Below, piece after piece: positions 1 through 64,000 of a stretch of 64,000 bases of DNA. Under the pieces are notes generated by a model. It made no database searches and was not told where the DNA came from. It was given only the letters and a program-made list of their open reading frames with translations. Source of the stretch: Ruditapes philippinarum. Its lineage: Eukaryota. The stretch covers positions 1-64,000 of the forward strand of contig NW_026857808.1 in assembly GCF_026571515.1 (NCBI RefSeq). The letters run 5' to 3'. The translations under genes and the position numbers were made by a program. Position 1 is the first letter of the stretch; each line of letters opens with the position of its first letter.

Positions 1-906
1 ATTCACCATCAGCTGTGTAAGCCTTTGTAAATGAGTTTAGATTGAAGAAAAAAGAGTTTAAATCACAAACAAATAAAATACAATTGAAAATGGAAAATGT
101 CTCTGGTGCTTGTCTTAAGAGGGGAAAAAAAGAACTTGAATGATATAGTTAAAAAGTCAAAATATGCCAAAAAACTTGAGTATAATTCTATTGACTTTAG
201 ACTAATACTTAACAGAGAGATGCTGGAAGAATTATTCAAGCCATCAGTTGATAAAATCATTAGCAAATTGGTTGAAATACTAGACCAATGTGATGAAAAT
301 GAAATCAAAACAATCATTTTAGTTGGAGGGTACAGTGAATCTCCCTATGTAAGGGAGAAAATTCAGTCAACATTCAGTAACATGAGAGTTATCCTTGTAG
401 ATGATGCAAGACTTGCTGTGTTAAATGGGGCAGTGATGATGGGCTGGAAACCTAAAAACATCATACAACGTAGGTCCAGGTACACTTATGGATTTGAAGT
501 TGGTAAACCATTCAGAGAGGGAATAGATCCAGAAAAACTTAGGTATAATTATGATGGTGACATTTATTGTTCCAGGATATTTCGGAAGATGATAGAAAAA
601 GGTCAGATAGTGGAGTATGGCCAGACATTTATATATAAAGGGTATGGTACAGCCACTACAGCACAAAGAAAATGTATAGTGAGATATGTACATCTATATA
701 GATCTACCCGTGAAGATCCTCAATACTGTATAGAGGAAGAGGACTGTAGCTTAGTAGGAACAATAGAAATTATACCACCATCAGATGGATGGCCAGATGA
801 GTGGGATAGTGATCTACAACTTATTGTTGGTGAGACTGAGTTCACTGTGAAGTACTTTAATCTTGATACAGGAGAAGAATATGAAGCACAAATGGATTTT
901 CTGTAA
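1..906 (+). CDS. HSPA12: HSPA12-like (heat shock 70 kDa protein 12) copy 1, 3' part only; runs off the left edge, with 1-nt indels at ~14-30 and ~100 relative to the paralogs
   Basis: ORF 97-906 has ILVGGYSESP, AVLNGAVMMG and the shared C-terminus EYEAQMDFL. DNA 1-96 aligns to the paralogs only with indels (atggaaaatgTctctggtg vs atggaaaatgctctggtg), so the ATG at 97 is not the true start. Confidence 0.88.
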
Positions 907-1810
907 TTACAAACAGTAGGGACCTAAAGATAGAGATTGATAAACAATTATTGTCTACTACTTGTATTTCTTAAAATGGTCATTCCTTTCACAGGATAAA
1001 GTAGAAGTGATGACTGAGAAAACTTTCAAATGGCCATTTTAACATGACTTAATAGTGATGTTTAAATGGATACTGCAAAATATATTTATTTTATTCTCAC
1101 AGTGTTATATTTTACTTGTAAAGTGTTTTTGAAGAAAAGAACAATGCAATAAAGGATTTACTGTAAACATACCAGTGAGACAGGGTTATTGTTTTTTAAA
1201 GTATTGTATTGTAATATTTCAGTTATCTACCAAGAAACAAGACGTATAAGACTGATTAATGAAAAGAAGAGGGAAATGAGCAGATTTTTTTTCTTCCCAA
1301 ACTTTCCTCCCTATAGAATGAGATTGCCCTGAATAAGTAGATGGATTTTACCTTTTTATCAAATCTTCAAGAAAGAAAAAATATACCCAAAAAGTCACTG
1401 TCCCTGCAAGTTTCTGGCCGATGAGGAAAAATTTGATTAGTAAAATTAGAACCCAAAGTGCACACTTAAAGACAAACAGTTATTTATGTAAGGGCCAATT
1501 TTAACAATAGGGGCAAAGTTTGAACAACTATGGTAGAGGACCTTTAGATGATATTATATACCAAACAAGGGCAACAGTGTCGCAAAATATGCCCGTCACA
1601 AAAGCTTTTGTCAGAGATGTGGGCATTAAAGATATGAATATAGGAGATATGCTCTCAATATCTGGATATTTTATCATCTCTAGTGACCTTGACCTTGCAA
1701 ATATGAACCCACACCATAATGTCACTTGAGTTTGTATGGACAGATGGCAAAGGCAAAAACAATATGTCAACCAAAAATTTTGGGACAGACGTTATTGGCA
1801 AGTCTGAGAT

Positions 1811-2086
1811 TTTGTTTGTTTGTTTTGGGTTTTACGTCACATCGACACAGTATAGGTCATATCGCGACGTTCCAGCTTTACTGGTGGAGGAAGACCTCAG
1901 GTGCCCTTCCGTGCATTATTTCAGGCACGAATGGGTACCTGAGTAGAACCACCGACGTTCCGTAAGCTAGCTGGATAGCTTCCTCACATGAAAGAATCCA
2001 AAGTCCCTGTCGGGATTCAAACCCACAGAGGTGAGGGGCAAGTGGTTTAAAGTCAATGACCGTAACCACTCGGCCATGGACGGGGC
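1811..2086 (-). mobile_element. tRNA-derived SINE, family A (bivalve type), full length
   Basis: Minus strand has A-box TGGCCGAGTGG, B-box-like GGTTTGAATCC and a (CAAA)n tail. TSD GTCTGAGAT at 1802-1810 and 2087-2095. Near-identical copies at 49686 and 57343. Confidence 0.9.
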
Positions 2087-2380
2087 GTCTGAGATACATG
2101 GTCGAATTTAGCACAGACTTATATAGCAAATAATAAAAGTGTTCTAGAACAAAATACTTTTCACCACATAAATGTTCATATTAAATCACTTAGACCTTGA
2201 ATAGCATTTTTTTTGCAAAGAAATATTATATAAGAAAATCCTGATATCCAAATGATACATTTCTATTGTTCTGACTTATTGATAATACATTGTACATGTG
2301 TATATGATTTACTAAATTCTAACCACCTTTGTTTAAGCAACAGCAAAAGTAAGTTCATTTTATTTTGGATCTTCCTTCGT

Positions 2381-2515
2381 ATTCTCATTGCTGTATAGAG
2401 GAGGATTGACTCCTTGTTAGAAAGGAGAACAATTATACCACTATCAGATGGATGACAAGATATGTGGGGTTCTGATCTAAACAATACTGTTGGTGTGACT
2501 GAGTTCACTATGAAA
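2381..2515 (+). pseudogene. Orphan degenerate fragment of the HSPA12 C-terminal coding region
   Basis: Aligns to YCIEEEDCSLVG..PPSDGWPD.WD.DL..IVGETEFTVK codons (ctgtatagaggag, ccactatcagatggatg, tgttggtgtgactgagttcactatgaaa) with stops and indels. Confidence 0.85.
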
Positions 2516-3712
2516 CAAGAGCCATGTCAAAATGGCCATCCCCCGCCGAATGTGTTTGCTCATTTGAAGAATGTATATGTAGTAGAGCAGAATAATTCCA
2601 TTTTAAGAGGTCTTTTGGTAATGAAAACTGATGGCTATAGTGATTACAGATTTTAAACCTATGTGAATACTGATGGCTGAAAATAACAAAGGGCAATAAC
2701 TGAAAAATAATGCAGGGTAGGTTATCATCCTTGTGTGCTGCATCCCTCCTCAGTAAAATCTATCCACCTATTGAAGTTTCAAGTTGATACCTCAAATACT
2801 TTTGAGAAAAAAATTGAATTGAAAAATTAAGTTTGAAAAATAACAAAGGGCAATAACTCAAAAATTATAAAAGGTACAGTTATCATTCTTGTGCAGTGCA
2901 CACCTCCTGAGTGAGATCTATGCACCTGTGAAGTTTCATTTTTGATATCTCAAAGGCTTTTTTGAGTTTTATGCTCTGGACAAAAATTAATTTTGAAAAA
3001 TAACAAAGGGCAATAACTCAAAAATAATGCAGGGCAGAGTTATCATTCTTTAGCACTGCACTCCTCCTCAATGAGATCCATCCACCTATGAAGTTTCAAG
3101 ATGATACCTCAAATACTTTTTCAGATAAGCTCTGGACAAAAATAGCATGAAAAAAAAAACAAAGGGCAATAACTCAAAAAATTGTATAGGGAAGAGTTTA
3201 TCATTCTTGCGCACAACATTTCTCCTCAATAAGATCTATCCTTCTATGACATTTCATGTTGATATCTCAAACACTTTTTGAGTTATGCTCCACTCAGGTG
3301 AAAAATTAGGTATGAAAAATAACAAAGGGCAATAACTCAAAAATTATGAAAGGAAGAGTTATCATTCTTGTGCACTGCACACCTCCTGAGTGAGATCTAT
3401 GCACCTATGAAGTTTCATGTTAATATCTCATAGGCTTTTGGAGTTATGCTCTGGACAAAAATCAATTTTGAAAAATAACAAAGGGCAATAACTCAAAAAT
3501 CATGCAAGGTGGAGTTATCATTCTTGTGCACTGCACTCCTCCTCAATGAGGTCTATCCACCTATGAAGTTTCAAGTTGATAACTCAAATACTTTTAGAGA
3601 TATGCTCCGGACAAAAATTTCGGACGGAAGGACGGACGGACGGAAGGACGGACGGACGGTCGGACGGAGACTATTACTATATCCTCCGCCGAAAATTATC
3701 GGCGGGGGATAA
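2516..3712. mobile_element. HINE/pearl-like non-autonomous Helentron-type element with 6 x ~158-bp internal tandem repeats
   Basis: 5' CAAGAG start; subterminal IR ATCCCCCGCCGA (2538-2549) / TCGGCGGGGGAT (3699-3710). Monomer AACAAAGGGCAATAACT at ~2684, 2842, 3002, 3158, 3321 and 3477. (GGAC)n microsatellite ~3622-3668 and a 3' hairpin. The empty site is in the paralogous spacer at 18099/18100. Confidence 0.88.
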
Positions 3713-4386
3713 TAACAGAACAATGTTCTTTTGCTTTGTATCTCAAATTTTACAATAATTAGACTGTTTACAATGAAAATAAAACATAAATTTGAAAAAG
3801 TCATAGTGACACCTGCCATAATGAAAAGAGCTATGTTCTATGTAAACATATATTAACACATATTTTTTTGCATGGTATTATTTTTTCAATGATATTTAAA
3901 CATTTTTTTTTCATAAAAAAATTGTTTTATTGCATTTTAACCCAAAATAGGCCAAAAATATCCTTATCGCTATTACAAGCCATTCAGGTGAATTCCCCAA
4001 AGCTATGTACAGAAAGAAATGAAAATCGATGTTTAGCTAGGTTTTCAAGTTGGTGATTTGATTTAAATCAATGAAATTGTTTGTTAAAATCACTTCGGTT
4101 AAACTGATCAATTTGCTCTTGGAGAAAAAGATTTTGAGTGTCCCAGTGAGATAACAGCTATATACTTCATATCTTCTTTCCAAATTAATCTTTAAGCTGA
4201 CACAGTGGGTGAATGAAAATCAATATGTACATGCAAGGCACAAGTCTAAATTGAAGTGGTAACATTTTTGAGAAATAGGATAATGGTAAGTGAATATTAA
4301 TTAAAATCTTTATGAAATGTTACAAATAATAATAATAAATCAGCATTTTTCTAATCAATTATTCTTCACTCTTAACCTATCTTTGA

Positions 4387-4873
4387 AGAAGCTCCAATGT
4401 GGTCTAAAGCCTAAAATTTGAAATTTTAACATACATCAAGTGAAGCACTTAGAATTGAAGTATTTTCAAAGGATAATAGAGAATGTGTTGAGAATTAAAT
4501 TTTTTGTGTGTTTGTGTGATTATTAGTACGACTGTCAGTGTTTATTCTAGGATTTAAAAAAAACAGGGGGGGGGGGGGGTTGTCGAAAAGTAAGAATTCA
4601 TTACATTTGTTAATCTTTTGCCTTCTTTCTCTATGTAAAAATTTCCCTCTGCCTCTGAAAAATTAGTGGGGGAATTCTCAAAAATATGGGTGAATACCCC
4701 CATCGCCCCTCCAACAATAGACAAAATTAATATCAATTTTGAAAAGAGAGGGAATGATCTGAAAATATGAACAAAAGTTATTGTTCCAGACCTACATAAA
4801 CTTTAAATGATACACAAATTTCAGAAACAATATTTCTAGTCCAGTCTTGTCAAAAAACCTCAATCAAGTCCCT
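4387..4873. mobile_element. Old Kolobok-like MITE present in every HSPA12 spacer (also ~8566-8810, ~18820-19133, ~24893-25197)
   Basis: The best-preserved copy reads TTAA|AGGAGCTCCA ... TGGAGTCCCT|TTAA (24889-25201): AG..CT termini and a TTAA target. Confidence 0.55.
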
Positions 4874-5175
4874 TTAAAATCTATCAAAATTAATACTGTT
4901 GAAATATTTGCAATAGATTTTCATTATTACAGTATATTACAATAACAAAAGATGACAAAAAGATTTTTTCCTTTTCTTTTTAAGATTAATTCACTACTGA
5001 GATCTCCGATGAACACTTTAACAATGCTACAACAGTCATGAGCACAGTCCTACAACTAACAAATGAATCAACAAAACACTGTAAGACACAAGACAGAGTT
5101 TCAAAATAAACCCAGATACAAAAATCAACTGGAAAATTAGTTAAGATAAGCTGGTAATGTAAAACTGTAACAAGT

Positions 5176-7125
5176 ATGGGAGCAGCCATACAACCAACAG
5201 CAAGACAACAAACTAAACAAAGTAATGAAAGCAGACAAACAGAATCTCAGGATTCTCTACATCAGGATAATGTGGACAAGCCACTTGTACAACCAACAGC
5301 TAGACGAAAAACTGAACAGAGTAATGAAAGCAGACAAACAGAATCTCAGGATTCTCTACATGAGGATGAAGTGGACAAGCCACTTGTTGTAAAACCAACA
5401 GCAAGACGAAAAACTGAAGATAGCAATGAAAGCAGACAGAAGCTTCTTGTTGTTGTAGCCATAGATTTTGGAACAGTCCATTCTGGGTTTGCATATTCCT
5501 TTAAGGGAAATGAAAACAACATTAAGTCAGCAGAACATGGAGGAATACTGCAGGAAGATAGAGTACCTACAATACTGTTATTAAATCCAGATAAAACATT
5601 TCATTCATTTGGATACAAAGCACAGATTGATTTTCATGAGCTTTCTGCATGTGACAGATCCAAATTTTACTTCTTTGAAAACTTTAAAATGAAAATATAT
5701 CAAGAAAGTAAAATTGAAAGAGAAATGGGAGTAAAAGATATTTCTGGTAAACCACTTGAAGCTATGATAGTTTTTTCAATAGCAATAAATCATCTAAAAG
5801 ATGAAGCATCAAAGATAGTTTTAGATTCAAAACTTGAATTAAAGGACACTGACATTCATTGGATGATAACAATTCCAGCAATATCATCTGACTCTGCACG
5901 TCAGTTTATGAGAGAATCTTCAACAAAAGCAGGAATTCCAGAGACACATCTTCGACTTGTTCTAGAGTCTGAAGCAGCAGCTTTTTACAGTACACCACGA
6001 ATAATGACAGAAGAAATACCATGTGGGTTTATGTATGTACTTGCTGATTTAGGTGGAGGGACAACAGACATATGTGCTCATAAAATAATAGATGGTGGCA
6101 AAATACAAGAAATATACCGAACAACAGGAGAAGCCTCTGGTGGCAGTGATGTTGATGAATGTTTTATTAACATGATGGAAACTTTAATAGGAAAAAAGGT
6201 TTGGGATGAATTCTCAACTACTCACCCATCAGCTTGTGTGAGCCTTGTTAATGAGTTTAGATTGAAGAAAAAAGAGTTTAAATCACAAACAAATAATATA
6301 CAATTGAAAATGGAAAATGCTCTGGTGCATGTATTAACAGGGGAAAAAAAGAACTTGAATGATATAGTTAAAAAGTCAAAATATGTCAGAAAACTTGAGT
6401 ATAATTCTATGGACGCTAGACTTACAATCAACAGAGAGATGCTGGAAGAATTATTCAAGCCATCAGTTGATAAAATCATTAGCAAATTGGTTGAAATACT
6501 AGACCAATGTGATGAAAATGAAATCAAAACAATCATTTTAGTAGAAGGATACAGTGAATCTCCCTATGTAAGGGAGAGAATTCAGTCATCATTCTGTAAC
6601 ATGAGAGTTATCCTTGTAGATGATGCTAGACTTGCTGTGTTAAATGGGGCAGTGATGATGGGCTGGAAACCTAAAAACATCATACAACGTAGGTCCAGGT
6701 ACACTTATGGATTTTATATTGCAGAACCATTCAGAGAGGGAATACATCCAGAACAACTTAGGGTTAATCATGATAGTTACATTTATTGTGGCATGATATT
6801 TGAGAAGATGATAGAAAAAGGTCAGATAGTGGAGTATGGACAGACATTTATATCTGGAGGGTATGATAATGCCACTACAGTAGAAGGAAAACGTGAAGAG
6901 AGACATGTACGTCTATATAGATCTACCCGTGAAGATCCTCAATACTGTATAGAGGAGGAGGACTGTAGCTTAGTAGGAAGAGTAAAACTTTTACCACCAT
7001 CAGATGGATGGCCAGATGATTGGTATAGCCAGGTACACCTTATTGTTGGTGAAACTGAGTTCACTGTTAAGTATTTTAATCTTAAAACAGGACAAGAATA
7101 TGAAGCACAAATGGATTTTCTGTAA
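5176..7125 (+). CDS. HSPA12: HSPA12-like copy 2, intact single-exon CDS, 649 aa
   Basis: HSP70/HSPA12 NBD motifs VVAIDFGT, FENFKMKIY, WMITIPA, RQFMRE, LESEAAA, ADLGGGTTD and ILVEGYSES. No EEVD or KDEL terminus. N-terminal ~33-aa repeats. Confidence 0.93.
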   Translation: MGAAIQPTARQQTKQSNESRQTESQDSLHQDNVDKPLVQPTARRKTEQSNESRQTESQDSLHEDEVDKPLVVKPTARRKTEDSNESRQKLLVVVAIDFGTVHSGFAYSFKGNENNIKSAEHGGILQEDRVPTILLLNPDKTFHSFGYKAQIDFHELSACDRSKFYFFENFKMKIYQESKIEREMGVKDISGKPLEAMIVFSIAINHLKDEASKIVLDSKLELKDTDIHWMITIPAISSDSARQFMRESSTKAGIPETHLRLVLESEAAAFYSTPRIMTEEIPCGFMYVLADLGGGTTDICAHKIIDGGKIQEIYRTTGEASGGSDVDECFINMMETLIGKKVWDEFSTTHPSACVSLVNEFRLKKKEFKSQTNNIQLKMENALVHVLTGEKKNLNDIVKKSKYVRKLEYNSMDARLTINREMLEELFKPSVDKIISKLVEILDQCDENEIKTIILVEGYSESPYVRERIQSSFCNMRVILVDDARLAVLNGAVMMGWKPKNIIQRRSRYTYGFYIAEPFREGIHPEQLRVNHDSYIYCGMIFEKMIEKGQIVEYGQTFISGGYDNATTVEGKREERHVRLYRSTREDPQYCIEEEDCSLVGRVKLLPPSDGWPDDWYSQVHLIVGETEFTVKYFNLKTGQEYEAQMDFL

Positions 7126-7642
7126 TTACAAACAGTAGGGACCTAAAGATCAAGATTGATAAACAATTGTTGTCTACTACTTTTATTTCCTAAAATGGTC
7201 ATTCTTTTCATAGGAAAAAAAGTAGAAGTGATGAAGTAACTGAGAAAACTTTGAAATGGCCATTTTAACATGACTTGATAGTGATGTTCAAAAAGGATAC
7301 TGCAAAACATATTTATTTTATTCTCACAAGTACAGTGTTATATTTATTCTTTGTAATGTGTTAATGGAGGTAAAGAACAATACAATAAAGGATTTACAGT
7401 AGAGTAGACATACATCATACGGAGTTATTGTTTCCTTAAAAACTTCATTGTGATACTTTTCAGTTATATACCAAGAAACAAGGCGTATAAGACTGGTTAA
7501 TGAAAAGAAGAGGGAAATGAGCAGATTTTTTTCTTCACAATCTTTCCTCTCTACAGAATGGGATTGCCTTGAATAAGTAAAGAAAAGGAATTATAATTGA
7601 TTTTACCATTTTATAATGTCTTCAAGAAAGAAATAATGTACT

Positions 7643-8191
7643 AACTGTTAATTATGTCAATTTATGAATAAAAATATCTAAACATCATAAATACCCATAG
7701 TAATATTTTTCACACTTCTATTCACGCTGATCAAAAGATGCATACTTTACTATTGTTGCACATTATATTTGTTTGCACATCACCAAGTGAGTATCAATTA
7801 CTTTTTTTGCAGTGACAACGATAAATAAATAAGAATGTGTTTATGCAAATGTTATAGGTAGAGTTATATGACTTAGACCTTGATGTATTTAAAATGTTTG
7901 TTTTGAAATAAATACAAATAGTCTTGCCACTGCTTTCTTTTTTTTGTCCAACTTTTTACCTCGGCTCCCTTGCAGTTGTAATTTATCTTTGCTATGGTGA
8001 TATCTGTGATACATAAAACAAAATAGTCCACCAGGACCATGGCGACATGTTATGATAAGATTAGCAGCAGAATTTTAATAATGTTTTGTCCAAAGAATGT
8101 GCCACATAAATAAAGTTGGCAGAAATAAAAGCATACCAAAATTGGGAAAAAACGCAGAATTTGGAGCCCACAGAAATAACCATTTATACGG
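7643..8191. mobile_element. Right part of a TA-target (Tc1/mariner-like) MITE; the left part of a paralogous copy is at 22913-~23725
   Basis: Ends ...ATACGG|TA followed by gtattttttgccaatc. The paralog starts caa TA|CTGTGG at 22913. The empty site aaa TA gtatttttggcaatc is at 24528-24529. Confidence 0.65.
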
Positions 8192-9122
8192 TAGTATTTT
8201 TTGCCAATCAAGACAAAGGTTTTATACAAATTATGAACACCTTTACATTTTGAAGCCAAGATTAAATTCATCTTATTTTAAATCTGAAACAATAACACAG
8301 AGCTATAGAATTCATATCTATAGAGCCTTTCAACTAAATCTTTAAGTTAAAACAGTGGATGAAGGTAAATCAATATGTAAATGCATGGCACAAGTCTAAA
8401 TTAAAGTTGTAACATTTTTGTGAAACAGGATAATTACAAGGAGTAATGGTAAGTGAATATTAAATAAAATCTTTTTTAACAGAAATCTTTTTGAAATGTT
8501 AAAATCTATAATAATAAATCAGCATTTTTCTAATCAATTATTCTTCACTTTTGACCTATCATTAAAGGAGCTCCAATGTGGTCTAAAGCCTAATAAATAA
8601 AATTTAGAATTTTAACATACATCAAGTGAAGCACTTAAAATTTAAACATATGCGTAGGAAAATAAAGACTGTGTTGAGAATTAAACTAATGAAAATTTTG
8701 TGTCTGATTATAAGCATGATTGTTATGCATAAAATACAAATATTATGATGTGAAACTATGCACACAAGATTTTTGTCGAGTTATGTCAAAAAACATCACT
8801 GGAGTTCCCTTTATATCTATCAAAATTAACACTCTTAAAATATTTGCAATAAAACTGTCAATATTACAGTATAATACAATAACAAAAGATGACAAAAGAT
8901 ATTTTCCTTTCTATTTAGATAAATTCACTACTGAGAGCTCCACTGAACACTTTATCAATGCTACAACAGTCATGAGCACAGTCCTTCAACTAACAATAAT
9001 TCAACAAAACACTGTAAGCAAGAGAAAAAACATCAAGACAGAGTTTCAAAATAAACCCAGATACAAAAATCAACTGGAAAATTAGTTAAGATAAGCTGGT
9101 AATGTAAAAAACTGTAACAAGT

Positions 9123-10923
9123 ATGGGAGCAACCATACAACCAACAGTTAGACAAGAAACTGAACAGAGTACTGAAAGCAGACAAAAGGAATCTCAGGAT
9201 TCTCTACATGAGGATGAAGTGGACAAGCCTCTTGTTGTAGTAGCCATAGATTTTGGAACAGTCCATTCAGGGTTTGCATATTCCTTTAAGGGAAATGAAG
9301 ACAACATAAAGTCAGCAGATCATGGAGGAATGCTGAAGGAAGATAGAGTACCTACAGTATTGTTATTAAATCCAGACAAAACATTCCATTCATTTGGATA
9401 CAAAGCACAGACTGATTTTCATGACCTTTCTCAATGTGACAGATCCAAATTTTACTACTTTGAAAACTTTAAAATGAAAATATATCAAGAAAGTAAAATT
9501 GTAAGAGAAATGGTAGTTAAAGATATTTCTGGTAAACCACTTGAAGCTATGAACATTTTTTCAATAGCAATAAAACATCTAAAAGATGAAGCATCAAAGA
9601 TAGTTTTTGTATCAATACTTGGTCTGAAAGAAACTGACAAATTCAATGGATGATCACAATTCCAGCAATTTCATTCTGACTCAGCACGTCAGTTTCATGA
9701 GAGAAGCTTCGACAAAAGCAGGAATTCCAGAAACACATTCTTCGACTTGTTCTTGAGTCTGAGGCAGCAGCTTTATACAGTACACCACGAATAATGACAG
9801 AAGCAATACCATTGTGGGTTTATGTACATGTCTTGCTGATTTAGGTGGAGGGACAACAGACATATGTGCTCATAAAATAATAGATGGTGGCAAAATACAA
9901 GAAAATATACCGAACAACAGGAGAGAAGCCTCTGGTGGCAGTGATGTTGATGATTTGTTTTTATTAACATGATGGAAAACTTTAGTAGGAAAAAAGGTAT
10001 GGGTGAATTCTCAACTACCTACCCATCAGCGTGTGTAAGCCTTGTTAATGAATTTAGACTGAAGAAGAGAGAGTTTAAATCACAAACAAATAAAATACAA
10101 TTGAAAATGGAAAATGCTCTGGTGCATGTCATAAGAGGGAAAAAAAAGAACTTGAATGATATAGTTAAAAAGTCAAAACCATGTAAGAAAACTTGAGTAT
10201 AATTCTATGGAGGCTAGACTTACAATCAACAGAGAGATGCTGGAAGAATTATTCAAGCCATCAGTTGATAAAATCATTAGCAAGTTGGTTGAAGTACTAG
10301 ACCAATGTGATGAAAATGAAATGAAAACAATCATTTTAGTTGGAGGATACAGTGAATCTCCCTATGTAAGGGAGAGAATTCAGTCAACATTCAGTAACAT
10401 GAGAGTTATCCTTGTAGATGATGCTAGACTGGCGGTGTTAAATGGGGCAGTGATAATGGGCTGGAAACCTAAAAACATCATACAACGTAGGTCCAGGTAC
10501 ACTTATGGATTTGTGATTAGACAACCATTCAGAGTCGGAGAAGATCCAAAACAACTTAGGGTTAATTGTGATGGGGTCATTTATTGTGACATGATATTTA
10601 AGAAAATGATAGAAAAAGGTCAGATAGTGGAGTATGGACAGACATTTATATTTCAAGGGTATGATTCAGCCACTTCAGCAGGACAAAAACGCAAAGTGAA
10701 AAATGTACATCTATATAGATCTACCCAAAAAGATCCTCATTACTGTAGAGAGGAGGAGGACTGTAGCTTAGTAGGAACAGTAAAAACTAAACCACCATCA
10801 GATGGATGGCCAGATATGTGGGACTTTGATCTACAACTTATTGTTGGTGAAACTGAGTTCACTGTGAAGTGTTTAAATCTTAAAACAGGACAAGAATATG
10901 AAGCACAAATGGATTTTCTGTAA
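9123..10923 (+). pseudogene. HSPA12: HSPA12-like copy 3, broken by ~12 small indels in 9638-10190 (pseudogene or assembly error)
   Basis: ORFs 9123-9653, 9969-10196 and 10207-10923 are consecutive pieces of one protein. Indels are mostly +1/+2 homopolymer extensions relative to copies 2, 4 and 5. Confidence 0.9.
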
Positions 10924-11789
10924 TAACAAACAGTAGGGACCTAAGAATAGAGATTGATAAAGAATTATTGTTTTCTACTAATGGTCATTCCTTTCACAGG
11001 AAAAAAGTGATGAAGTAACTGAGAAAACTTTCAAATGGCCATTTTAACATGAAAAGATAGTGATGTTTAACCTTTTCCCTTATACAAGGGGTGTCCCAGA
11101 ATTACGTGGACTTTTGCTATAACTTTTTTATTTTTTAATGCATTTTTTAGCAAATTTGTACACAATACCTTTAACATATCCTTAATGAATATGTCCATTA
11201 TTTTTAAATTTCCAATATTGCTTCTCTATATTTTACGTCGCTATAGTAACACAGTATGCGCAGGGCTGGGCAGTCCAATATTTTGTATTAATAAGTTGTC
11301 TTTACTTATACGTAATCAAAGCACAGAAGGCGCTGAATTTGTTTGGGTCTCAGAATGTAAGAAAGGTGCAGGTTGTGAGATTATATGTATAGTGCCACCA
11401 ACGGGCTGAAGAAAACCATATTATTCTAAATTAGGTCTTGTAACGACTTTAACTGTTGTTTAACACAGATGTAAATAATCCTGGAGCTTACTATAAGCTT
11501 TTATATTTATAAAGAAGCAAAGGGCTGCAAGTTCTGTGGTATTTTCTGATCTTTGCAATCTAAATCGTACTGTATATCTGTATGCATTTTCCTGTATATG
11601 TTTATTTTTATGTATTATAATTCATTTTGCAAGGCACCAGAGTTGGATACATACGGAATTCTGCATAACTAGAGTTGCATCAAAAAATCATTTATGTTCA
11701 TTTTTTACGACAGTCACACTTTATCCTTGCATATCATGGCTACTTCCTTAACAAAAACACTTAAAAAAGAATTTTACAAAAAAAAAAGT

Positions 11790-11861
11790 TTCCTTGACTG
11801 GGATTCGAACTCGAGACCTCTCACTCACTACGCGAGCGCATTACCACTGTACCACGGAGAA
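11790..11861 (-). other. tRNA-like (Thr-AGT-derived) pseudo-tRNA / Pol III cassette inside the mariner element
   Basis: Minus strand: A-box TGGTACAGTGG, anticodon arm CTCGC-gtAGTga-GTGAG, B-box GTTCGAATCC, then a T run. Acceptor and T stems do not pair. Confidence 0.6.
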
Positions 11862-12729
11862 GTTATACAGAGATAGTCGGAATAATATCAAGTCATTCTA
11901 AATTTAGAACTTCCATTGCATTTCGGGTTTGTAATATCCTTATTAATTTCGAGGTATTTTGTTCAGGGTAAACCTGTTGTTTAAAATTTGAAGTAAATAT
12001 TTTAGCGAAAATCCTCTCGCCAAACAGTCATCGACATGTAGAATCTATATATTCCACTACTCGGTTTTGTGTAGTATTCGGTAATAAATAGTATTTTTCA
12101 TTGATAAAATCATATTCATCCGCGTAATTTGTGATTGTGCATTTATTGACGACAATTCTATAAGCCAACGCTATTGTTTAACTTTAAATGCGTTGTAATT
12201 TGTTGATACTTTGTAACAAAATAAAATATTTCTTTTTTTTAAATCGCTAGTTTTAAGCTGTTTTTGAGAACTACTTGTTGTTAGGTTTGTCGTAAACTTC
12301 TGTGTCAGAGATTGAATGTCCGCTTTGTATTTAGTTATTTTCGATCAGAAAATACAATAAAACAATATTAGAAATCTTCAACCATTCGGGAATTACTTTG
12401 CTTGAAAATTGATGCGCCTGTCTTTGACCATCTTTACGCAGTGATCTCCCCTGAATTTTTCGGCTTTAGTGTACATACAAAAGGGAAGTAACCGCTTCAA
12501 AAAAGTGGACTACTTTCGGCATTTGCAATTAACAACATTAGACTCTGAAATTTCGCTACCATTATTTGTTTGGTCTGACGACCCAAACAAATAAAAAATG
12601 GCGTGACGTCGTAAGCATATGCAGTGACTTCATATGAAAGTTCGTTTGAAATTTTGACGTCATAGCTGTTTCCGTTATTGTTTACCAGCGGACAACTGAC
12701 AACCGTTGCTCTTGGATATTTAACAAAAA

Positions 12730-13053
12730 ATGACGTCCACGGATTACGCGGAACATCCGACTATCATCAAGTTTTGTGTTAATCTTGGGAAGACGCCAAC
12801 ACAGACGCAGGAAATGTTGGAGACTGCAAAAGTGAGACCTCCTGTTTGTCGATCACTCGTTTTCAAGTGGCACAAGCATTTTCGAGACGGCCGGGAGGAC
12901 ATTGAAGACGACAAGGGTCGTGGGAGAAAGTCAACGTTGACTGCGGCGTCAATTAAGGAAGTCAAGGACGTCATAGATCGGGACAGGCGTTACAATGCTG
13001 AGTACTATTCAAGGATAAGCAATAATTTTGTGTTTAAAAAAAATGATTTTTAA
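12730..13053 (+). pseudogene. Truncated mariner transposase: N-terminal HTH DNA-binding domain fused to a short catalytic-domain fragment
   Basis: IIKFCVNLGKTPTQTQEML..VFKWHKHFRDGREDIEDDKGRGR..VIDRDRR matches the Mos1/SETMAR-type HTH. The next residues YNAEYY resemble the (T)VNAEYY motif far downstream, implying an internal deletion. Confidence 0.82.
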
Positions 13054-13270
13054 AAATTAAGCTAATCACAATTTATTATTTTAAACGCAATTTATCCGCT
13101 TCAGCTTTTAAGAAAGTGAACTCAAACTGCTATAGTAAGCAGTGCGCATGATAGGTTATTTCCCTTGTTAACGCACATTGTCTTTGCGTACAAAATAAAC
13201 TCCACAATAATAAGAATAATAATAATAATAATAAAAAGAATAATAATAATAATAAAAATAATAATAATAA

Positions 13271-14347
13271 CTAGAAATGTGTCATCATGCCATGGATGCC
13301 CCCGCATGCAGCCAAAATTTCAGATGGTACAATAATTATTTTTTTCATTTTAAGTTCAAAAGCCCTTAAAACTTTTCAATGTTAACACAAACCATTTTCA
13401 TACAATGTTCAAGGCACTGAAATTATTCAGTCTTAACCTTTTAAAAATAGCATATTGCATATTTGTAGCCAAAATAATGGCTAAAAGCATAAGTGCTGAA
13501 ACTGAAAGTTCAAAATTTTTCCAACATTCAGGAAAGATAAGTTTGTCTAAAATCATTGAACCACGACCAAATTCAAACTTAAACTGCTTATTCCTAAGAT
13601 GTATCTATATTATTTTCAAAGTGAAAGGGACATAACTCTGCCAAAAAATCATCAAACCATGACCAAATTCCAACTTGACCTGCCCATTCCTTTGACATAT
13701 CCATATGTCAAATTTAAGTTGAATATGTAACACTGTTGGGTAGATAATGAACAGAAACTGTAAATTTCATATTATTTTCAAAGTGAAAGGGGCATAACTC
13801 TGCCAAAAATCATTGAACCATGACCAAATTTGAACTTGACCTGCGCATTCCTTTGACGCATCCATATGTCAAGTTTGAGTTGAATGTGTTGTACCTTTGG
13901 GGAGATAATGAACGGAAACTGAAAATTTCATATTATTTTCAAAGTAAAAGGGGCATAACTCTGCCAAAAATCATCCAACCATGACCAAATTCGAACTTGA
14001 CCTGTATTTTCTCATGACATATCCATATGTCAAGTTTGAGTTGAATGTGTTGTACCGTTGGGGAGATAATGAACGGAAACTGAAATTTCATATTATTTTC
14101 AAAGTAAAAGGGGCATAACTCTGCCAAAATTCATCGAACCATGACCAAATTCGAATTTGACCTGTATTTTCTCATGACATATCCATATGTCAAATTTGAG
14201 TTGAATGTGTGCAACCGTTCTTAAGATAATGAACGGAAACTGATGATGACGGAATGACAGAATGACGGAAGGGCGTAAGGACGGAAGGACGGAATGACGT
14301 AACAGGGTAACACTATATGCCCTGGCCATTACATGGCGGGGGCATAA
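13271..14347. mobile_element. HINE/pearl-like element (second family) with ~4-5 x ~160-bp repeats, inserted in an (AAT)n tract of the mariner
   Basis: Subterminal IR ATGCCCCCGC (~13296) / GCGGGGGCAT (~14336). Monomer CATAACTCTGCCAAAA at ~13631, 13793, 13954 and 14114. GACGGAAT/GACGGAAG microsatellite and a 3' hairpin. Confidence 0.85.
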
Positions 14348-14917
14348 AAATAATAATGATAAATAATAATAATAATACGGCGCCAGCATTATCACCGTCG
14401 TTTTTAACACTATTATCGTAACAAAAGTTAATAGTATGCTTTATTATTATTATTATTATTATCATTATTATTATCACAGTGTACGACCAGTGGATATATC
14501 AACACCATAGGTGTATTGAGGCGCCGAGTATGTTGAGAAAAACTGACATTCGACGCCATGTTTATAAACAACTAGCGACGCAACCGGAATGACGTCGTAA
14601 CGTCGGAATGGACTGCCCCGCACCTGCTACCCCTTGTCTCATAACCCTGCCCACAGACACTGATCCAGTTGCCGGACAACTTTGAAATTTTTTGTACTAA
14701 TGCAATAAAGTTGCATTTTGTTCATGTTAATTTTGTTTGTTTTTATTTTCAGTTGTTTTTGAGTTACAGCAAAAGTCCACGTAATTCTGGGACACCCCTC
14801 GTATACGCGTGTTTCGATGGCTTTCTGCCCCCAACCCTTTTCTAAGGCTTCAAACAATGAAAACATGCCCTATTTAGGCCCCAAACACTGTTTTTCGTTT
14901 GAGAAATGTTGTTAAAA

Positions 14918-16516
14918 CAAGAGGGCCATGATGGCCCTGAGGTCGCTCACCTGTATATAGGCCCCCCAACCCCCCCCCCCCCCCCCCACCTTGCAGGGCC
15001 AATTTAACCCAAGGGCTTTTATTTGCACAAACTTGGTAGACACCCATAAGAAGATGTTTCATGCTAAACATCTCAGCTTGAGCTCATTGGGCTTTTTAAA
15101 AGAAGATTTTTTTTAAAGTTTTTACTATAAACATATAGTTTAAAACAATGACACCCCTGGGGCCGGGCCAGTTTTGACCCCAAGGCTTTTATTTGAACAA
15201 ACTTTGTAGACACTTACTAGAAGATGTTTCATGCTTAATATCTAAACTCTAGCTATTTGGGTTTTTTCAAAGAAGATTTTATGTTTTTGCTATACACATA
15301 TAAAGAAAATCAATGACCCCCAGGGCGGGGCCAATTTTGACCCCAGGTCTTTTATTTGAACAAACTTTGTAGACACTCACTAAAAGATGTTTCATGCTTA
15401 ATATCTTAACTCTAGCTATTTGGGTTTTTTCAAAGAAGATTTTTTAAGTTTTTGCTATACACATATAAGGAAAATCAATGACCCCCGGGGCGGTGCTAAT
15501 TTTGACCCCAGGGCTTTTATTTGAACAAACTTGGTAGACACCTATTAGAACATGTTTGATGCTAAATATCTTAGCCATAGCTCTTTGAGTTCTTTAAAAG
15601 AAGATTTTTTTAAGTTTTTACTATATGCATATAGGGAAAATCAATGACCCCCCGGGGCGGGGCCAATTTTGACCCCAGGGCTTTTATTTGAACAAACTTG
15701 GTAGACACTTATTAGAACATGTTTCATGCTAAATATCTTAGCTCTAACTCTTTTGGTTCTTTAAAAGAAGATTTTTTAAGGTTTTTACTATATGCATATA
15801 GGGAAAAATCAATGACCCCCCGGGGCTGGGCCAATTTTGACCCCAGGGCTTTTATTTGAACAAACTTGGTAGACACCCATTAGAACATGTTTGATGCTCA
15901 ATATCTTAGCCATAGCTCTTTGAGTTCTTTAAAAGAAGATTTTTTAAGTTTTTACTATATGCATATAGGGAAAATCAATGACCCCCGGGGCGGGGCAAAT
16001 TTTGACCCCAGGGCTTTTATTTGAACAAACTTGGTAGACACCCATTAGAACATGTTTCATGCTAAATATCTTAGCTCTAGCTCTTTGGGTTCTTTAAAAG
16101 AAGATTTTTTAAGTTTTTACAATATGCATATAGGGAAAATCAATGACCCCCTGGGGCGGGGCCAATTTTGACCCCAGGGCTTTTATTTGAACAAACTTGG
16201 TAGACACTCACTAGAAGATGTTTCATGCCAAATATCTAAGCTCTAGCTCTTATGGTTTTTTAAAAGAAGATATTTAAAGTTTTTTCTTTCGGTTGCCATG
16301 GCAACCAGAGTTCTGCATGGAATTAAATTCTTTGAACAATTTTTAAAGGTGACCACCAAAGGAACATTCCTGTGTTTGGATGAAATTGGCTTAGTGGTTT
16401 ATGAGGAGATGTCATTTAAAGTAAAAGTTTACGGACGGACGACGGACGGACGGACGGACGCCAGACGAAAAGCGATCACAAAAGCTCACCCTGTCACTTT
16501 GTGACAGGTGAGCTAA
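14918..16516. mobile_element. HINE/pearl-like element (third family) with 8 x ~166-bp satellite-like monomers
   Basis: 5' CAAGAGGGCCATGATGGCCCT palindrome and subterminal IR GCTCACCTG / CAGGTGAGC. Eight monomers GGGCCAATTTTGACCCCAGGGCTTTTATTTGAACAAACTTGG. (GGAC)n at 16431-16460 and 3' hairpin CTGTCACtttGTGACAG. Confidence 0.9.
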
Positions 16517-17299
16517 AAAGTGACCACTTTTTCGGCACTGTCCCCCATCCAAATGTTACATCAGGGGGTTGTCCTCTTCTGCTTGGGGGTTTGAAGGGGG
16601 GCAGCAGTCCCCCTCATCGCCAATAAAATTTTGGACATGTGACAGGCTAAAAATGGACTCAGGTCGATCTTAGAGTAACTAGTAACCGATGCTGAAAAGC
16701 ATTTTACTCTATCTCAATTCATTGAAAAGTTGCAGCACTTTGAAATCAGTTTTGATGGAAAAAAACTATGCAAAATAGTGATTTTTGGCAATTTTGAGAC
16801 GTCCCCCCATTGCCATGGTAACAGGAAATTTACGATTGAGCATGCTGTTACAGAGGTTATGGTCTAGTGAACATTTGTGCCAAGTGTCATCAGTATTGAA
16901 GTATTTTTCATAGTTTCATAGCAGTCTGAACTTGTTACAGGAGGCTTTTCAATGAAAACGGCCATTTTAGCAATATGCTCAAGGGGTAAAAGGTTAAATG
17001 GATACTGTAAAATATATTTATTTCATTCTCACAAGTACAGTGTTATATTTATTCTTTGTAATGTGTTAATGGAAGTTAAGAACAATACAATAAAGGAATA
17101 ACAGTAGAGTAGATATACCCCAGACAGAGTTATTGTTTTCTTAAATCTTCATTGTGATATATATCAGTTATAAACCAAGAAACAAGGCATATAAATCTGG
17201 TTAATGAAAAGAAGAGGATAATGATTTTTTTCTTTCGCAAATTTTCCTCCCTAGAAAATGGGATTGCACTTAATAGGTAAAGGAAAAGGAATTTGGGAC

Positions 17300-17735
17300 T
17301 GAACTCATAATCCCTGTCTTTCCCTAGATGTCATTATCTGATCACTCCTGTGAAGTTTGGTTGTAATCTCACCAGCAGTTTGACCTATGAAAGCCAGACA
17401 AGATTTTTCTTTTTTTTTGGCAGGAAGCGGAACATGCAGGCGATGTGCACAACTGGGGATGGTTCTGATCTCTACTGTGAAGTTCCATTGAAATTCAACC
17501 AGCAGTTTTACCTTTGAAAGCCAGACAAGATTTTTCTATTTTTTTGCTCTGGGGCCATTTTACACAGCAAAGTAGAATGTGCTGGCAAAGTGCACAACTA
17601 GGAATGGTACTGATCAATTCGTCGTTGAAATCCTATCAGTAGTTTGACCTGTGAAAGGCGGACAAGCTTAATGCAGATAGAGGGATGGACAGGCTGACGG
17701 ACAGACGGCAATGGCCAAAAAAAAAATGTTTCCTA
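17300..17735. repeat. Degenerate HINE-like remnant (3 diverged ~130-bp units plus a GGAC-type tail); a similar remnant lies at ~1490-1790
   Basis: Repeated cagcagtttgacct.tgaaagccagacaag, followed by ggacaggctgacggacagacgg. Confidence 0.5.
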
Positions 17736-17941
17736 ACATAAATTTATATAGAAGATAATAAAAGTGTTCTAGAACAAAATACTTTTCATCATATAAATGT
17801 TCATATTAGAATATCCTGATATCCAAATGATACCTTTCTATTGTTCTTACTTATTAACAGTGTGTTGTATATGATTTAACTTTGCTTAAGCAACAGCAAA
17901 GTAAGCCTATCTTACCCCCAGTATTTTGGATCATCCCCCAT

Positions 17942-18099
17942 ATATAGATCTACCCTAGTGGATTCTCATTGCCGTATAGAGGAGGAGGATTGACTCCTTG
18001 TTAGGAAGGAGAACAATTATACTACCATCAGATGGATGGCAAGATATGTGGGATTCTGATCTACACCATACTGTTGGTGTGACTGAGTTTACTATGAAA
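17942..18099 (+). pseudogene. Second orphan fragment of the HSPA12 C-terminal coding region
   Basis: atatagatctaccc..gattctcattgccgtatagaggaggaggat..ccatcagatggatggcaagatatgtgggattctgatctacac..gactgagtttactatgaaa is a degenerate YRST..DPHYCIEEED..PSDGW.DMWDSDLH..TEFT.K. It is paralogous to 2381-2515. Confidence 0.87.
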
Positions 18100-19759
18100 T
18101 AACAAAACAATGTTCCTTTTGCTATGTATCTCAAATTTTACAAAAATTAGACTGTTTACAATGAAAATAATACATAAATTTTAAAAAAGTCATAGTGACA
18201 CCTGCCATAGTGCAAAGAGGTATTTTCCATGCAAACTTATGTATTAACATATATATTTTTACATGGAATTATTTTAACAATGACATTTAAACATTTTTAC
18301 CCCCCCCCCCCAAAAAAAAATGTTTTATTTCATTTTAATCCAAAAAAGGCCAAAAACATACTTGTCACTATTACAAGCCATTTAGGTGAATTTCCCAGAG
18401 CTATGTACAGAAAGTAATGGAAGTCAATGTTTAGCTAGGTTATCAAATTCGTGAATTATATCAATGATTTTGTTTGCTAAAATCACTTCTGATACATGAT
18501 ACAACTTATTCATTTTATGCGTACAGTATACTCTTGAGAAAAAAGATATAATGTTTAAATGAGATTAGAGCTATAGAATTCATATCTATATACTACTAAT
18601 TTTTAAATTTATCCTTAATCTGAAACATTGGATGAAAGAAAATCAACATGTAAAAACATGGCACAAGTCTAAATTAAAGTTGTAACATTTTTGTGAAATA
18701 GGATAGCAGGAAATAATGGTAAGTGAATATTAATTAAACTATTTATGAAATGTTAAAAATAGTAATAGTAAATCAGTATTTTTCTAATCAATTATTTTTC
18801 ACTCTTGACCTATCTTTAAAGGAGCTCCAATGAGGTCTAAAGACTAAAATATAAAATTTAGAATTCTTACATACATCAAGTGAAGCACTTTAAAATTGAA
18901 ACATCATCAAAGGATAATAAAGAATGTGTTGAGAATTAGATTTTGTGTGTGTGCGATTATTAGCACGACCGTAACATTTAAAATACAAAATTGATAATAA
19001 TTTTGAGAAAAGAGATAATGATCTGAAAATATGAACAAAAGTTATTGGTCCAGACCTACATAAAATGATACACAAATTTCAGAAACAATATTTCTAGCCC
19101 AGTCTTGTCAAAAAAAACCTCATTCGAGTCCCTTTCCCTGCTTCATGTATATGAATTGCATAATTTTTTTTTTGTATTTGCAATCAGCATAAAGTTGATA
19201 TGACAGTATTGATATCATGAGGATGATAAAAATTAGCAAATAATTATATAAATATCACACAAAAAATTGGCATGTGCTTTTTCTATATATATGCCCCATC
19301 CCCACCTCATGAATACATTTTTGAAGATTGTAATAATTACTTTAAGCTGACAAATCTAAATCAATCTTTCACAAATATTTTGGCACATTTAATTAGTTGT
19401 TCAAAATGAGGGAATGTAACTGGCAAAATTATAAGATTAAATATGTACAGTATAATTATTTTCATATAAAACCTTTTATTTGTCTATATATCGATCAAAT
19501 TTAAATTAGGGCAATGATTTTCACAATTATCAATACATCTTTTCCTTTTTTGATAAAGGTATAGGTATACAAGGCCAATACAATAAAGAATATATTGAAT
19601 GATCATATTTCAACTTCTCAATAACAAAAATCTCCAAGGGCGCCATATAGGTGTATCTTATAAGAAACAGAATAGAAGAAAAAAATGCAAAAACAAAACT
19701 GATTTCGGTTAGAAACTTTAATGTTCTGATCACTTGGAAATATTTAAATAGAAATGAAG

Positions 19760-19876
19760 GTACGTAGAAAACTTAGTCAAATTCTATTTTCTATTTGTAT
19801 ATAAACGATATCAATAACAGCAGCAGTACAATATAATTATGTGGATAAAAAAAAATGTTTTTATTTTTAATTTCAG
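19760..19876 (+). other. Putative 5'-UTR intron of HSPA12 copy 4 (paralog 27032-27145 for copy 5)
   Basis: AAG|GTACGT (copy 5: AAG|GTAGGT) donor and a T-rich TTTCAG| acceptor 44 nt upstream of the ATG, conserved in both copies. Confidence 0.5.
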
Positions 19877-19920
19877 ATACATTAACTAAGATTAGTTATT
19901 AAATTAAAACTGTAACAAGT

Positions 19921-21987
19921 ATGGGAGCAACCATACAACCTACAGTTAGACAAGAAACTGAACAGAGTAATGAAAGCAGAAAGAAGAAATCTCAGGATTC
20001 TCTACATGAGGATAAAGTGGACAAGCCTCTTGTTGTACAACCAACAGCAAGACGAAAAACTAAACTTGTTGTACAACCAACAGCAAGACGAAAAACTAAA
20101 CTTGTTGTACAACCAACAGCAAAACGAAAAACTAAACTTGTTGTACAACCAACAGCAAGACAACAACCTGGACAGAGTAATGAAAGCAGAAAAAAGAAAT
20201 CTCAGGATTTTCAGCTAGAGGATAAAGTGAACAAGACTCTTGTCAAACAACCAACAGTTAGAAAAGTTGAACAAAATGAACAAAGTAATAAAAGCAGAAA
20301 CAAGCCTCTTGTTGTAGTAGCCATAGATTTCGGAACAGTCCATTCCGGGTTTGCATATTCCTTTAAGGGAAATGAAGACAACATAAAGTCAGCAGAACAT
20401 GGAGGAATGCTGCAGGAAGATAGAGTACCTACAATATTGTTATTAAAACCAGACAAAACATTCAATTCATTTGGATACAATGCACAGACTGATTTTCATG
20501 AGCTTTCTGAATGTGACAGATCAACATTTTACTACTTTGAAAACTTTAAAATGAAAATATATCAAGAAAGTAAAATTGAAAGAGAAATGGTAGTAAAAGA
20601 TATTTCTGGTAAACCACTTGAAGCTATGACAGTGTTTTCAATAGCAATAAAACATCTTAAACATGAAGCATCAAAGATAGTTTTAGATTCAATACTTGGA
20701 CTGAAAGAAACTGACATTCAATGGATGATAACAATTCCAGCAATTTCATCTGACTCTGCACGTCAGTTCATGAGAGAAGCTTCGACAAAAGCAGGAATCC
20801 CAGAGACACATCTTCGACTTGTTCTTGAGCCTGAAGCAGCAGCTTTATACAGTACACCACGAATAATGACAGAAGCAATACCATGCGGGTTTATGTACAT
20901 ACTTGCTGATTTAGGTGGAGGGACAACAGACATATGTGCTCATAAAATAATAGATGGTGGCAAAATACAAGAAATATTCCGAACAACAGGAGAAACCTCT
21001 GGTGGCAGTGATGTTGATGATTGTTTTATTAACATGATGAAAACTTTAATAGGAGAAAAGGTTTGGAGTGAATTCTCAACTACCCACCCATCAGCTTGTG
21101 TAAGCCTTGTTAATGAGTTTAGATTGAAGAAAAAAGAGTTAAAATCACAAACAAATAATATACAATTGAGAATGGAAAATGCTCTGGTGCATGTCATAGG
21201 AGGGAAAAAAATGAACTTGAATGATATAGTTAAAAAGTCAAAATATGTCAGAAAACTTGAGTATAATTCTATGGACGCTAGACTTACAATCAACAGAGAG
21301 ATGCTGGAAGACTTATTCAAGCCATCAGTTGATAAAATCATTAGCAAATTGGTTGATGTACTAAAACAATGTGATGAAAATGAAATGAGAACAATCATTT
21401 TAGTTGGAGGATATAGTGAATCTCCTTATGTAAGGGAGAGAATTCAGTCAACATTCAGTAAAATGAGAGTTATCCTTGTAGATGATGCTAGACTGGCTGT
21501 GTTAAATGGGGCAGTGATGATGGGCTGGAAACCGAAAAACATCATACAACGTAGGTCCAGGTACACTTATGGATTTGCAGTTTATAAACCATTCAGAAAG
21601 GGAATAGATCCAGAACAACTTAGGATTTATTATGATGGGGACATTTATTGTGACATGATATTTCAGAAGATGATAGAAAAAGGTCAGATAGTGGAGTATG
21701 GACAGACATTTATATCTGAACAGTATGAAACAGCCACTACAGTAGAAGAAAAATATAAAGTGAGATATGTAGATCTATATAGATCTACCCAAAAAGATCC
21801 TCAATACTGTATAGAGGAGGAAGACTGTAGCTTAGTAGGAACAATAAGAATTTTACCACCATCAGATGGATGGCCAGATATGTGGGATCATGATCTACAC
21901 CTTATTGTTGGTGAAACTGAGTTCACTGTTAAGTATTTTAATCTTAATACAGGACAGGAATATGAAGCACAAATGGATTTTCTGTAA
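19921..21987 (+). CDS. HSPA12: HSPA12-like copy 4, intact single-exon CDS, 688 aa
   Basis: All NBD motifs present (AIDFGT, LEPEAAA, DLGGGTTD, LVGGYSESP). N-terminal 36-bp tandem repeat. Confidence 0.94.
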   Translation: MGATIQPTVRQETEQSNESRKKKSQDSLHEDKVDKPLVVQPTARRKTKLVVQPTARRKTKLVVQPTAKRKTKLVVQPTARQQPGQSNESRKKKSQDFQLEDKVNKTLVKQPTVRKVEQNEQSNKSRNKPLVVVAIDFGTVHSGFAYSFKGNEDNIKSAEHGGMLQEDRVPTILLLKPDKTFNSFGYNAQTDFHELSECDRSTFYYFENFKMKIYQESKIEREMVVKDISGKPLEAMTVFSIAIKHLKHEASKIVLDSILGLKETDIQWMITIPAISSDSARQFMREASTKAGIPETHLRLVLEPEAAALYSTPRIMTEAIPCGFMYILADLGGGTTDICAHKIIDGGKIQEIFRTTGETSGGSDVDDCFINMMKTLIGEKVWSEFSTTHPSACVSLVNEFRLKKKELKSQTNNIQLRMENALVHVIGGKKMNLNDIVKKSKYVRKLEYNSMDARLTINREMLEDLFKPSVDKIISKLVDVLKQCDENEMRTIILVGGYSESPYVRERIQSTFSKMRVILVDDARLAVLNGAVMMGWKPKNIIQRRSRYTYGFAVYKPFRKGIDPEQLRIYYDGDIYCDMIFQKMIEKGQIVEYGQTFISEQYETATTVEEKYKVRYVDLYRSTQKDPQYCIEEEDCSLVGTIRILPPSDGWPDMWDHDLHLIVGETEFTVKYFNLNTGQEYEAQMDFL
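20029..20163 (+). repeat. Coding minisatellite, 36 bp x ~3.7 (LVVQPTARRKTK)
   Basis: cttgttgtacaaccaacagcaagacgaaaaactaaa starts at 20029, 20065, 20101 and 20137. Confidence 0.95.
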
Positions 21988-22912
21988 TTACAAACAGTAG
22001 AGACCTAAAGATTAAGATTGAAAAACAATTGTTGTCTATTACTTTCATTTCTTAAAATGGTCATTCCTTTCACAGGATAAAGTAGAAGTGATGGCCATTT
22101 TAACATAACAAGATAGTGATGTTTAAATAGATACTGCGAAATATATTAATTTTATTCTCACAAGTACAGTGTTATATTTCTACATGTAATGTGCTAATGG
22201 AAGAAATGATTCAGACTGTAGAAAAGACATACCTTAGACAGAATTATTGTTTTCTTAAATATTTCATTGTAGTACTTTTCAGTTATATACCAAGAAACAA
22301 GGGTATAAGACTGGTTAAGGAAAAGAAGAGGGAAATGAGCAGATTTTTTTCTTCCCAATCTTTCCTCTCTACAGAATGGAATTGCCCTGAATAAGTAAAG
22401 CAAAAGAATTGGTATTGGATTTTACCATTTTATTATGTCTTCAGGATGGCTGATGAAGACATCAATTGAGTGTTGAAATTAATGTAGACAAAAAGCTAGG
22501 GCAAATTACAGACTGGTTAATAATAAAGAGCAGGAGAGGGGGTGGGCTTGCAGACAAAGTTCAAAGTGTAATATATATTAAGTAAAATAAATTGTCATCA
22601 CCAAGGCTGTTTCATGAAACATTAATCAATAAATGAAGAACAATAATAAATGACAAATTTATTGTCCTTTATCTTTTATTTATTTCCCTGAAAAATCTGA
22701 CCTTTGTTACTGGACACATATCTTGCTTTATAACTTTTGCTTGGGGTACTTGTTATAATGAAGGGGTTTATATAAGTTTCAATACAAATTCATTTACCAA
22801 TTTGTAACTTTAAATAAAAGATATTGTTTTAGTGTAGACAAAATTAATCAAGCATGAAATATTATCAACAAGATTTAAATAGTTCTATCATAATCAAATT
22901 ACAAAATCAATA

Positions 22913-23725
22913 CTGTGGTAAGTGTTTTTTTCTGTGGTGACTTTATTTTTGCCTATTCTGCGATCAGTTTTAGCACTGCAGAAATTAAAACTGCAGAATA
23001 ATTCCCCATGTTTTGTTTTTACCCCGTTATGATTTGTGTCCTACATTATGACCTGTGTCATCTAAAGTAAAAAAACTAACGGATTATAACGGTTGGCCGG
23101 TCATTGTGTTGTATGAAATTGCTGTGGGCTAAGTATGAAATGGGTGTTTGCAAGGATGCACTTACTGTTCATTATGTCAATTTATGAATAAAGATATTTA
23201 AACATCATATATACCCGTTAATAATATTTTTCACACTTCTATTCACGCTGATCAAAAGATGCATACTTTAATATTGTTGCACATTATTTTTGTTTGCACA
23301 TCACCAAATGAGTATTAATTACTTTTTTGCAGTGCCAAAGATGAACAAATGAAAATATGTTTATGCAAATGTTATAGGTAGAGTAATATGACTTAGTCAT
23401 TGATGTATTTAAATGTTTGTTTTGAAATAAATTCAAATAAAGTCTGGTCACCGCTTTCTTTTTTTTGTCCAGCTCTCGGTTAGCTCCCTTGCAGTTGTAA
23501 TTTATCTTTGCTATGGTGATATCTGTGATACTTATAACAAAATAGTCTGTACGAAAAGTAAACTTTATTGTAGCTCCACCATGACAATGGCGACATTTTA
23601 TGATAAGGTCACCCGCAGAATTTGAATATTGTTTTGTCCAAACAATGTGCCACAGAAATAAAGTCACGGTAATAAAAACATGCCAAAATTGGGAAAAACG
23701 CAGAATTTGGAGCCCGCAGAAACTA
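22913..23725. mobile_element. Left part of the TA-target MITE (paralog of 7643-8191)
   Basis: TA|CTGTGGTAAG start; 23165-23720 aligns with 7643-8177; empty site at 24528-24529. Confidence 0.62.
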
Positions 23726-25937
23726 GAACTATCGCTGAATGCGATTCATACCCCGACCAATGTCCTTGACAGAAGAAGACTTTGAAAGGTGGTTAAGGGA
23801 ATAACTTAAGTGGCACAAATACATATACATAAAAAGAAAATATCTCTGGTGGAAAAAAAACCAAATTGTACAGGTAATAGTTTTACTATATATTGTCAAA
23901 TCATGTTCAAAACAGTTACAAATAACCTATCATTTTCCCAATGTAGTAAAACAAACAAAAGTAGTAGTGAAGTTAAGAAAATAGCATAATTATGTCAAAA
24001 TGTAATTAAGAGTGGAAAAACTTTGCATACTCAGCTTACTTGTGACCCTTCATATATTATATAGTTTCGAGTGAATATCTGTTCTAGTTTCAGAAACATT
24101 TAAGTATTAATGGTTATATCAGAACATTTTCTAAGCCTAAAAGGGGCATAACTTGTGTAATAATTCAATGGAAATGTAGAATTTTCGTCATCTGAGCTTG
24201 CTTGTAACCATTCATATAAATTTTAAGTTTCAAGTAAATATTTGTTCTGGTTTAATAAATTATTGTTCATATTTGTCATCATTATTTTCTTGAAAAATAT
24301 GAGCTTTATTATTGAACATGCTATCGTGCTTAAAGTTCTGCATAATGGGGTGCTTGGGAGCTTATTATAAGGAAGGGGTATATTTCAGAATCAATACAAA
24401 TTTATTTACCAAAATGTATGCAACTTTAAATTAAAGATATTTCTTTTAGTGTAGACAAAAGTAATAAAGCATAGAATATTATCAATAAGATTTAGATTGT
24501 TCCATCATAATTTAATAACAAAACAAATAGTATTTTTGGCAATCAAGACAAAGGTTTTTTACAAATTATGAACACCTTTACATTTTGATGCCAAGATTAA
24601 ATTCATCTTATTTTAAATCTGAAACAATAAGACAGAGCTATAGAATTCATATCTATAGGGCTTTTCAACTTAATCTTTAAGCTAAAACAGTGGATGAAGG
24701 TAAATCAATATGTTAATGTATGGCACAAGTCTAAATTGAAATTTAACATTTTTGTGAAATAGGATAAGGAGTAATGGTAAGTGAAATTAATTAAAATCTT
24801 TTTTAACAGAAATATTTATGAAATGTTAAAATCTATAATAATAAATCAGCATTTTTCTAATTATTTATTCTTCACTTTTGACCTATCATTAAAGGAGCTC
24901 CAATCTGGCCTAAAGCCTAAAATATAAAATTTTAAATTTTTACATACATCAAGTGAAGCACTTGAAACTGAAACATTTGCAAAGGATAATAGCGAATATG
25001 CTGATAATTAAGCTAAAAAATAATTGTGTCTGATTATTAGCATGATTGTAATGCATAAAATAAATATTAATTTTAGGAAAAGAGGGACTCAGATGTGAAA
25101 CTATGCACACAAGTTATTGGTCGGGAACCTACATCAAAACTGCTGAAAAAAAATATTCTGGCCTGAGTTTTGTAAAAAAAACATCGCTGGAGTCCCTTTA
25201 ATATCTATCAAAATTAATACTCTATCAAAATTTCAGGTAAAAAATTAATTAATTACTGAAATATTGGCCATAAAATGTCAATATCACAGTAAATTACAAT
25301 AAACAACAAGAAGCCCTGTATATAGTTAAATGGCACTTAAAAAAATTGTAATACATAGATTCTACGAATGAACTACATAATTATTTGTAGCAGACAGAAA
25401 ACCTTAAATACTAACCCCCAAATAAATACAAATTATTATACATGAGCTCAATTTTCTAACCTTAAAAAAAAACCCTGCTATATAAATTGCATTTTTTTTT
25501 TGTATTTGCAATCAGCATAAAGTTGATATGACAGTATCAATATATATATATATAAATATCCTAGAAATATATAAATAATGAATATCACACAAAAATCGGC
25601 ATGTGCTTTTTTTAAGTATATCCCCCCTCCCTCCCGGACTCATGAATAAATTTTTGAAGATTGTAATAATTAATTACTTTAAGATGACAAATCCTAATTA
25701 GGCAAAATTATTAAATTATTAGATTTAATACAGTTTATTATCCTATAAAACTTTTTTCTTCTTTCTAAAAATCAATTAAATTTAAGTTAAGGTTATGAAT
25801 ATCACAATTTTCAATACATCTATTCATTTTTTGATAAAGGTATATGTATACAAGGCCAATACAATAAAGAATATATTGAATGATCATATTTCAAATTCTC
25901 AATAACAAAAATCTCCAAGGGCGCCATATAGGTGTAT

Positions 25938-26936
25938 GGACATAATCCCCTTCAGACAAAATCCCCTTCCCATACCCGGACAAAATCCCCTTCATGGGTG
26001 GACATAATCCCCTTCATGTTTTTGCAAGGCCGGACAAAATCCCCTAACCTACCAGGACAAAACCCCCTTCGGCCTTGTTTCATAGTTTTCTGATGTATTA
26101 TTATGGTCCATAAAATTGATGAATAATGTATTTTTATGCTCAATAAAAATTGATGAATTATAATGAACTTTTGTTTTTTTTATTTATAATTATGTATCAA
26201 GTTAACCTTTATAATTATATAAGCTTGATAAGACATATTTTTATTATTTGTTCCGATCAATTATCAACCAAATTATCATTAAAAACGATTTAACAGGTTT
26301 ATCAGTGTTCATTATAATTGTGGTAAATTATCAACTGCATAACAAATATATAGAGGATATTGAATGAGTGTAAGTTCAATACTGAATTTATTGCACGAGT
26401 TGAATAAAATTATATTATGCGAGCCTCTGGCGAGCATAATATTATTTTATTCAACGAGTGCAATAAATTCAGTAATGAAGTTACACGAATTTAATATTCT
26501 ATTTATCACATACCCAAAATAAAGACCGTTTAAGGTAAAATAAGAGTCGTTTTTCATTGACGCGCCTATAGTATAACGCTAACATTTAGCGCGTCTTTAC
26601 ACAATGTTTGAATAACGCTAATGACGTCACGTCAAAATATATGCACGGCCGTGCAATACCATATTTACGGAGTCGCAAAATCGGCACGGGTGTGTGATAA
26701 ATTTGATTAAGCAATTTCTTTAACTGCTTTAAATTGATTAGTATGAAAAACATTTTAATTAGTTTAACAGTGTTCATTTTAATTGATTAAAATGATGAGG
26801 GGGATTTTGTTGCAATTTTATTGAGGGGATTTTGTCCACTTCAAAATTTCACACATGAAGGGAATTATGTCCACCCATGGAGGGGATTATGTCCAGATAA
26901 ACAAAAATACATGAAGGGGATTTTTGTCTGACATTC
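25938..26936. mobile_element. Foldback/MULE-like MITE with an 8-bp TSD and repeat-built TIRs
   Basis: TSD AGGTGTAT (25930-25937, 26937-26944); empty site catatAGGTGTATctta at ~19644-19660. G..C termini. Six GACA(A/T)AATCCCC-type repeats on the left and five inverted copies on the right. Confidence 0.87.
26350..26702. mobile_element. Small nested element with a ~72-bp hairpin and an internal complement of its end junction (Crypton/DIRS-like architecture, unassigned)
   Basis: Arms 26354-26425 and 26429-26500 pair around the loop TCT. TTTATCACATACCC (26502-26515) is the inverted complement of the right end GGGTGTGTGATAAA (26688-26701). Confidence 0.7.
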
Positions 26937-27189
26937 AGGTGTATCTAAATAAAAGAAACAAAATTGAAGAAAAAATACAAACACAAAACTGAGTTCTGTT
27001 ATCACTTGAAAATATTTAAATAGAAATGAAGGTAGGTAGAAAACTTAGTCAAATTCAATTTTCTATTTGTATATAAACGATATCAATAACAGTAGCAGTA
27101 CAATATATATAGAGTAAAAAAAAACCTTTTTATTTTTAATTTCAGATTCATTAACTAGGATAAGTTATTAAATTAAAACTGTAACAAGT

Positions 27190-28970
27190 ATGGGAGCAAC
27201 CATACAACCTACAGTTAGACAAGAAACTGAACAGAGTAATGAAAGGAGACAGAAAGAATCTCAGGATTCTCTACATGAAGATAAAGTGGACAAGCCTCTT
27301 GTTGTAGTAGCCATAGATTTTGGAACAGTTCATTCCGGGTTTGCATATTCCTTTAAGGGAAATGAAGACAAAATAAAATCAGCAGAACATGGAGGAATGA
27401 TGCAGGAAGATAGAGTACCTACAGTATTGTTATTAAAACCAGACAAAACATTCCATTCATTTGGATACAAAGCACAGACTGAATTTTACAAGCTTTCTCA
27501 ATGTGACAGATCCAAATTTTACTACTTTGAAAACTTTAAAATGAAAATATATCATGAAAGTAAAATTGAAAGAAAAATGGTAGTTAAAGATATTTCTGGT
27601 AAACCACTTGAAGCTATGACAGTGTTTTCAATAGCAATAAAACATCTAAAAGATGAAGCATCAAAGATAGTTTGTGAATCAATACTTGAACTGAAAAAAA
27701 CTGACATTCAATGGATGATAACAATTCCAGCAATATCATCTGACTCAGCACGTCAGTTCATGAGAGAAGCTTCAACAAATGCAGGAATTCCAGAGACACA
27801 TCTTCGACTTGTTCTTGAGCCTGAAGCAGCAGCTTTATACAGTACACCACGAATAATGACAGAAGAAATACCGTGTGGATTTATGTACATACTTGCTGAT
27901 TTAGGTGGAGGGACAACAGACATATGTGCTCATAAAATAATAGATGGTAGGAAAATACAAGAAATATACCGAACAACAGGAGAAACCTCTGGTGGCAGTG
28001 ATGTTGATGATTGTTTTATTAACATGATGAAAACTTTAATAGGAAAAAAGGTTTGGAGTGAATTCTCAACTACCTTCCCATCAGCATGTGTAAGCCTTGT
28101 TAATGAGTTTAGACTGAAGAAGAAAGAGTTTAAATCAGAAACAAATGCTATACAACTGAAAATGGAAAATGCTCTGGTGCATTTCATAAGAGGGAAAAAA
28201 GGAACTTGAATGATATAGTAAATAAGTCGAAATATGCCAGAAAACTCGAGTATCATTCAATTGAAGCTAGACTTTTACTTAACAGAGAGATGCTGGAAGA
28301 ATTATTTAAGCCATCAGTTGATAAAATCATTAGCAAGTTGGTTGAAATACTAAATAAATGTGATGAAAATGAAATCAAAACAATCATTTTAGTTGGAGGA
28401 TACAGTGAATCTCCCTATGTAAGGGAGAGAATTCAATCACAGTTCAGAAATATGAGAGTTATCCTTGTAGATGATGCTAGACTGGCTGTGTTAAATGGGG
28501 CAGTGATGATGGGCTGGAAACCTAAAAATATCATACAACGTAAGTCCAGGTACTCTTATGGATTTGCAAATAAAAGACAATTCAGAGTGGGAATAGATCC
28601 AATTCAACTTATGATTATTTGTGATGGGGTCTTATGTTGTGACATGATATATTGGAAGATGATTGAAAAAGGTCAGATAGTGGAGTATGGACAGACATTT
28701 AAATATGAAGGGTATGATATAACCACTACAGTAGAAAAATGTATTGAGAGATATGTATTTCTATTTAGATCTACCCGTGAAGATCCTCATTACTGTATAG
28801 AGGAGTGCTGTAGCGAAGTAGGAACAATAAAAATTCTACCACCATCAGGTGGATGGCCAGATAGGTGGAAATTTCATCTACACCTTATTGTTGGTGAAAC
28901 TGAGTTCACTGTAAAGTATTTGAATCTTAATACAGGACAGGAATATGAAGCACAAATGGATTTTCTGTAA
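27190..28970 (+). pseudogene. HSPA12: HSPA12-like copy 5 with a single -1 frameshift in an A tract at ~28195-28202 (pseudogene or assembly error)
   Basis: ORFs 27190-28209 and 28206-28970 join into a full protein if one base is added to GGGAAAAAAGGAAC (copy 3: GGGAAAAAAAAGAAC). Confidence 0.92.
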
Positions 28971-29139
28971 TTACAAACAGTAGGGACCTAAAGATTAAGA
29001 TTAAAAAAAATTGTTGTCTATTACTGTCATTCCAGCTATCAACAGTAAAAAGCCAGATCAGACTGTACTGTGACTTTATCATTTTTGGTTCATGCAGTTT
29101 GAGGGTTAAAATAAGGGCCTTAGGCTCTACACACAAATA

Positions 29140-29326
29140 CAAGAGGGTCATAATGGCCCTGAAATTGCTCACCTGTATATAGGCCCATGGGGTAGCGCCA
29201 ATTTTAACCCTAGGGCTTTTATTTGAAAAATTTTGGTAGATACCCATTAGAAGATGTTTCATGATAAATATCTAAGCTGAGACGATTACAAAAGCTCACT
29301 ATGTCACTTTGTGACAGGTAAGCTAA
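29140..29326. mobile_element. Short one-monomer deletion derivative of the HINE family at 14918-16516
   Basis: Same 5' end CAAGAGGGTCATAATGGCCCT..GCTCACCTG, one partial monomer, and the same 3' hairpin TGTCACtttGTGACAGGT.AGCT. Confidence 0.85.
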
Positions 29327-29345
29327 AAATTGACCAAAGACTAAC

Positions 29346-29507
29346 CTTTGTAGAGCTGATGATTTTGGTGTTGTAAATCCTGATCGGGCTTTTGGAGTTA
29401 TCGGACATGACTTTACTTCCTCAATCTTTGTGTGCATCTGAAAGATTCTCTCAGCCACAGAAACTTCCCTTTCTTTTGGAGCATCATCTTTCTGTTGAGC
29501 TTCTTCT
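29346..29507 (-). CDS. Coding exon of the minus-strand host gene (supervillin-like?): (R)EEAQQKDDAPKEREVSVAERIFQMHTKIEEVKSCPITPKARSGFTTPKSSALQ(R)
   Basis: tttttcAG| acceptor and AAG|GTTAG donor, 162 nt, phase 2-2, open frame. Joins in frame to the exon ending at 36828. No stop codon, so the gene continues leftwards. Confidence 0.82.
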
Positions 29508-29992
29508 CTGAAAAACATATTGTACAAGGGAGGTAATAAATATGTCAAAATGTCAAAACTTACTAATCTCCCTTTCTATGTACAAAATTAAAAGATAAGA
29601 TATAGATTGAAAGATTTTACAAAGAGATACCTTAAATTAGTATTCAAGCCCAAAATCATGGTTCAAAACCATACAACAATATTTGAGACGGTTAACATTA
29701 TCTGAAAAAAAATGCCCTGAGTGCAATGACTGGTTAACTCCTATTAAGTTTTAAGCTGGTAAAAAGTGTCCTGTTGACAAAAAAGCCAAAATAATATCAG
29801 TCTGTGACATCAGCCATATTTTGATGTTGTTTTTTTTTCTTGCAGATTTCATGATTACGTAATTATTATTCATATAGAAAACCAGTATTTTTTCCTAGTA
29901 CTACTTTTCTTTTTTAAATTGACATAGGACTTGTTACAATCTCATTTAAAGTGGAATGACATCATTCTTAATCTAAGCATTTGATAAATTAA

Positions 29993-30313
29993 AGGGACTC
30001 CACTGATTTTTTTTTTTTTACATGAGGTTAGTGGAAATATTTTCCCAAGATTTGTGTACCATTCGATGTAAGTCTGGACCAGTAACTTGTGGGCAAATTT
30101 TCAGATATTTTTTTTTTCCTTTGTGCAATGTGACCCAAAATGAAAATTGTTAATTGCAACGCTTTCAACTAAATGGGGCTTAAAGAATGGCAGAAGAAAA
30201 TCAATATACAATTTGATTCTGAATATATTTCCTTTTTATCCATTGCAAATTTACAAACATATAAGAATTTCAAATTGTATGTTTTTAGGCTTTTTGACCT
30301 CGGTGGAGCTCCT
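29993..30313. mobile_element. Kolobok-like MITE, same family as the spacer copies but inverted
   Basis: TTAA|AGGGACTCCACTGA ... TCGGTGGAGCTCCT|TTAA. Confidence 0.7.
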
Positions 30314-33300
30314 TTAATAAAGGTCAAAGTATGAAGTCATTAAACTAAGCATTTGACCAAAGTAATTATCATGTTAGTAATGATTACAAGTTTATAAGTT
30401 AAATATTATCAAATTAGATAAACAACTATCAAGTGATTTTATTTTATAATATATATACAATATCTAACACAAGTACCGTGTAAATAATTTTACTGATTTC
30501 ATGGTTAAAAATATTTTTATTTTTACATAAATGTACATGTATTTTAGGATAATTAAATATTAACCCTTCACCTGCAGAGATTATGGTTAAGATTTGCCAA
30601 GTTTTCAATTTTCAACAGTCCATTTATTGTTTACAGAACAACATCCTCGGAAACCTAGGCGATTTTACGAAGATGATAGAAATGTTATAATTATCAAAGC
30701 TATCAACAGTTTAAAGCTGACTAATGTCTTTACTGTTGACAAAAATTTAATCACAGTCAGTTCCAACAGGGTTCAGTTTTTCAGACTATCAAGAACTTGC
30801 CTTTTTTTGCCAGATGTTGACCAAGGGAGAAAAATGATACTGCAATTTGCAATGTAAGAGTTGTCTTTCTTCTTAAAGCCTAATTAACAACCCTACAAAA
30901 TCACGTATTAAAGTAAAATTCACAGCCCAAAGATATATATTTCTTTTAGTTGAAATAATAATAACAATATTCTGTACTGAATGTTTTCAGTTATAACATT
31001 TCTCGTTCAATCATATCAATATTATTACACTATCTGGCAAAAGGACAAAACATGTCAAGAGAAAAAACCCAAACTATATTGCAGTTATCTACACAATTCA
31101 ACAATGTTTTATGATCATCTTTGGCTGTGAATGAACAAACATCTCAACACTGGTATAGTTATATAATAATAATTATAGTACATCATAAATGTGTAACATT
31201 GTTAAGGGATCTTCATAACCTAGCCTATATAGAAAAACTTGCGCTGCCAATGTGTTAAATTTCATGTACATACTCTTTAATTATAAACCATTAGTCTCTT
31301 TGTACCATAAACAAGAAAGCTTCCTCACATAAACAAATTCTACATTGTATTCTGTGTTTTCTTGAAAATGCCTGAGTATCAGTCTCTTAACAATCATTCT
31401 GGCATACGATGATTTTATGAAGTCAGTAAACATTTAAAGGCACATTATACCCCAGGCCCATTATACCCCATAATGTCTTGCGCAAGGAAACATCGGCCTG
31501 CCCCTGACAGGGATACTCACATTTAGTGCTACTTCCTACAGGATCGTGATAGACATTTAACATACTCTAAATCCATTAAAAAAAATGTTTAACCTTTCTA
31601 AAGAATGAAAAGTGTATAAATTCTGACAGTTACCATGCCTTTAAAGTAACCATTGTTTCCATATTTTATTCAGCATTAAAATGGATTACATCTATACATC
31701 TAGTTCACATAAAATAAAAGACCGTAAACACTATTTCACTTGGCCAAGTTGTAAACAAAACATTTAATTCCAGAATGCACAATTATGTATATCATTCCCT
31801 AAAATGACACTAAGCTCAAACCCTTGAAGTAGAAATAATCAAATCATTCAGATGTTGAACATACCACTGGCAATGACTGACAAGAAAACCTGCATTTTCT
31901 GACAATATACAAGCATTATGTATGATAATAAATACAGTATGATACAGATGCACAATATTGGCACATTCTTACGAAATAACATTTTAAAACAGTGCAACAT
32001 AATGACGGATAGATTAAACAGCAAAATTTTATGCCTTAGTGATATCAAAAACTCAAAATATACAAACTTTCTTCACGTTTATAATATTCCAAGAAAACTT
32101 AATCAGAATAACAATCTTGTTTTAGTCCCAAGGTTTTCTGTTCACACAATATGTAAACATGTGCTATAAGCACCAACACACAAACGACCCACTGTTACAC
32201 AGGTAACTGGTCTATTTTTAGAAATTTCCGCTACAATCACCGGCAATGCCAAACGTAATGGCAATCTGCCACAGTTACATACCCCATCTTCTTACCATCA
32301 AGGTAATACAATTGGAGTGTTCACTTTTATAATTACTTACCTTAGTTTAATAACCAGTTACCTAGAACTTTTAATCTAGACATTTTGAAGTGACATGATA
32401 AAAAGAAGGTACTGATAGAATGATGTTAGTTTACACAATTTCAAATCTTTCATCTTTAATATAAAATAGGTACATTGCAAGTTTTAGTCATATCGGTGTT
32501 AATCTTTCTTTTTTTTATGTATATTTTATATTTGTGGAGAGGGGGTGGGGCAATGGTCTCAGACAATGATTCTATTACAGTCATAAGTTAACTTAGTCAA
32601 AGTATCAACTTTCAACTGTAAAATTAATATAATAATATTATAGTATGTTTGTATCAACTCAAATTTGGAAACTGCAACACATTTACCATTATTAATTCAT
32701 AGAATGTCTAGTTGAGTAGAATAATATATCTTCAAAAACTAAAATTTTGGAAAAATACAAGAGAAATGATAAAATTCTGCATGAAAATTTACCAAAATTT
32801 CAGCTTACAAAGTTTCAAAAAGGGCATAATTTTGTCAAATCCATGATTGAGTTTGAAACTGTACTCATACCTGCAAGAGAAGATAATGCCAGAAATGAAA
32901 AAGCTTCAAAGTATAGGTTACAGCTACAAATTCTTTTTACCGAGGTGCGACATGGCACGGACATATGAATGCTGGTCAATAGAAGACCTATTCTACATGT
33001 ACATATATTTACTATATTCAGCTAAAACTCAAAAGCCTAGTGTCATCTATTCAAATAAATGCCTTAGGCTTTGGTGAATCAGATTATCTGTTAATTAATA
33101 ATAATAATCCATATATCATGTATACTGTCTATCAGGAAGCCTACATTAATTAGTATCTTACAAACTATAACCATATGTAACTTTCTACACCATAACATAA
33201 TAATAGTGTTCTTAGGTTGAACCCTAACTGATACCACATATCCAATGGCTAGTGTTTATAATGACTAACAACCAATACAGATATATATTTATCCCAATTA

Positions 33301-33732
33301 TTTTCCTTCTTTATACATAACATAATTAAATGCAAGATGTTCATTTCAACAACAATTAAACTTTGTATGTAACTACATAGTTTCTCAGTCTTAGCTTCAA
33401 ATTGACTTGTGCATGAAAAATGCAAGTTATAGAAAATTGAATGATCTCTCATGAATAGTGATAGAGCACTTCTAAAAAAGAATTTGTTATAGATATCTAG
33501 TAAGAAAAAAACAAAAGATTGGACAATAATTAAAAATGGTCGCATTAATTCATTTTGGTCTTAAATTTGACCTGGACTTTATATTTTATTCTACAATTAT
33601 GCACATAATAATTCCCTGAAATTACATCAATCACCTAAACTCCCCTATAAATAGTAAATTAATAACTGTGACCACTGAAAGCTTAAGACATCATTTGGCC
33701 AATTCCACAACGACTGTTTGAATGAAAACATT

Positions 33733-33870
33733 TTTTTGTAGGTTTAACATGGCACCAACACAGTATAGGTCATATGGCGACTTTACTTGTGGAAGAAGAC
33801 TTCAGATGCCCTTCTGTGCCTTATTTCAGGCACGAATAGGCACCTGAGTAGAACCAACCATGTTCCTTCA
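33733..33870 (-). mobile_element. Degenerate 3' fragment of SINE family A
   Basis: acacagtataggtcatatggcgac..gtggaagaagacttcagatgccc..atttcaggcacgaataggcacctgagtagaacc aligns to 1811-1965. Confidence 0.75.
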
Positions 33871-34334
33871 AATAAATTATTGCAGAAAATGAGTGTTACA
33901 AGTGCAGGTGATAATGTATGTAATATTAGACTAGAAATAAAAGCAATCTCAGTGAAAAAGAGAAACTCACACTCGTATTCAACCAATTTTTGTGTTAGTT
34001 ACAAAATATACAATCTAGACATAAACATGTATACCAGACAGAGTCAGACGAACAAATAAGCTCAGCTGATGCAGTTCATCAACAGAAGGAAAAGGTTGGT
34101 GAAGACAGAAAACACACAAAGGTGAAATTTGCATCAGATTCTGAAACCTTCAATTTTATTTCCATTATCAGGTCATTACTGGCACTGTAAAGGTTTTTTT
34201 TTTAGTGATGAAGGAAAACCTTTTTGGTAGCCTTGCATTTATTATTTCAGGCATTTACGGGCACATCATTACAACAACTGACTTTCTGTTTCATAGCTAG
34301 ATCATCTTAGCTTACCCAAAAAGTCTTTGGTTGG

Positions 34335-35567
34335 AAGCCACCTATTTGTTTTTGTTTCCTAAAGACAAACCAATTCATGGTACAGACTTTCCCTCATAAG
34401 AAGCCACCTATTTCTTTTTGTTTCCTAAAGACAAACCAATTAATTCTAAAGACTTTCCCTCATAAGAAGCCACCTTTTTCTTTTTGTTTCCTAAAGACAA
34501 ACCAATTCATTGAAAAGACGTTCCCTCATAAGGAGCCACCTATTTCTTTTTGTTTCCTAAAGACAAACCAATTTATGGTACAGACTTTCCCTTACTAGAA
34601 GCCCCATATTCATTTTTGTTTCCTAAAGACAAACCAATTCATGGTAAGACATTCCCTCAGAAGGAGCCCCCTATTCCTTTTTGTTGACATACCCATTAAT
34701 GGTAAAGACTTTCCTCTCATAAGAAGCCACCTATTTCTTTATGTTTCCTAAAGACAAACCAATTCATGGTCATAAAAAACGCCTGTTTCTTTTTGTTTCC
34801 TAAAGACAAACAAAATCATGTTAAGACATTCCCTTATAAGAAGCTGTCTTTTCCTTTTTGTTTCCTAAAGATAAACCAGTTCATGATAAAGACATTCCCT
34901 TATAAGAGACACCTATTTCTTTTTGTTTCCTAAAGACAAACTAATTCATAGTAAAGACATTCCCTCATAAGAAGCCACATATTCTTTTTTGTTTTCTAAA
35001 GACAAACTAATTCATGGTAAAGACATTCCATCATAAGGAGCCACCTATTTCTTTTAGTTTTCTAAAGACAAACTAATTCATTGTAAAGACATCCCCTCAT
35101 AAGAAGCTGTCTATTCCTTATTGTTTCCTAAAGATAAACCAATTCATGGTAAAGACATTCCCTCATAAGGAGCCACCTAATCCTTTTTGTTTCCTAAAGA
35201 CAAACTAATTCATAGTAAAAACATTCCCTCATAAGGAGCCACCTAATCTTTTTAGTTTCCTAAAGACAAACTAATTCATAGTAAAAACATTCCCTCATAA
35301 GGAGCCACCTAATCTTTTTAGTTTCCTAAAGATAAACTTATTCATGGTTAAGACATTCCCTCATAAGGAGTCACCTAATCCTTTTTGTTTCCTAAAGACA
35401 AACTAATTCATAGTAAAAACATTCCCTCATAAGGAGCCACCTATTCCTTTTTGTTTCCTAAAGATAAACTTATTCATGGTTATGACATCCTCTCATAAGA
35501 ATTCACGTATTCCCTTTTGTTTCCCAAAGACACACCAATCAATTAATGGTAAAGACTTTCCTCTCAT
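34335..35567. repeat. 66-bp minisatellite, ~18-19 units
   Basis: Unit aagccacctatttctttttgtttcctaaagacaaaccaattcatggtaaagactttccctcataag starts at 34335, 34401, 34467 and onward, with a few truncated units. Confidence 0.95.
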
Positions 35568-36344
35568 TACATACACAAAGAAAGCTGAAAACAGTGGGTT
35601 ATCTCTCAATTCATTTTGGGTATAAAATCACATGTACATTAACTGCAACTGTGCAAAACATGATAAAGTGTTAATTAGTTCAGCATATTGTTACCTTTTG
35701 ATTGGCTTGTTTCTGTAAGAGAGCAATAATTCGAACCTAATTTTATGATTTTTCTTTGAATATCAGAAATCAGCAGAAAGTAAAATAATAGCAACAACTG
35801 ATTCCCTCCATTAATGCATTAATTACTTGTAAGTGTTACAATATCATTTATTAATGGAACAATGTTTCTTTTATCACACTGCCTGGAATCTATCTACCAG
35901 TTCATTGCAATAAGGTCATAACTCTTTGTTCTCTATAATATTATTGCATACAGAGATATGCCAGTCTTGCATTTAACTTTCTACAAAAATCTGTTAGCAG
36001 GCTGGTTCCATCATGCAATATAATATTTCACAGAAGTATTTTCATTTATTGCTATAACTGTTGCACTGTATCACAGTATCACAAAATAAACAATAATAAG
36101 GATTGGAAGGTAAAAATTATGTTGGTTTTGTCATAACATGGCTCATGTATTCAATTTATGGAAAAAATGTCATATGCTGAGATCTTATTGCACATAGAAC
36201 TATCCTCAACCAGTTTCCATATTAAACTTTTCTAATATGTCATGAATCTTAATATAAATTGGTTCCTCAAAGTGACAGAATTTTGTCCTTTTAAAAAATT
36301 TTGGTAAATTCACTTCAATTTAGACATCTATATGCAGCATTTGT

Positions 36345-36418
36345 CGTCACTTTAGTGTAGTAATGGATTAACTCATACAAAATTTCAATAAAAGTCAACC
36401 CATTACTGCACTAATGTG
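36345..36418. repeat. ~75-bp palindromic mini-element (second copy at 47320-47399)
   Basis: ttagtgtagtaatggattaact-(spacer)-agtcaacccattactgcactaa; the same arms occur at 47327-47389. Confidence 0.7.
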
Positions 36419-36827
36419 AGGAATTAAGTTATTCTTTTTTTAAAATTGTGCTTGACATCTTTTCTATGATAATTTATACAGGCTTCATAACCTCTGAATT
36501 CCCCTGCCAAAATTCCATTTAATTTTGTAACACTACTTGTTTCCTCCTTTGGGGCACTGACATTCCCTTACTTGGGGACATTAAGCCACTTTTCACAGAA
36601 TGGTACAAACATGTCATATGGTTCCATGATAGATCTGCCGATTTTTTTTAAGTAATCATTTTGCCATTTTCATGTTTATATGTTGAATTTTTCTTAAGCC
36701 TGTGCTTTGGAAACACAGGATATCTTAGTATGAATTGGAAAAAAAAATCATCATTTAAAATAGCAACCGAACAACTTTAAAAATATTGATACCATACAAA
36801 TAATCAAGAAAAGATTCAGCATCATAC

Positions 36828-37041
36828 CTGGCTTTTTGTATCTCTTCTTGTGCTGTAAGTTTTTGCTCTTCTTCTTCCTCATCCACCTCATCATGTCTCT
36901 GTCGCCTTGACTTCAACACCTCAGCTAATTCTGGATCTACGATAACGCCACTCTGCTTCAATGAAGGTGTCCTCTTCAAAATACCCTTTGGTCTCTCTGA
37001 CTCTGTACGACCAACTGATTCCGTCCTTGTCAGTCCTGAGC
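36828..37041 (-). CDS. Coding exon of the host gene: (G)SGLTRTESVGRTESERPKGILKRTPSLKQSGVIVDPELAEVLKSRRQRHDEVDEEEEEQKLTAQEEIQKA(R)
   Basis: atttAG| acceptor and CAG|GTATG donor, 214 nt, phase 1-2, compatible with both neighbouring exons. Confidence 0.85.
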
Positions 37042-37392
37042 CTAAATCATAGAATATCTGGTTTGTTTAAAGAAGTATGGGCTTTTAACCAATTTGATGA
37101 TAACAAAGTTGTCCACAATGATAATAACTAGTGTAAGAAAAAACTTTAATAGAATATTTTAAATGATCATAATCTAATAATTATATTTTTCAAATTGTCT
37201 GCATTGTTTGTTATTTCGTCAGTACTTATTTCTAAAATTTCCCATTTAATTGATGACAGATTTTTTCCAGATTGAAAGAAGAACAGGTCCATTAAACATA
37301 TCTAGCGGGAAAAACATTGATAAAGAAATTTGATGTAGTAATAACAATTATCAAACAAGACTGACAGGAATAAGTACAGAGTAAAAACAAAC

Positions 37393-38758
37393 CAGAGGCA
37401 TTCAATGGTGTTGTCACTTTCATAGGTCCAGATCTTTTAGGACTTTGCCTTTCTGGAGTTCTTTCTTTTGTTGAGATCTTCCTCATTATCTCACTCTTGC
37501 TTGTAATGTTAATACTGCCTTGGGATGGGGAGGTTGGTGAAGAAGGCCTCTGAACAGTTTCAGCTTTAGTTTCAATTGCTGTACTTCTGGCAAATTTTTG
37601 TTCTTCTGCCTCAATTCTGGTATGAATAGATTTCATTTTAGCTTCTGACTGACTGTTACTATCACTTTCTACTGATTTAATAAATGTGGCAACTTGGGTC
37701 GGAGAAGTGACTTTTAAATGTGATAGATCTGAACTGAATTTATCACTGGAATGTTTTGTATCATCTAAATCATCAGTAACAGATTTAAGAACGTCTAAAC
37801 TTGTGTCTATTGAAGCGAGATCTAAATGAGGGACATCAGATTTTAATTTGGCACTTTCTGATTTATCACTGTTAGAGGCAGGGAGAGAACTTTTCTCCTT
37901 TCCTGTTGTAGTTAAATTGACTGTAAGTTTACTTTCTACAGAAGACTGAGATTGCAACCTCCCTCTTTCTTTACCACTTTCCAAAGACGAATGAGGTGAT
38001 AGAGAAAACAGCTGAGTTCTTGTGTCAGATTTAAAGGCACTTTCAACATTAGAAGTTAATTTTTGAGACTTATTATCACTCTCTGAGACAGATGAAGCTT
38101 CTATAGAAGAATCAGTTTCTTTCCTTCTGGATTTTAACATTTTAAGAACTTCAGAATCTGCTATAACTTCATCATCCACAGCTGCATAATGCCTGTCAGA
38201 TTTCTCAACCCTACCATCATGAATCCTTTGCCTTTCTAAACCTTCTCCATCTTCTTGTTGCTTTGCAACAATTTCATTTCTTTTGCTTAAAACTTTAGCA
38301 AGTTCAGGCGAAGGTTGATCAGATTGTTCATTTGGAGTACTTGGCAGTCTTCTCCTGTTATCAGGCTCTGGACTGAACTTTCGCTTCATAAAATCCGATT
38401 TAAAACTTGATGAACGCTGAACTGAACTGACCGACTCTTTCTCCATGACTGGAGATTCTTTATTACGTAGTTTTAAGCTCTGAGTGCGTTCTGGAGTTCT
38501 TCTAGTCTCATCACTACTACCACTACTCACTGCACATGCTTGTTGGCGTTTTAAGAATATTTTATTCCTCCTTGGAGATTCAGAGTCGGATCTTTCGGAA
38601 CTTGAAGCTTCGGAACCAGAAAATTTTTGTAAAAGTTGGGAGAAATTATTCCCTCTGCGTATTCGCTTTGGAGAATGACTTTCCTCTGTTTTCTTAGACG
38701 AACCTTCTTGGGAAGTTTTGTCAGAAGATTCCGTCAGTTTGGATATGGCAGCAGAGAC
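37393..38758 (-). CDS. Large coding exon (1366 nt) of the host gene, Ser/Lys/Glu-rich disordered region (supervillin-like N-terminus?)
   Basis: Core of the 506-aa ORF 37292-38812. tttcAG|GTC acceptor and CTG|GTTTG donor, phase 0-1. Supervillin is suggested by composition, the GILK and SVAERI motifs and gene size, but no gelsolin or headpiece domain is in the window. Confidence 0.85.
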
Positions 38759-39552
38759 CTGAAAATTGTGGGGGAAAAAACAGTAGTGTTTACCCTTCAA
38801 ATATAATATCATATTATTACATTTAAAAGATTACATACAAATATGTAAGGAATTGTTCTGTTTAATATTCATTATGGCAAATGTTAAGTTGATGGAAATG
38901 GAAAAAGCATTAAAAATAAATCAGAGCAGATGTGTTATTAAAGATTTACTTATAAATTCTAAAGGTTTTCAATGAAAGACATACAAACATTATATAAAAT
39001 GTTACGTAGCTACTTTAAAATAAAATTTTGATATTTCATGAGTGATAAAACATACTTTTTATGTACAACCTGATTTCACAATTTATTACATGTATTTGAT
39101 GATCATCTTAACACAAAAAACACTGAGTTTTGAAATCTTCTGACAACAGTTTCAGCAACAAAAGAAGTTAAGGAATCTCTTTATGTATTAATTAAAACAT
39201 AAATATGAATACTAAAAGTATAAAATTTCTGGTAAAAAAAAATCCTGATCCTGTAAAACCGGAATAACTACAAAGTCATGGTAAAAACTGTTATAAAAAT
39301 ATAAAATTTCGGGTAAAAAAAAAAGTCCTGATTTTGTGATATCAGAATAATTGCATGGTAAAAGCTGTTACAACAGGCAAGTACTCTAATCTTACTGATA
39401 TGTTCATTTCTTGTCACAGCTGATCCCTATTATAACATGTGTTACAGATGTTTGTTATTGTTATTATTTTGATATTTTGTGAAATTCTAGCCTATTGATT
39501 ATCCTGTACCATTTACAAGGCTTGTAGATTATGTAAAATGCTTTAAAACTTT

Positions 39553-40367
39553 TAAGAAGTGCATATAACTAAATTCATGACTACAGAAAGCGCTTATAAT
39601 TATATTCAGGACATCAGAAAGTGCTTTTAATTGAATTCAGAACTTCAACAAGAAACATGGCAATGCCATGAAACCAGGTTTTCAATTATCACCATTGTAG
39701 ATAAATATGTTGAAGTTGAAATACAAATACAAGCAACAAACAATGTAACTATGTGCAATGTAAATCATGAATAATGTAGGAGGAATTGCACACAAAAGAA
39801 GTGTTCACTATATGTTCTGTATATGGGAAAAAAACAAAGGGCCATAATTAGGTCAAAAATTATCCAATCACAAAACTCCGACACTATGTGCCAGGGACTT
39901 GATGACAAAGTTTTTGTGAAAGTTAGAACAAAATCCGTTGAGAAATGTAGCAGTTGAGCATAGAAGAAATTGTTCATTATATATTCTGTATAAGGAAAAA
40001 AAACAAAGGGCCATAATTAGGTCAAATATTATCCAATCATAAAACCCCAACAATATGCACCAGGGCACTTGAAGACAAAGCTTCTGTGAAAGTTTCATCA
40101 AAATCCATTGAGAAATGTAGGAGGAGTTGCGCACAGAAGAAATTGTTTACGTACGCCCATCCGCCCGCCCGCCCGCCCGCTGACATACCTCAATCTAATA
40201 ACCAGTTTTTCCTTCGGAAAATCTGGTTAAAAAGTGCTTATAATTACATTCAGAACTTCATAATATGCTTATAATTAAATTCGAGACTTAAGAAAGTGCT
40301 TATAATTAAATTCAGGACTTCAGAAAGTGCTTATAATTAAATTCAGGACTTCAGAATATGCTTAAAT
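39553..40367. repeat. 31-bp minisatellite (~8 units) split by a HINE insertion
   Basis: cagaaagtgcttataattaaattcaggactt units at ~39553-39648 resume in register at ~40231-40367. Confidence 0.85.
39649..40230. mobile_element. HINE/pearl-like element (fourth family) with ~2.5 x ~170-bp repeats
   Basis: 5' CAAGAAACATGGCAATGCCATG palindrome, subterminal IR AACCAGGTTTTC / GAAAATCTGGTT, (CGCC)n microsatellite and 3' hairpin AACCAGTTTTTCCttcGGAAAATCTGGTT. Confidence 0.83.
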
Positions 40368-40539
40368 TATTATTAGTATATAAAGAAATGGAAGTTTGTT
40401 AAATTAAATTCAAAATATCAGAACTCAACAAAATTGAGCAAAATCGGAATAATTGAAAGAGAATTCTTATTTCAATTTTTAAAATTAAATCTGAAAAATC
40501 TACACAAATTTGGTAAATCAGGTTCAATTTCAAACTTAC

Positions 40540-40752
40540 TTTCGAAGGCAAAGCAAATCTTGATGGGAGAACAGAATTACTATCTAAAACAGACTTGTTT
40601 GCAAATCGAGGTGATTCAATGTTATTCAGATGCTTATGATCAGTGTTAATAGCATGCTTGTCTGTGGACTGGTTCCCATATGAGGATAAATGACTGGTTC
40701 CTGGTTTAGTTAATGAAATTTCAAGGTCATGTCTCTTCAAGGCTTCAAAAAC
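40540..40752 (-). CDS. Probable coding exon of the host gene (VFEALKRHDLEISL..SRFALPSK); symmetric and possibly alternatively spliced
   Basis: cacAG|GTT acceptor and AAA|GTAAGT donor, 213 nt, phase 0-0, open frame. Confidence 0.7.
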
Positions 40753-41497
40753 CTGTGATGTTAGAAAATAAAAATGCAACAAACGAAATGAAATTAAAAT
40801 GTAAACAAACATTCATGTGTTCATATGAAGCCGTATCAAGTCAAAATTAGCCTCCAAAAATATATGAGGTCTCTCCAGCTGTACTGGTGTTGGAAGAACT
40901 TGAAATTTAAAAATATCAAACCGATAGCAATGAGAAATTATAGCCTTTACAATTTGGGCCACATGGGCTCACCCAAATTGATTTTCTAACAGAAGAATTT
41001 CTACATATAGATATGGCTTCATATGAATATAACACACAAAATATAACTAGGTGCATGGAAACGTAAAACACAAGCAATATTACAACAGTTAAAAACATAG
41101 TAACATGACATCTAAATACTTTATCTAGCAAAATGCACAACTATAATTGACACTCATAATACATTGTACTTGAATAAATAAATTCAATCTAAAACCCATA
41201 TCACAGATAAAATTCAATTATGCATAGCTAATCTTTCTCTTTATAAAATGAGGATTTTTTTCACCAGGAAAAACACATTCAATTTTCTTACAATCACTTT
41301 CAATTGACTGTATTTTAGAGATTACTTAAATGGGATGTGACACTTAGATAACATATAATTTAAGTACAAGTTACCTAGCAAAAACATTTAGCGCAACAAA
41401 AATTAACTCAAAACATGTCAGCAACTAAAAAATCAGGCAGTGTGATAATTTTTTTTCAAATCAAGGGAGTTAATCACTTCAAACACATTGTATATAC

Positions 41498-41634
41498 CTC
41501 CTGCTGCTCTCCCTTGTATTTATCTTCCCTTGACTCTCTGGAGAGCCTAGATGACGAGACACGTCGTACACCAACTCTCGACGCCTTAGAACTGTCGTCA
41601 GAGCTATCAAAACGTCTTCCAGACGATGCTGCAT
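41498..41634 (-). CDS. Coding exon of the host gene (xAASSGRRFDSSDDSSKASRVGVRRVSSSRLSRESREDKYKGEQQE)
   Basis: ttatttctAG| acceptor and GAG|GTATA donor, 137 nt, phase 1-0, GC-rich open frame. Confidence 0.8.
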
Positions 41635-42084
41635 CTAGAAATAAAATTATAAATTGTTAGCAACTATATAATCATTTATAAGCATTTACTGTGGTATCTG
41701 CCAATTAAAAAAAAATTCTACAACTCTATTGAAAGCATGTATACATCAAAAACATTTTAACCCTTATTTTTACCCTTATTTTACCCTATTTTAACCATAA
41801 TTATACTACCAATGTTAATTGGGAAACTACCATATCTATCCTAAAACCTCTCTATCTTATCCTATTTTAAATAATTATATTATTCCTGATTGTAAAACAA
41901 TATGTTTTGTTATCTCAATGCAATAAAAAAGGTACATTAAACATGTGTTCTTTAATTTAAATATGACATGCTGTTTATTATTTTTATCTTTTCAACCAAA
42001 ATTTCAACATCTGAAACTTGTGACCATGGAAAAATGATGAGAATCATTTCATGGCAAGAGAGCTTATCAATCTACCTTATACAC

Positions 42085-43027
42085 CATACATGTGATATCC
42101 CGACGGGATTTTAAAAAATCCCGATATTGAGACCCTAATCCCGATTCCCGATATCAGCTTATGAAATCCCGATATTTGTCTCTCACAAAAAAAAAAAAAA
42201 AAAATCGTCGGTAAAATTCCATATCTCGCACCTTACGGTAAAGTCAAAGTGTGCCGATTATCTCGGACGTAAGTGTCCAAGTGTGCCGAATGAGAGGATT
42301 AACGAGTGACACTTTATGATATTGTTTATTGGATAATTGGATAATTGATTGTTTGTTTGGATAATAATTATTGAAATCACACGTTAAGTGTGTCTTTGAA
42401 TAGCCATCTGACTGCAATTAGCGGATTTGTTTAATACGCGGCGGTATTTTGTGATGTCCAAAAGATGTTTATGTCCGGATAATAGGACACTGTCAGAGAA
42501 AAACTATTCGTCTTTTGATCTACTTTAATTATTTTAGCATGTTTTGTATAATTATTTTACGATGGAGAATAATATGATTTGTCAAGCCCTTTCCTGGCAT
42601 ATTTTTGAAAAGTCACTAAAAGTCACTCATGACTGCTGTTAAAAATGCATGCCAACTGTATAAAGATAAGTGATGTGATGACATTAGAGAAGTGATGTGA
42701 TGACAATGATTGATAAAGGAATGTGATTGTTCCAGAAAGAACTAATGTGACATTGATATTGAAATGTGACTAGAAATTAGATATAGGACATGTAATAGTA
42801 TTAAGTTTTTGTTTTGTTAAATGTGCTTGATTAGATCATGAATAAAATAATAGAAACTTTGCTTTTTACTTTCTGTCATTGTTATTATAAAATGGTCTTT
42901 GTGTAAAAGGTTTCTACCAAATTTGCTTAACGCGCATTGAAATTTAAGTCGATAAAAAAATCCAGTTTTGAGCCCCAAAATCCAGCTGAAAATCCAGTTT
43001 TGGCCCGTTTCAGTTGTCACATGTATG
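42085..43027. mobile_element. MITE with an 11-bp TIR and 7-bp TSD (P-element/hAT-like)
   Basis: TATACAC|CATACATGTGA ... TCACATGTATG|TATACAC. Subterminal TCCCGA repeats on the left and ATCCAG repeats on the right. Confidence 0.82.
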
Positions 43028-44052
43028 TATACACATTTCAGTCATACCTATTTTTTTTTCATCCTAATTATTTTCTCCCCTACAGCAAACTAATTGTCTT
43101 TGATTTCCCTTGTAGACCTATTATTCATATTTATATGGTCAAACGACATACAATGGAAATTAAAGTCAAGACCTAAAAAGAAGCACAATTATTGGTCAGT
43201 TCAAACACTGATCCACCAATCAGGGACAATAGTCTAAACCTGCATGGTTGCCATTTTAAAGGTTTTATGACATTTTGAGTTCTGATGTCATAAAATGCAT
43301 GACATCATAATAAGTTCCAGACTAAAGAAAATTTTTTCTACAAGCAAGGACTATGCATTTTTTCGGAATAAATCGATAAGTTTTTATAACAGCATGTAAG
43401 TCCTTCATCTAAAAGCAAGAATTAGATACCGGTAATGGACTTATTAAGTCAAGAATTACAATTGAAAATATTCAACAATCATAAATTTCTGTAACATAGC
43501 AACCAATTTTATTGTCACTATGCAATGATAACATCTCTATGGCAGTTTTAAAACAAAATTCAATTGTTACCTCAGAGAGAAGCAATTCTCGAAAATCAAT
43601 GGACTGCACCATCTACCTTATTCTTTATGGAATAATGTATAGAATTTTCTATCTGAATCAATAGAAACCTGGCATAAACTGTTCTAAAGTAAATATCAAC
43701 AATAAAAACAGTCTCGATTCCCAGGTTTTTATAGTTATGGATACATTTTTACTTAATTGTTTATATATAAATTTTTATCATCTAGGATATGGGCAACAAA
43801 TGAAAAGTTTTGGGTCCAGATAAATAAGAATCTGCATACAGAAGACCTTATTATAATGTACATCCTTCTTAATACCAGATATCACTGAGTATTAAATGAA
43901 TTCAAAACCTGATAATTTTGTAGCAATTATACATATATATCAATCTATTCATTTGTTGAATGTAGTATTATTTTAACAGTATTTAAGTCATATACCAAAG
44001 ATTAAAGGCCAAAATGGCATTTCAGACAAATAGTTAAGCTTTGTATGTCTTT

Positions 44053-44310
44053 AAATCACAAATTAAATCTGAACCCTTGACACAAAATCACAAATTCGAG
44101 CCCAGGAAGTGAAATCACAAATTTGAGCCTAGAATGTGAAACAAATCTGAGTCTGAGATTTGAAAATAAAAGACTGCTCATCACAAATATGAGCCCAGGA
44201 ATATGAGAGTCTCGAATTTGAGCCTGACATGTGAAATCTAAAATCTGAACCTTGGACGTGCAATATAAATATATGAGCCCAGAAATTGAAGCTAACAAAT
44301 CTTGGCATAT
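44053..44310. repeat. Degenerate ~27-bp tandem repeat (~9 units)
   Basis: Recurrent gaaatcacaaat(t/c/a)tgagcc(c/t)ag motif. Confidence 0.6.
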
Positions 44311-44871
44311 GAATCTACATTATCAAAATTTTAGAATGTAAAGTTAAATATTATTTACTTTTAGACATATACTCACACATTACAATGCAAAATAACTAGG
44401 AAAATATCAATCTTGTTATAACAATATTGGTGCAGAATCATCATTAAGTTATGACACACTCCGGATAAAATGTCTGTATCTAAGGAAACCAATGCAATAA
44501 TTATCAAAGGCTAATAGTAAAATCTTGCCAGAAAATCTATTTATCAGATCTGCTCAGTGTCTCATCGAAAGGGAAAAAAAGTTATTAATTGTGCACGTTT
44601 CTGCACTGCGTAAGATAACATCTTGTAAATCAGCCTTTTACATTAAGACGTTTAAATGTGCACCTTGAATATGGTGTAATTTCCTTGTTAAAGTGTCCGG
44701 GGTTTTTTTTTGTTTGACAATTGATTGCTCATTGCACTAGACGAGTACAAATTTGTTCAACACCCATATGATGAATAATATGTTACGATCGAAAGAGAAT
44801 ACATTGCAACACCTAGGACTTGTTTTTTGCATTTATTGTGTACACATTCAGGGACGGTTTGTTGGTTTAAA

Positions 44872-45054
44872 CATATTTTATTTAAGCTTGATTGCAAAAC
44901 AAGTTCTTGCAACTTATATCAATCACTTTCGAGTCTGCTAAAATCCTGGAGCAACTAGTACTTGGTGTCGTATGAAGAAACATGGCTGTGACGCAAGTAG
45001 GGCTCAAACCCATTATCTCTGGCTTGAGACGCGGACCACTAGGCCACGGCTTCC
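44872..45054 (-). mobile_element. Degenerate tRNA-derived SINE, family B (resembles V-domain/RUDI-type bivalve SINEs)
   Basis: Minus strand: GGAAGCCGTGGCCTAGTGG A-box, GGGTTTGAGCCC B-box-like, and core TCATACGACACCAAGTACTAG..CCAGG..GACTCGAAAGTGATT. Confidence 0.6.
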
Positions 45055-47319
45055 ATGGGTTGTTGAAATATCAAAGGCAGACCACTTTAAGAATAAATCA
45101 CCATCAAAAACGTAAACTTTCACCACAAACTATCATAATTGTTAAGGCATTAAAACCTAGAACTAATTATGCCATCACAAGAAAACTGGTATTAATATAA
45201 TAGCAATATAACAATATAAGACTTAATTAAATTACAAAATAAAGATCATAAAATTTTCATTGTCTAGGAATGATTTAAGTGAAAATTGCTGGCCAATGAA
45301 TGTGTTATTCAAAGCCTGATGGCCCTTAAAAGTCAACCTGAATAATGCTTTTATATCATAACCGGACATAAATTTTCCTACATTTTTTAAATCTATAAAA
45401 AGTACATAATAAAAGGAGGCCTAAGGCCTCATAGTAGAGATATTGTGAAATGTTATGTTTTGTCGGGAATCCTGAGGGGGTGGGGGGGGGGGGAATCCAA
45501 GATTCCAATTTTCGAGTAGATATATCATAAGATTACAATATTAATACATTTACAACCTGACATTTTAACCCTTTAGCCTGATAGCAGCAACTGGCTGTAC
45601 CAATGTGACCAGTTACAGACCAAGATCAGTGGACAGGCATAATTGTCAGTGCCATCTGATCATGGTCTGCACTGGGTTCTTTCTCAGGTCAGCACATATT
45701 TCGAAATTGTCTTTAATAATGAATGGTTTTGTCAAGATTTAAACATATGGAGGAGTCCTGAATTAACTCCTCCAATTAATTAAGGTAACTATTTAGTATG
45801 GTATGGATTAAAAATCAATAATGTATGCTCTAAAATAATGAATGATAACAATTTAACTTTGCTATAATCTTAAATTATAATCAGATTAAAACCAAAAATA
45901 AACCTTGAATTTTTTCCATACAACATCATTGAACAAAATTTAAAGCATTTAAGTCTTTTTTCAACATACTGCTATAAATTAACAATTGTTCATTAATTAA
46001 TTCTATATAAAAAAATTTCAAACACTTACTTGACATGAAGACTAAAATGATGAAACAATATTATCAATTTCTGAATCAGTTATAGTCCAATGATGTCACT
46101 GAATAATTCAAAACATTACTTAATTTTCAAAATCACTAGTCTTATCCATGCAGTAAAATCACCCTCTCAAAATATCCATCAACATTCTATACACATAATG
46201 TAAAGAGACAACAATGTCTTAAAATGTTTCAGAGCCCCTAAAAATTAGCCTACAACATGACCACAACAACACAAAAGGACCAGTCACCAGTATGTGAGAT
46301 CAAAACTGAAAATAGAACTGACTCATCTCATGGTATTAGACTCCCAATATCATGTACACAGAATCTTTACTGAAAGTCCCCCACACTCACATTATCGGTT
46401 ATTCCTTATATCTGCGACAAATTTTATGCAAAGGAAAATGGTTGTGAAATGATTTCCAATAGTTCGCCTTCACACAGCTGCTGCACATTGTGTCAGTGTG
46501 TCTGTCAGTCACATTAGTGAAAAGTGAGTCTGTCTGTCACAAAAGTTGAGAAGTTCACAGGAGTGGAAAAGGTCTGTATAGGAAATCTACTCCATCTCAT
46601 TAAATCTTAAGATGCCTTTGTATCTTTTTAATCCGTTGTAAGTTAATTATAGTGAAATTCCCCTTTTATTTCAATAGAAATTCCCTGCAATTTCTATAGA
46701 AAAACCCTATAACTAACTAAAGAAATTCCAAATAAGTTCTGTACCTATATAATTACTAAAGGCTATGGAAAGCCTAATGCTTGAAACTGATCTTTATATC
46801 TATACTTCTGTAATTATATCTAGGAACAATATGGTAAAATATTACAAAATTTCTTCATATTTGCAAATTACTAATGTTTTTGTTTTACAGAACTTACCAC
46901 AAGAAGTATTGGAAATTTAAACAACCACTATTAATATCTCATTGATAAATTGTACATGATTTTCCAAATAAGAAGTACAATACTTCAATTCTCTAGTCAT
47001 TATAAACTATGTTTTATAATTAATAGCTATATCATAAAGTTCCTATACATCATAAAATATAATATATAAGTTAGTGCTTACTTACATATTGTAAAAAATA
47101 TCAAAATTGTAAACAAACAAATTTCTAACCAATAATCACTTAAAAATACAACATAATAAAGAAATAGCTTTCACAACATTGATCATGGCTATAAAATATA
47201 TATAAAACACATTATCTTAAATTAACATATAAATTATGTATTTTAAGGTAACAAGACATGGTTCATCAGGTCTACCATATTTCACATCATTAATATTAAA
47301 TGACTTTTTTAAATCATAT

Positions 47320-47399
47320 TGTCACCTTAGAGCAGTAACGAATTAACTCCTTTTAAATTTCAATAGGAGTTAATCCGTTACTGCACTAAGATGATGACA
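47320..47399. repeat. ~75-bp palindromic mini-element
   Basis: cttagagcagtaacgaattaactcct-(14 nt)-aggagttaatccgttactgcactaag. Confidence 0.8.
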
Positions 47400-48639
47400 T
47401 GCCTTATAATTAAGCTTACAAATGAACCAAGTTAATTTTGATAAAATTTCATCATGCAATATTCTTGTAACATAATCAATAAATATATAAACATTCATTA
47501 TCTGTGCCCAGATATATCTCACATGATCATGTCTTACAAATATCTTTCAGGTCCATTCAAGCAAATATAATATTAAATTTTGATCAAAACACCCAGTATT
47601 AGATCAGTTATGTTCTATATTTAACGACTGGAACTTACAAGTCATTCCATATACAGCAAAGGGAGGTAACCACATCAATATAATATCAATGGAATGAAAT
47701 ATGATATAATATACAAGCAATTAAATACATAGCAAAGGGAGGTAACAATTTATATGTAAAGCTGATAGCTTAGTTATAGCTCTGATAACAAGTATCTAGC
47801 GCAATTATTAGTTAAAGTATTATATTTTCAGACTTGCATATAGAAGACTTTTTTATTGCATATATATAAGGGTAAACAAGGTCTCAAATTAAGAAAATGG
47901 CAAAATAGTCCCCCTTTTAAAAACTTACAAAATTGAAATCACCTGTGATAAAAGATTACATCTATATATTTGATTACTATTAATAAAGGCTGCAGGTTAA
48001 TCAACCTGTACAAAACCATATCCATGATGTCTAAGTTTTTAATTGAAGACTTATCTATGTAATGGTTTACACTTGCAATTATGACATTTAGTATTCCTAA
48101 AATCCTATCTTTATATAAATGTTACCAAACCCTGTCAACTCTTTCAAAACAAGTACAAAATCTTTGTCATACATTAACAAATCAGTGACTGAAAATATGT
48201 GTGCAAAAGAAATCTAAAACAAGAAAAAACACCTTATTGAACTTAGTGATAAACAAGATGATCCCATCAAGTTGATTCTGATCTAAAATTGAATCAATAT
48301 TGATGTGACCTAGCTATGGCATGACACTGTACTAGGTCATGTTTGTAATTTGATCCACAAGATTATAAAAGTCTGCACCCAACTGTTCCCACCTATATAT
48401 AAATATACCCCAGATACATCAAGATATATAGCTTAACCTATCCTGATATACCCCTGTACATCTAGATGATACCCCAAATAAATCAGGATTGAAATCAGAT
48501 CAACCAGTACACCCCCTCTCTCACCTTGTAGCTGATAGATCAATTTACAGATGACTGATTAAAGTTTACACCAGACAGATTTTATCTAACTTAATACTTA
48601 TATTGTTATATTTTAGTATTTATAATCAATGAGGATAAT

Positions 48640-49230
48640 GTTGTCACCATCACTGGTGATGCTTTTGTCATTAGAGATATCATCAACAAAAGAATTGTAA
48701 TCTGTGTTATTAGTATCATCAGTGATGTTTATTAGAGAATTGTAATTTATGTTATTAGTATCATCAAATATGTTTATAAGAAAGAGAATAGTAATCTTAG
48801 AATCATCAGTGATGTTTACAGCATTACCATCAGCAATATCATCACCATGATCAGTCTCTTCACTAGGGCATTGTTTTCATCATCATCATTATTATTAATA
48901 CTCTCTTACCATGATTGAACTCTCAAATGTCATTAACAATATTACCAAAATCGTAACCATCATCATCATTACCTCTGTTCCCATTGGTATTCTTTAATAT
49001 CATTATTATCATTATCTTTATCATCTTAATCACTCCCATTCCTAAGGTATTCTTTCATATCATCACTAACTTTTCAAACATTACTGTAATCAATACCTTC
49101 ATCATTATCACTTTATTATTATATAACAGCATTACCAATATCATCAACATAATTATCATTATCAGTATCATGATCACTCAATAGTCCTTGTAAAATCATT
49201 ATCATCATTAGCATCATCTTCATTGTTGTA
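48640..49230. repeat. Decayed (ATC/ATT)n low-complexity tract
   Basis: Dense atcatc/attatc/atcacc triplets over ~600 bp. Confidence 0.75.
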
Positions 49231-49685
49231 ACTATTATAACATATCTCTTCTACTTCCTAATCTTAGTTAGCTAGGGCCTATAATTAGCCTTTCTCAGGA
49301 GTAAACCTTTTTGTTATGTTGACCTTGCTGTTTGTAAATGATAGACGATTTATAATACCATTTTTCTTTACAATTTTCATTGAATATAATCAATGAAATT
49401 TCAAAAGACAAAGCTGAAGGTTATGTATGATTGTGGTAAGTGCAATTTCTAAACATTTACAATCATATTGTGTCCGATGTCAATGGAACAAACTCAAAAC
49501 AATAATCATCATTTGTTTTGACAATTTTTGCCAAATAAAATAAATTTATTAAATTTTCATCACCTTGCAGAGTTTATTAATTTTGTTTGTTTAGGTTTTT
49601 AATGAAAATTTTAAAGCAGTTTTTGGTCCAATCTTGGCAGTAAGTCAACCAAACCAGCTTTCCAGTAGTTACCAAATGCTCAGGT

Positions 49686-49967
49686 TTTGTTTTGTTTGTT
49701 TTGGGTTTTACGTCATATCGACACAGTATAGGTCATATTGCGACATTCCAGCTTTACTGGTGGAGGAAGACCTCAGGTGCCCTTCCGTGCATTATTTCAG
49801 GCACGAACAGGCACACGAGTTAAGAACCACTGACGTTCCGTAAGCTAGCTGGATAGCTTCCTCACATGAAAGAATCCAAAGCTCCTGTCGGGGATTCAAA
49901 CCCACAGTGGTGAGGGGCAAGTGGTTTGAAGTCAACGACCTTAACCACTTGGCCATGGACGCCCCTA
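49686..49967 (-). mobile_element. tRNA-derived SINE family A, full length
   Basis: Highly similar to 1811-2086. TSD AAATGCTCAGGT at 49674-49685 and 49968-49979. Confidence 0.92.
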
Positions 49968-50707
49968 AAATGCTCAGGTAAGTGACTGACTAATCATCTC
50001 ACACATGTTACCTGAACTAGTGGTGAGAGACAAATGACCATAATAAAAACAACACATATTCAGATTTTCAATTTTTCTCACACCAAAAAAATAGATTTAT
50101 AATTGATTAGAAGACACAACAAATGATGACTTATTTTGACAGGCATATTAGCTGTTAGGTAAGCATGGTAATTAATGTCTCTAGAAATGACAGGTATCTT
50201 GTGAATGATAAATTATACTTATACCCAAAGTTAGGGGTAAGGCAAGGTCACGCCATATGTCATGTATTGTTTATAATAAACTGAATGAAAAAACATACAC
50301 TGGATAATTTAATTAGTGTAATTGCTGTCCCTATTTGAAGATATGACTTTTTTTGTTCTTCATTACTCCAATTATTTGATAATTAAACATGAATGAAGAC
50401 TATTCATTATTGTAAGTATAAAAAAAGAGTTCAACAAGAGTGAACTCCCTTGAATGAGGCAATTATGTAAGGGTAATGATGAGATCACAGACTTTCCAAA
50501 GTCAATGAAATTTAGATGGAAACAGATTTCTTAACAAAGTAAAACTTGCCAATGATATTTCTTATAAACATATAATATTATACAGATATATATAATAAAG
50601 TAACTATGTGCAGACAACAAAAGACGGAACACATACATGTATATTTAAGTAAAATTACAGCAAATATTATATTGAAAAACTTTGCAGGAAAATAAATACC
50701 ATCTTAC

Positions 50708-50771
50708 CCTTGATGAAAGTTGGCTGGCTCAAGACCAACGTAAAAGTTGATCTATATATTTTCCCATGCAT
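50708..50771 (-). CDS. Candidate first coding exon of the host gene (MHGKIYRSTFTLVLSQPTFIK-D)
   Basis: aaacATG context, 64 nt open, strong AGG|GTAAGA donor; phase 1 matches the 41634 acceptor. Not independently confirmed. Confidence 0.4.
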
Positions 50772-53700
50772 GTTTAAATTTGACAGTTCCTGCTTCATAT
50801 CACTATGTTATTATCATGTCATTTAAAAATTCATAAAACATCCAATATCCATCGCTTAATTCAGTAACATTTTCACACTGTCAACCATTTTCTTTTATCG
50901 TTTTATCTGTGTTAAATTTCCATTATTTTTATCCCAAAAAAGGAATGAATTTATCAGTCTACTGGTGCAGGGATTTGCAATATCTCTTCATTCATCAATT
51001 AATCACATGTCTTTCTGACAAAGATCAGGAAAAGTTTATCAACATGAATTGTCCCAACCTTGCACAAAAATTATCTTATCCATTGACATGCTGAACTTGT
51101 TGGATGGAGTTGCCCTGTTTTGAATTTGGAACAAGTCAATAAATAAATACAAAAAATTGAACTACAAATGGTATTACAGTATAGAGCCTGGTCAGACTGC
51201 TGAGAGGTGCAAGCTCAGGCCTGGCTCTATACTGATGGCAAAAGATGTTGTCCAGAACACGGCAAATGTGGGTTTTTCCAAGCTTAAATCCCATGGTACA
51301 AACAAACTTTTACATAGGTTATGTAAAAGAGTGATGTATTTATTGTTACAGAGTAAATCTATTAAAGGCTATTCACTTTCTGTTTCAAATATGTTAATAG
51401 ATCCACTTACAGGAAACCTTCAAAAATGACAAATACAAATTTCTTTAATTATTATAACATTTTTTTTTAATATAGAGCATACTTAATGTCTTTGTAATCC
51501 ACTGGCAAATTATAAGTCAGACATCCTTACATCCCCTAAAAACTTATAAACTAATAATATATTTCAAACAACAAGGTTTTCTCCAGTAACTGTATTTCAA
51601 TTATTGTTAGTCAATATTCATTTATTTCCCTTTAAAAAAAAAAAAAAATTTCTTCCCTCTGAAATCATTAAAAAATTCTTCATTGATTCTCCTATTGTTA
51701 AATCCAAAATTACGCAAAATGACCTAAAAATGTCAGCAAAAACATTATTTTTATATTCACAGCTGGTGTATATCCTACAATACAGTCATGCTGTTTTGCC
51801 ATTTAGTGCAAAAGACTGTTTTAACCATTATTGAATTCAGCTGTCAGTCTGTCAAATGTATGTCAATGTATTGTTTTTTTTCTATTATATATGCAGGCAA
51901 CTTTTGCTTTCAGCATTATACATTACAAAGTATCAATATGTTACATTGAGCTAGCATATAATGTAAAATGGTTTAAGGGCATGTAACAAACTAACAATAT
52001 AAATACAGCACTCTATTACATAAAACATCTACATTTCTAATGTATTTTAGCTTTAGAGAAATTACTTGTTTTATTCTGCTTAATATGAATTAACATTTAA
52101 AACTTGAATTGAGTTTTATGTGTATAATGAAACCTGTGCTAGAAGTCCATCATTAAATTACATTTATTTAATTAACTACAATAAAACAAGTCTTTAAAGG
52201 TCAAATTTTTATTCAATTTATTTTCATAGTCACTATATAATTATTATCACATTCAAATATTAAATTTTTACAGTCACCCTTAATATTCAACTTAGAATCC
52301 CTGCTTGAAATTAAAGATCTTCGAAATATTTTTTTATGAAAAGTATATTCCTATATCATTCCATCTTTTATGGCATCACAAAGTTCTATACAGTAAGTAC
52401 CAATCAAAAACTAATTATTTATATTCTTTTAACATTAATTATCATTTTGTTTTCCACTTCTGCATCATATATTTATCAATAATTATTTATACATCAAAAT
52501 TCTGGCCACATCTATAGATTTCTTTATCATCAAAAATTCAAAATACAAAATTTACTTCCTTTAAAATGACTGTCTGCGGTTTTAAGCTATAAATGACTCA
52601 TTAACAAAATCACAAGTTCAAATCAACTTAAAATCATAGATTAAATCTTAAAAGAAAATAACTGATCAAATCCTTCAAACATTTTTAAAAACTCATTTTT
52701 TCACTAAATATTCATTTTCATCTATCTATTTATAATGATGACCGCTAAAACTCTTCACAATTAATTGTTGACTTTTCTTCATTATGGCTAAAACTTGCTA
52801 TGTTATTTTTTTGTATTTTTTTTTTGTATTTTGCCCTTGTACTTAATAGCAGCTTTATCAAAAACACAATCTTTAATTTTTAATAAACCTTAAGGACATT
52901 CTCTTAATTATAAGATAGTCACTTCAATGACTTTATCCCATACAAATCTTTGTCAGCACGGTTTATTTCGGTGTATTGTCGCAAGACACACGCACTTAAA
53001 AAATACAGAAAAATATAATTTTCTTTTCTTCGCTTTTTTTTTCAAATTGCCGTCCTAAACTGGTATAGAATTTCCGAATCAGATTGCCATCGAGCTCGTC
53101 ATCAAGGTACATAGTAATAAAATTCCCATTTCATTGTCATAGTCATCACATCTTTTTAACAGAAGTTTCCCCTATACTATTACATTACTAACAGTTTTTT
53201 TCTCGAACACTTTTTATCTCGTCAGATGACTCGCACACCATTCTTAGTACCTTAAAGAGACTTGCACACACTACCAAGTTCACTTAATTCCTATTTTTAG
53301 CGGGTGACTGGAACACTTAATCTATATTTGCACCCAAGTTTTTCATGAATCTTTATCCATTTCAAAACCTCCTTATGTTTTAGTTGCACCTTTTGTAAAC
53401 AAATCACAAATAATTTTATCTCTGCTTAACAAAGGTAACGCTCATTATAAACATCTTAAATTTTGCATTATTTTTTTTTTTTTTAATTAAAGCAATGACC
53501 ATGTGGTTGGTTTTGATTAAAACTGGTATTTTTCTACCTACATTATTAATTAAGGTAATTAAGTTAATACAGTTTAATTATAAGTTTTGCTAATATGACT
53601 CATACATTAAGTACAAGGTCAAAGGTTAATTAACGCAAAATTTTTGTAGCCAAATTTTTATAATATGGTATAGCATTTATAAAATTTACTTTTTGTGATT

Positions 53701-54453
53701 TTCTTTTTGTTTGTACCTGTATTAACCAGCAGGTAAAAAAAAATCTAATTAATAATATCAGCTTAACAGGGAAGAAATTATAGATTAATCATTTCATTAA
53801 ATGTCATTTTTTGAGTGAATTACTCTTTATCTAAAATCCAAAAATTCACATTTCAAATATAATCCTTATTTATTTTTTATTAATCCAGACTGAATGATTC
53901 ATCCACGAGCATGTATTAATATATAAAACAGCATCATAACACACATGTTTAATGGTAACCGGACACTGAAAAATCCGTAAATGAAAAAAGTCAATTGGTT
54001 AATTTGTATGGTTTTTCCGAAATCGGTCATAACAGATCAACGCCTCGAGGGTCAAATCCTATGACAATGACCTTTTTTAATAGTTTATACCAATGTCACG
54101 ATTGTAACAAACTTATTATCATCACCATTGACTGACCAGTCTTTTCTTTTGACTTGGCAGTCAAAGTCACTTTTTGGTTAAGTGGTAATATAAATGTATG
54201 GTTACACATTCAGATACTATTTTTATACACCTGGAAAAATATTGACTTTTCAGCTCAAAGGCTTTTCCCTTCCTTGTAAAAGTTACTTTTCTGAGACTGT
54301 TGTAATTCTATTATTGGACAGATTTTGGTCATTTTCCACAAGAAAAATGATGATTCTAGAAAAAATTGGAATAAGGGATTGACCTGAAAATTTGCACCCA
54401 AATTATTGGACAAGACCTTATTCAAATGGTATGCAAATCAGGTGTAAATATTT

Positions 54454-54580
54454 GAGCCGTGCCATGACAAAACCAACATGGCCGTTTGCAACCAGCATGG
54501 ATCCAGACCAGCCTGAGCATTCGGGCACTCTGGTCAGGATCCACGATGTTCGCTATCTGATGAGTTTCTCTACTTGTGTC
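54454..54580. mobile_element. Left-arm fragment of the palindromic MITE at 63549-63783
   Basis: gagccgtgccatgacaaaaccaacat..ccagcatggatccagaccagcctg..ggtcaggatcca..gttcgctatc..gtttctctacttgt. Confidence 0.8.
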
Positions 54581-56289
54581 ATATTTCATATTCTGTTATG
54601 ATAAAAACTCTCAGTCAAGAGTCCCTTTAAAGGTTATAAAAATATTAGACTTACCTCCTTTAGGGTGGGTGGGCTTGTTCACTAATATACTTCTAAATTT
54701 TAATAAATATATCTAAATTGATACCTTATTCCTTTAAAGGACCTCTGCTTTCTTCAAACAACCCTAGCGAAAAATAAATCATGTTATATGATTAAACATG
54801 ATAAGATGTGTACAAACATGTTTTTTTCTTCATTGACCATGTTGTTCAATCATGTCTTATAAACATGTTTGACCATCAAACATGATTGTGGATGAAAATT
54901 ACAATTTGTTCAATAAAACATCTGTATTTATTTCAACTAATATTATAATGACTTTCAGGGAGTCAGGAAAAAATCATAAACATTGTTTTTTTTCCTGCAA
55001 ACAATCTTACAAGAAATCAACATATTCAATCATGAATAAACATGATAAATTTATAAAAAAAAAAATCAAACAAATCTCTCTTTTTTCTTGTTACTTTCAT
55101 CAAATAAGTTATTCTTTTGGATAAAAAAGTATCCATACATTTCAACTTTGTGTAAAAATAGCCTTAAACGCTTTAATAATTACTGACACATTGACCCATT
55201 TATTACTAAGAGAATAACATAGTCATACATGATCAAACATGGCTGAACATGATAAATTCCAAGTCAATATTTTTTAACAAATAAGCATTTTTTAAATTAC
55301 ATCTTACAACAGGATTTTACTTTCTGTGAAAACACTGATAAAAAGAATAGTTTCAGTTGTTTTGTTTACAATTTTTTATAGGAAAGCAAACATGTTTAAA
55401 CATGACTGAATTTTGAATATAACAAAATTTTCAGACAGCTCAGAGCATGATTCATCATTCAGCATCTCCTTGGTTATAATCCTAGAATCCATCTGCCAGG
55501 CCATAAATGGAGGTTAAACATATTGTCCCCATTTTCAACAGTTTTACAGCATTTATCGGAATACAAGATAAGCATTGATATAAAGCATAAAAGGGCACTG
55601 GGAAGAAGTAAATGTAGCAAAATTAATTAAAATGATAAATTAAGGTGGGATCTTAATTTCAGAAGCCGGGGATTATGTACCACAATATGAAGCATAAATT
55701 GATAGTGGGATATATTACCCTTTACTGTAGCCATAAAAGCTAAATTACTAGGTAAGCTAAAAGTTTAGGTACAAAAATAACATAATTATGTTCCTACCAA
55801 TTACAAATATACAACAGACAAAATAAAATATTCCATACAGGACGCTGAACTTCAGTTTGGCGCAAGTAAAAAAAAACTCAGTTAAGAATTACCAATTTTT
55901 TCATATGAAGGTTATGGTTGCAAAGCAGAGCTCAAAACTCGCCATCCACCATTTTTGGCAGACAAGAGTTACTGAAAATACTACTTAAACTTGAAAAAAT
56001 TTATCAAAACAAAGGAAAATATCTTGGAATAGAAAATATTTTCATGAAATTGAACACCTATGAAAGAATCTGAATTTATTTGTATCCGAAATCAATACTT
56101 TTTAGTTAACATATCATTTTAGTATCTATTATGAAAGACAGATTTGAAGAAGTGACCCGTAAATCACTACCACAGGGATTGTGCCTATAATAATTAACAC
56201 TAAATGTCACATTAAAGTTGTATTTTGTAATATTAGACTTATATAAATTTACTGTCTCAAACTACGATTCAAATGATGCAATCTAAAAT

Positions 56290-57052
56290 ACGCCAGTCAC
56301 TTGAACAAATTTGGAACACAACTAACTTAAAAAATGTATTTTCAGTTTGAATAACAAACACTTCTTCAATTATCTTATCTATTAGAACAACATGAACATC
56401 CTCTTCAGTTTTCATTCTTAACAGATCATCTGAGATGGTATCCAACATCACAAAAAGGATGTACTTGTTCTGTTATTGTTCATATATGTCCAACAGCAAA
56501 CAACTTCTCATCCACAATATTTTCTATGAAATATGATATAGCTAATATCACACTATCCAGGCACAAAACAGTGTAACAGTTTTTCATTTGTTTGTACTTT
56601 TCGGAATAAAGAAATTTTCCTTTGTCGTAATATTCTGTGTGTTATTCTATAATCTTTTACATTGTTCAAACCAATCTTAGCAAGAAAACAGCATTGTTCT
56701 TCTTTAGATGCAAAATTTCCTTTTGAATATTCAGTGCCAGAGGGTTTTTCATCACCCGACATAAGTTAACCAGTATTATTTGGACAAACTCTTGATAGAA
56801 AATCTAACCAACAGGGTTCGCATCAGCAATCATTTCTGTACTTTTAGTTCTGACATACAGATCTGTTAACTTGAAGTTTATTGTTTACATCCAAATTTAT
56901 GTCCGAATTACTCTTTCTTGTATTTTCATGGTCATAGAAATTGTCACACTCATACATGTTTAAGGTAGCACTCTACAGTTAATTTCAAGTTCCTCAGCCG
57001 TCAATGTCCTACAAGCAATACGTCTATTTATTCTGATACCAAACTACACAAC
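56290..57052 (-). pseudogene. Frameshifted remnant of the CACTA transposase C-terminal region
   Basis: Stitching frames gives GKFLYSEKYKQMKNCYTVLCLDSVILAISYFI..AVGH..GYHL/RMKTEEDVHVVLIDKIIEEVFVI../VSCVPNLF. This resembles the (Y/H)S..Y.....NxTV..I.YF ... PN C-terminus of animal EnSpm transposases. Confidence 0.55.
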
Positions 57053-57342
57053 CTGGAAAAAGAAAACACATTTTGTTGAGAACATATATGACATAAGATT
57101 GCAAATCTACAAAGAAATTATCTCATCTGCAATAGGCAGGCAGTAAAAAAAATGCAATTCATTCCGTTTAAGCCCAAAATCTACAGTGGACGGAGCCCCA
57201 AAACAACACACATTTCATCCCTCTGGCAAAAAATCAAATATACAGGCTAAAGGAATACCGTCTCTGCTTTAGCAACTTTCTATACATGCAAAATATCACA
57301 AAGTAACTGGTACTCAACCTTGTAGATTTTTTGCTACTGCTT

Positions 57343-58120
57343 TTTGTTTTGTTTTGGGTTTTACGTCAGATCGACACAGTATAGGTCATATCGCGACGTT
57401 CCAGCTTTACTGGTGGAGGAAGACCTCAGGTGCCCTTCCGTGCATTATTTCAGGGGAAAAGAGTCAACTCGGCCCTACACCAACTCTGCACGGGTCAACT
57501 CGGCACGGGTCAACTCGGCCCACTTGAAAAAAATATATTTAACATGGTAATATTTAAAAAAATATCAAACAAAAACATGTTTACTTAATATCATAATTAA
57601 GCTTCTAATTAATTGCAGGTGGTCACTAATCAATTTTAAATGAATGCGTCAATCATAATTATCACCTAATTAATCGGTATCCTTACGAACACACTGATTG
57701 ATAATAATAGCCTGTGACAATAAGAGTCCCTTTAATGTCTTTAACCAATTTCATTTAATTTGTTTGTAATTGTCAAAAGCTGAAAATTAAGTCCGTGTAT
57801 TATACATAATTACAAATATTACAAAAAATAGTGATTACACAAACCTAAATATAAATAATTGAAAAGTGGGCCGAGTTGACCCGTGCCCAGTTGGTATAGG
57901 GCCGAGCTGACTCGGGGGCCGAGTACGTTTTAGGGCCGAGCTGACCCGGAATCATTTCAGGCACGAACGGGCACCTGAGTAGAACCACCGACGTTCCGTA
58001 AGCTAGCTGGATAGCTTCCTCACATGAAAGAATCCAAAGTCCCTGTCGGATTCGAACCCTCAGCGGTGAGGGGCAAGTGGTTTGAAGTCAACGACCTTAA
58101 CCACTCGGCCACAGACGCCC
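57343..58120 (-). mobile_element. SINE family A copy interrupted by a MITE
   Basis: 57343-57454 plus 57954-58120 reconstitute the SINE; intact B-box GGTTCGAATCC. Confidence 0.92.
57455..57953. mobile_element. Foldback/MULE-like MITE with an 8-bp TSD
   Basis: TSD ATTTCAGG (57447-57454, 57954-57961), present once in the uninterrupted SINEs. G..C termini. GTCAACTCGGC repeats on the left and inverted GCCGAG(T/C)TGAC on the right. Confidence 0.9.
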
Positions 58121-60125
58121 TAAAAGTTGTCCTTATAAAATTAAATTAAAAAAAATAATATGATGGACACTTGTATGAAATAACAACAAAATTATACCCT
58201 AAAAATTTAAATGTAGACAACAAATATTATCATATCTTTATCTTAAATTGCAATTATTAATGAATCTAGATCAGCAAATCAAATTTCACAAGTTAATTTT
58301 CTTAAAAATGTAAATGAAAGACAGTTACAGCCGGCTTATTCAAGTTATTTTATAAAAAATAATTTATTTTCTCATTACAAAAATAATTATATAATAGGCA
58401 AACAAAGATGAACATTACTATATTTGCCTTTTATTTGGGTGTATCTATTCTGGGTATAGTCTGGGTACTTTCGTGCGGGTCGATTTGTGCCGCCCGGTTT
58501 CCCATGTTTCCGTAGCCAAATATCCCCATAAATACCCCTCGGAATTAATTTCATTCAAGGACGGCCATCGCCAAATATTTGCAACATTCCTTTTTTCTCT
58601 AGGTCTTTGGTATTTTGCCTCGCGGGCAGAAACTTCATGATGAGAATTTTTTTGTTTTGTTTTTTACGGAAGTACAAACTAGCCGGTCACTCGTTTTTCT
58701 AAAATCTGATTCGACAATCACAACTTGTTCGACCAATCAGAAGCGTTGATTCATACCAAGGTGCGTAATGCACACAATTGTTCATAATGCACAAAAAAAC
58801 TTTTTGTATTTAACGAAAGTCAAACGGACAAAAACATCACCTGTTTATAAAATCAAATGGGCAATAGAGTTCTTTCAGTTCTCACTCGAGATAAGAGGCA
58901 ACCTTTACCCCTCAGAAATCTAAACGGATTTACGCGATTCACAAAAATCCTGGAGGCTGGCTAAAATACGGAACTTCGGACTATTCCGGATGTTATTCTA
59001 ATAATAAATATGCAGCTAGCAAACGGGTTGCAGCACTTGCCGTGGTGTCAGAACAAAACATATTGTTATATATAATGACATTTACCTTCTTCAGCTTCTA
59101 AAAACCTCGAAATCCACACAAAAGTCGCATGTTTACAGTTTCTTCAAGTGTTATCTTTCTATACTTCCGGTTTAGAAAATCACGTTACCTTCAGCGCCAC
59201 CTAACCCAAAGTTTATATTTAGCAACCAATAGATTACAAGAATACATGTGCGGTTAGTTAGTTTTAAACGAGGGAAAAATCAAAATGGCCTGAACATACG
59301 ATACGGCTGAAATGGCTGAAAAATGAAAGTGCTTATTTATTGGACTTTGGAGAACAACTGGTCGTTTTGTCAGCACTGCCGCTGATCGGGGAGGGTTAAT
59401 GCCTTGGACAAGAACATTTGCCATGTTCCAGGAGAAATGGTATCCTGCTATACCCATCGCAAGTAAGTTCTTCATCTGCACGCATGCTTCCGAGCACAAG
59501 GACAATCTTGATAATTAAAATAAGACTGCTCTTGCTTTCAATTAAAATTCAAAAAGGTCATCCAAAATATACCTAGCAAAATGCCAGTCTTCTGGAAAGT
59601 TATCGGTCCAGACGGCCGACCGAAAATTTTGGCAACCTGTCCGGATTTTTTTAAAGGAACAATCGACCATATATCTGGAGATTTTTGAGGAAATTATTTA
59701 AATTCTCATAGCACAAAATTTTCCACTTATAAATGAATGAAACTTAACTTAAAAAAGAGATTTTAACTGTCAAATTATAAAGTTTTTTTGTCATTTATTA
59801 ACATTTTTTTTCGGATAACTCGAAGTCCGGATAAGTATAAAAATAAAATGATTTATTTTGCTTGTGTAGCACACGAATTTTGCCCGTTCTAAACTTAATA
59901 CAATTGAAAATACATTCTTATATGAATATGTATTGATTAATGTACCCACTTCTTGAAATCAGCATTTAATTTCAGCACCCACTAATTTCAATTGTCACAT
60001 GTTGTCGCGATCCGATATTTTGATGATAAAACAATTTTTTAAATAATAAAAGGTTTAAAAGTATATAGGTGAATAAAACTGAATTAGCATAAAACATTAT
60101 TCAAAGTCAGTGCTTTCTTTGGCAG

Positions 60126-60342
60126 GTTTGCAACATTTGATCATCTGGAGGATGTCCTGGAGAGGTATGTTCTTCACCATCGAAGAAATTCAAAACCATA
60201 GTGCAACTGGTAAAAAGGCCAACAAAGACCAAGTTTGATCCTGCCAAATTTAACATAATCAGCAAGCTCGTTCAGAAACATTTTGACTGACAAGGAAGTG
60301 GTCATTCAGACACAAAATGTGAAGCAGAAGTATTCCAAGTGA
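60126..60342 (+). pseudogene. Frameshifted BEN-domain-like exon inside the CACTA element
   Basis: After the acceptor ctttctttggcAG: MFFTIEEIQNHSATGKKANK/TKFDPAKFNIISKLVQKHF/TDKEVVIQTQNVKQKYSK*, matching the BEN pattern FxxEExxxxSxxG..(L/F)DPxKxxxIxxxV. Confidence 0.55.
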
Positions 60343-62974
60343 CAATATTAATCAAGTATTCATAATGAAAATTAACTTTTGTGCTGAAAAAAAAGAAAGA
60401 AAAGAAATAAAAAAGAATTGTGTCCAGGGTTCTGATCTAAAAAGGTGTAATTGAAGTTTTACATCATCTGAGCGTACTCCAGATGAACTTTTGTGATTGC
60501 CTTTGTCTGTTGACCTGTGCTGATGTAAAACAATGTCAGCTCTGTTCCTTTGACCTGTGCTGGTTTAAAACAATGTCAGCTTTGTTCTTTTGGAAATGTT
60601 TGAAAATGTTTGAAAATGTCAAATGACCCCTTGATTTGGATATACATGTATTAACATGTTCTACCATGTTATGGGATCTTGATTTGTATATGTTTAAACA
60701 TGTTTAGATGTGTTTGGATCGTTATAATTGCCATTTAATGTGAATGTTTAAACATGTTCCATCATGTTTTGGGGACATTTTTAATCATGTTTAGATGTGT
60801 TTGAAAGTAAAGGAGTAGTTACATGATCAACCATATTAAAACATGTTCTGTGAACGTTTTCAAACATGATTGCTGGATAGAACAAAAACATGTCAAAATG
60901 TGATTGACCATGTTACTCTTTTTTTGATCATCAAACATGACTAATCACGATTGTTGACTGATCATGTTAGATCATGGTGCCATTTCACGTGCATGTTTAA
61001 ACATGTTTAAAACATGTTCAAAACATGTTCAAACATTTCGAAATAACATGTAAGAACGTGTTTAAAACATGTTAAGACATGTTTCAATCATGAAATTTTC
61101 GCTAGGGAAGTGTGCACAATTTTTAAATAATAAATCATAAATCAAAAAGATTTACACCAAAAATACATTAACCTACAACATGGCAACCATCTTTGTTAAA
61201 GATTAAAATAAATGTAAAATGTCACTAATAAATGAATATTTAAAACCCAAAATAACCATTTTTCATCATTAACCCTGTATTTATATTTTAGTCATTGCCT
61301 TTATAGTTTAATGAACTGCAAAGTTCATGTTGTAAAAAAACCCTGATAAAGTAAATCATCTGAATGTATCAGATCTGATTATCTGGGAAAATAAATGTAA
61401 TTTGACAAGTTGTAAGAAAATACAATTTTGTCATATCCAATTATAAGATTTTTGATTAATATCTTTTATTTGTGTTATTGTTTATTGATCTATACTTACT
61501 GATCTTGATTTATATTAGATTATCGCTAATTTTTAACAGGGGTTTAATTTAGTTTTGAACATTGATTCTTATAATTTAGTATGCGATAAAAAAATCAAAG
61601 TCCCTGTTATAACTGAGGGGTTGAGGAGCCAGGAGGGTTACATTAAAAGATAACTGTGCAGGACATAAATTACTCAACTCTTACCACCCTAAATATCTTA
61701 ACTGGACTTGTCCATCTTTTAATCTGGACAAAACCATTCATCATTTTTAAGTAAGTACTTTAAATTCAAAATTAATAGGTCACCTTTGAGTTGATAATAA
61801 CATTTAAGGACATGAATGCTCACATGTCCAAGGTCCATACTCTCTGAGTGCCTGAAAAGGCTGAGAGACCTTCATTAAGCCTTGAAAGCGTACAGTAAGT
61901 ATTGACTGAAATAGCCAACAGTGCTGACCAAGAGAATCTTTCAAAATATGCACTGTCTGCAATACAATTAACAGTGCAGACTATGACCAGATAGCACAGA
62001 ATAATTTATGTGCAACTGACCTTGGTCTGCACTGGTTGCATGGACAGAAAAATTGAACTGCCACCTAGGGAATGAATATATGTGTTTTGTTTGGCCAAGG
62101 GAGGCAAATACAGCTGAATTTGTAATTCAAAGGGTGACAACTAGGTGACAAAAGAATTAATAGGTCAAGATTTCAAGTTTTTACAATAAAGAAACATTAA
62201 ATTCCTTAGATTGTAAATTTTATAGCCTACGAGGCATACACAACCCAATTTTACTTCTAAAATAGCCCTGTATATACGACCAAATAAGGCAATTTTATTA
62301 TTATCATATATAAACACACTTGACACAATTCTCACCTATACTGAACTTTTGATCTGGATGATCGTCCACAATAAATTAACAAGATTTTAAAATGAAAATA
62401 TTATTGTGTTTTTATTAAAAGTGACAAATCCCTTTATGGAGAGAAAAACTTTTGAACTTTGAATAACTTACTAAAACATTTTTGTGAAAAATTGTTGCGG
62501 TTATATTATACATGCATTGTTTATTATGCAGTTTTATTATGATCGCCAGATCGAGTGAAGTTCAAACGATAAAAAGATTAAAAATAACTAAATGTGGTAC
62601 GTTACAAGGTCTCTTTTTTAACTAATGTAAAGCAATTTCGCTTAAGTATTAAGATAAATTAGAATTGAAATATGCATTTTCATTCTCCTATCTTAAAGGA
62701 CTTATTAAATATTTCTAACACCTGCACAAATTTTAAGCCTGGTCCTTAAATGTTTTATTTCTTAACTAAAAATTGTCTTATTATAAACGAACTGTACAGC
62801 ACTAAATTTCTTAACTAAACTTGTCCGTTGTTAAATTAATACAAAACCATTTCTCTTTTTTTTAGAGAATATTTAATAATATGTACTGACTGAAGTACAC
62901 ACCATGAATGGTACCACAACTGGGCCAGCTGATCTTGGTCCCCCCCCCCCCCCCCCCCCCCCCAATTGTGGAGG

Positions 62975-63155
62975 AATACCAATCGTGCAGTATTTCAGAC
63001 ACAAATGGGCACCTGAGTAGAAACATCAACATTTAATAAGCTAGCTTGATAGCTTATATTCACATGAAAGAATCTAAAGTCACTCACAGGATTTGAACCA
63101 TCAGCAGTGAGGGGCAAGTGGTTTGAATTTAACAACCTTAACCACTTGGCTACCT
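62975..63155 (-). mobile_element. Degenerate 5' part of SINE family A
   Basis: gtgcagtatttcagacac..cacctgagtagaa..cacatgaaagaatc..gtgaggggcaagtggtttgaa..ccttaaccacttggc. Confidence 0.8.
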
Positions 63156-63548
63156 ATGTCACCACAGAAAAAAAAAGTTAATGTTTGTGCCCAGATTGAA
63201 AGATGGACATTAGTTCATTGTAATAAGATATTTTAAGAATTATATGTATTTTTTTACACAATATGAAAATCATTTTTCGTACGTTCACGTTTTAGAATTT
63301 TTTACAATGGGCGAGGCTTAGATGTGTGTTAATGTTTGTGGTTTTACAGATGACATAAAATAAATTATACATCTATATACATGTATGGGAAACACATGAC
63401 TGTAAATGCATCTTAAGAATGCATTCTAAGTTTAAATCATGCCTGGCTAGAAAATCAGATTGTCAAATGTGTGTTTTGATGAACTCCTTATAAAATATCT
63501 ATGAAAACTTAACTGTGAATATTATCATTATATTCTTGTTTATCATAT

Positions 63549-63783
63549 GAGCTGCGTCACGACAAAACCAACATAATGGGTTTGCGACCAGCATGGATCC
63601 AGACCAGCCTGCGCAACCGCGCAGTCTGATCAGGATCCATGCTGTTCGCTATCAGTTTCTCTACTTGTTGTACGATTCGTAAGTGAACAGCATGGATCCT
63701 GATCAGACTGCGCGGATGCGCAGGCTGGTCTGGATCCATGCTGGTCGCAAACCCATTATGTTGGGTTTATCGTGACGCCGCTC
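63549..63783. mobile_element. Palindromic MITE with ~100-bp TIRs (Sola-like)
   Basis: ATAT|GAGCTGCGTCACGAC ... TCGTGACGCCGCTC|ATGT. Near-perfect arms around a ~35-nt spacer. GAG..CTC termini and an imperfect 4-bp TSD. Confidence 0.85.
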
Positions 63784-64000
63784 ATGTCATTTTTCACTTT
63801 CAAATTAATTTTTCACTCTCATTTAGTGTGAAGGGGTTTCCTTGTAACTTAAAATTTACAACTTCCCAATACTTTCAAACCTTTCTAATTCCAATATGTC
63901 AAACATTTTTTTTTATCAGAATTTTCCCCTAAACTTCATGTGAGTCACAATTCAGGAATTTTAGTTTCCCAAGAAAATTAGCATCAATATCAAGAGGATG

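Follow-up and report, generated by a model that had tools for sequence, protein, structure and literature searches.

A tandem HSPA12 array of Ruditapes philippinarum with positively selected patches in a predicted Hsp70-like substrate-binding domain

The start of a Ruditapes philippinarum contig raises the question of why tandem copies of one gene share a conserved scaffold and yet differ in five short patches near their C-termini. The expansion of Hsp70/HSPA12 in this species is documented (PMC6831834), and the bivalve HSPA12 expansion has been tied to abiotic stress, many copies responding to heat or metals (PMC11268181, PMC10939072, PMC6831834). The function of HSPA12 is stated as unknown (PMC13580251). 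An initial annotation, made from the sequence of the window (the whole 64-kb stretch analyzed here), described the five patches and proposed a diversifying ligand-recognition system, plausibly of immune character. The observation was confirmed in this study, and the interpretation was partly supported. The locus is best explained as bivalve HSPA12 genes, lidless relatives of Hsp70, that form a tandem array evolving by birth and death. We assign a probability of about 0.68 to the reading that the array diversifies its putative peptide cleft and forms a repertoire of ATP-regulated binders.

The window carries five tandem single-ORF HSPA12-like genes (c1 to c5), all on the + strand (Table 1). As assembled, c2 and c4 are intact, and c1, c3 and c5 are broken; the initial annotation had not remarked on the breaks in three of the five. 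Each copy combines a charged, repeat-rich N-terminal extension, whose length varies between paralogs and to which the coding repeats of c2 and c4 belong, with an ATPase domain of the Hsp70 type, which is conserved, and, at the C-terminus, a beta-sandwich that is a homologue of the substrate-binding domain (SBD) of Hsp70. Close paralogs also occur elsewhere in the genome (eight on six other contigs), and the same patches vary there. The gene family, the species-level expansion, the tandem arrangement and the frequency of pseudogenes or presence/absence variation (bioRxiv 10.1101/2020.09.15.298695) are shared with the known bivalve HSPA12 expansions.

Table 1. Features of the HSPA12 array in the window. 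Residues are numbered by c4, in which residue r begins at 19921+3(r-1). Patch (HV) coordinates of c2 and c3 equal those of c4 minus 14862 and minus 11064, respectively. Structural elements are as predicted; selected sites are those with a high posterior for omega>1.
Feature	Position	Strand	Description	Selected sites
c1	1..906	+	3' part of HSPA12-like gene, truncated by contig start; TGA near 18-20, 1-bp insertion near 97-100, as assembled	
c1 SBD-beta-like domain	442-903	+	HV1 starts at 496	
Relic of HSPA12 3' end	2381..2509	+	78% identity to c4 nt 1877-2007	
c2	5176..7125	+	intact HSPA12-like gene in one ORF (649 aa); repeats at the N-terminus, Hsp70 nucleotide-binding domain (NBD), lidless SBD-beta-like domain	
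c2 N-terminal coding tandem repeat	5189-5438	+	99-bp unit x2.5	
c2 SBD-beta-like domain	6661-7122	+		
c3	9123..10923	+	HSPA12-like copy; frame broken by ~12 small indels (slippage-like insertions and one deletion) clustered at ~9639-10180	
c3 C-terminal domain	10459-10920	+	in frame	
Relic of HSPA12 3' end	17941..18101	+	79.5% identity to c4 nt 1856-2015	
c4	19921..21987	+	intact HSPA12-like gene in one ORF (688 aa); reference for residue numbers	
c4 N-terminal coding tandem repeat	20029..20161	+	36-bp unit, 3.7 copies	
c4 NBD	20308..21522	+	residues 130-534; Hsp70/actin-like ATPase fold; omega 0.40	
c4 C-terminal domain	21523..21984	+	residues 535-688; all-beta, predicted structural homologue of Hsp70 SBD-beta	
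c4 HV1	21577..21588	+	residues 553-556; end of beta1/start of enlarged L1,2	553, 555, 556 (posterior >=0.93)
c4 HV2	21622..21666	+	residues 568-574, hairpin within enlarged L1,2; plus variable 578, 582 in beta2	571, 582 (posterior 1.0)
c4 HV3	21709..21774	+	residues 597-618; beta3 end, enlarged L3,4 with short helix, beta4 start	607, 610, 612-616, 618
c4 HV4	21841..21855	+	residues 641-645; C-terminal end of beta5, directly before conserved L5,6 loop PPSDGWPD	645
c4 HV5	21880..21900	+	residues 654-660; beta6 start, directly after L5,6	654, 656, 657
c5	27190..28970	+	HSPA12-like copy; 1-bp deletion near 28200	
c5 C-terminal domain	28512-28967	+	two in-frame codon deletions; HV1 starts at 28566	

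The Pfam HSP70 profile PF00012 matches the NBD of c4 (E 2.7e-18) and c2 (E 3.6e-13), and the model of the protein finds DnaK, BiP and Hsc70 in Foldseek with E as low as 1e-26. The phosphate-binding motifs D-x-G-T, K, E and D-x-G-G-G-T-x-D are unchanged across 93 relatives, where D7, G9, T10, K81, E174, D201, G203, G205, T206 and D208 (model numbering) are invariant. The array thus has the actin-like ATPase domain of the Hsp70 superfamily, with its phosphate-1, phosphate-2 and adenosine motifs, and the conserved ATPase module proposed initially is kept throughout the family. Sister paralogs in the assembly are annotated as 'heat shock 70 kDa protein 12A-like [Ruditapes philippinarum]'. Named matches, whose identity ranges between 100% and about 32%, are bivalve HSPA12A/B-like proteins, save a few 'hypothetical protein' entries, and precomputed Pfam assignments give PF00012 and PF27033. 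The closest named relatives and the lidless architecture place the genes, as judged from sequence, in the HSPA12 (Hsp70-12) subfamily.

HSPA12 has been described as lidless (PMC13580251), and some papers state that it lacks a substrate-binding domain (PMC10939072, after Brocchieri 2008). Structural models and fold searches show that the C-terminal domain of the array is a lidless Hsp70 SBD-beta. AF2 gave a pLDDT of 91.5 for the full c4 protein and 93.3 for the C-terminal domain alone. Searching the PDB by sequence with this domain returned no match. With the model of the domain alone, 49 of the best 50 of at least 500 Foldseek matches were Hsp70 SBD entries, the exception among the 50 listed being one flagellar doublet-microtubule chain. 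VIA-align superposed it on the mortalin SBD with Z 10.3 (rmsd 2.1 over 109 residues) and on the DnaK SBD with Z 8.1 (model 14-154 on DnaK 397-504), BiP also falling in the range of Z 8-10; the first unrelated fold had Z 4.6. The initial annotation had placed the variable region at the position of the Hsp70 substrate-binding beta domain, and these models and searches go beyond position and support structural homology. Neither an alpha-helical lid nor EEVD is present: the ORFs finish with ...EYEAQMDFL right after the last beta strand, and the canonical Hsp70s of R. philippinarum terminate in EEVD/EEMD. The whole model best fits docked ATP-type Hsp70/Hsp110 states (TMq 0.60-0.62, with 0.62 to Sse1, 2qxl).

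All five patches lie where they had been described, and every quoted string was reproduced exactly. Across the five copies, these are EVGK/YIAE/VIRQ/AVYK/ANKR for HV1 (at 21577 in c4, for example), RYNYDGD/RVNHDSY/RVNCDGV/RIYYDGD/MIICDGV for HV2, TIEII/RVKLL/TVKTK/TIRIL/TIKIL for HV4 and EWDSDLQ/DWYSQVH/MWDFDLQ/MWDHDLH/RWKFHLH for HV5; the R/E/K/Q/W site is residue 582 of c4. Among the 13 close paralogs of the genome (the five copies of the window and the eight outside), dS is even along the gene at about 0.12-0.19, and pS is likewise flat. The patches have dS 0.13-0.19, dN 0.41-0.43 and omega 2.3-3.2 (bootstrap CI 1.56-3.46), the scaffold has dN 0.07, dS about 0.12-0.13 and omega 0.5, and the NBD has dS 0.16 and omega 0.4. 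By counts, pN is 0.32 against pS 0.12-0.16 in 45 patch codons, and 0.06 against 0.11-0.12 in the 197 other C-terminal codons. Patch dN/dS exceeds 1 in 75 of 78 paralog pairs, no two paralogs have a patch sequence in common, and changes of two or more bases account for 39% of the codon differences in the patches, compared with 16% in the scaffold. Near-identity of the copies even at silent sites, as claimed initially, holds for the three scaffold segments quoted in its support (0-3.6% nucleotide difference) but was overstated for the whole scaffold (dS about 0.12) and the NBD (0.16).

Our own implementation of the codon site models rejected neutrality, preferring M2a over M1a with likelihood-ratio test statistics of 97.3 (first run), 89.4 (full-length intact copies) and 114 (close paralogs only). 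These statistics may be inflated by recombination, because topology and relative branch lengths were fixed, the tree among close copies is star-like and poorly resolved (bootstrap 8-71), and 51% of neighboring informative site pairs are incompatible; the tree-free pairwise counts concur with them. All 17 sites with posterior >0.9 for omega>1 in the first run fall inside the patches, as had been predicted (46 of 242 codons; hypergeometric 3e-14). Selected sites number 10 in the 154 codons of the C-terminal domain versus 2 in the 405 of the NBD (Fisher 8e-5). The eight paralogs outside the window, used for cross-validation, gave an omega of 2.05 (CI 1.2-3.65). Since dS is flat along the gene and M2a beats M1a, the data support positive, diversifying selection on the patches rather than faster mutation.

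Three other sources of such a pattern have to be weighed here. Local hypermutation, or an assembly or alignment artefact, might be suspected because multi-nucleotide differences are packed into short stretches and, in another part of c3, small indels crowd together suspiciously. This explanation is already disfavored because dS is flat, and we regard it as extremely improbable: silent change in the patches shows no proportionate rise, the C-terminal domain is almost free of indels, the patches vary alike on the six other contigs, and AF2 is confident across them (pLDDT block means mostly >=93, domain alone). Relaxed constraint in a decaying array, with the patches as the least constrained loops of redundant or dying copies, would agree with the stops and frameshifts in three of the five copies, the two relics between copies, a scaffold omega that is fairly high at about 0.5, and the poor conservation of the patch columns across the wider family. 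However, relaxation pushes omega to 1 and not above it, as the patch values and the far better fit of M2a demand, and the signal holds with intact copies alone. Other HSPA12 clades of the same genome also speak against it. At the patch positions, a sister array (C12707) has an omega of 0.12, and two further clades have 0.60 (C4098) and 0.99 (C7920). The diversification is therefore specific to the clade of the window and weak or absent in the others, and strong conservation in C12707 indicates that the positions are functionally important. Relaxation is thus already disfavored and very unlikely. A gene-conversion mosaic, in which conversion homogenizes the scaffolds and each patch is an old cassette either spared by it or exchanged among paralogs, with the dN excess reflecting differences in age and not recurrent adaptive replacement, seems somewhat less remote, if still quite unlikely. 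It draws on the star-like tree, the very high site incompatibility, one significant tract common to c2 and c4 (codons 431-461), patch distances uncorrelated with scaffold distances, and pS somewhat raised in HV1 and HV5. Older patches would require dS to rise with dN, but dS is 0.13-0.19 against 0.12-0.13 while dN rises about six-fold. The PHI test falls short of significance (p 0.08), and a permutation test leaves few tracts standing. This scenario is nearer a refinement than an alternative, because escape from conversion itself needs selection for patch difference.

The peptide cleft of DnaK is built by L1,2, L3,4 and elements flanking L5,6. Homology mapping suggests that the patches correspond to these cleft-building elements. 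When the domain was aligned by hhalign with the SBD of the clam's own canonical Hsp70, HV3 fell on beta3/L3,4/beta4, and HV4 and HV5 flanked L5,6 (PPSDGWPD aligned to PPAPRGVPQ). At the level of single residues, the register to DnaK depends on a profile alignment that is weak (hhalign probability 6.6%, E 0.0016), and in its N-terminal part hhalign and VIA-align conflict on whether HV1 or HV2 is the counterpart of L1,2. Omega is about 3-4 at the sites aligned to L1,2, L3,4, beta4 and beta6. The elements that are turned toward the ATPase domain in Hsp70 (L2,3, L6,7 and beta7-beta8) are conserved among the paralogs, and indels are nearly absent from the C-terminal domain.

These results suggest that positive selection repeatedly swapped residues in the parts that build or buttress a DnaK-type cleft, namely the end of beta1 with the enlarged L1,2, the segment beta3, L3,4 and beta4, and the strand ends flanking L5,6. 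With these parts replaced and the rest of the sandwich conserved, each paralog would have its own combination of cleft residues. The ATPase domain may act as the usual nucleotide switch controlling an open cleft and, with a specificity that may differ between copies, the array would amount to a germline repertoire of ATP-regulated polypeptide binders. The selective agent was probably fast-changing or diverse ligands, with non-self proteins of pathogens, parasites or toxic algae as the leading candidate. Alternatively, the diversification may serve the clam's own proteins, the paralogs being targeting co-chaperones or Hsp110-like partners for different clients or stresses with no arms race. In its fold and docked arrangement the model is similar to Hsp110 and ATP-state Hsp70, the literature ties bivalve HSPA12 expansion to abiotic stress (PMC11268181, PMC10939072, PMC6831834), and a partnership with canonical Hsp70s was proposed in a 2026 review (PMC13580251). 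Sustained omega far above 1 with multi-hit codons points instead to moving targets rather than fixed clients, and no patch is common to two paralogs. In addition, the window contains no perfect trimeric heat-shock element (nGAAnnTTCnnGAAn), with about one expected by chance, whereas in two canonical hsp70 loci of the genome (L090 and L091) 1 and 3 such elements, respectively, lie immediately before the ORF. Scored on perfect matches within the window, the promoters do not look like those of heat-inducible hsp70 genes. Service to own clients is accordingly judged unlikely, though less so than the sources weighed above.

Compared with canonical Hsp70/DnaK (NBD, SBD-beta and alpha-helical lid), the array shares the ATPase fold, the conserved catalytic motifs and, at the sequence level, an L5,6-like loop and beta7-turn-beta8. 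It differs in lacking lid, EEVD and, within the window, perfect heat-shock elements, in having dozens of paralogs, and in its enlarged L1,2 (about 17 additional residues) and L3,4 (about 5 additional residues). Cleft residues, among the most conserved in canonical Hsp70, are hypervariable here. HSPA12A/B, HSPA14/Ssz1 and Hsp110/Sse1 likewise join an Hsp70 NBD to a modified SBD, and the clam model resembles docked Sse1, but the vertebrate HSPA12A/B, HSPA14/Ssz1 and Hsp110/Sse1 genes are single- or few-copy and under purifying selection. In the literature, the Hsp70-12 family-wide Ka/Ks is about 0.14 (PMC12692333), and some tandem HSPA12 pairs of Magallana gigas have whole-gene Ka/Ks>1 (PMC11268181). 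The searchable bivalve HSPA12 papers give whole-gene ratios and expression, and none reports site-localized selection, SBD-beta identity or cleft mapping.

Variable-loop restriction factors and expanded invertebrate recognition families include TRIM5alpha (PRYSPRY v1-v4), bivalve C1qDC and snail FREPs. By analogy, these combine a conserved effector or switch with beta-sandwich loops under positive selection and expand in lineage-specific tandem arrays with pseudogenes; PRYSPRY is not homologous to the clam domain (VIA-align Z only 3.2-3.4, below noise level). The array has the sequence-level attributes of a diversifying recognition family, that is, selection on a putative binding surface, a conserved scaffold and birth-and-death turnover, and a receptor-like, immune role is a candidate. 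Putative cleft loops that outpace silent sites suggest that HSPA12 may hold a repertoire of binding specificities.

A BLAST search of the window with the longest copy showed five HSPA12-like copies (c1 to c5) on the + strand, with a DNA identity of about 91%; in an assembly of 1.41 Gb, the window takes up the first 64 kb of its contig. The intact copies are a single ORF each, and sister paralogs on other contigs are 100% identical to proteins annotated as 'heat shock 70 kDa protein 12A-like [Ruditapes philippinarum]'. A further array, on contig C314, was considered as an allelic haplotig; this was rejected because its flanks are only 80-91% identical, and it was treated as a paralogous array.

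Features of the HSPA12-like array and its surroundings in the window
Feature	Position	Strand	Remarks
c1	1-906	+	truncated by contig start; TGA and 1-bp insertion, broken as assembled
HSPA12 3' end relic	2381-2509		short
Satellite-like array	2680-3619		intergenic
c2	5176-7125	+	intact, 649 aa
Coding repeats of c2	5189-5438		N-terminal
c3	9123-10923	+	broken as assembled, small indels
Indel cluster of c3	9639-10180		within about 540 bp
Satellite-like array	13607-14243		intergenic
Satellite-like array	14996-16284		intergenic
HSPA12 3' end relic	17941-18101		short
c4	19921-21987	+	intact, 688 aa
Coding repeats of c4	20029-20161		N-terminal
c5	27190-28970	+	1-bp deletion, broken as assembled
Satellite-like array	34334-35567		intergenic
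Serine-rich ORF	37292-38812	-	506 aa, without Pfam match

The N-terminus (MGA/MRA...IQPT) is common to all copies, and the extension that precedes the ATPase domain is composed of charged tandem repeats with units of ~33-36 aa, such as QPTARRKTEQSNESRKKKSQDSLHEDKVDKPLVV. The extension of c4 contains a 12-aa sub-repeat, and coding repeats are also present at the paralog loci L004, L006, and L008. Repeat number varies widely between paralogs; thus, total protein lengths lie between 577 and about 780 aa. The indel cluster of c3 comprises ten small insertions that duplicate adjacent bases (A to AAA, T to TT, GA to GAGA; 13 bp in total), together with a 1-bp deletion and a 1-bp insertion; it reflects either genuine slippage decay or a badly polished stretch of the assembly, and c3 is otherwise well conserved. 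The satellite-like arrays lie between and beyond the HSPA12 copies and have periods of ~156-165 bp and 66/132 bp. The serine-rich ORF lies downstream of the array and probably represents an exon of a gene unrelated to it.

With a Pfam set that did not contain PF27033, only the ATPase domain of these proteins was matched; PF27033 is listed for them in precomputed annotation. A profile of the C-terminal domain gave no significant match in a sequence search of the PDB, and fold comparison was therefore used. AlphaFold2 modelled residues 130-688 of c4, the copy used for residue numbering, with a pLDDT of 91.5 and a pTM of 0.87 (93-sequence alignment), and residues 535-688 with a pLDDT of 93.3 (58-sequence alignment of the genome's own paralogs). 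The modelled C-terminal domain is all-beta and terminates directly after its last strand. When the domain alone was submitted to Foldseek, the matches listed were Hsp70 substrate-binding domains except for one flagellar microtubule chain. In a VIA-align search against representatives, the top-ranking named Hsp70 was the mortalin substrate-binding domain (Z 10.3; 109 residues superposed with an rmsd of 2.1 A), and BiP, DnaK (Z 8.1, model 14-154 against DnaK 397-504), Ssz1, and Sse1 were also recovered; the best unrelated fold reached Z 4.6. The full model was fitted better by docked, ATP-type Hsp70/Hsp110 structures (TMq 0.60-0.62, rmsd 6.5-7 A) than by undocked ones. On the strength of these fold matches, the window copies are lidless Hsp70 relatives with a true substrate-binding beta domain (SBD-beta), the position at which the initial annotation had placed the variable region. 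The result is in line with a 2026 review (PMC13580251) and contradicts statements, made in some papers, that HSPA12 lacks a substrate-binding domain (PMC10939072).

Within this domain, the initial annotation had picked five short hypervariable patches (HV1 to HV5), and its amino-acid strings and coordinates for them were all correct. Substitution rates were obtained as Nei-Gojobori counts over all pairs of 13 close paralogs. Five of these are the window copies, and the other eight are intact and come from six further contigs; three copies of greater distance were taken as outgroups. The 45 patch codons showed dS of 0.13-0.19, dN of 0.41-0.43, and omega of 2.3-3.2 (bootstrap CI 1.56-3.46), and dN/dS, as had been anticipated for them, exceeded 1 in 75 of the 78 paralog pairs. 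For the 197 other C-terminal codons, the values were dS 0.12-0.13, dN 0.06-0.07, and omega 0.5, and for the ATPase domain dS 0.16, dN 0.065, and omega 0.40. The near-identity at silent sites that had been attributed to the scaffold holds for the three segments quoted in its support (0-3.6% nucleotide difference) and fails for the scaffold as a whole. Among differing codons, 39% carried at least two base changes in the patches versus 16% in the scaffold. Patch sets are unique to each copy. No correlation was seen between the patch distances of paralogs and their scaffold distances, or among the patch distances themselves, and even the most similar paralog pair differs by 11-32% in a patch versus 4-8% in the scaffold. 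Two near-allelic JGI proteins were compared with paralogs on other contigs, with differences too few for a test: P0012 and its C664 counterpart (98.3% identical) differ at 6 positions, one in HV3 and one adjoining it, and P0007 and its C8921 counterpart (96.8% identical) at 12 positions in the gene proper, including residues 556, 560, and 583.

Since the patches had been chosen for their variability, our own codon site models were fitted (Goldman-Yang, F3x4, with the IQ-TREE topology and the relative branch lengths kept fixed and the scale left free). M1a was rejected against M2a for the C-terminal 242 codons of 16 sequences (LRT 97.3, p 7e-22; 14% of sites at omega 3.3, 17 sites with posterior >0.9), for the close 13 only (LRT 114; 20% at omega 3.7, 28 sites), and for the full length of intact copies only (LRT 89.4; 4.2% at omega 4.3, 12 sites); recombination can inflate these LRTs, and the tree-free counts agree with them in direction. 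All 17 sites selected in the first run (553, 555, 556, 571, 582, 607, 610, 612-616, 618, 645, 654, 656, and 657) fell within the 46 codons of the initial annotation (hypergeometric 3e-14). The expectation that selected sites would be confined to the patches was therefore borne out in that run; it did not extend to the close-13 run, which placed a few sites outside them (457, 482, 511, 560, 566, 578, and 624), or to the full-length run, which assigned 10 sites to the 154 C-terminal-domain codons and 2 to the 405 codons of the ATPase domain (Fisher 8e-5). In a cross-validation, codons with at least three residue states among the five window copies had an omega of 2.05 (CI 1.2-3.65) in the eight non-window paralogs, and the remaining codons had 0.58. 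The tree of close copies is poorly resolved. A four-gamete test on 10 intact paralogs (c4 residues 130-688) found 51% of neighbouring informative site pairs incompatible regardless of distance, which reflects either parallel hits in a radiation that is nearly star-like or short-tract conversion that has reached saturation; recombination signals were weak (PHI p 0.08, one tract above the global threshold). The hypervariability of the patches is confirmed and is statistically strong.

The patches were mapped by the model strands, the VIA-align ranges, and an hhalign alignment of the domain profile with the clam's canonical Hsp70 substrate-binding domains (weak, E 0.0016); the register to the DnaK residue numbers may deviate by a residue or two. 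HV1 lies at the end of beta1, and HV2 in a small hairpin within an enlargement of L1,2 (the loop between beta1 and beta2) of roughly 17 residues; site 582 is in beta2. HV3 runs from the end of beta3 through an enlarged L3,4, which contains a short helix, into the start of beta4. HV4 is at the end of beta5, ahead of the L5,6 equivalent, and HV5 at the start of beta6, past it; the L5,6 equivalent between them is conserved, with PPSDGWPD aligning to PPAPRGVPQ. Conserved segments include KMIEKGQIVEYGQ (beta2-L2,3), GET (L6,7), and beta7-turn-beta8. In DnaK-peptide structures, L1,2 and L3,4 form the peptide channel with beta1-beta4, and L5,6 buttresses it; beta2-L2,3, L6,7, and beta7-turn-beta8 of Hsp70 lie towards the side that docks onto the ATPase domain (NBD). 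From sequence and model, we infer that the switch-facing side may be fixed and the ligand-facing side variable.

Faster mutation does not explain the patches, because in a sliding window pS stays at about the same level along the gene, whereas pN reaches maxima at residues 550-580, 600-620, and 640-660. Hypermutation was rejected on the flat dS; the equal rise in silent changes that it would bring to the patches was not seen. Relaxed constraint was likewise rejected, since omega is above 1 and another clade conserves these positions. The latter evidence comes from homologous positions in three other tandem HSPA12 arrays of the genome, which contain introns and are ~30% identical to the window clade. 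Patch and scaffold omega were 0.12 and 0.14 in the array on contig C12707, 0.60 and 0.24 on C4098, and 0.99 and 0.27 on C7920. Some clades therefore keep the cleft loops under constraint, in others these loops are released or diversified, and the window clade is the extreme of this diversification among the compared arrays. In these three arrays (loci L071-L085), the last exon encodes ~310-370 aa, and the positions hypervariable in the window clade vary between strong conservation and near-neutrality.

The best explanation, which we consider fairly likely, is that a lidless, ATP-switched relative of Hsp70 has undergone adaptive diversification of its ligand-binding cleft within a birth-and-death array. 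Elements matching the Hsp70 peptide cleft have been changed repeatedly by selection in one young clade, the ATPase domain and the NBD-facing side have stayed fixed, and the copies would differ in what they bind. That the ligands are non-self, i.e., an immune reading, appears rather unlikely; the alternative is endogenous clients. The broader proposal that bivalve HSPA12 arrays form an Hsp70-based, germline-diversified system of intracellular recognition, with a conserved ATP switch and an open, lidless cleft whose loops would evolve in an arms race against proteins of pathogens, parasites, or toxic algae, is tentative, and we consider it unlikely. Presence/absence variation and pseudogene turnover would then supply individual repertoires, and the proteins would amount to a type of immune receptor with a chaperone as its chassis. 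As for heat, no perfect trimeric heat-shock element occurs in the 64-kb window; the canonical intronless hsp70 genes L090 and L091 have 1 and 3 just upstream of the ORF. This is weak evidence against classical heat induction.

The massive expansion of bivalve HSPA12 is well documented, including in R. philippinarum (PMC6831834). In the Pacific oyster, 14 tandem HSPA12 pairs have a whole-gene Ka/Ks>1 (PMC11268181), and hemizygous stretches of bivalve genomes harbour HSPA12 genes (bioRxiv 10.1101/2020.09.15.298695). The 2026 review describes HSPA12 function as unknown and the cause of its expansion as unclear (PMC13580251). A literature search found no report localising HSPA12 selection to the cleft loops of the substrate-binding domain. 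This study adds two points: the C-terminal domain is, by its modelled fold, a lidless SBD-beta, and selection is placed on peptide-cleft elements in one young clade. A vague account of 'stress tolerance' is thereby replaced by a testable one, in which copies would differ in the ligands that they bind; the analysis names the residues to swap, the intact neighbours c2 and c4 to compare, and the C12707 array as a negative-control clade. Non-self ligands would make these proteins innate recognition molecules of a new class; with endogenous ligands, the array would be a rare adaptive radiation of specificity in a chaperone.

Follow-up and report, generated by a model that had tools for sequence, protein, structure and literature searches.

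So far, the way in which Cryptons move has been taken over, as an assumption, from what is known of bacterial elements. In the accessible sections of the literature, CryptonA encompasses the Cryptons with DUF3504 (PMC13465315), and a tyrosine recombinase (YR) site is described as 11- to 13-bp repeats around 6 to 8 bp (PMC3212892). The same sections report that no terminal repeats were found in animal Cryptons (Kojima & Jurka 2011, PMC3212892) and that in the Glomhoppers, described in 2026, terminal repeats are absent or poorly conserved (PMC13465315). Eulor5/6 have been linked to Cryptons in an account whose accessible part does not mention hairpins (PMC5753468). At integron attC sites, as the available text has it, one folded strand is used, the strand is chosen by unpaired features, and resolution is replicative (PMC3458562, PMC2727003). 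Within a literature scope that left out Repbase Reports, Dfam, and subscription papers, we found no account of a Crypton end design like the one described here. Some Eulor entries have reportedly been noted as self-complementary.

When analyzing the window, a 64,000-nucleotide stretch of the Ruditapes philippinarum genome, we found a 351-bp element at positions 26350 to 26700 (+ strand, defined as the hairpin-first strand) which is almost certainly a non-autonomous member of the CryptonA family, a known kind of element. Its limits are set by empty sites and by the ends common to all 30 of the top copies, which were fetched for comparison, and assembled contigs from four public runs have loose ends at 26350 and 26701-26702. 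The element interrupts an unrelated repeat at 25925 to 26937 (ends approximate), a foldback element with short inverted subterminal repeat arrays (9 matches of the subterminal repeat versus 0.39 expected) for which a first look gave 303 candidates in the genome. Among 14 paralogues of this host repeat, 4 (L283, L284, L285, and L287) consist of exactly the left flank joined to the right flank, 3 stop short of the site, and 7 diverge there. The four exact empty sites confirm that the insertion lacks a TSD, as a preliminary description of the locus had proposed. They also correct its span of 26350 to 26702, of which the start stands and the last two bases, 26701-26702 (AT), are part of the target. 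Nested insertions, too, have empty sites, and these again show no TSD. A conventional DDE MITE was rejected, as we found neither TIRs at both ends nor a TSD. About 490 bp from the element, the window holds the start of an Hsp70-family open reading frame (ORF) on the + strand (27190 to 27900 and beyond; Pfam HSP70, E value of 9e-06), which is presumably HSPA12-like.

The element is multicopy. In the 1.4-Gb genome, all 40 matches scored in a DNA search, out of 929 candidates, are full length with 96 to 100% identity, and a 19-mer from the far end has 1,529 exact matches, compared with 0 for the control. End-to-start junctions of the circle type, which the preliminary description had anticipated, do occur as head-to-tail copies (L010 and L017). 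The junction pattern has 95 exact matches in the genome; however, not every match is such a joint, since among 12 that we inspected, 8 are end-to-start joints of the element or related families and 4 are altered internal complements. Nested and head-to-tail clusters are common among the elements of the hairpin-bearing group, and in another family of the group, one and the same site within the hairpin has taken repeated insertions (L005, L006, L007, L009, and L104).

The hairpin of about 72 bp with a 3-nt loop noted earlier was recovered as a 78-nt inverted repeat (26348-26425 and 26429-26506, 83% complementary), the longest within 2 kb. The + strand fold has a computed energy of -79 kcal/mol (z = -10.8), matched by 0 of 100 shuffles, and the - strand fold has one of -72.4 kcal/mol. 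By computation, the two strands differ little, by 6 kcal/mol for the element and 2.5 kcal/mol for the hairpin of its partner. From the inverted repeat, the fold, and the stem comparison, the 5' arm begins at the element end (26350 to 26425) and the 3' arm covers 26429 to 26502, and the inverted repeat and fold place the loop at 26426 to 26428, all on the + strand. The three GA/GA tandems, also on the + strand, are where they had been placed: at 26366-26367, opposite 26487-26488 (TGAG/CGAA), unbroken in 42 of the 46 full-length copies taken without selection; at 26397-26398, opposite 26456-26457 (CGAG/CGAG), in 37 of the 46; and at 26421-26422, adjoining the loop and opposite 26432-26433 (CGAG/CGAG), in 36. 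All three are kept in the partner. Three weak Rfam matches, all below the gathering score, are expected of any long hairpin, and a miRNA reading was rejected.

A stretch at 26493 to 26515 (+ strand), composed of the hairpin-arm end and 26503-26515, forms an internal complement of the end-to-start junction; its reverse complement mimics that junction, which upholds the earlier claim. Positions 26503-26515 are complementary to the 13-nt far end of the element (26688 to 26700, + strand; 12 of 13 pairs, the odd pair being G.T on the + strand), as seen in the sequence, the fold, and the family comparison. Judged from pairwise stems, covariation between the internal complement and the far end is seen in all families that we examined. 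At the other end, the internal complement falls 2 nt short of the true end in 8 of 8 YR-linked families, and in the window element, positions 26350 to 26356 (+ strand) would form the spacer of a predicted folded recombination site, with 2 nt more than the opposing strand (26498-26502).

We searched the genome for a partner through its YR (98 matches), Helitron Rep (94 matches), and DUF3504 (149 matches) hits and then through 60 longer stretches. A long element with the same ends was found outside the window and encodes a DUF3504 tyrosine recombinase, in line with what the preliminary description had expected. This element (L143, G000:C1372) has 2,167 bp and a single ORF, which runs along the - strand relative to the window element. 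Its first 64 bases are 95% identical to the window element (61 of 64, including one flanking base; 26638 to 26700, - strand) and its last 170 bases are 84% identical (26350 to 26519, - strand), with changes that keep the stem paired. It also has a small copy head-to-tail against it, and its ends make it the likely partner of the window element. DUF3504 assigns it to the CryptonA type (PMC13465315, in the part available). A DIRS partner was rejected, since the full DIRS elements of the genome have the same topology and unrelated ends. DIRS1-like elements of about 5 kb (L094 to L097 and L108) have 3' ends that fold as a 240- to 330-nt palindrome with an internal complement, a topology as in the Crypton ends with near-perfect arms. 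No such hairpin was found within 1.5 kb of 30 Helitron Rep loci, a flank too short to exclude a Helitron partner. At the 53 DUF3504 loci that we examined in the genome, a hairpin of at least 80 nt lies within 2.5 kb in 41, although some of these hairpins are not part of the element at the locus, and is absent in 12.

The partner protein has 475 amino acids with matches to Pfam DUF3504 (E value of 1.8e-28) and phage integrase, and its one ORF encodes no RT, DDE, or HUH domain. The catalytic residues R, H-x-x-R, H, and Y are invariant in all five aligned YRs, the partner's among them, and its named homologues are mostly molluscan and cnidarian. The protein model (mean pLDDT of 79) gave QRICH1 and Cre as the best Foldseek matches. 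By VIA it is closest to Cre (Z of 17.1, root mean square deviation [rmsd] of 5.3, 286 aligned residues); IntI, with a Z of 13.0, falls below Cre and XerA and shows no special likeness. Residues 2 to 57 (P0001) form a small N-terminal domain with a predicted Tudor/PWWP/SH3-like fold (Z of 8.1, rmsd of 1.4, and 53 aligned residues against a Tudor domain), which, if the model holds, could be a reader of chromatin or single-stranded DNA. A second full-length partner copy is 96% identical and others are 84% and 93% identical. Both full-length copies in the assembly carry a stop codon. The stop of L143 lies early in the ORF, after the catalytic domain; it is not family-wide, because contigs of two other runs have a different letter inside it.

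We profiled the target with 62 left and 87 right flanks after removal of duplicates. The consensus is AATAW^N6-WTATT, palindromic arms around a 6-bp spacer. Left frequencies are 0.98 for A at -2, 0.77 for T at -3, 0.74 for A at -4, and 0.60 for A at -5; right frequencies are 0.90 for A at +1, 0.69 for T at +8 (P = 6e-11), and 0.54 for A at +9, with weaker T at +10 and +11. At the window locus, the left half of the target is 26345 to 26349 (AATAT) and the right half, with the spacer and the second arm, is 26701 to 26711 (both + strand), as given by the empty sites and the profile. On the hairpin-first strand, the element is inserted at the 5' edge of the spacer; in YR geometry, the cut of a strand falls at the 5' edge of its spacer. 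A need for 2 to 3 nt of homology 3' of the cut was rejected as weak, with T at +2 in only 44 of 87 flanks. As to direct repeats of 4 to 6 bp at the termini, a trait of the fungal/oomycete Crypton type, the target resembles the junction at -4 to -2 and at +1 and differs at -1 in 38 of 62 flanks, and there is no fixed repeat.

The target spacer is not homologous to that of the element beyond +1/+2, so that after two strand exchanges about half of the copies would show a swapped spacer. We examined 60 unselected copies, taken in contig order from the far-end matches (60 of the first 68 listed). The left end is kept in 46 of them (42 exactly, 4 with one substitution), and 14 are truncated at 17 to 277 nt. 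No reciprocal-strand product was seen among the 60, neither target bases at the start nor element spacer past the far end. Similarly, 1,529 far ends finish in GATAA and 31 in another base, while the target base at -1 is A in only 24 of 62 flanks. In these genomic scars, the exchange product of the GA-bearing strand alone survives.

We investigated the end design in other families of the genome, using 24 hairpins of YR-bearing or gene-less families picked by hand (one survey found 228 palindromes) and oriented by the adjacent far-end complement or, where its match was weak, by the family end motif. They hold 38 GA tandems and no TC tandem, and 56 G.T against 17 A.C pairs. GA predominates over TC in both orientations of the hairpin-first strand with respect to the ORF, antisense (15 versus 0) and sense (8 versus 0). 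Four DIRS terminal hairpins have neither GA nor TC tandems. The hairpin of the partner differs from that of the window element at 27 of 168 positions, and the only irregularities of its stem are three GA tandems, one G.T pair, and a 2-nt bulge. In a second clade of CryptonA, the ORF runs the other way with respect to the hairpin end (L106, L107, L158, L164, L165, L173, L152, L146, L169, and L151); most members have GA tandems on the hairpin-first strand, and the 2-nt offset is present in the three families checked. In L016 (about 3188 to 3348), L300, and L302, one arm is identical to the other near the base and a GA tandem or the 2-nt offset is lost, likely through arm-to-arm conversion.

We further included 83 metagenome or metagenome-assembled genome (MAG) loci, a set from which L279, a weak match, had been omitted; they gave 66 hairpins. 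Keeping those downstream, within 1.1 kb, and at least 80 nt long left 32 hairpins in 31 loci, many of the other loci being short contigs. The 32 hairpins have 65 GA versus 9 TC tandems; 22 have GA only, 3 lean to TC (L200, L206, and L217), and 7 do neither. A clear far-end complement is present in 11, and the G.T excess over A.C was not seen in this set (45 versus 51). When the 56 hairpins are pooled, 151 isolated 2-by-2 loops on the hairpin-first strand include 91 GA/GA, 9 TC/TC, and 1 AG/GA. The GA tandems stand in a Py-GA-Pu context in 97 of 103 cases, a context in which, according to the available text, stable sheared pairs form in DNA hairpins (PMC10085684, PMC8163305). Among 21 clusters unlinked by BLAST, 15 lean to GA, 1 to TC, and 5 to neither; the clusters probably share deep ancestry and hence are not independent origins. 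L200, L217, and L252 have an inner hairpin inverted with respect to sister copies, with TC in place of GA tandems, and are either natural flip/flop isomers or assembly artifacts. A search of viral contigs found no relative, and a genome contig collection gave four loci, three in MAGs and one weak. The three (L276 to L278), two of which have a hairpin, are CryptonA-like genes in bacterial MAG contigs and probably represent misbinned animal host DNA.

Across these families, the end design is kept while the sequence turns over, and it is strand asymmetric. The preliminary description had looked to conservation of the GA tandems among copies. They are indeed kept in copies and across unrelated families; within the young family, however, GA positions show no extra conservation, varying at 0.035 compared with 0.020 in the rest of the stem. 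This is what would be expected of mostly dead copies, yet it lends no support.

We consider it probable, at roughly 0.68, that the element moves as a folded single strand through one strand exchange and replicative resolution. This reading builds on the observed ends, the lack of a TSD, the partner, the GA-tandem hairpin, the 2-nt-short complement, the palindromic target, and the one-sided scars, and it would add a folded single-strand intermediate on which the recombinase acts. The hairpin-first strand would fold when single stranded, for example, during replication, and sheared G.A pairs would give a duplex-like stem to this strand and not to its complement. With the internal complement as a splint, the two ends would be brought together as a pseudo-double-stranded recombination site whose spacer would be uneven, and there the partner recombinase would exchange one strand and release a single-stranded circle. 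A second one-strand exchange would join the circle to an AATAW^N6-WTATT target, and host replication would resolve the junction, giving copy-type amplification. Several results weigh against folded-strand movement: the strand energy gap is only 2.5 to 6 kcal/mol, 12 of the 53 DUF3504 loci lack a nearby hairpin, 3 of the 32 metagenome hairpins lean to TC and 7 to neither without replicating the G.T bias, GA positions vary no less than the stem in the young family, the hairpin clusters probably have a deep ancestry in common, both full-length partner copies have a stop codon, and the recombinase bears no particular likeness to IntI.

The published model of Crypton movement (PMC3212892, PMC13465315, as far as their accessible text goes) has a double-stranded circle excised and then integrated by two strand exchanges. 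Applied here, it would give the hairpin the role of an accessory origin or of an array that binds protein, and it would have spacer mismatches repaired with strand bias. It is in keeping with the end-to-start junctions, the lack of a TSD, and the ordinary YR geometry of the target, but it predicts reciprocal products in about half of the copies, where we saw 0 of 60, and it leaves unexplained why unrelated stems have strand-specific GA tandems and why 8 of 8 families have a 2-nt offset; we regard it as unlikely. One-sided inheritance and a strand-specific stem would also fit a copy-out of one strand that starts from double-stranded ends, as bacterial SE elements do it; the hairpin would then be no recombination site and would only prime the second strand of the circle or act as its single-strand origin. 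Such copy-out has no need of the internal complement, yet the complement shows covariation with the far end and lies directly against the cut site, and we find this explanation doubtful.

A route through RNA, in which a transcript is reverse-transcribed in trans by a DIRS RT and the folded cDNA is integrated by a YR, or in which the GA tandems are selected in RNA, appears very improbable. It draws on the DIRS elements of the genome, which share the topology of an internal complement plus a terminal palindrome, and on DIRS-1, which, in the available part of the report, makes single-stranded cDNA, needs its ICR, and has an RT that acts in trans (PMC7192593). However, the partner lacks an RT, the orientation of the GA strand with respect to the ORF differs between the clades, antisense in one and sense in the other, and the near-perfect DIRS arms have no GA tandem in four cases. 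Moreover, the arms and the internal complement of the element keep fixed differences and therefore are not copied from each other. A Helentron/HINE-type rolling-circle element moved by a Rep-helicase is largely refuted, since the same ends flank an element with only a YR, and we give it next to no weight. The - strand order of repeat, repeat, and palindrome does resemble that of HINEs as outlined in the accessible text (PMC4067079), copies are found in tandem, and there are 94 Helitron_like_N matches in the genome; yet the palindromes known from that text are 5 to 10 bp long and set back, with a TT target (PMC4067079), whereas here a stem of about 75 bp is terminal and the site is palindromic and of the YR type.

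In a broader view, which we hold to be somewhat more probable than not, animal CryptonA elements in general move as a folded single strand. DIRS and CryptonA would in that case share an ancestral end design; this design would be fed by cDNA in DIRS and by a peeled chromosomal strand in CryptonA. Since the end design, the enzyme that goes with it, the target consensus, and the predicted cut position are in hand, short oligonucleotides would suffice to test the mechanism. Folded-strand movement, if true, would extend integron-style single-strand recombination to animals, link Crypton and DIRS ends, provide a structural signature with which to find and classify abundant unclassified hairpin repeats, and offer a compact recombinase for inserting folded single-stranded DNA with no duplication.

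The comparisons that follow rest, on the published side, on the accessible parts of the cited papers. Helentron HINE/DINE-1 elements also have an asymmetric inverted repeat and a palindrome at one end and no TSD, but they have an HUH-helicase partner, a short palindrome, and a TT target (PMC4067079). The strand-biased circularizing SE elements of Vibrio are likewise YR elements copying out one strand; unlike the family described here, they are bacterial and have four genes, and no folded end is described for them (PMC9345347). DIRS1-like elements share YR integration, the lack of a TSD, an internal complement beside a terminal inverted repeat, and a single-stranded DNA intermediate, the last of which would apply to the window element only under folded-strand movement (PMC7192593). 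The window family, in contrast, has no gag or RT and its arms carry conserved mismatches. The DIRS analogy drawn in the preliminary description thus holds for the topology and not for the internal complement, which in DIRS-1 is 88 bp long and exact (PMC7192593) and here has 23 nt; because it is imperfect and 2 nt short, it cannot template end copying. Membership in the DIRS1-like group was rejected: one mismatch and the 2-nt deficit are fixed across copies, both long inverted arms are at one end, and the partner has no RT/RNase H.

With integron attC/IntI, the predicted likeness is a YR acting on one folded strand that is chosen by unpaired features, with one exchange resolved by replication, and in both the structure is conserved while the sequence turns over (PMC3458562, PMC2727003). 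By analogy with attC, the recombinase may prefer the folded strand over the duplex. The window family differs in being eukaryotic, in encoding its own YR, with a fold closer to Cre, in marking the strand with sheared GA tandems instead of the extrahelical bases of attC, and in a site that would be put together on an internal splint out of the two element ends. With CryptonA and its derivatives, it shares a single DUF3504 YR gene, the lack of a TSD, non-autonomous copies that outnumber autonomous ones by far, and ends common to both (PMC3212892, PMC13465315, PMC5753468). For published Cryptons, the same sources describe a circular intermediate, no terminal repeats in animals, and 4- to 6-bp direct repeats in others; the window element, unlike these, combines a fixed hairpin with GA tandems, an internal complement, a 2-nt offset, and one-sided inheritance.
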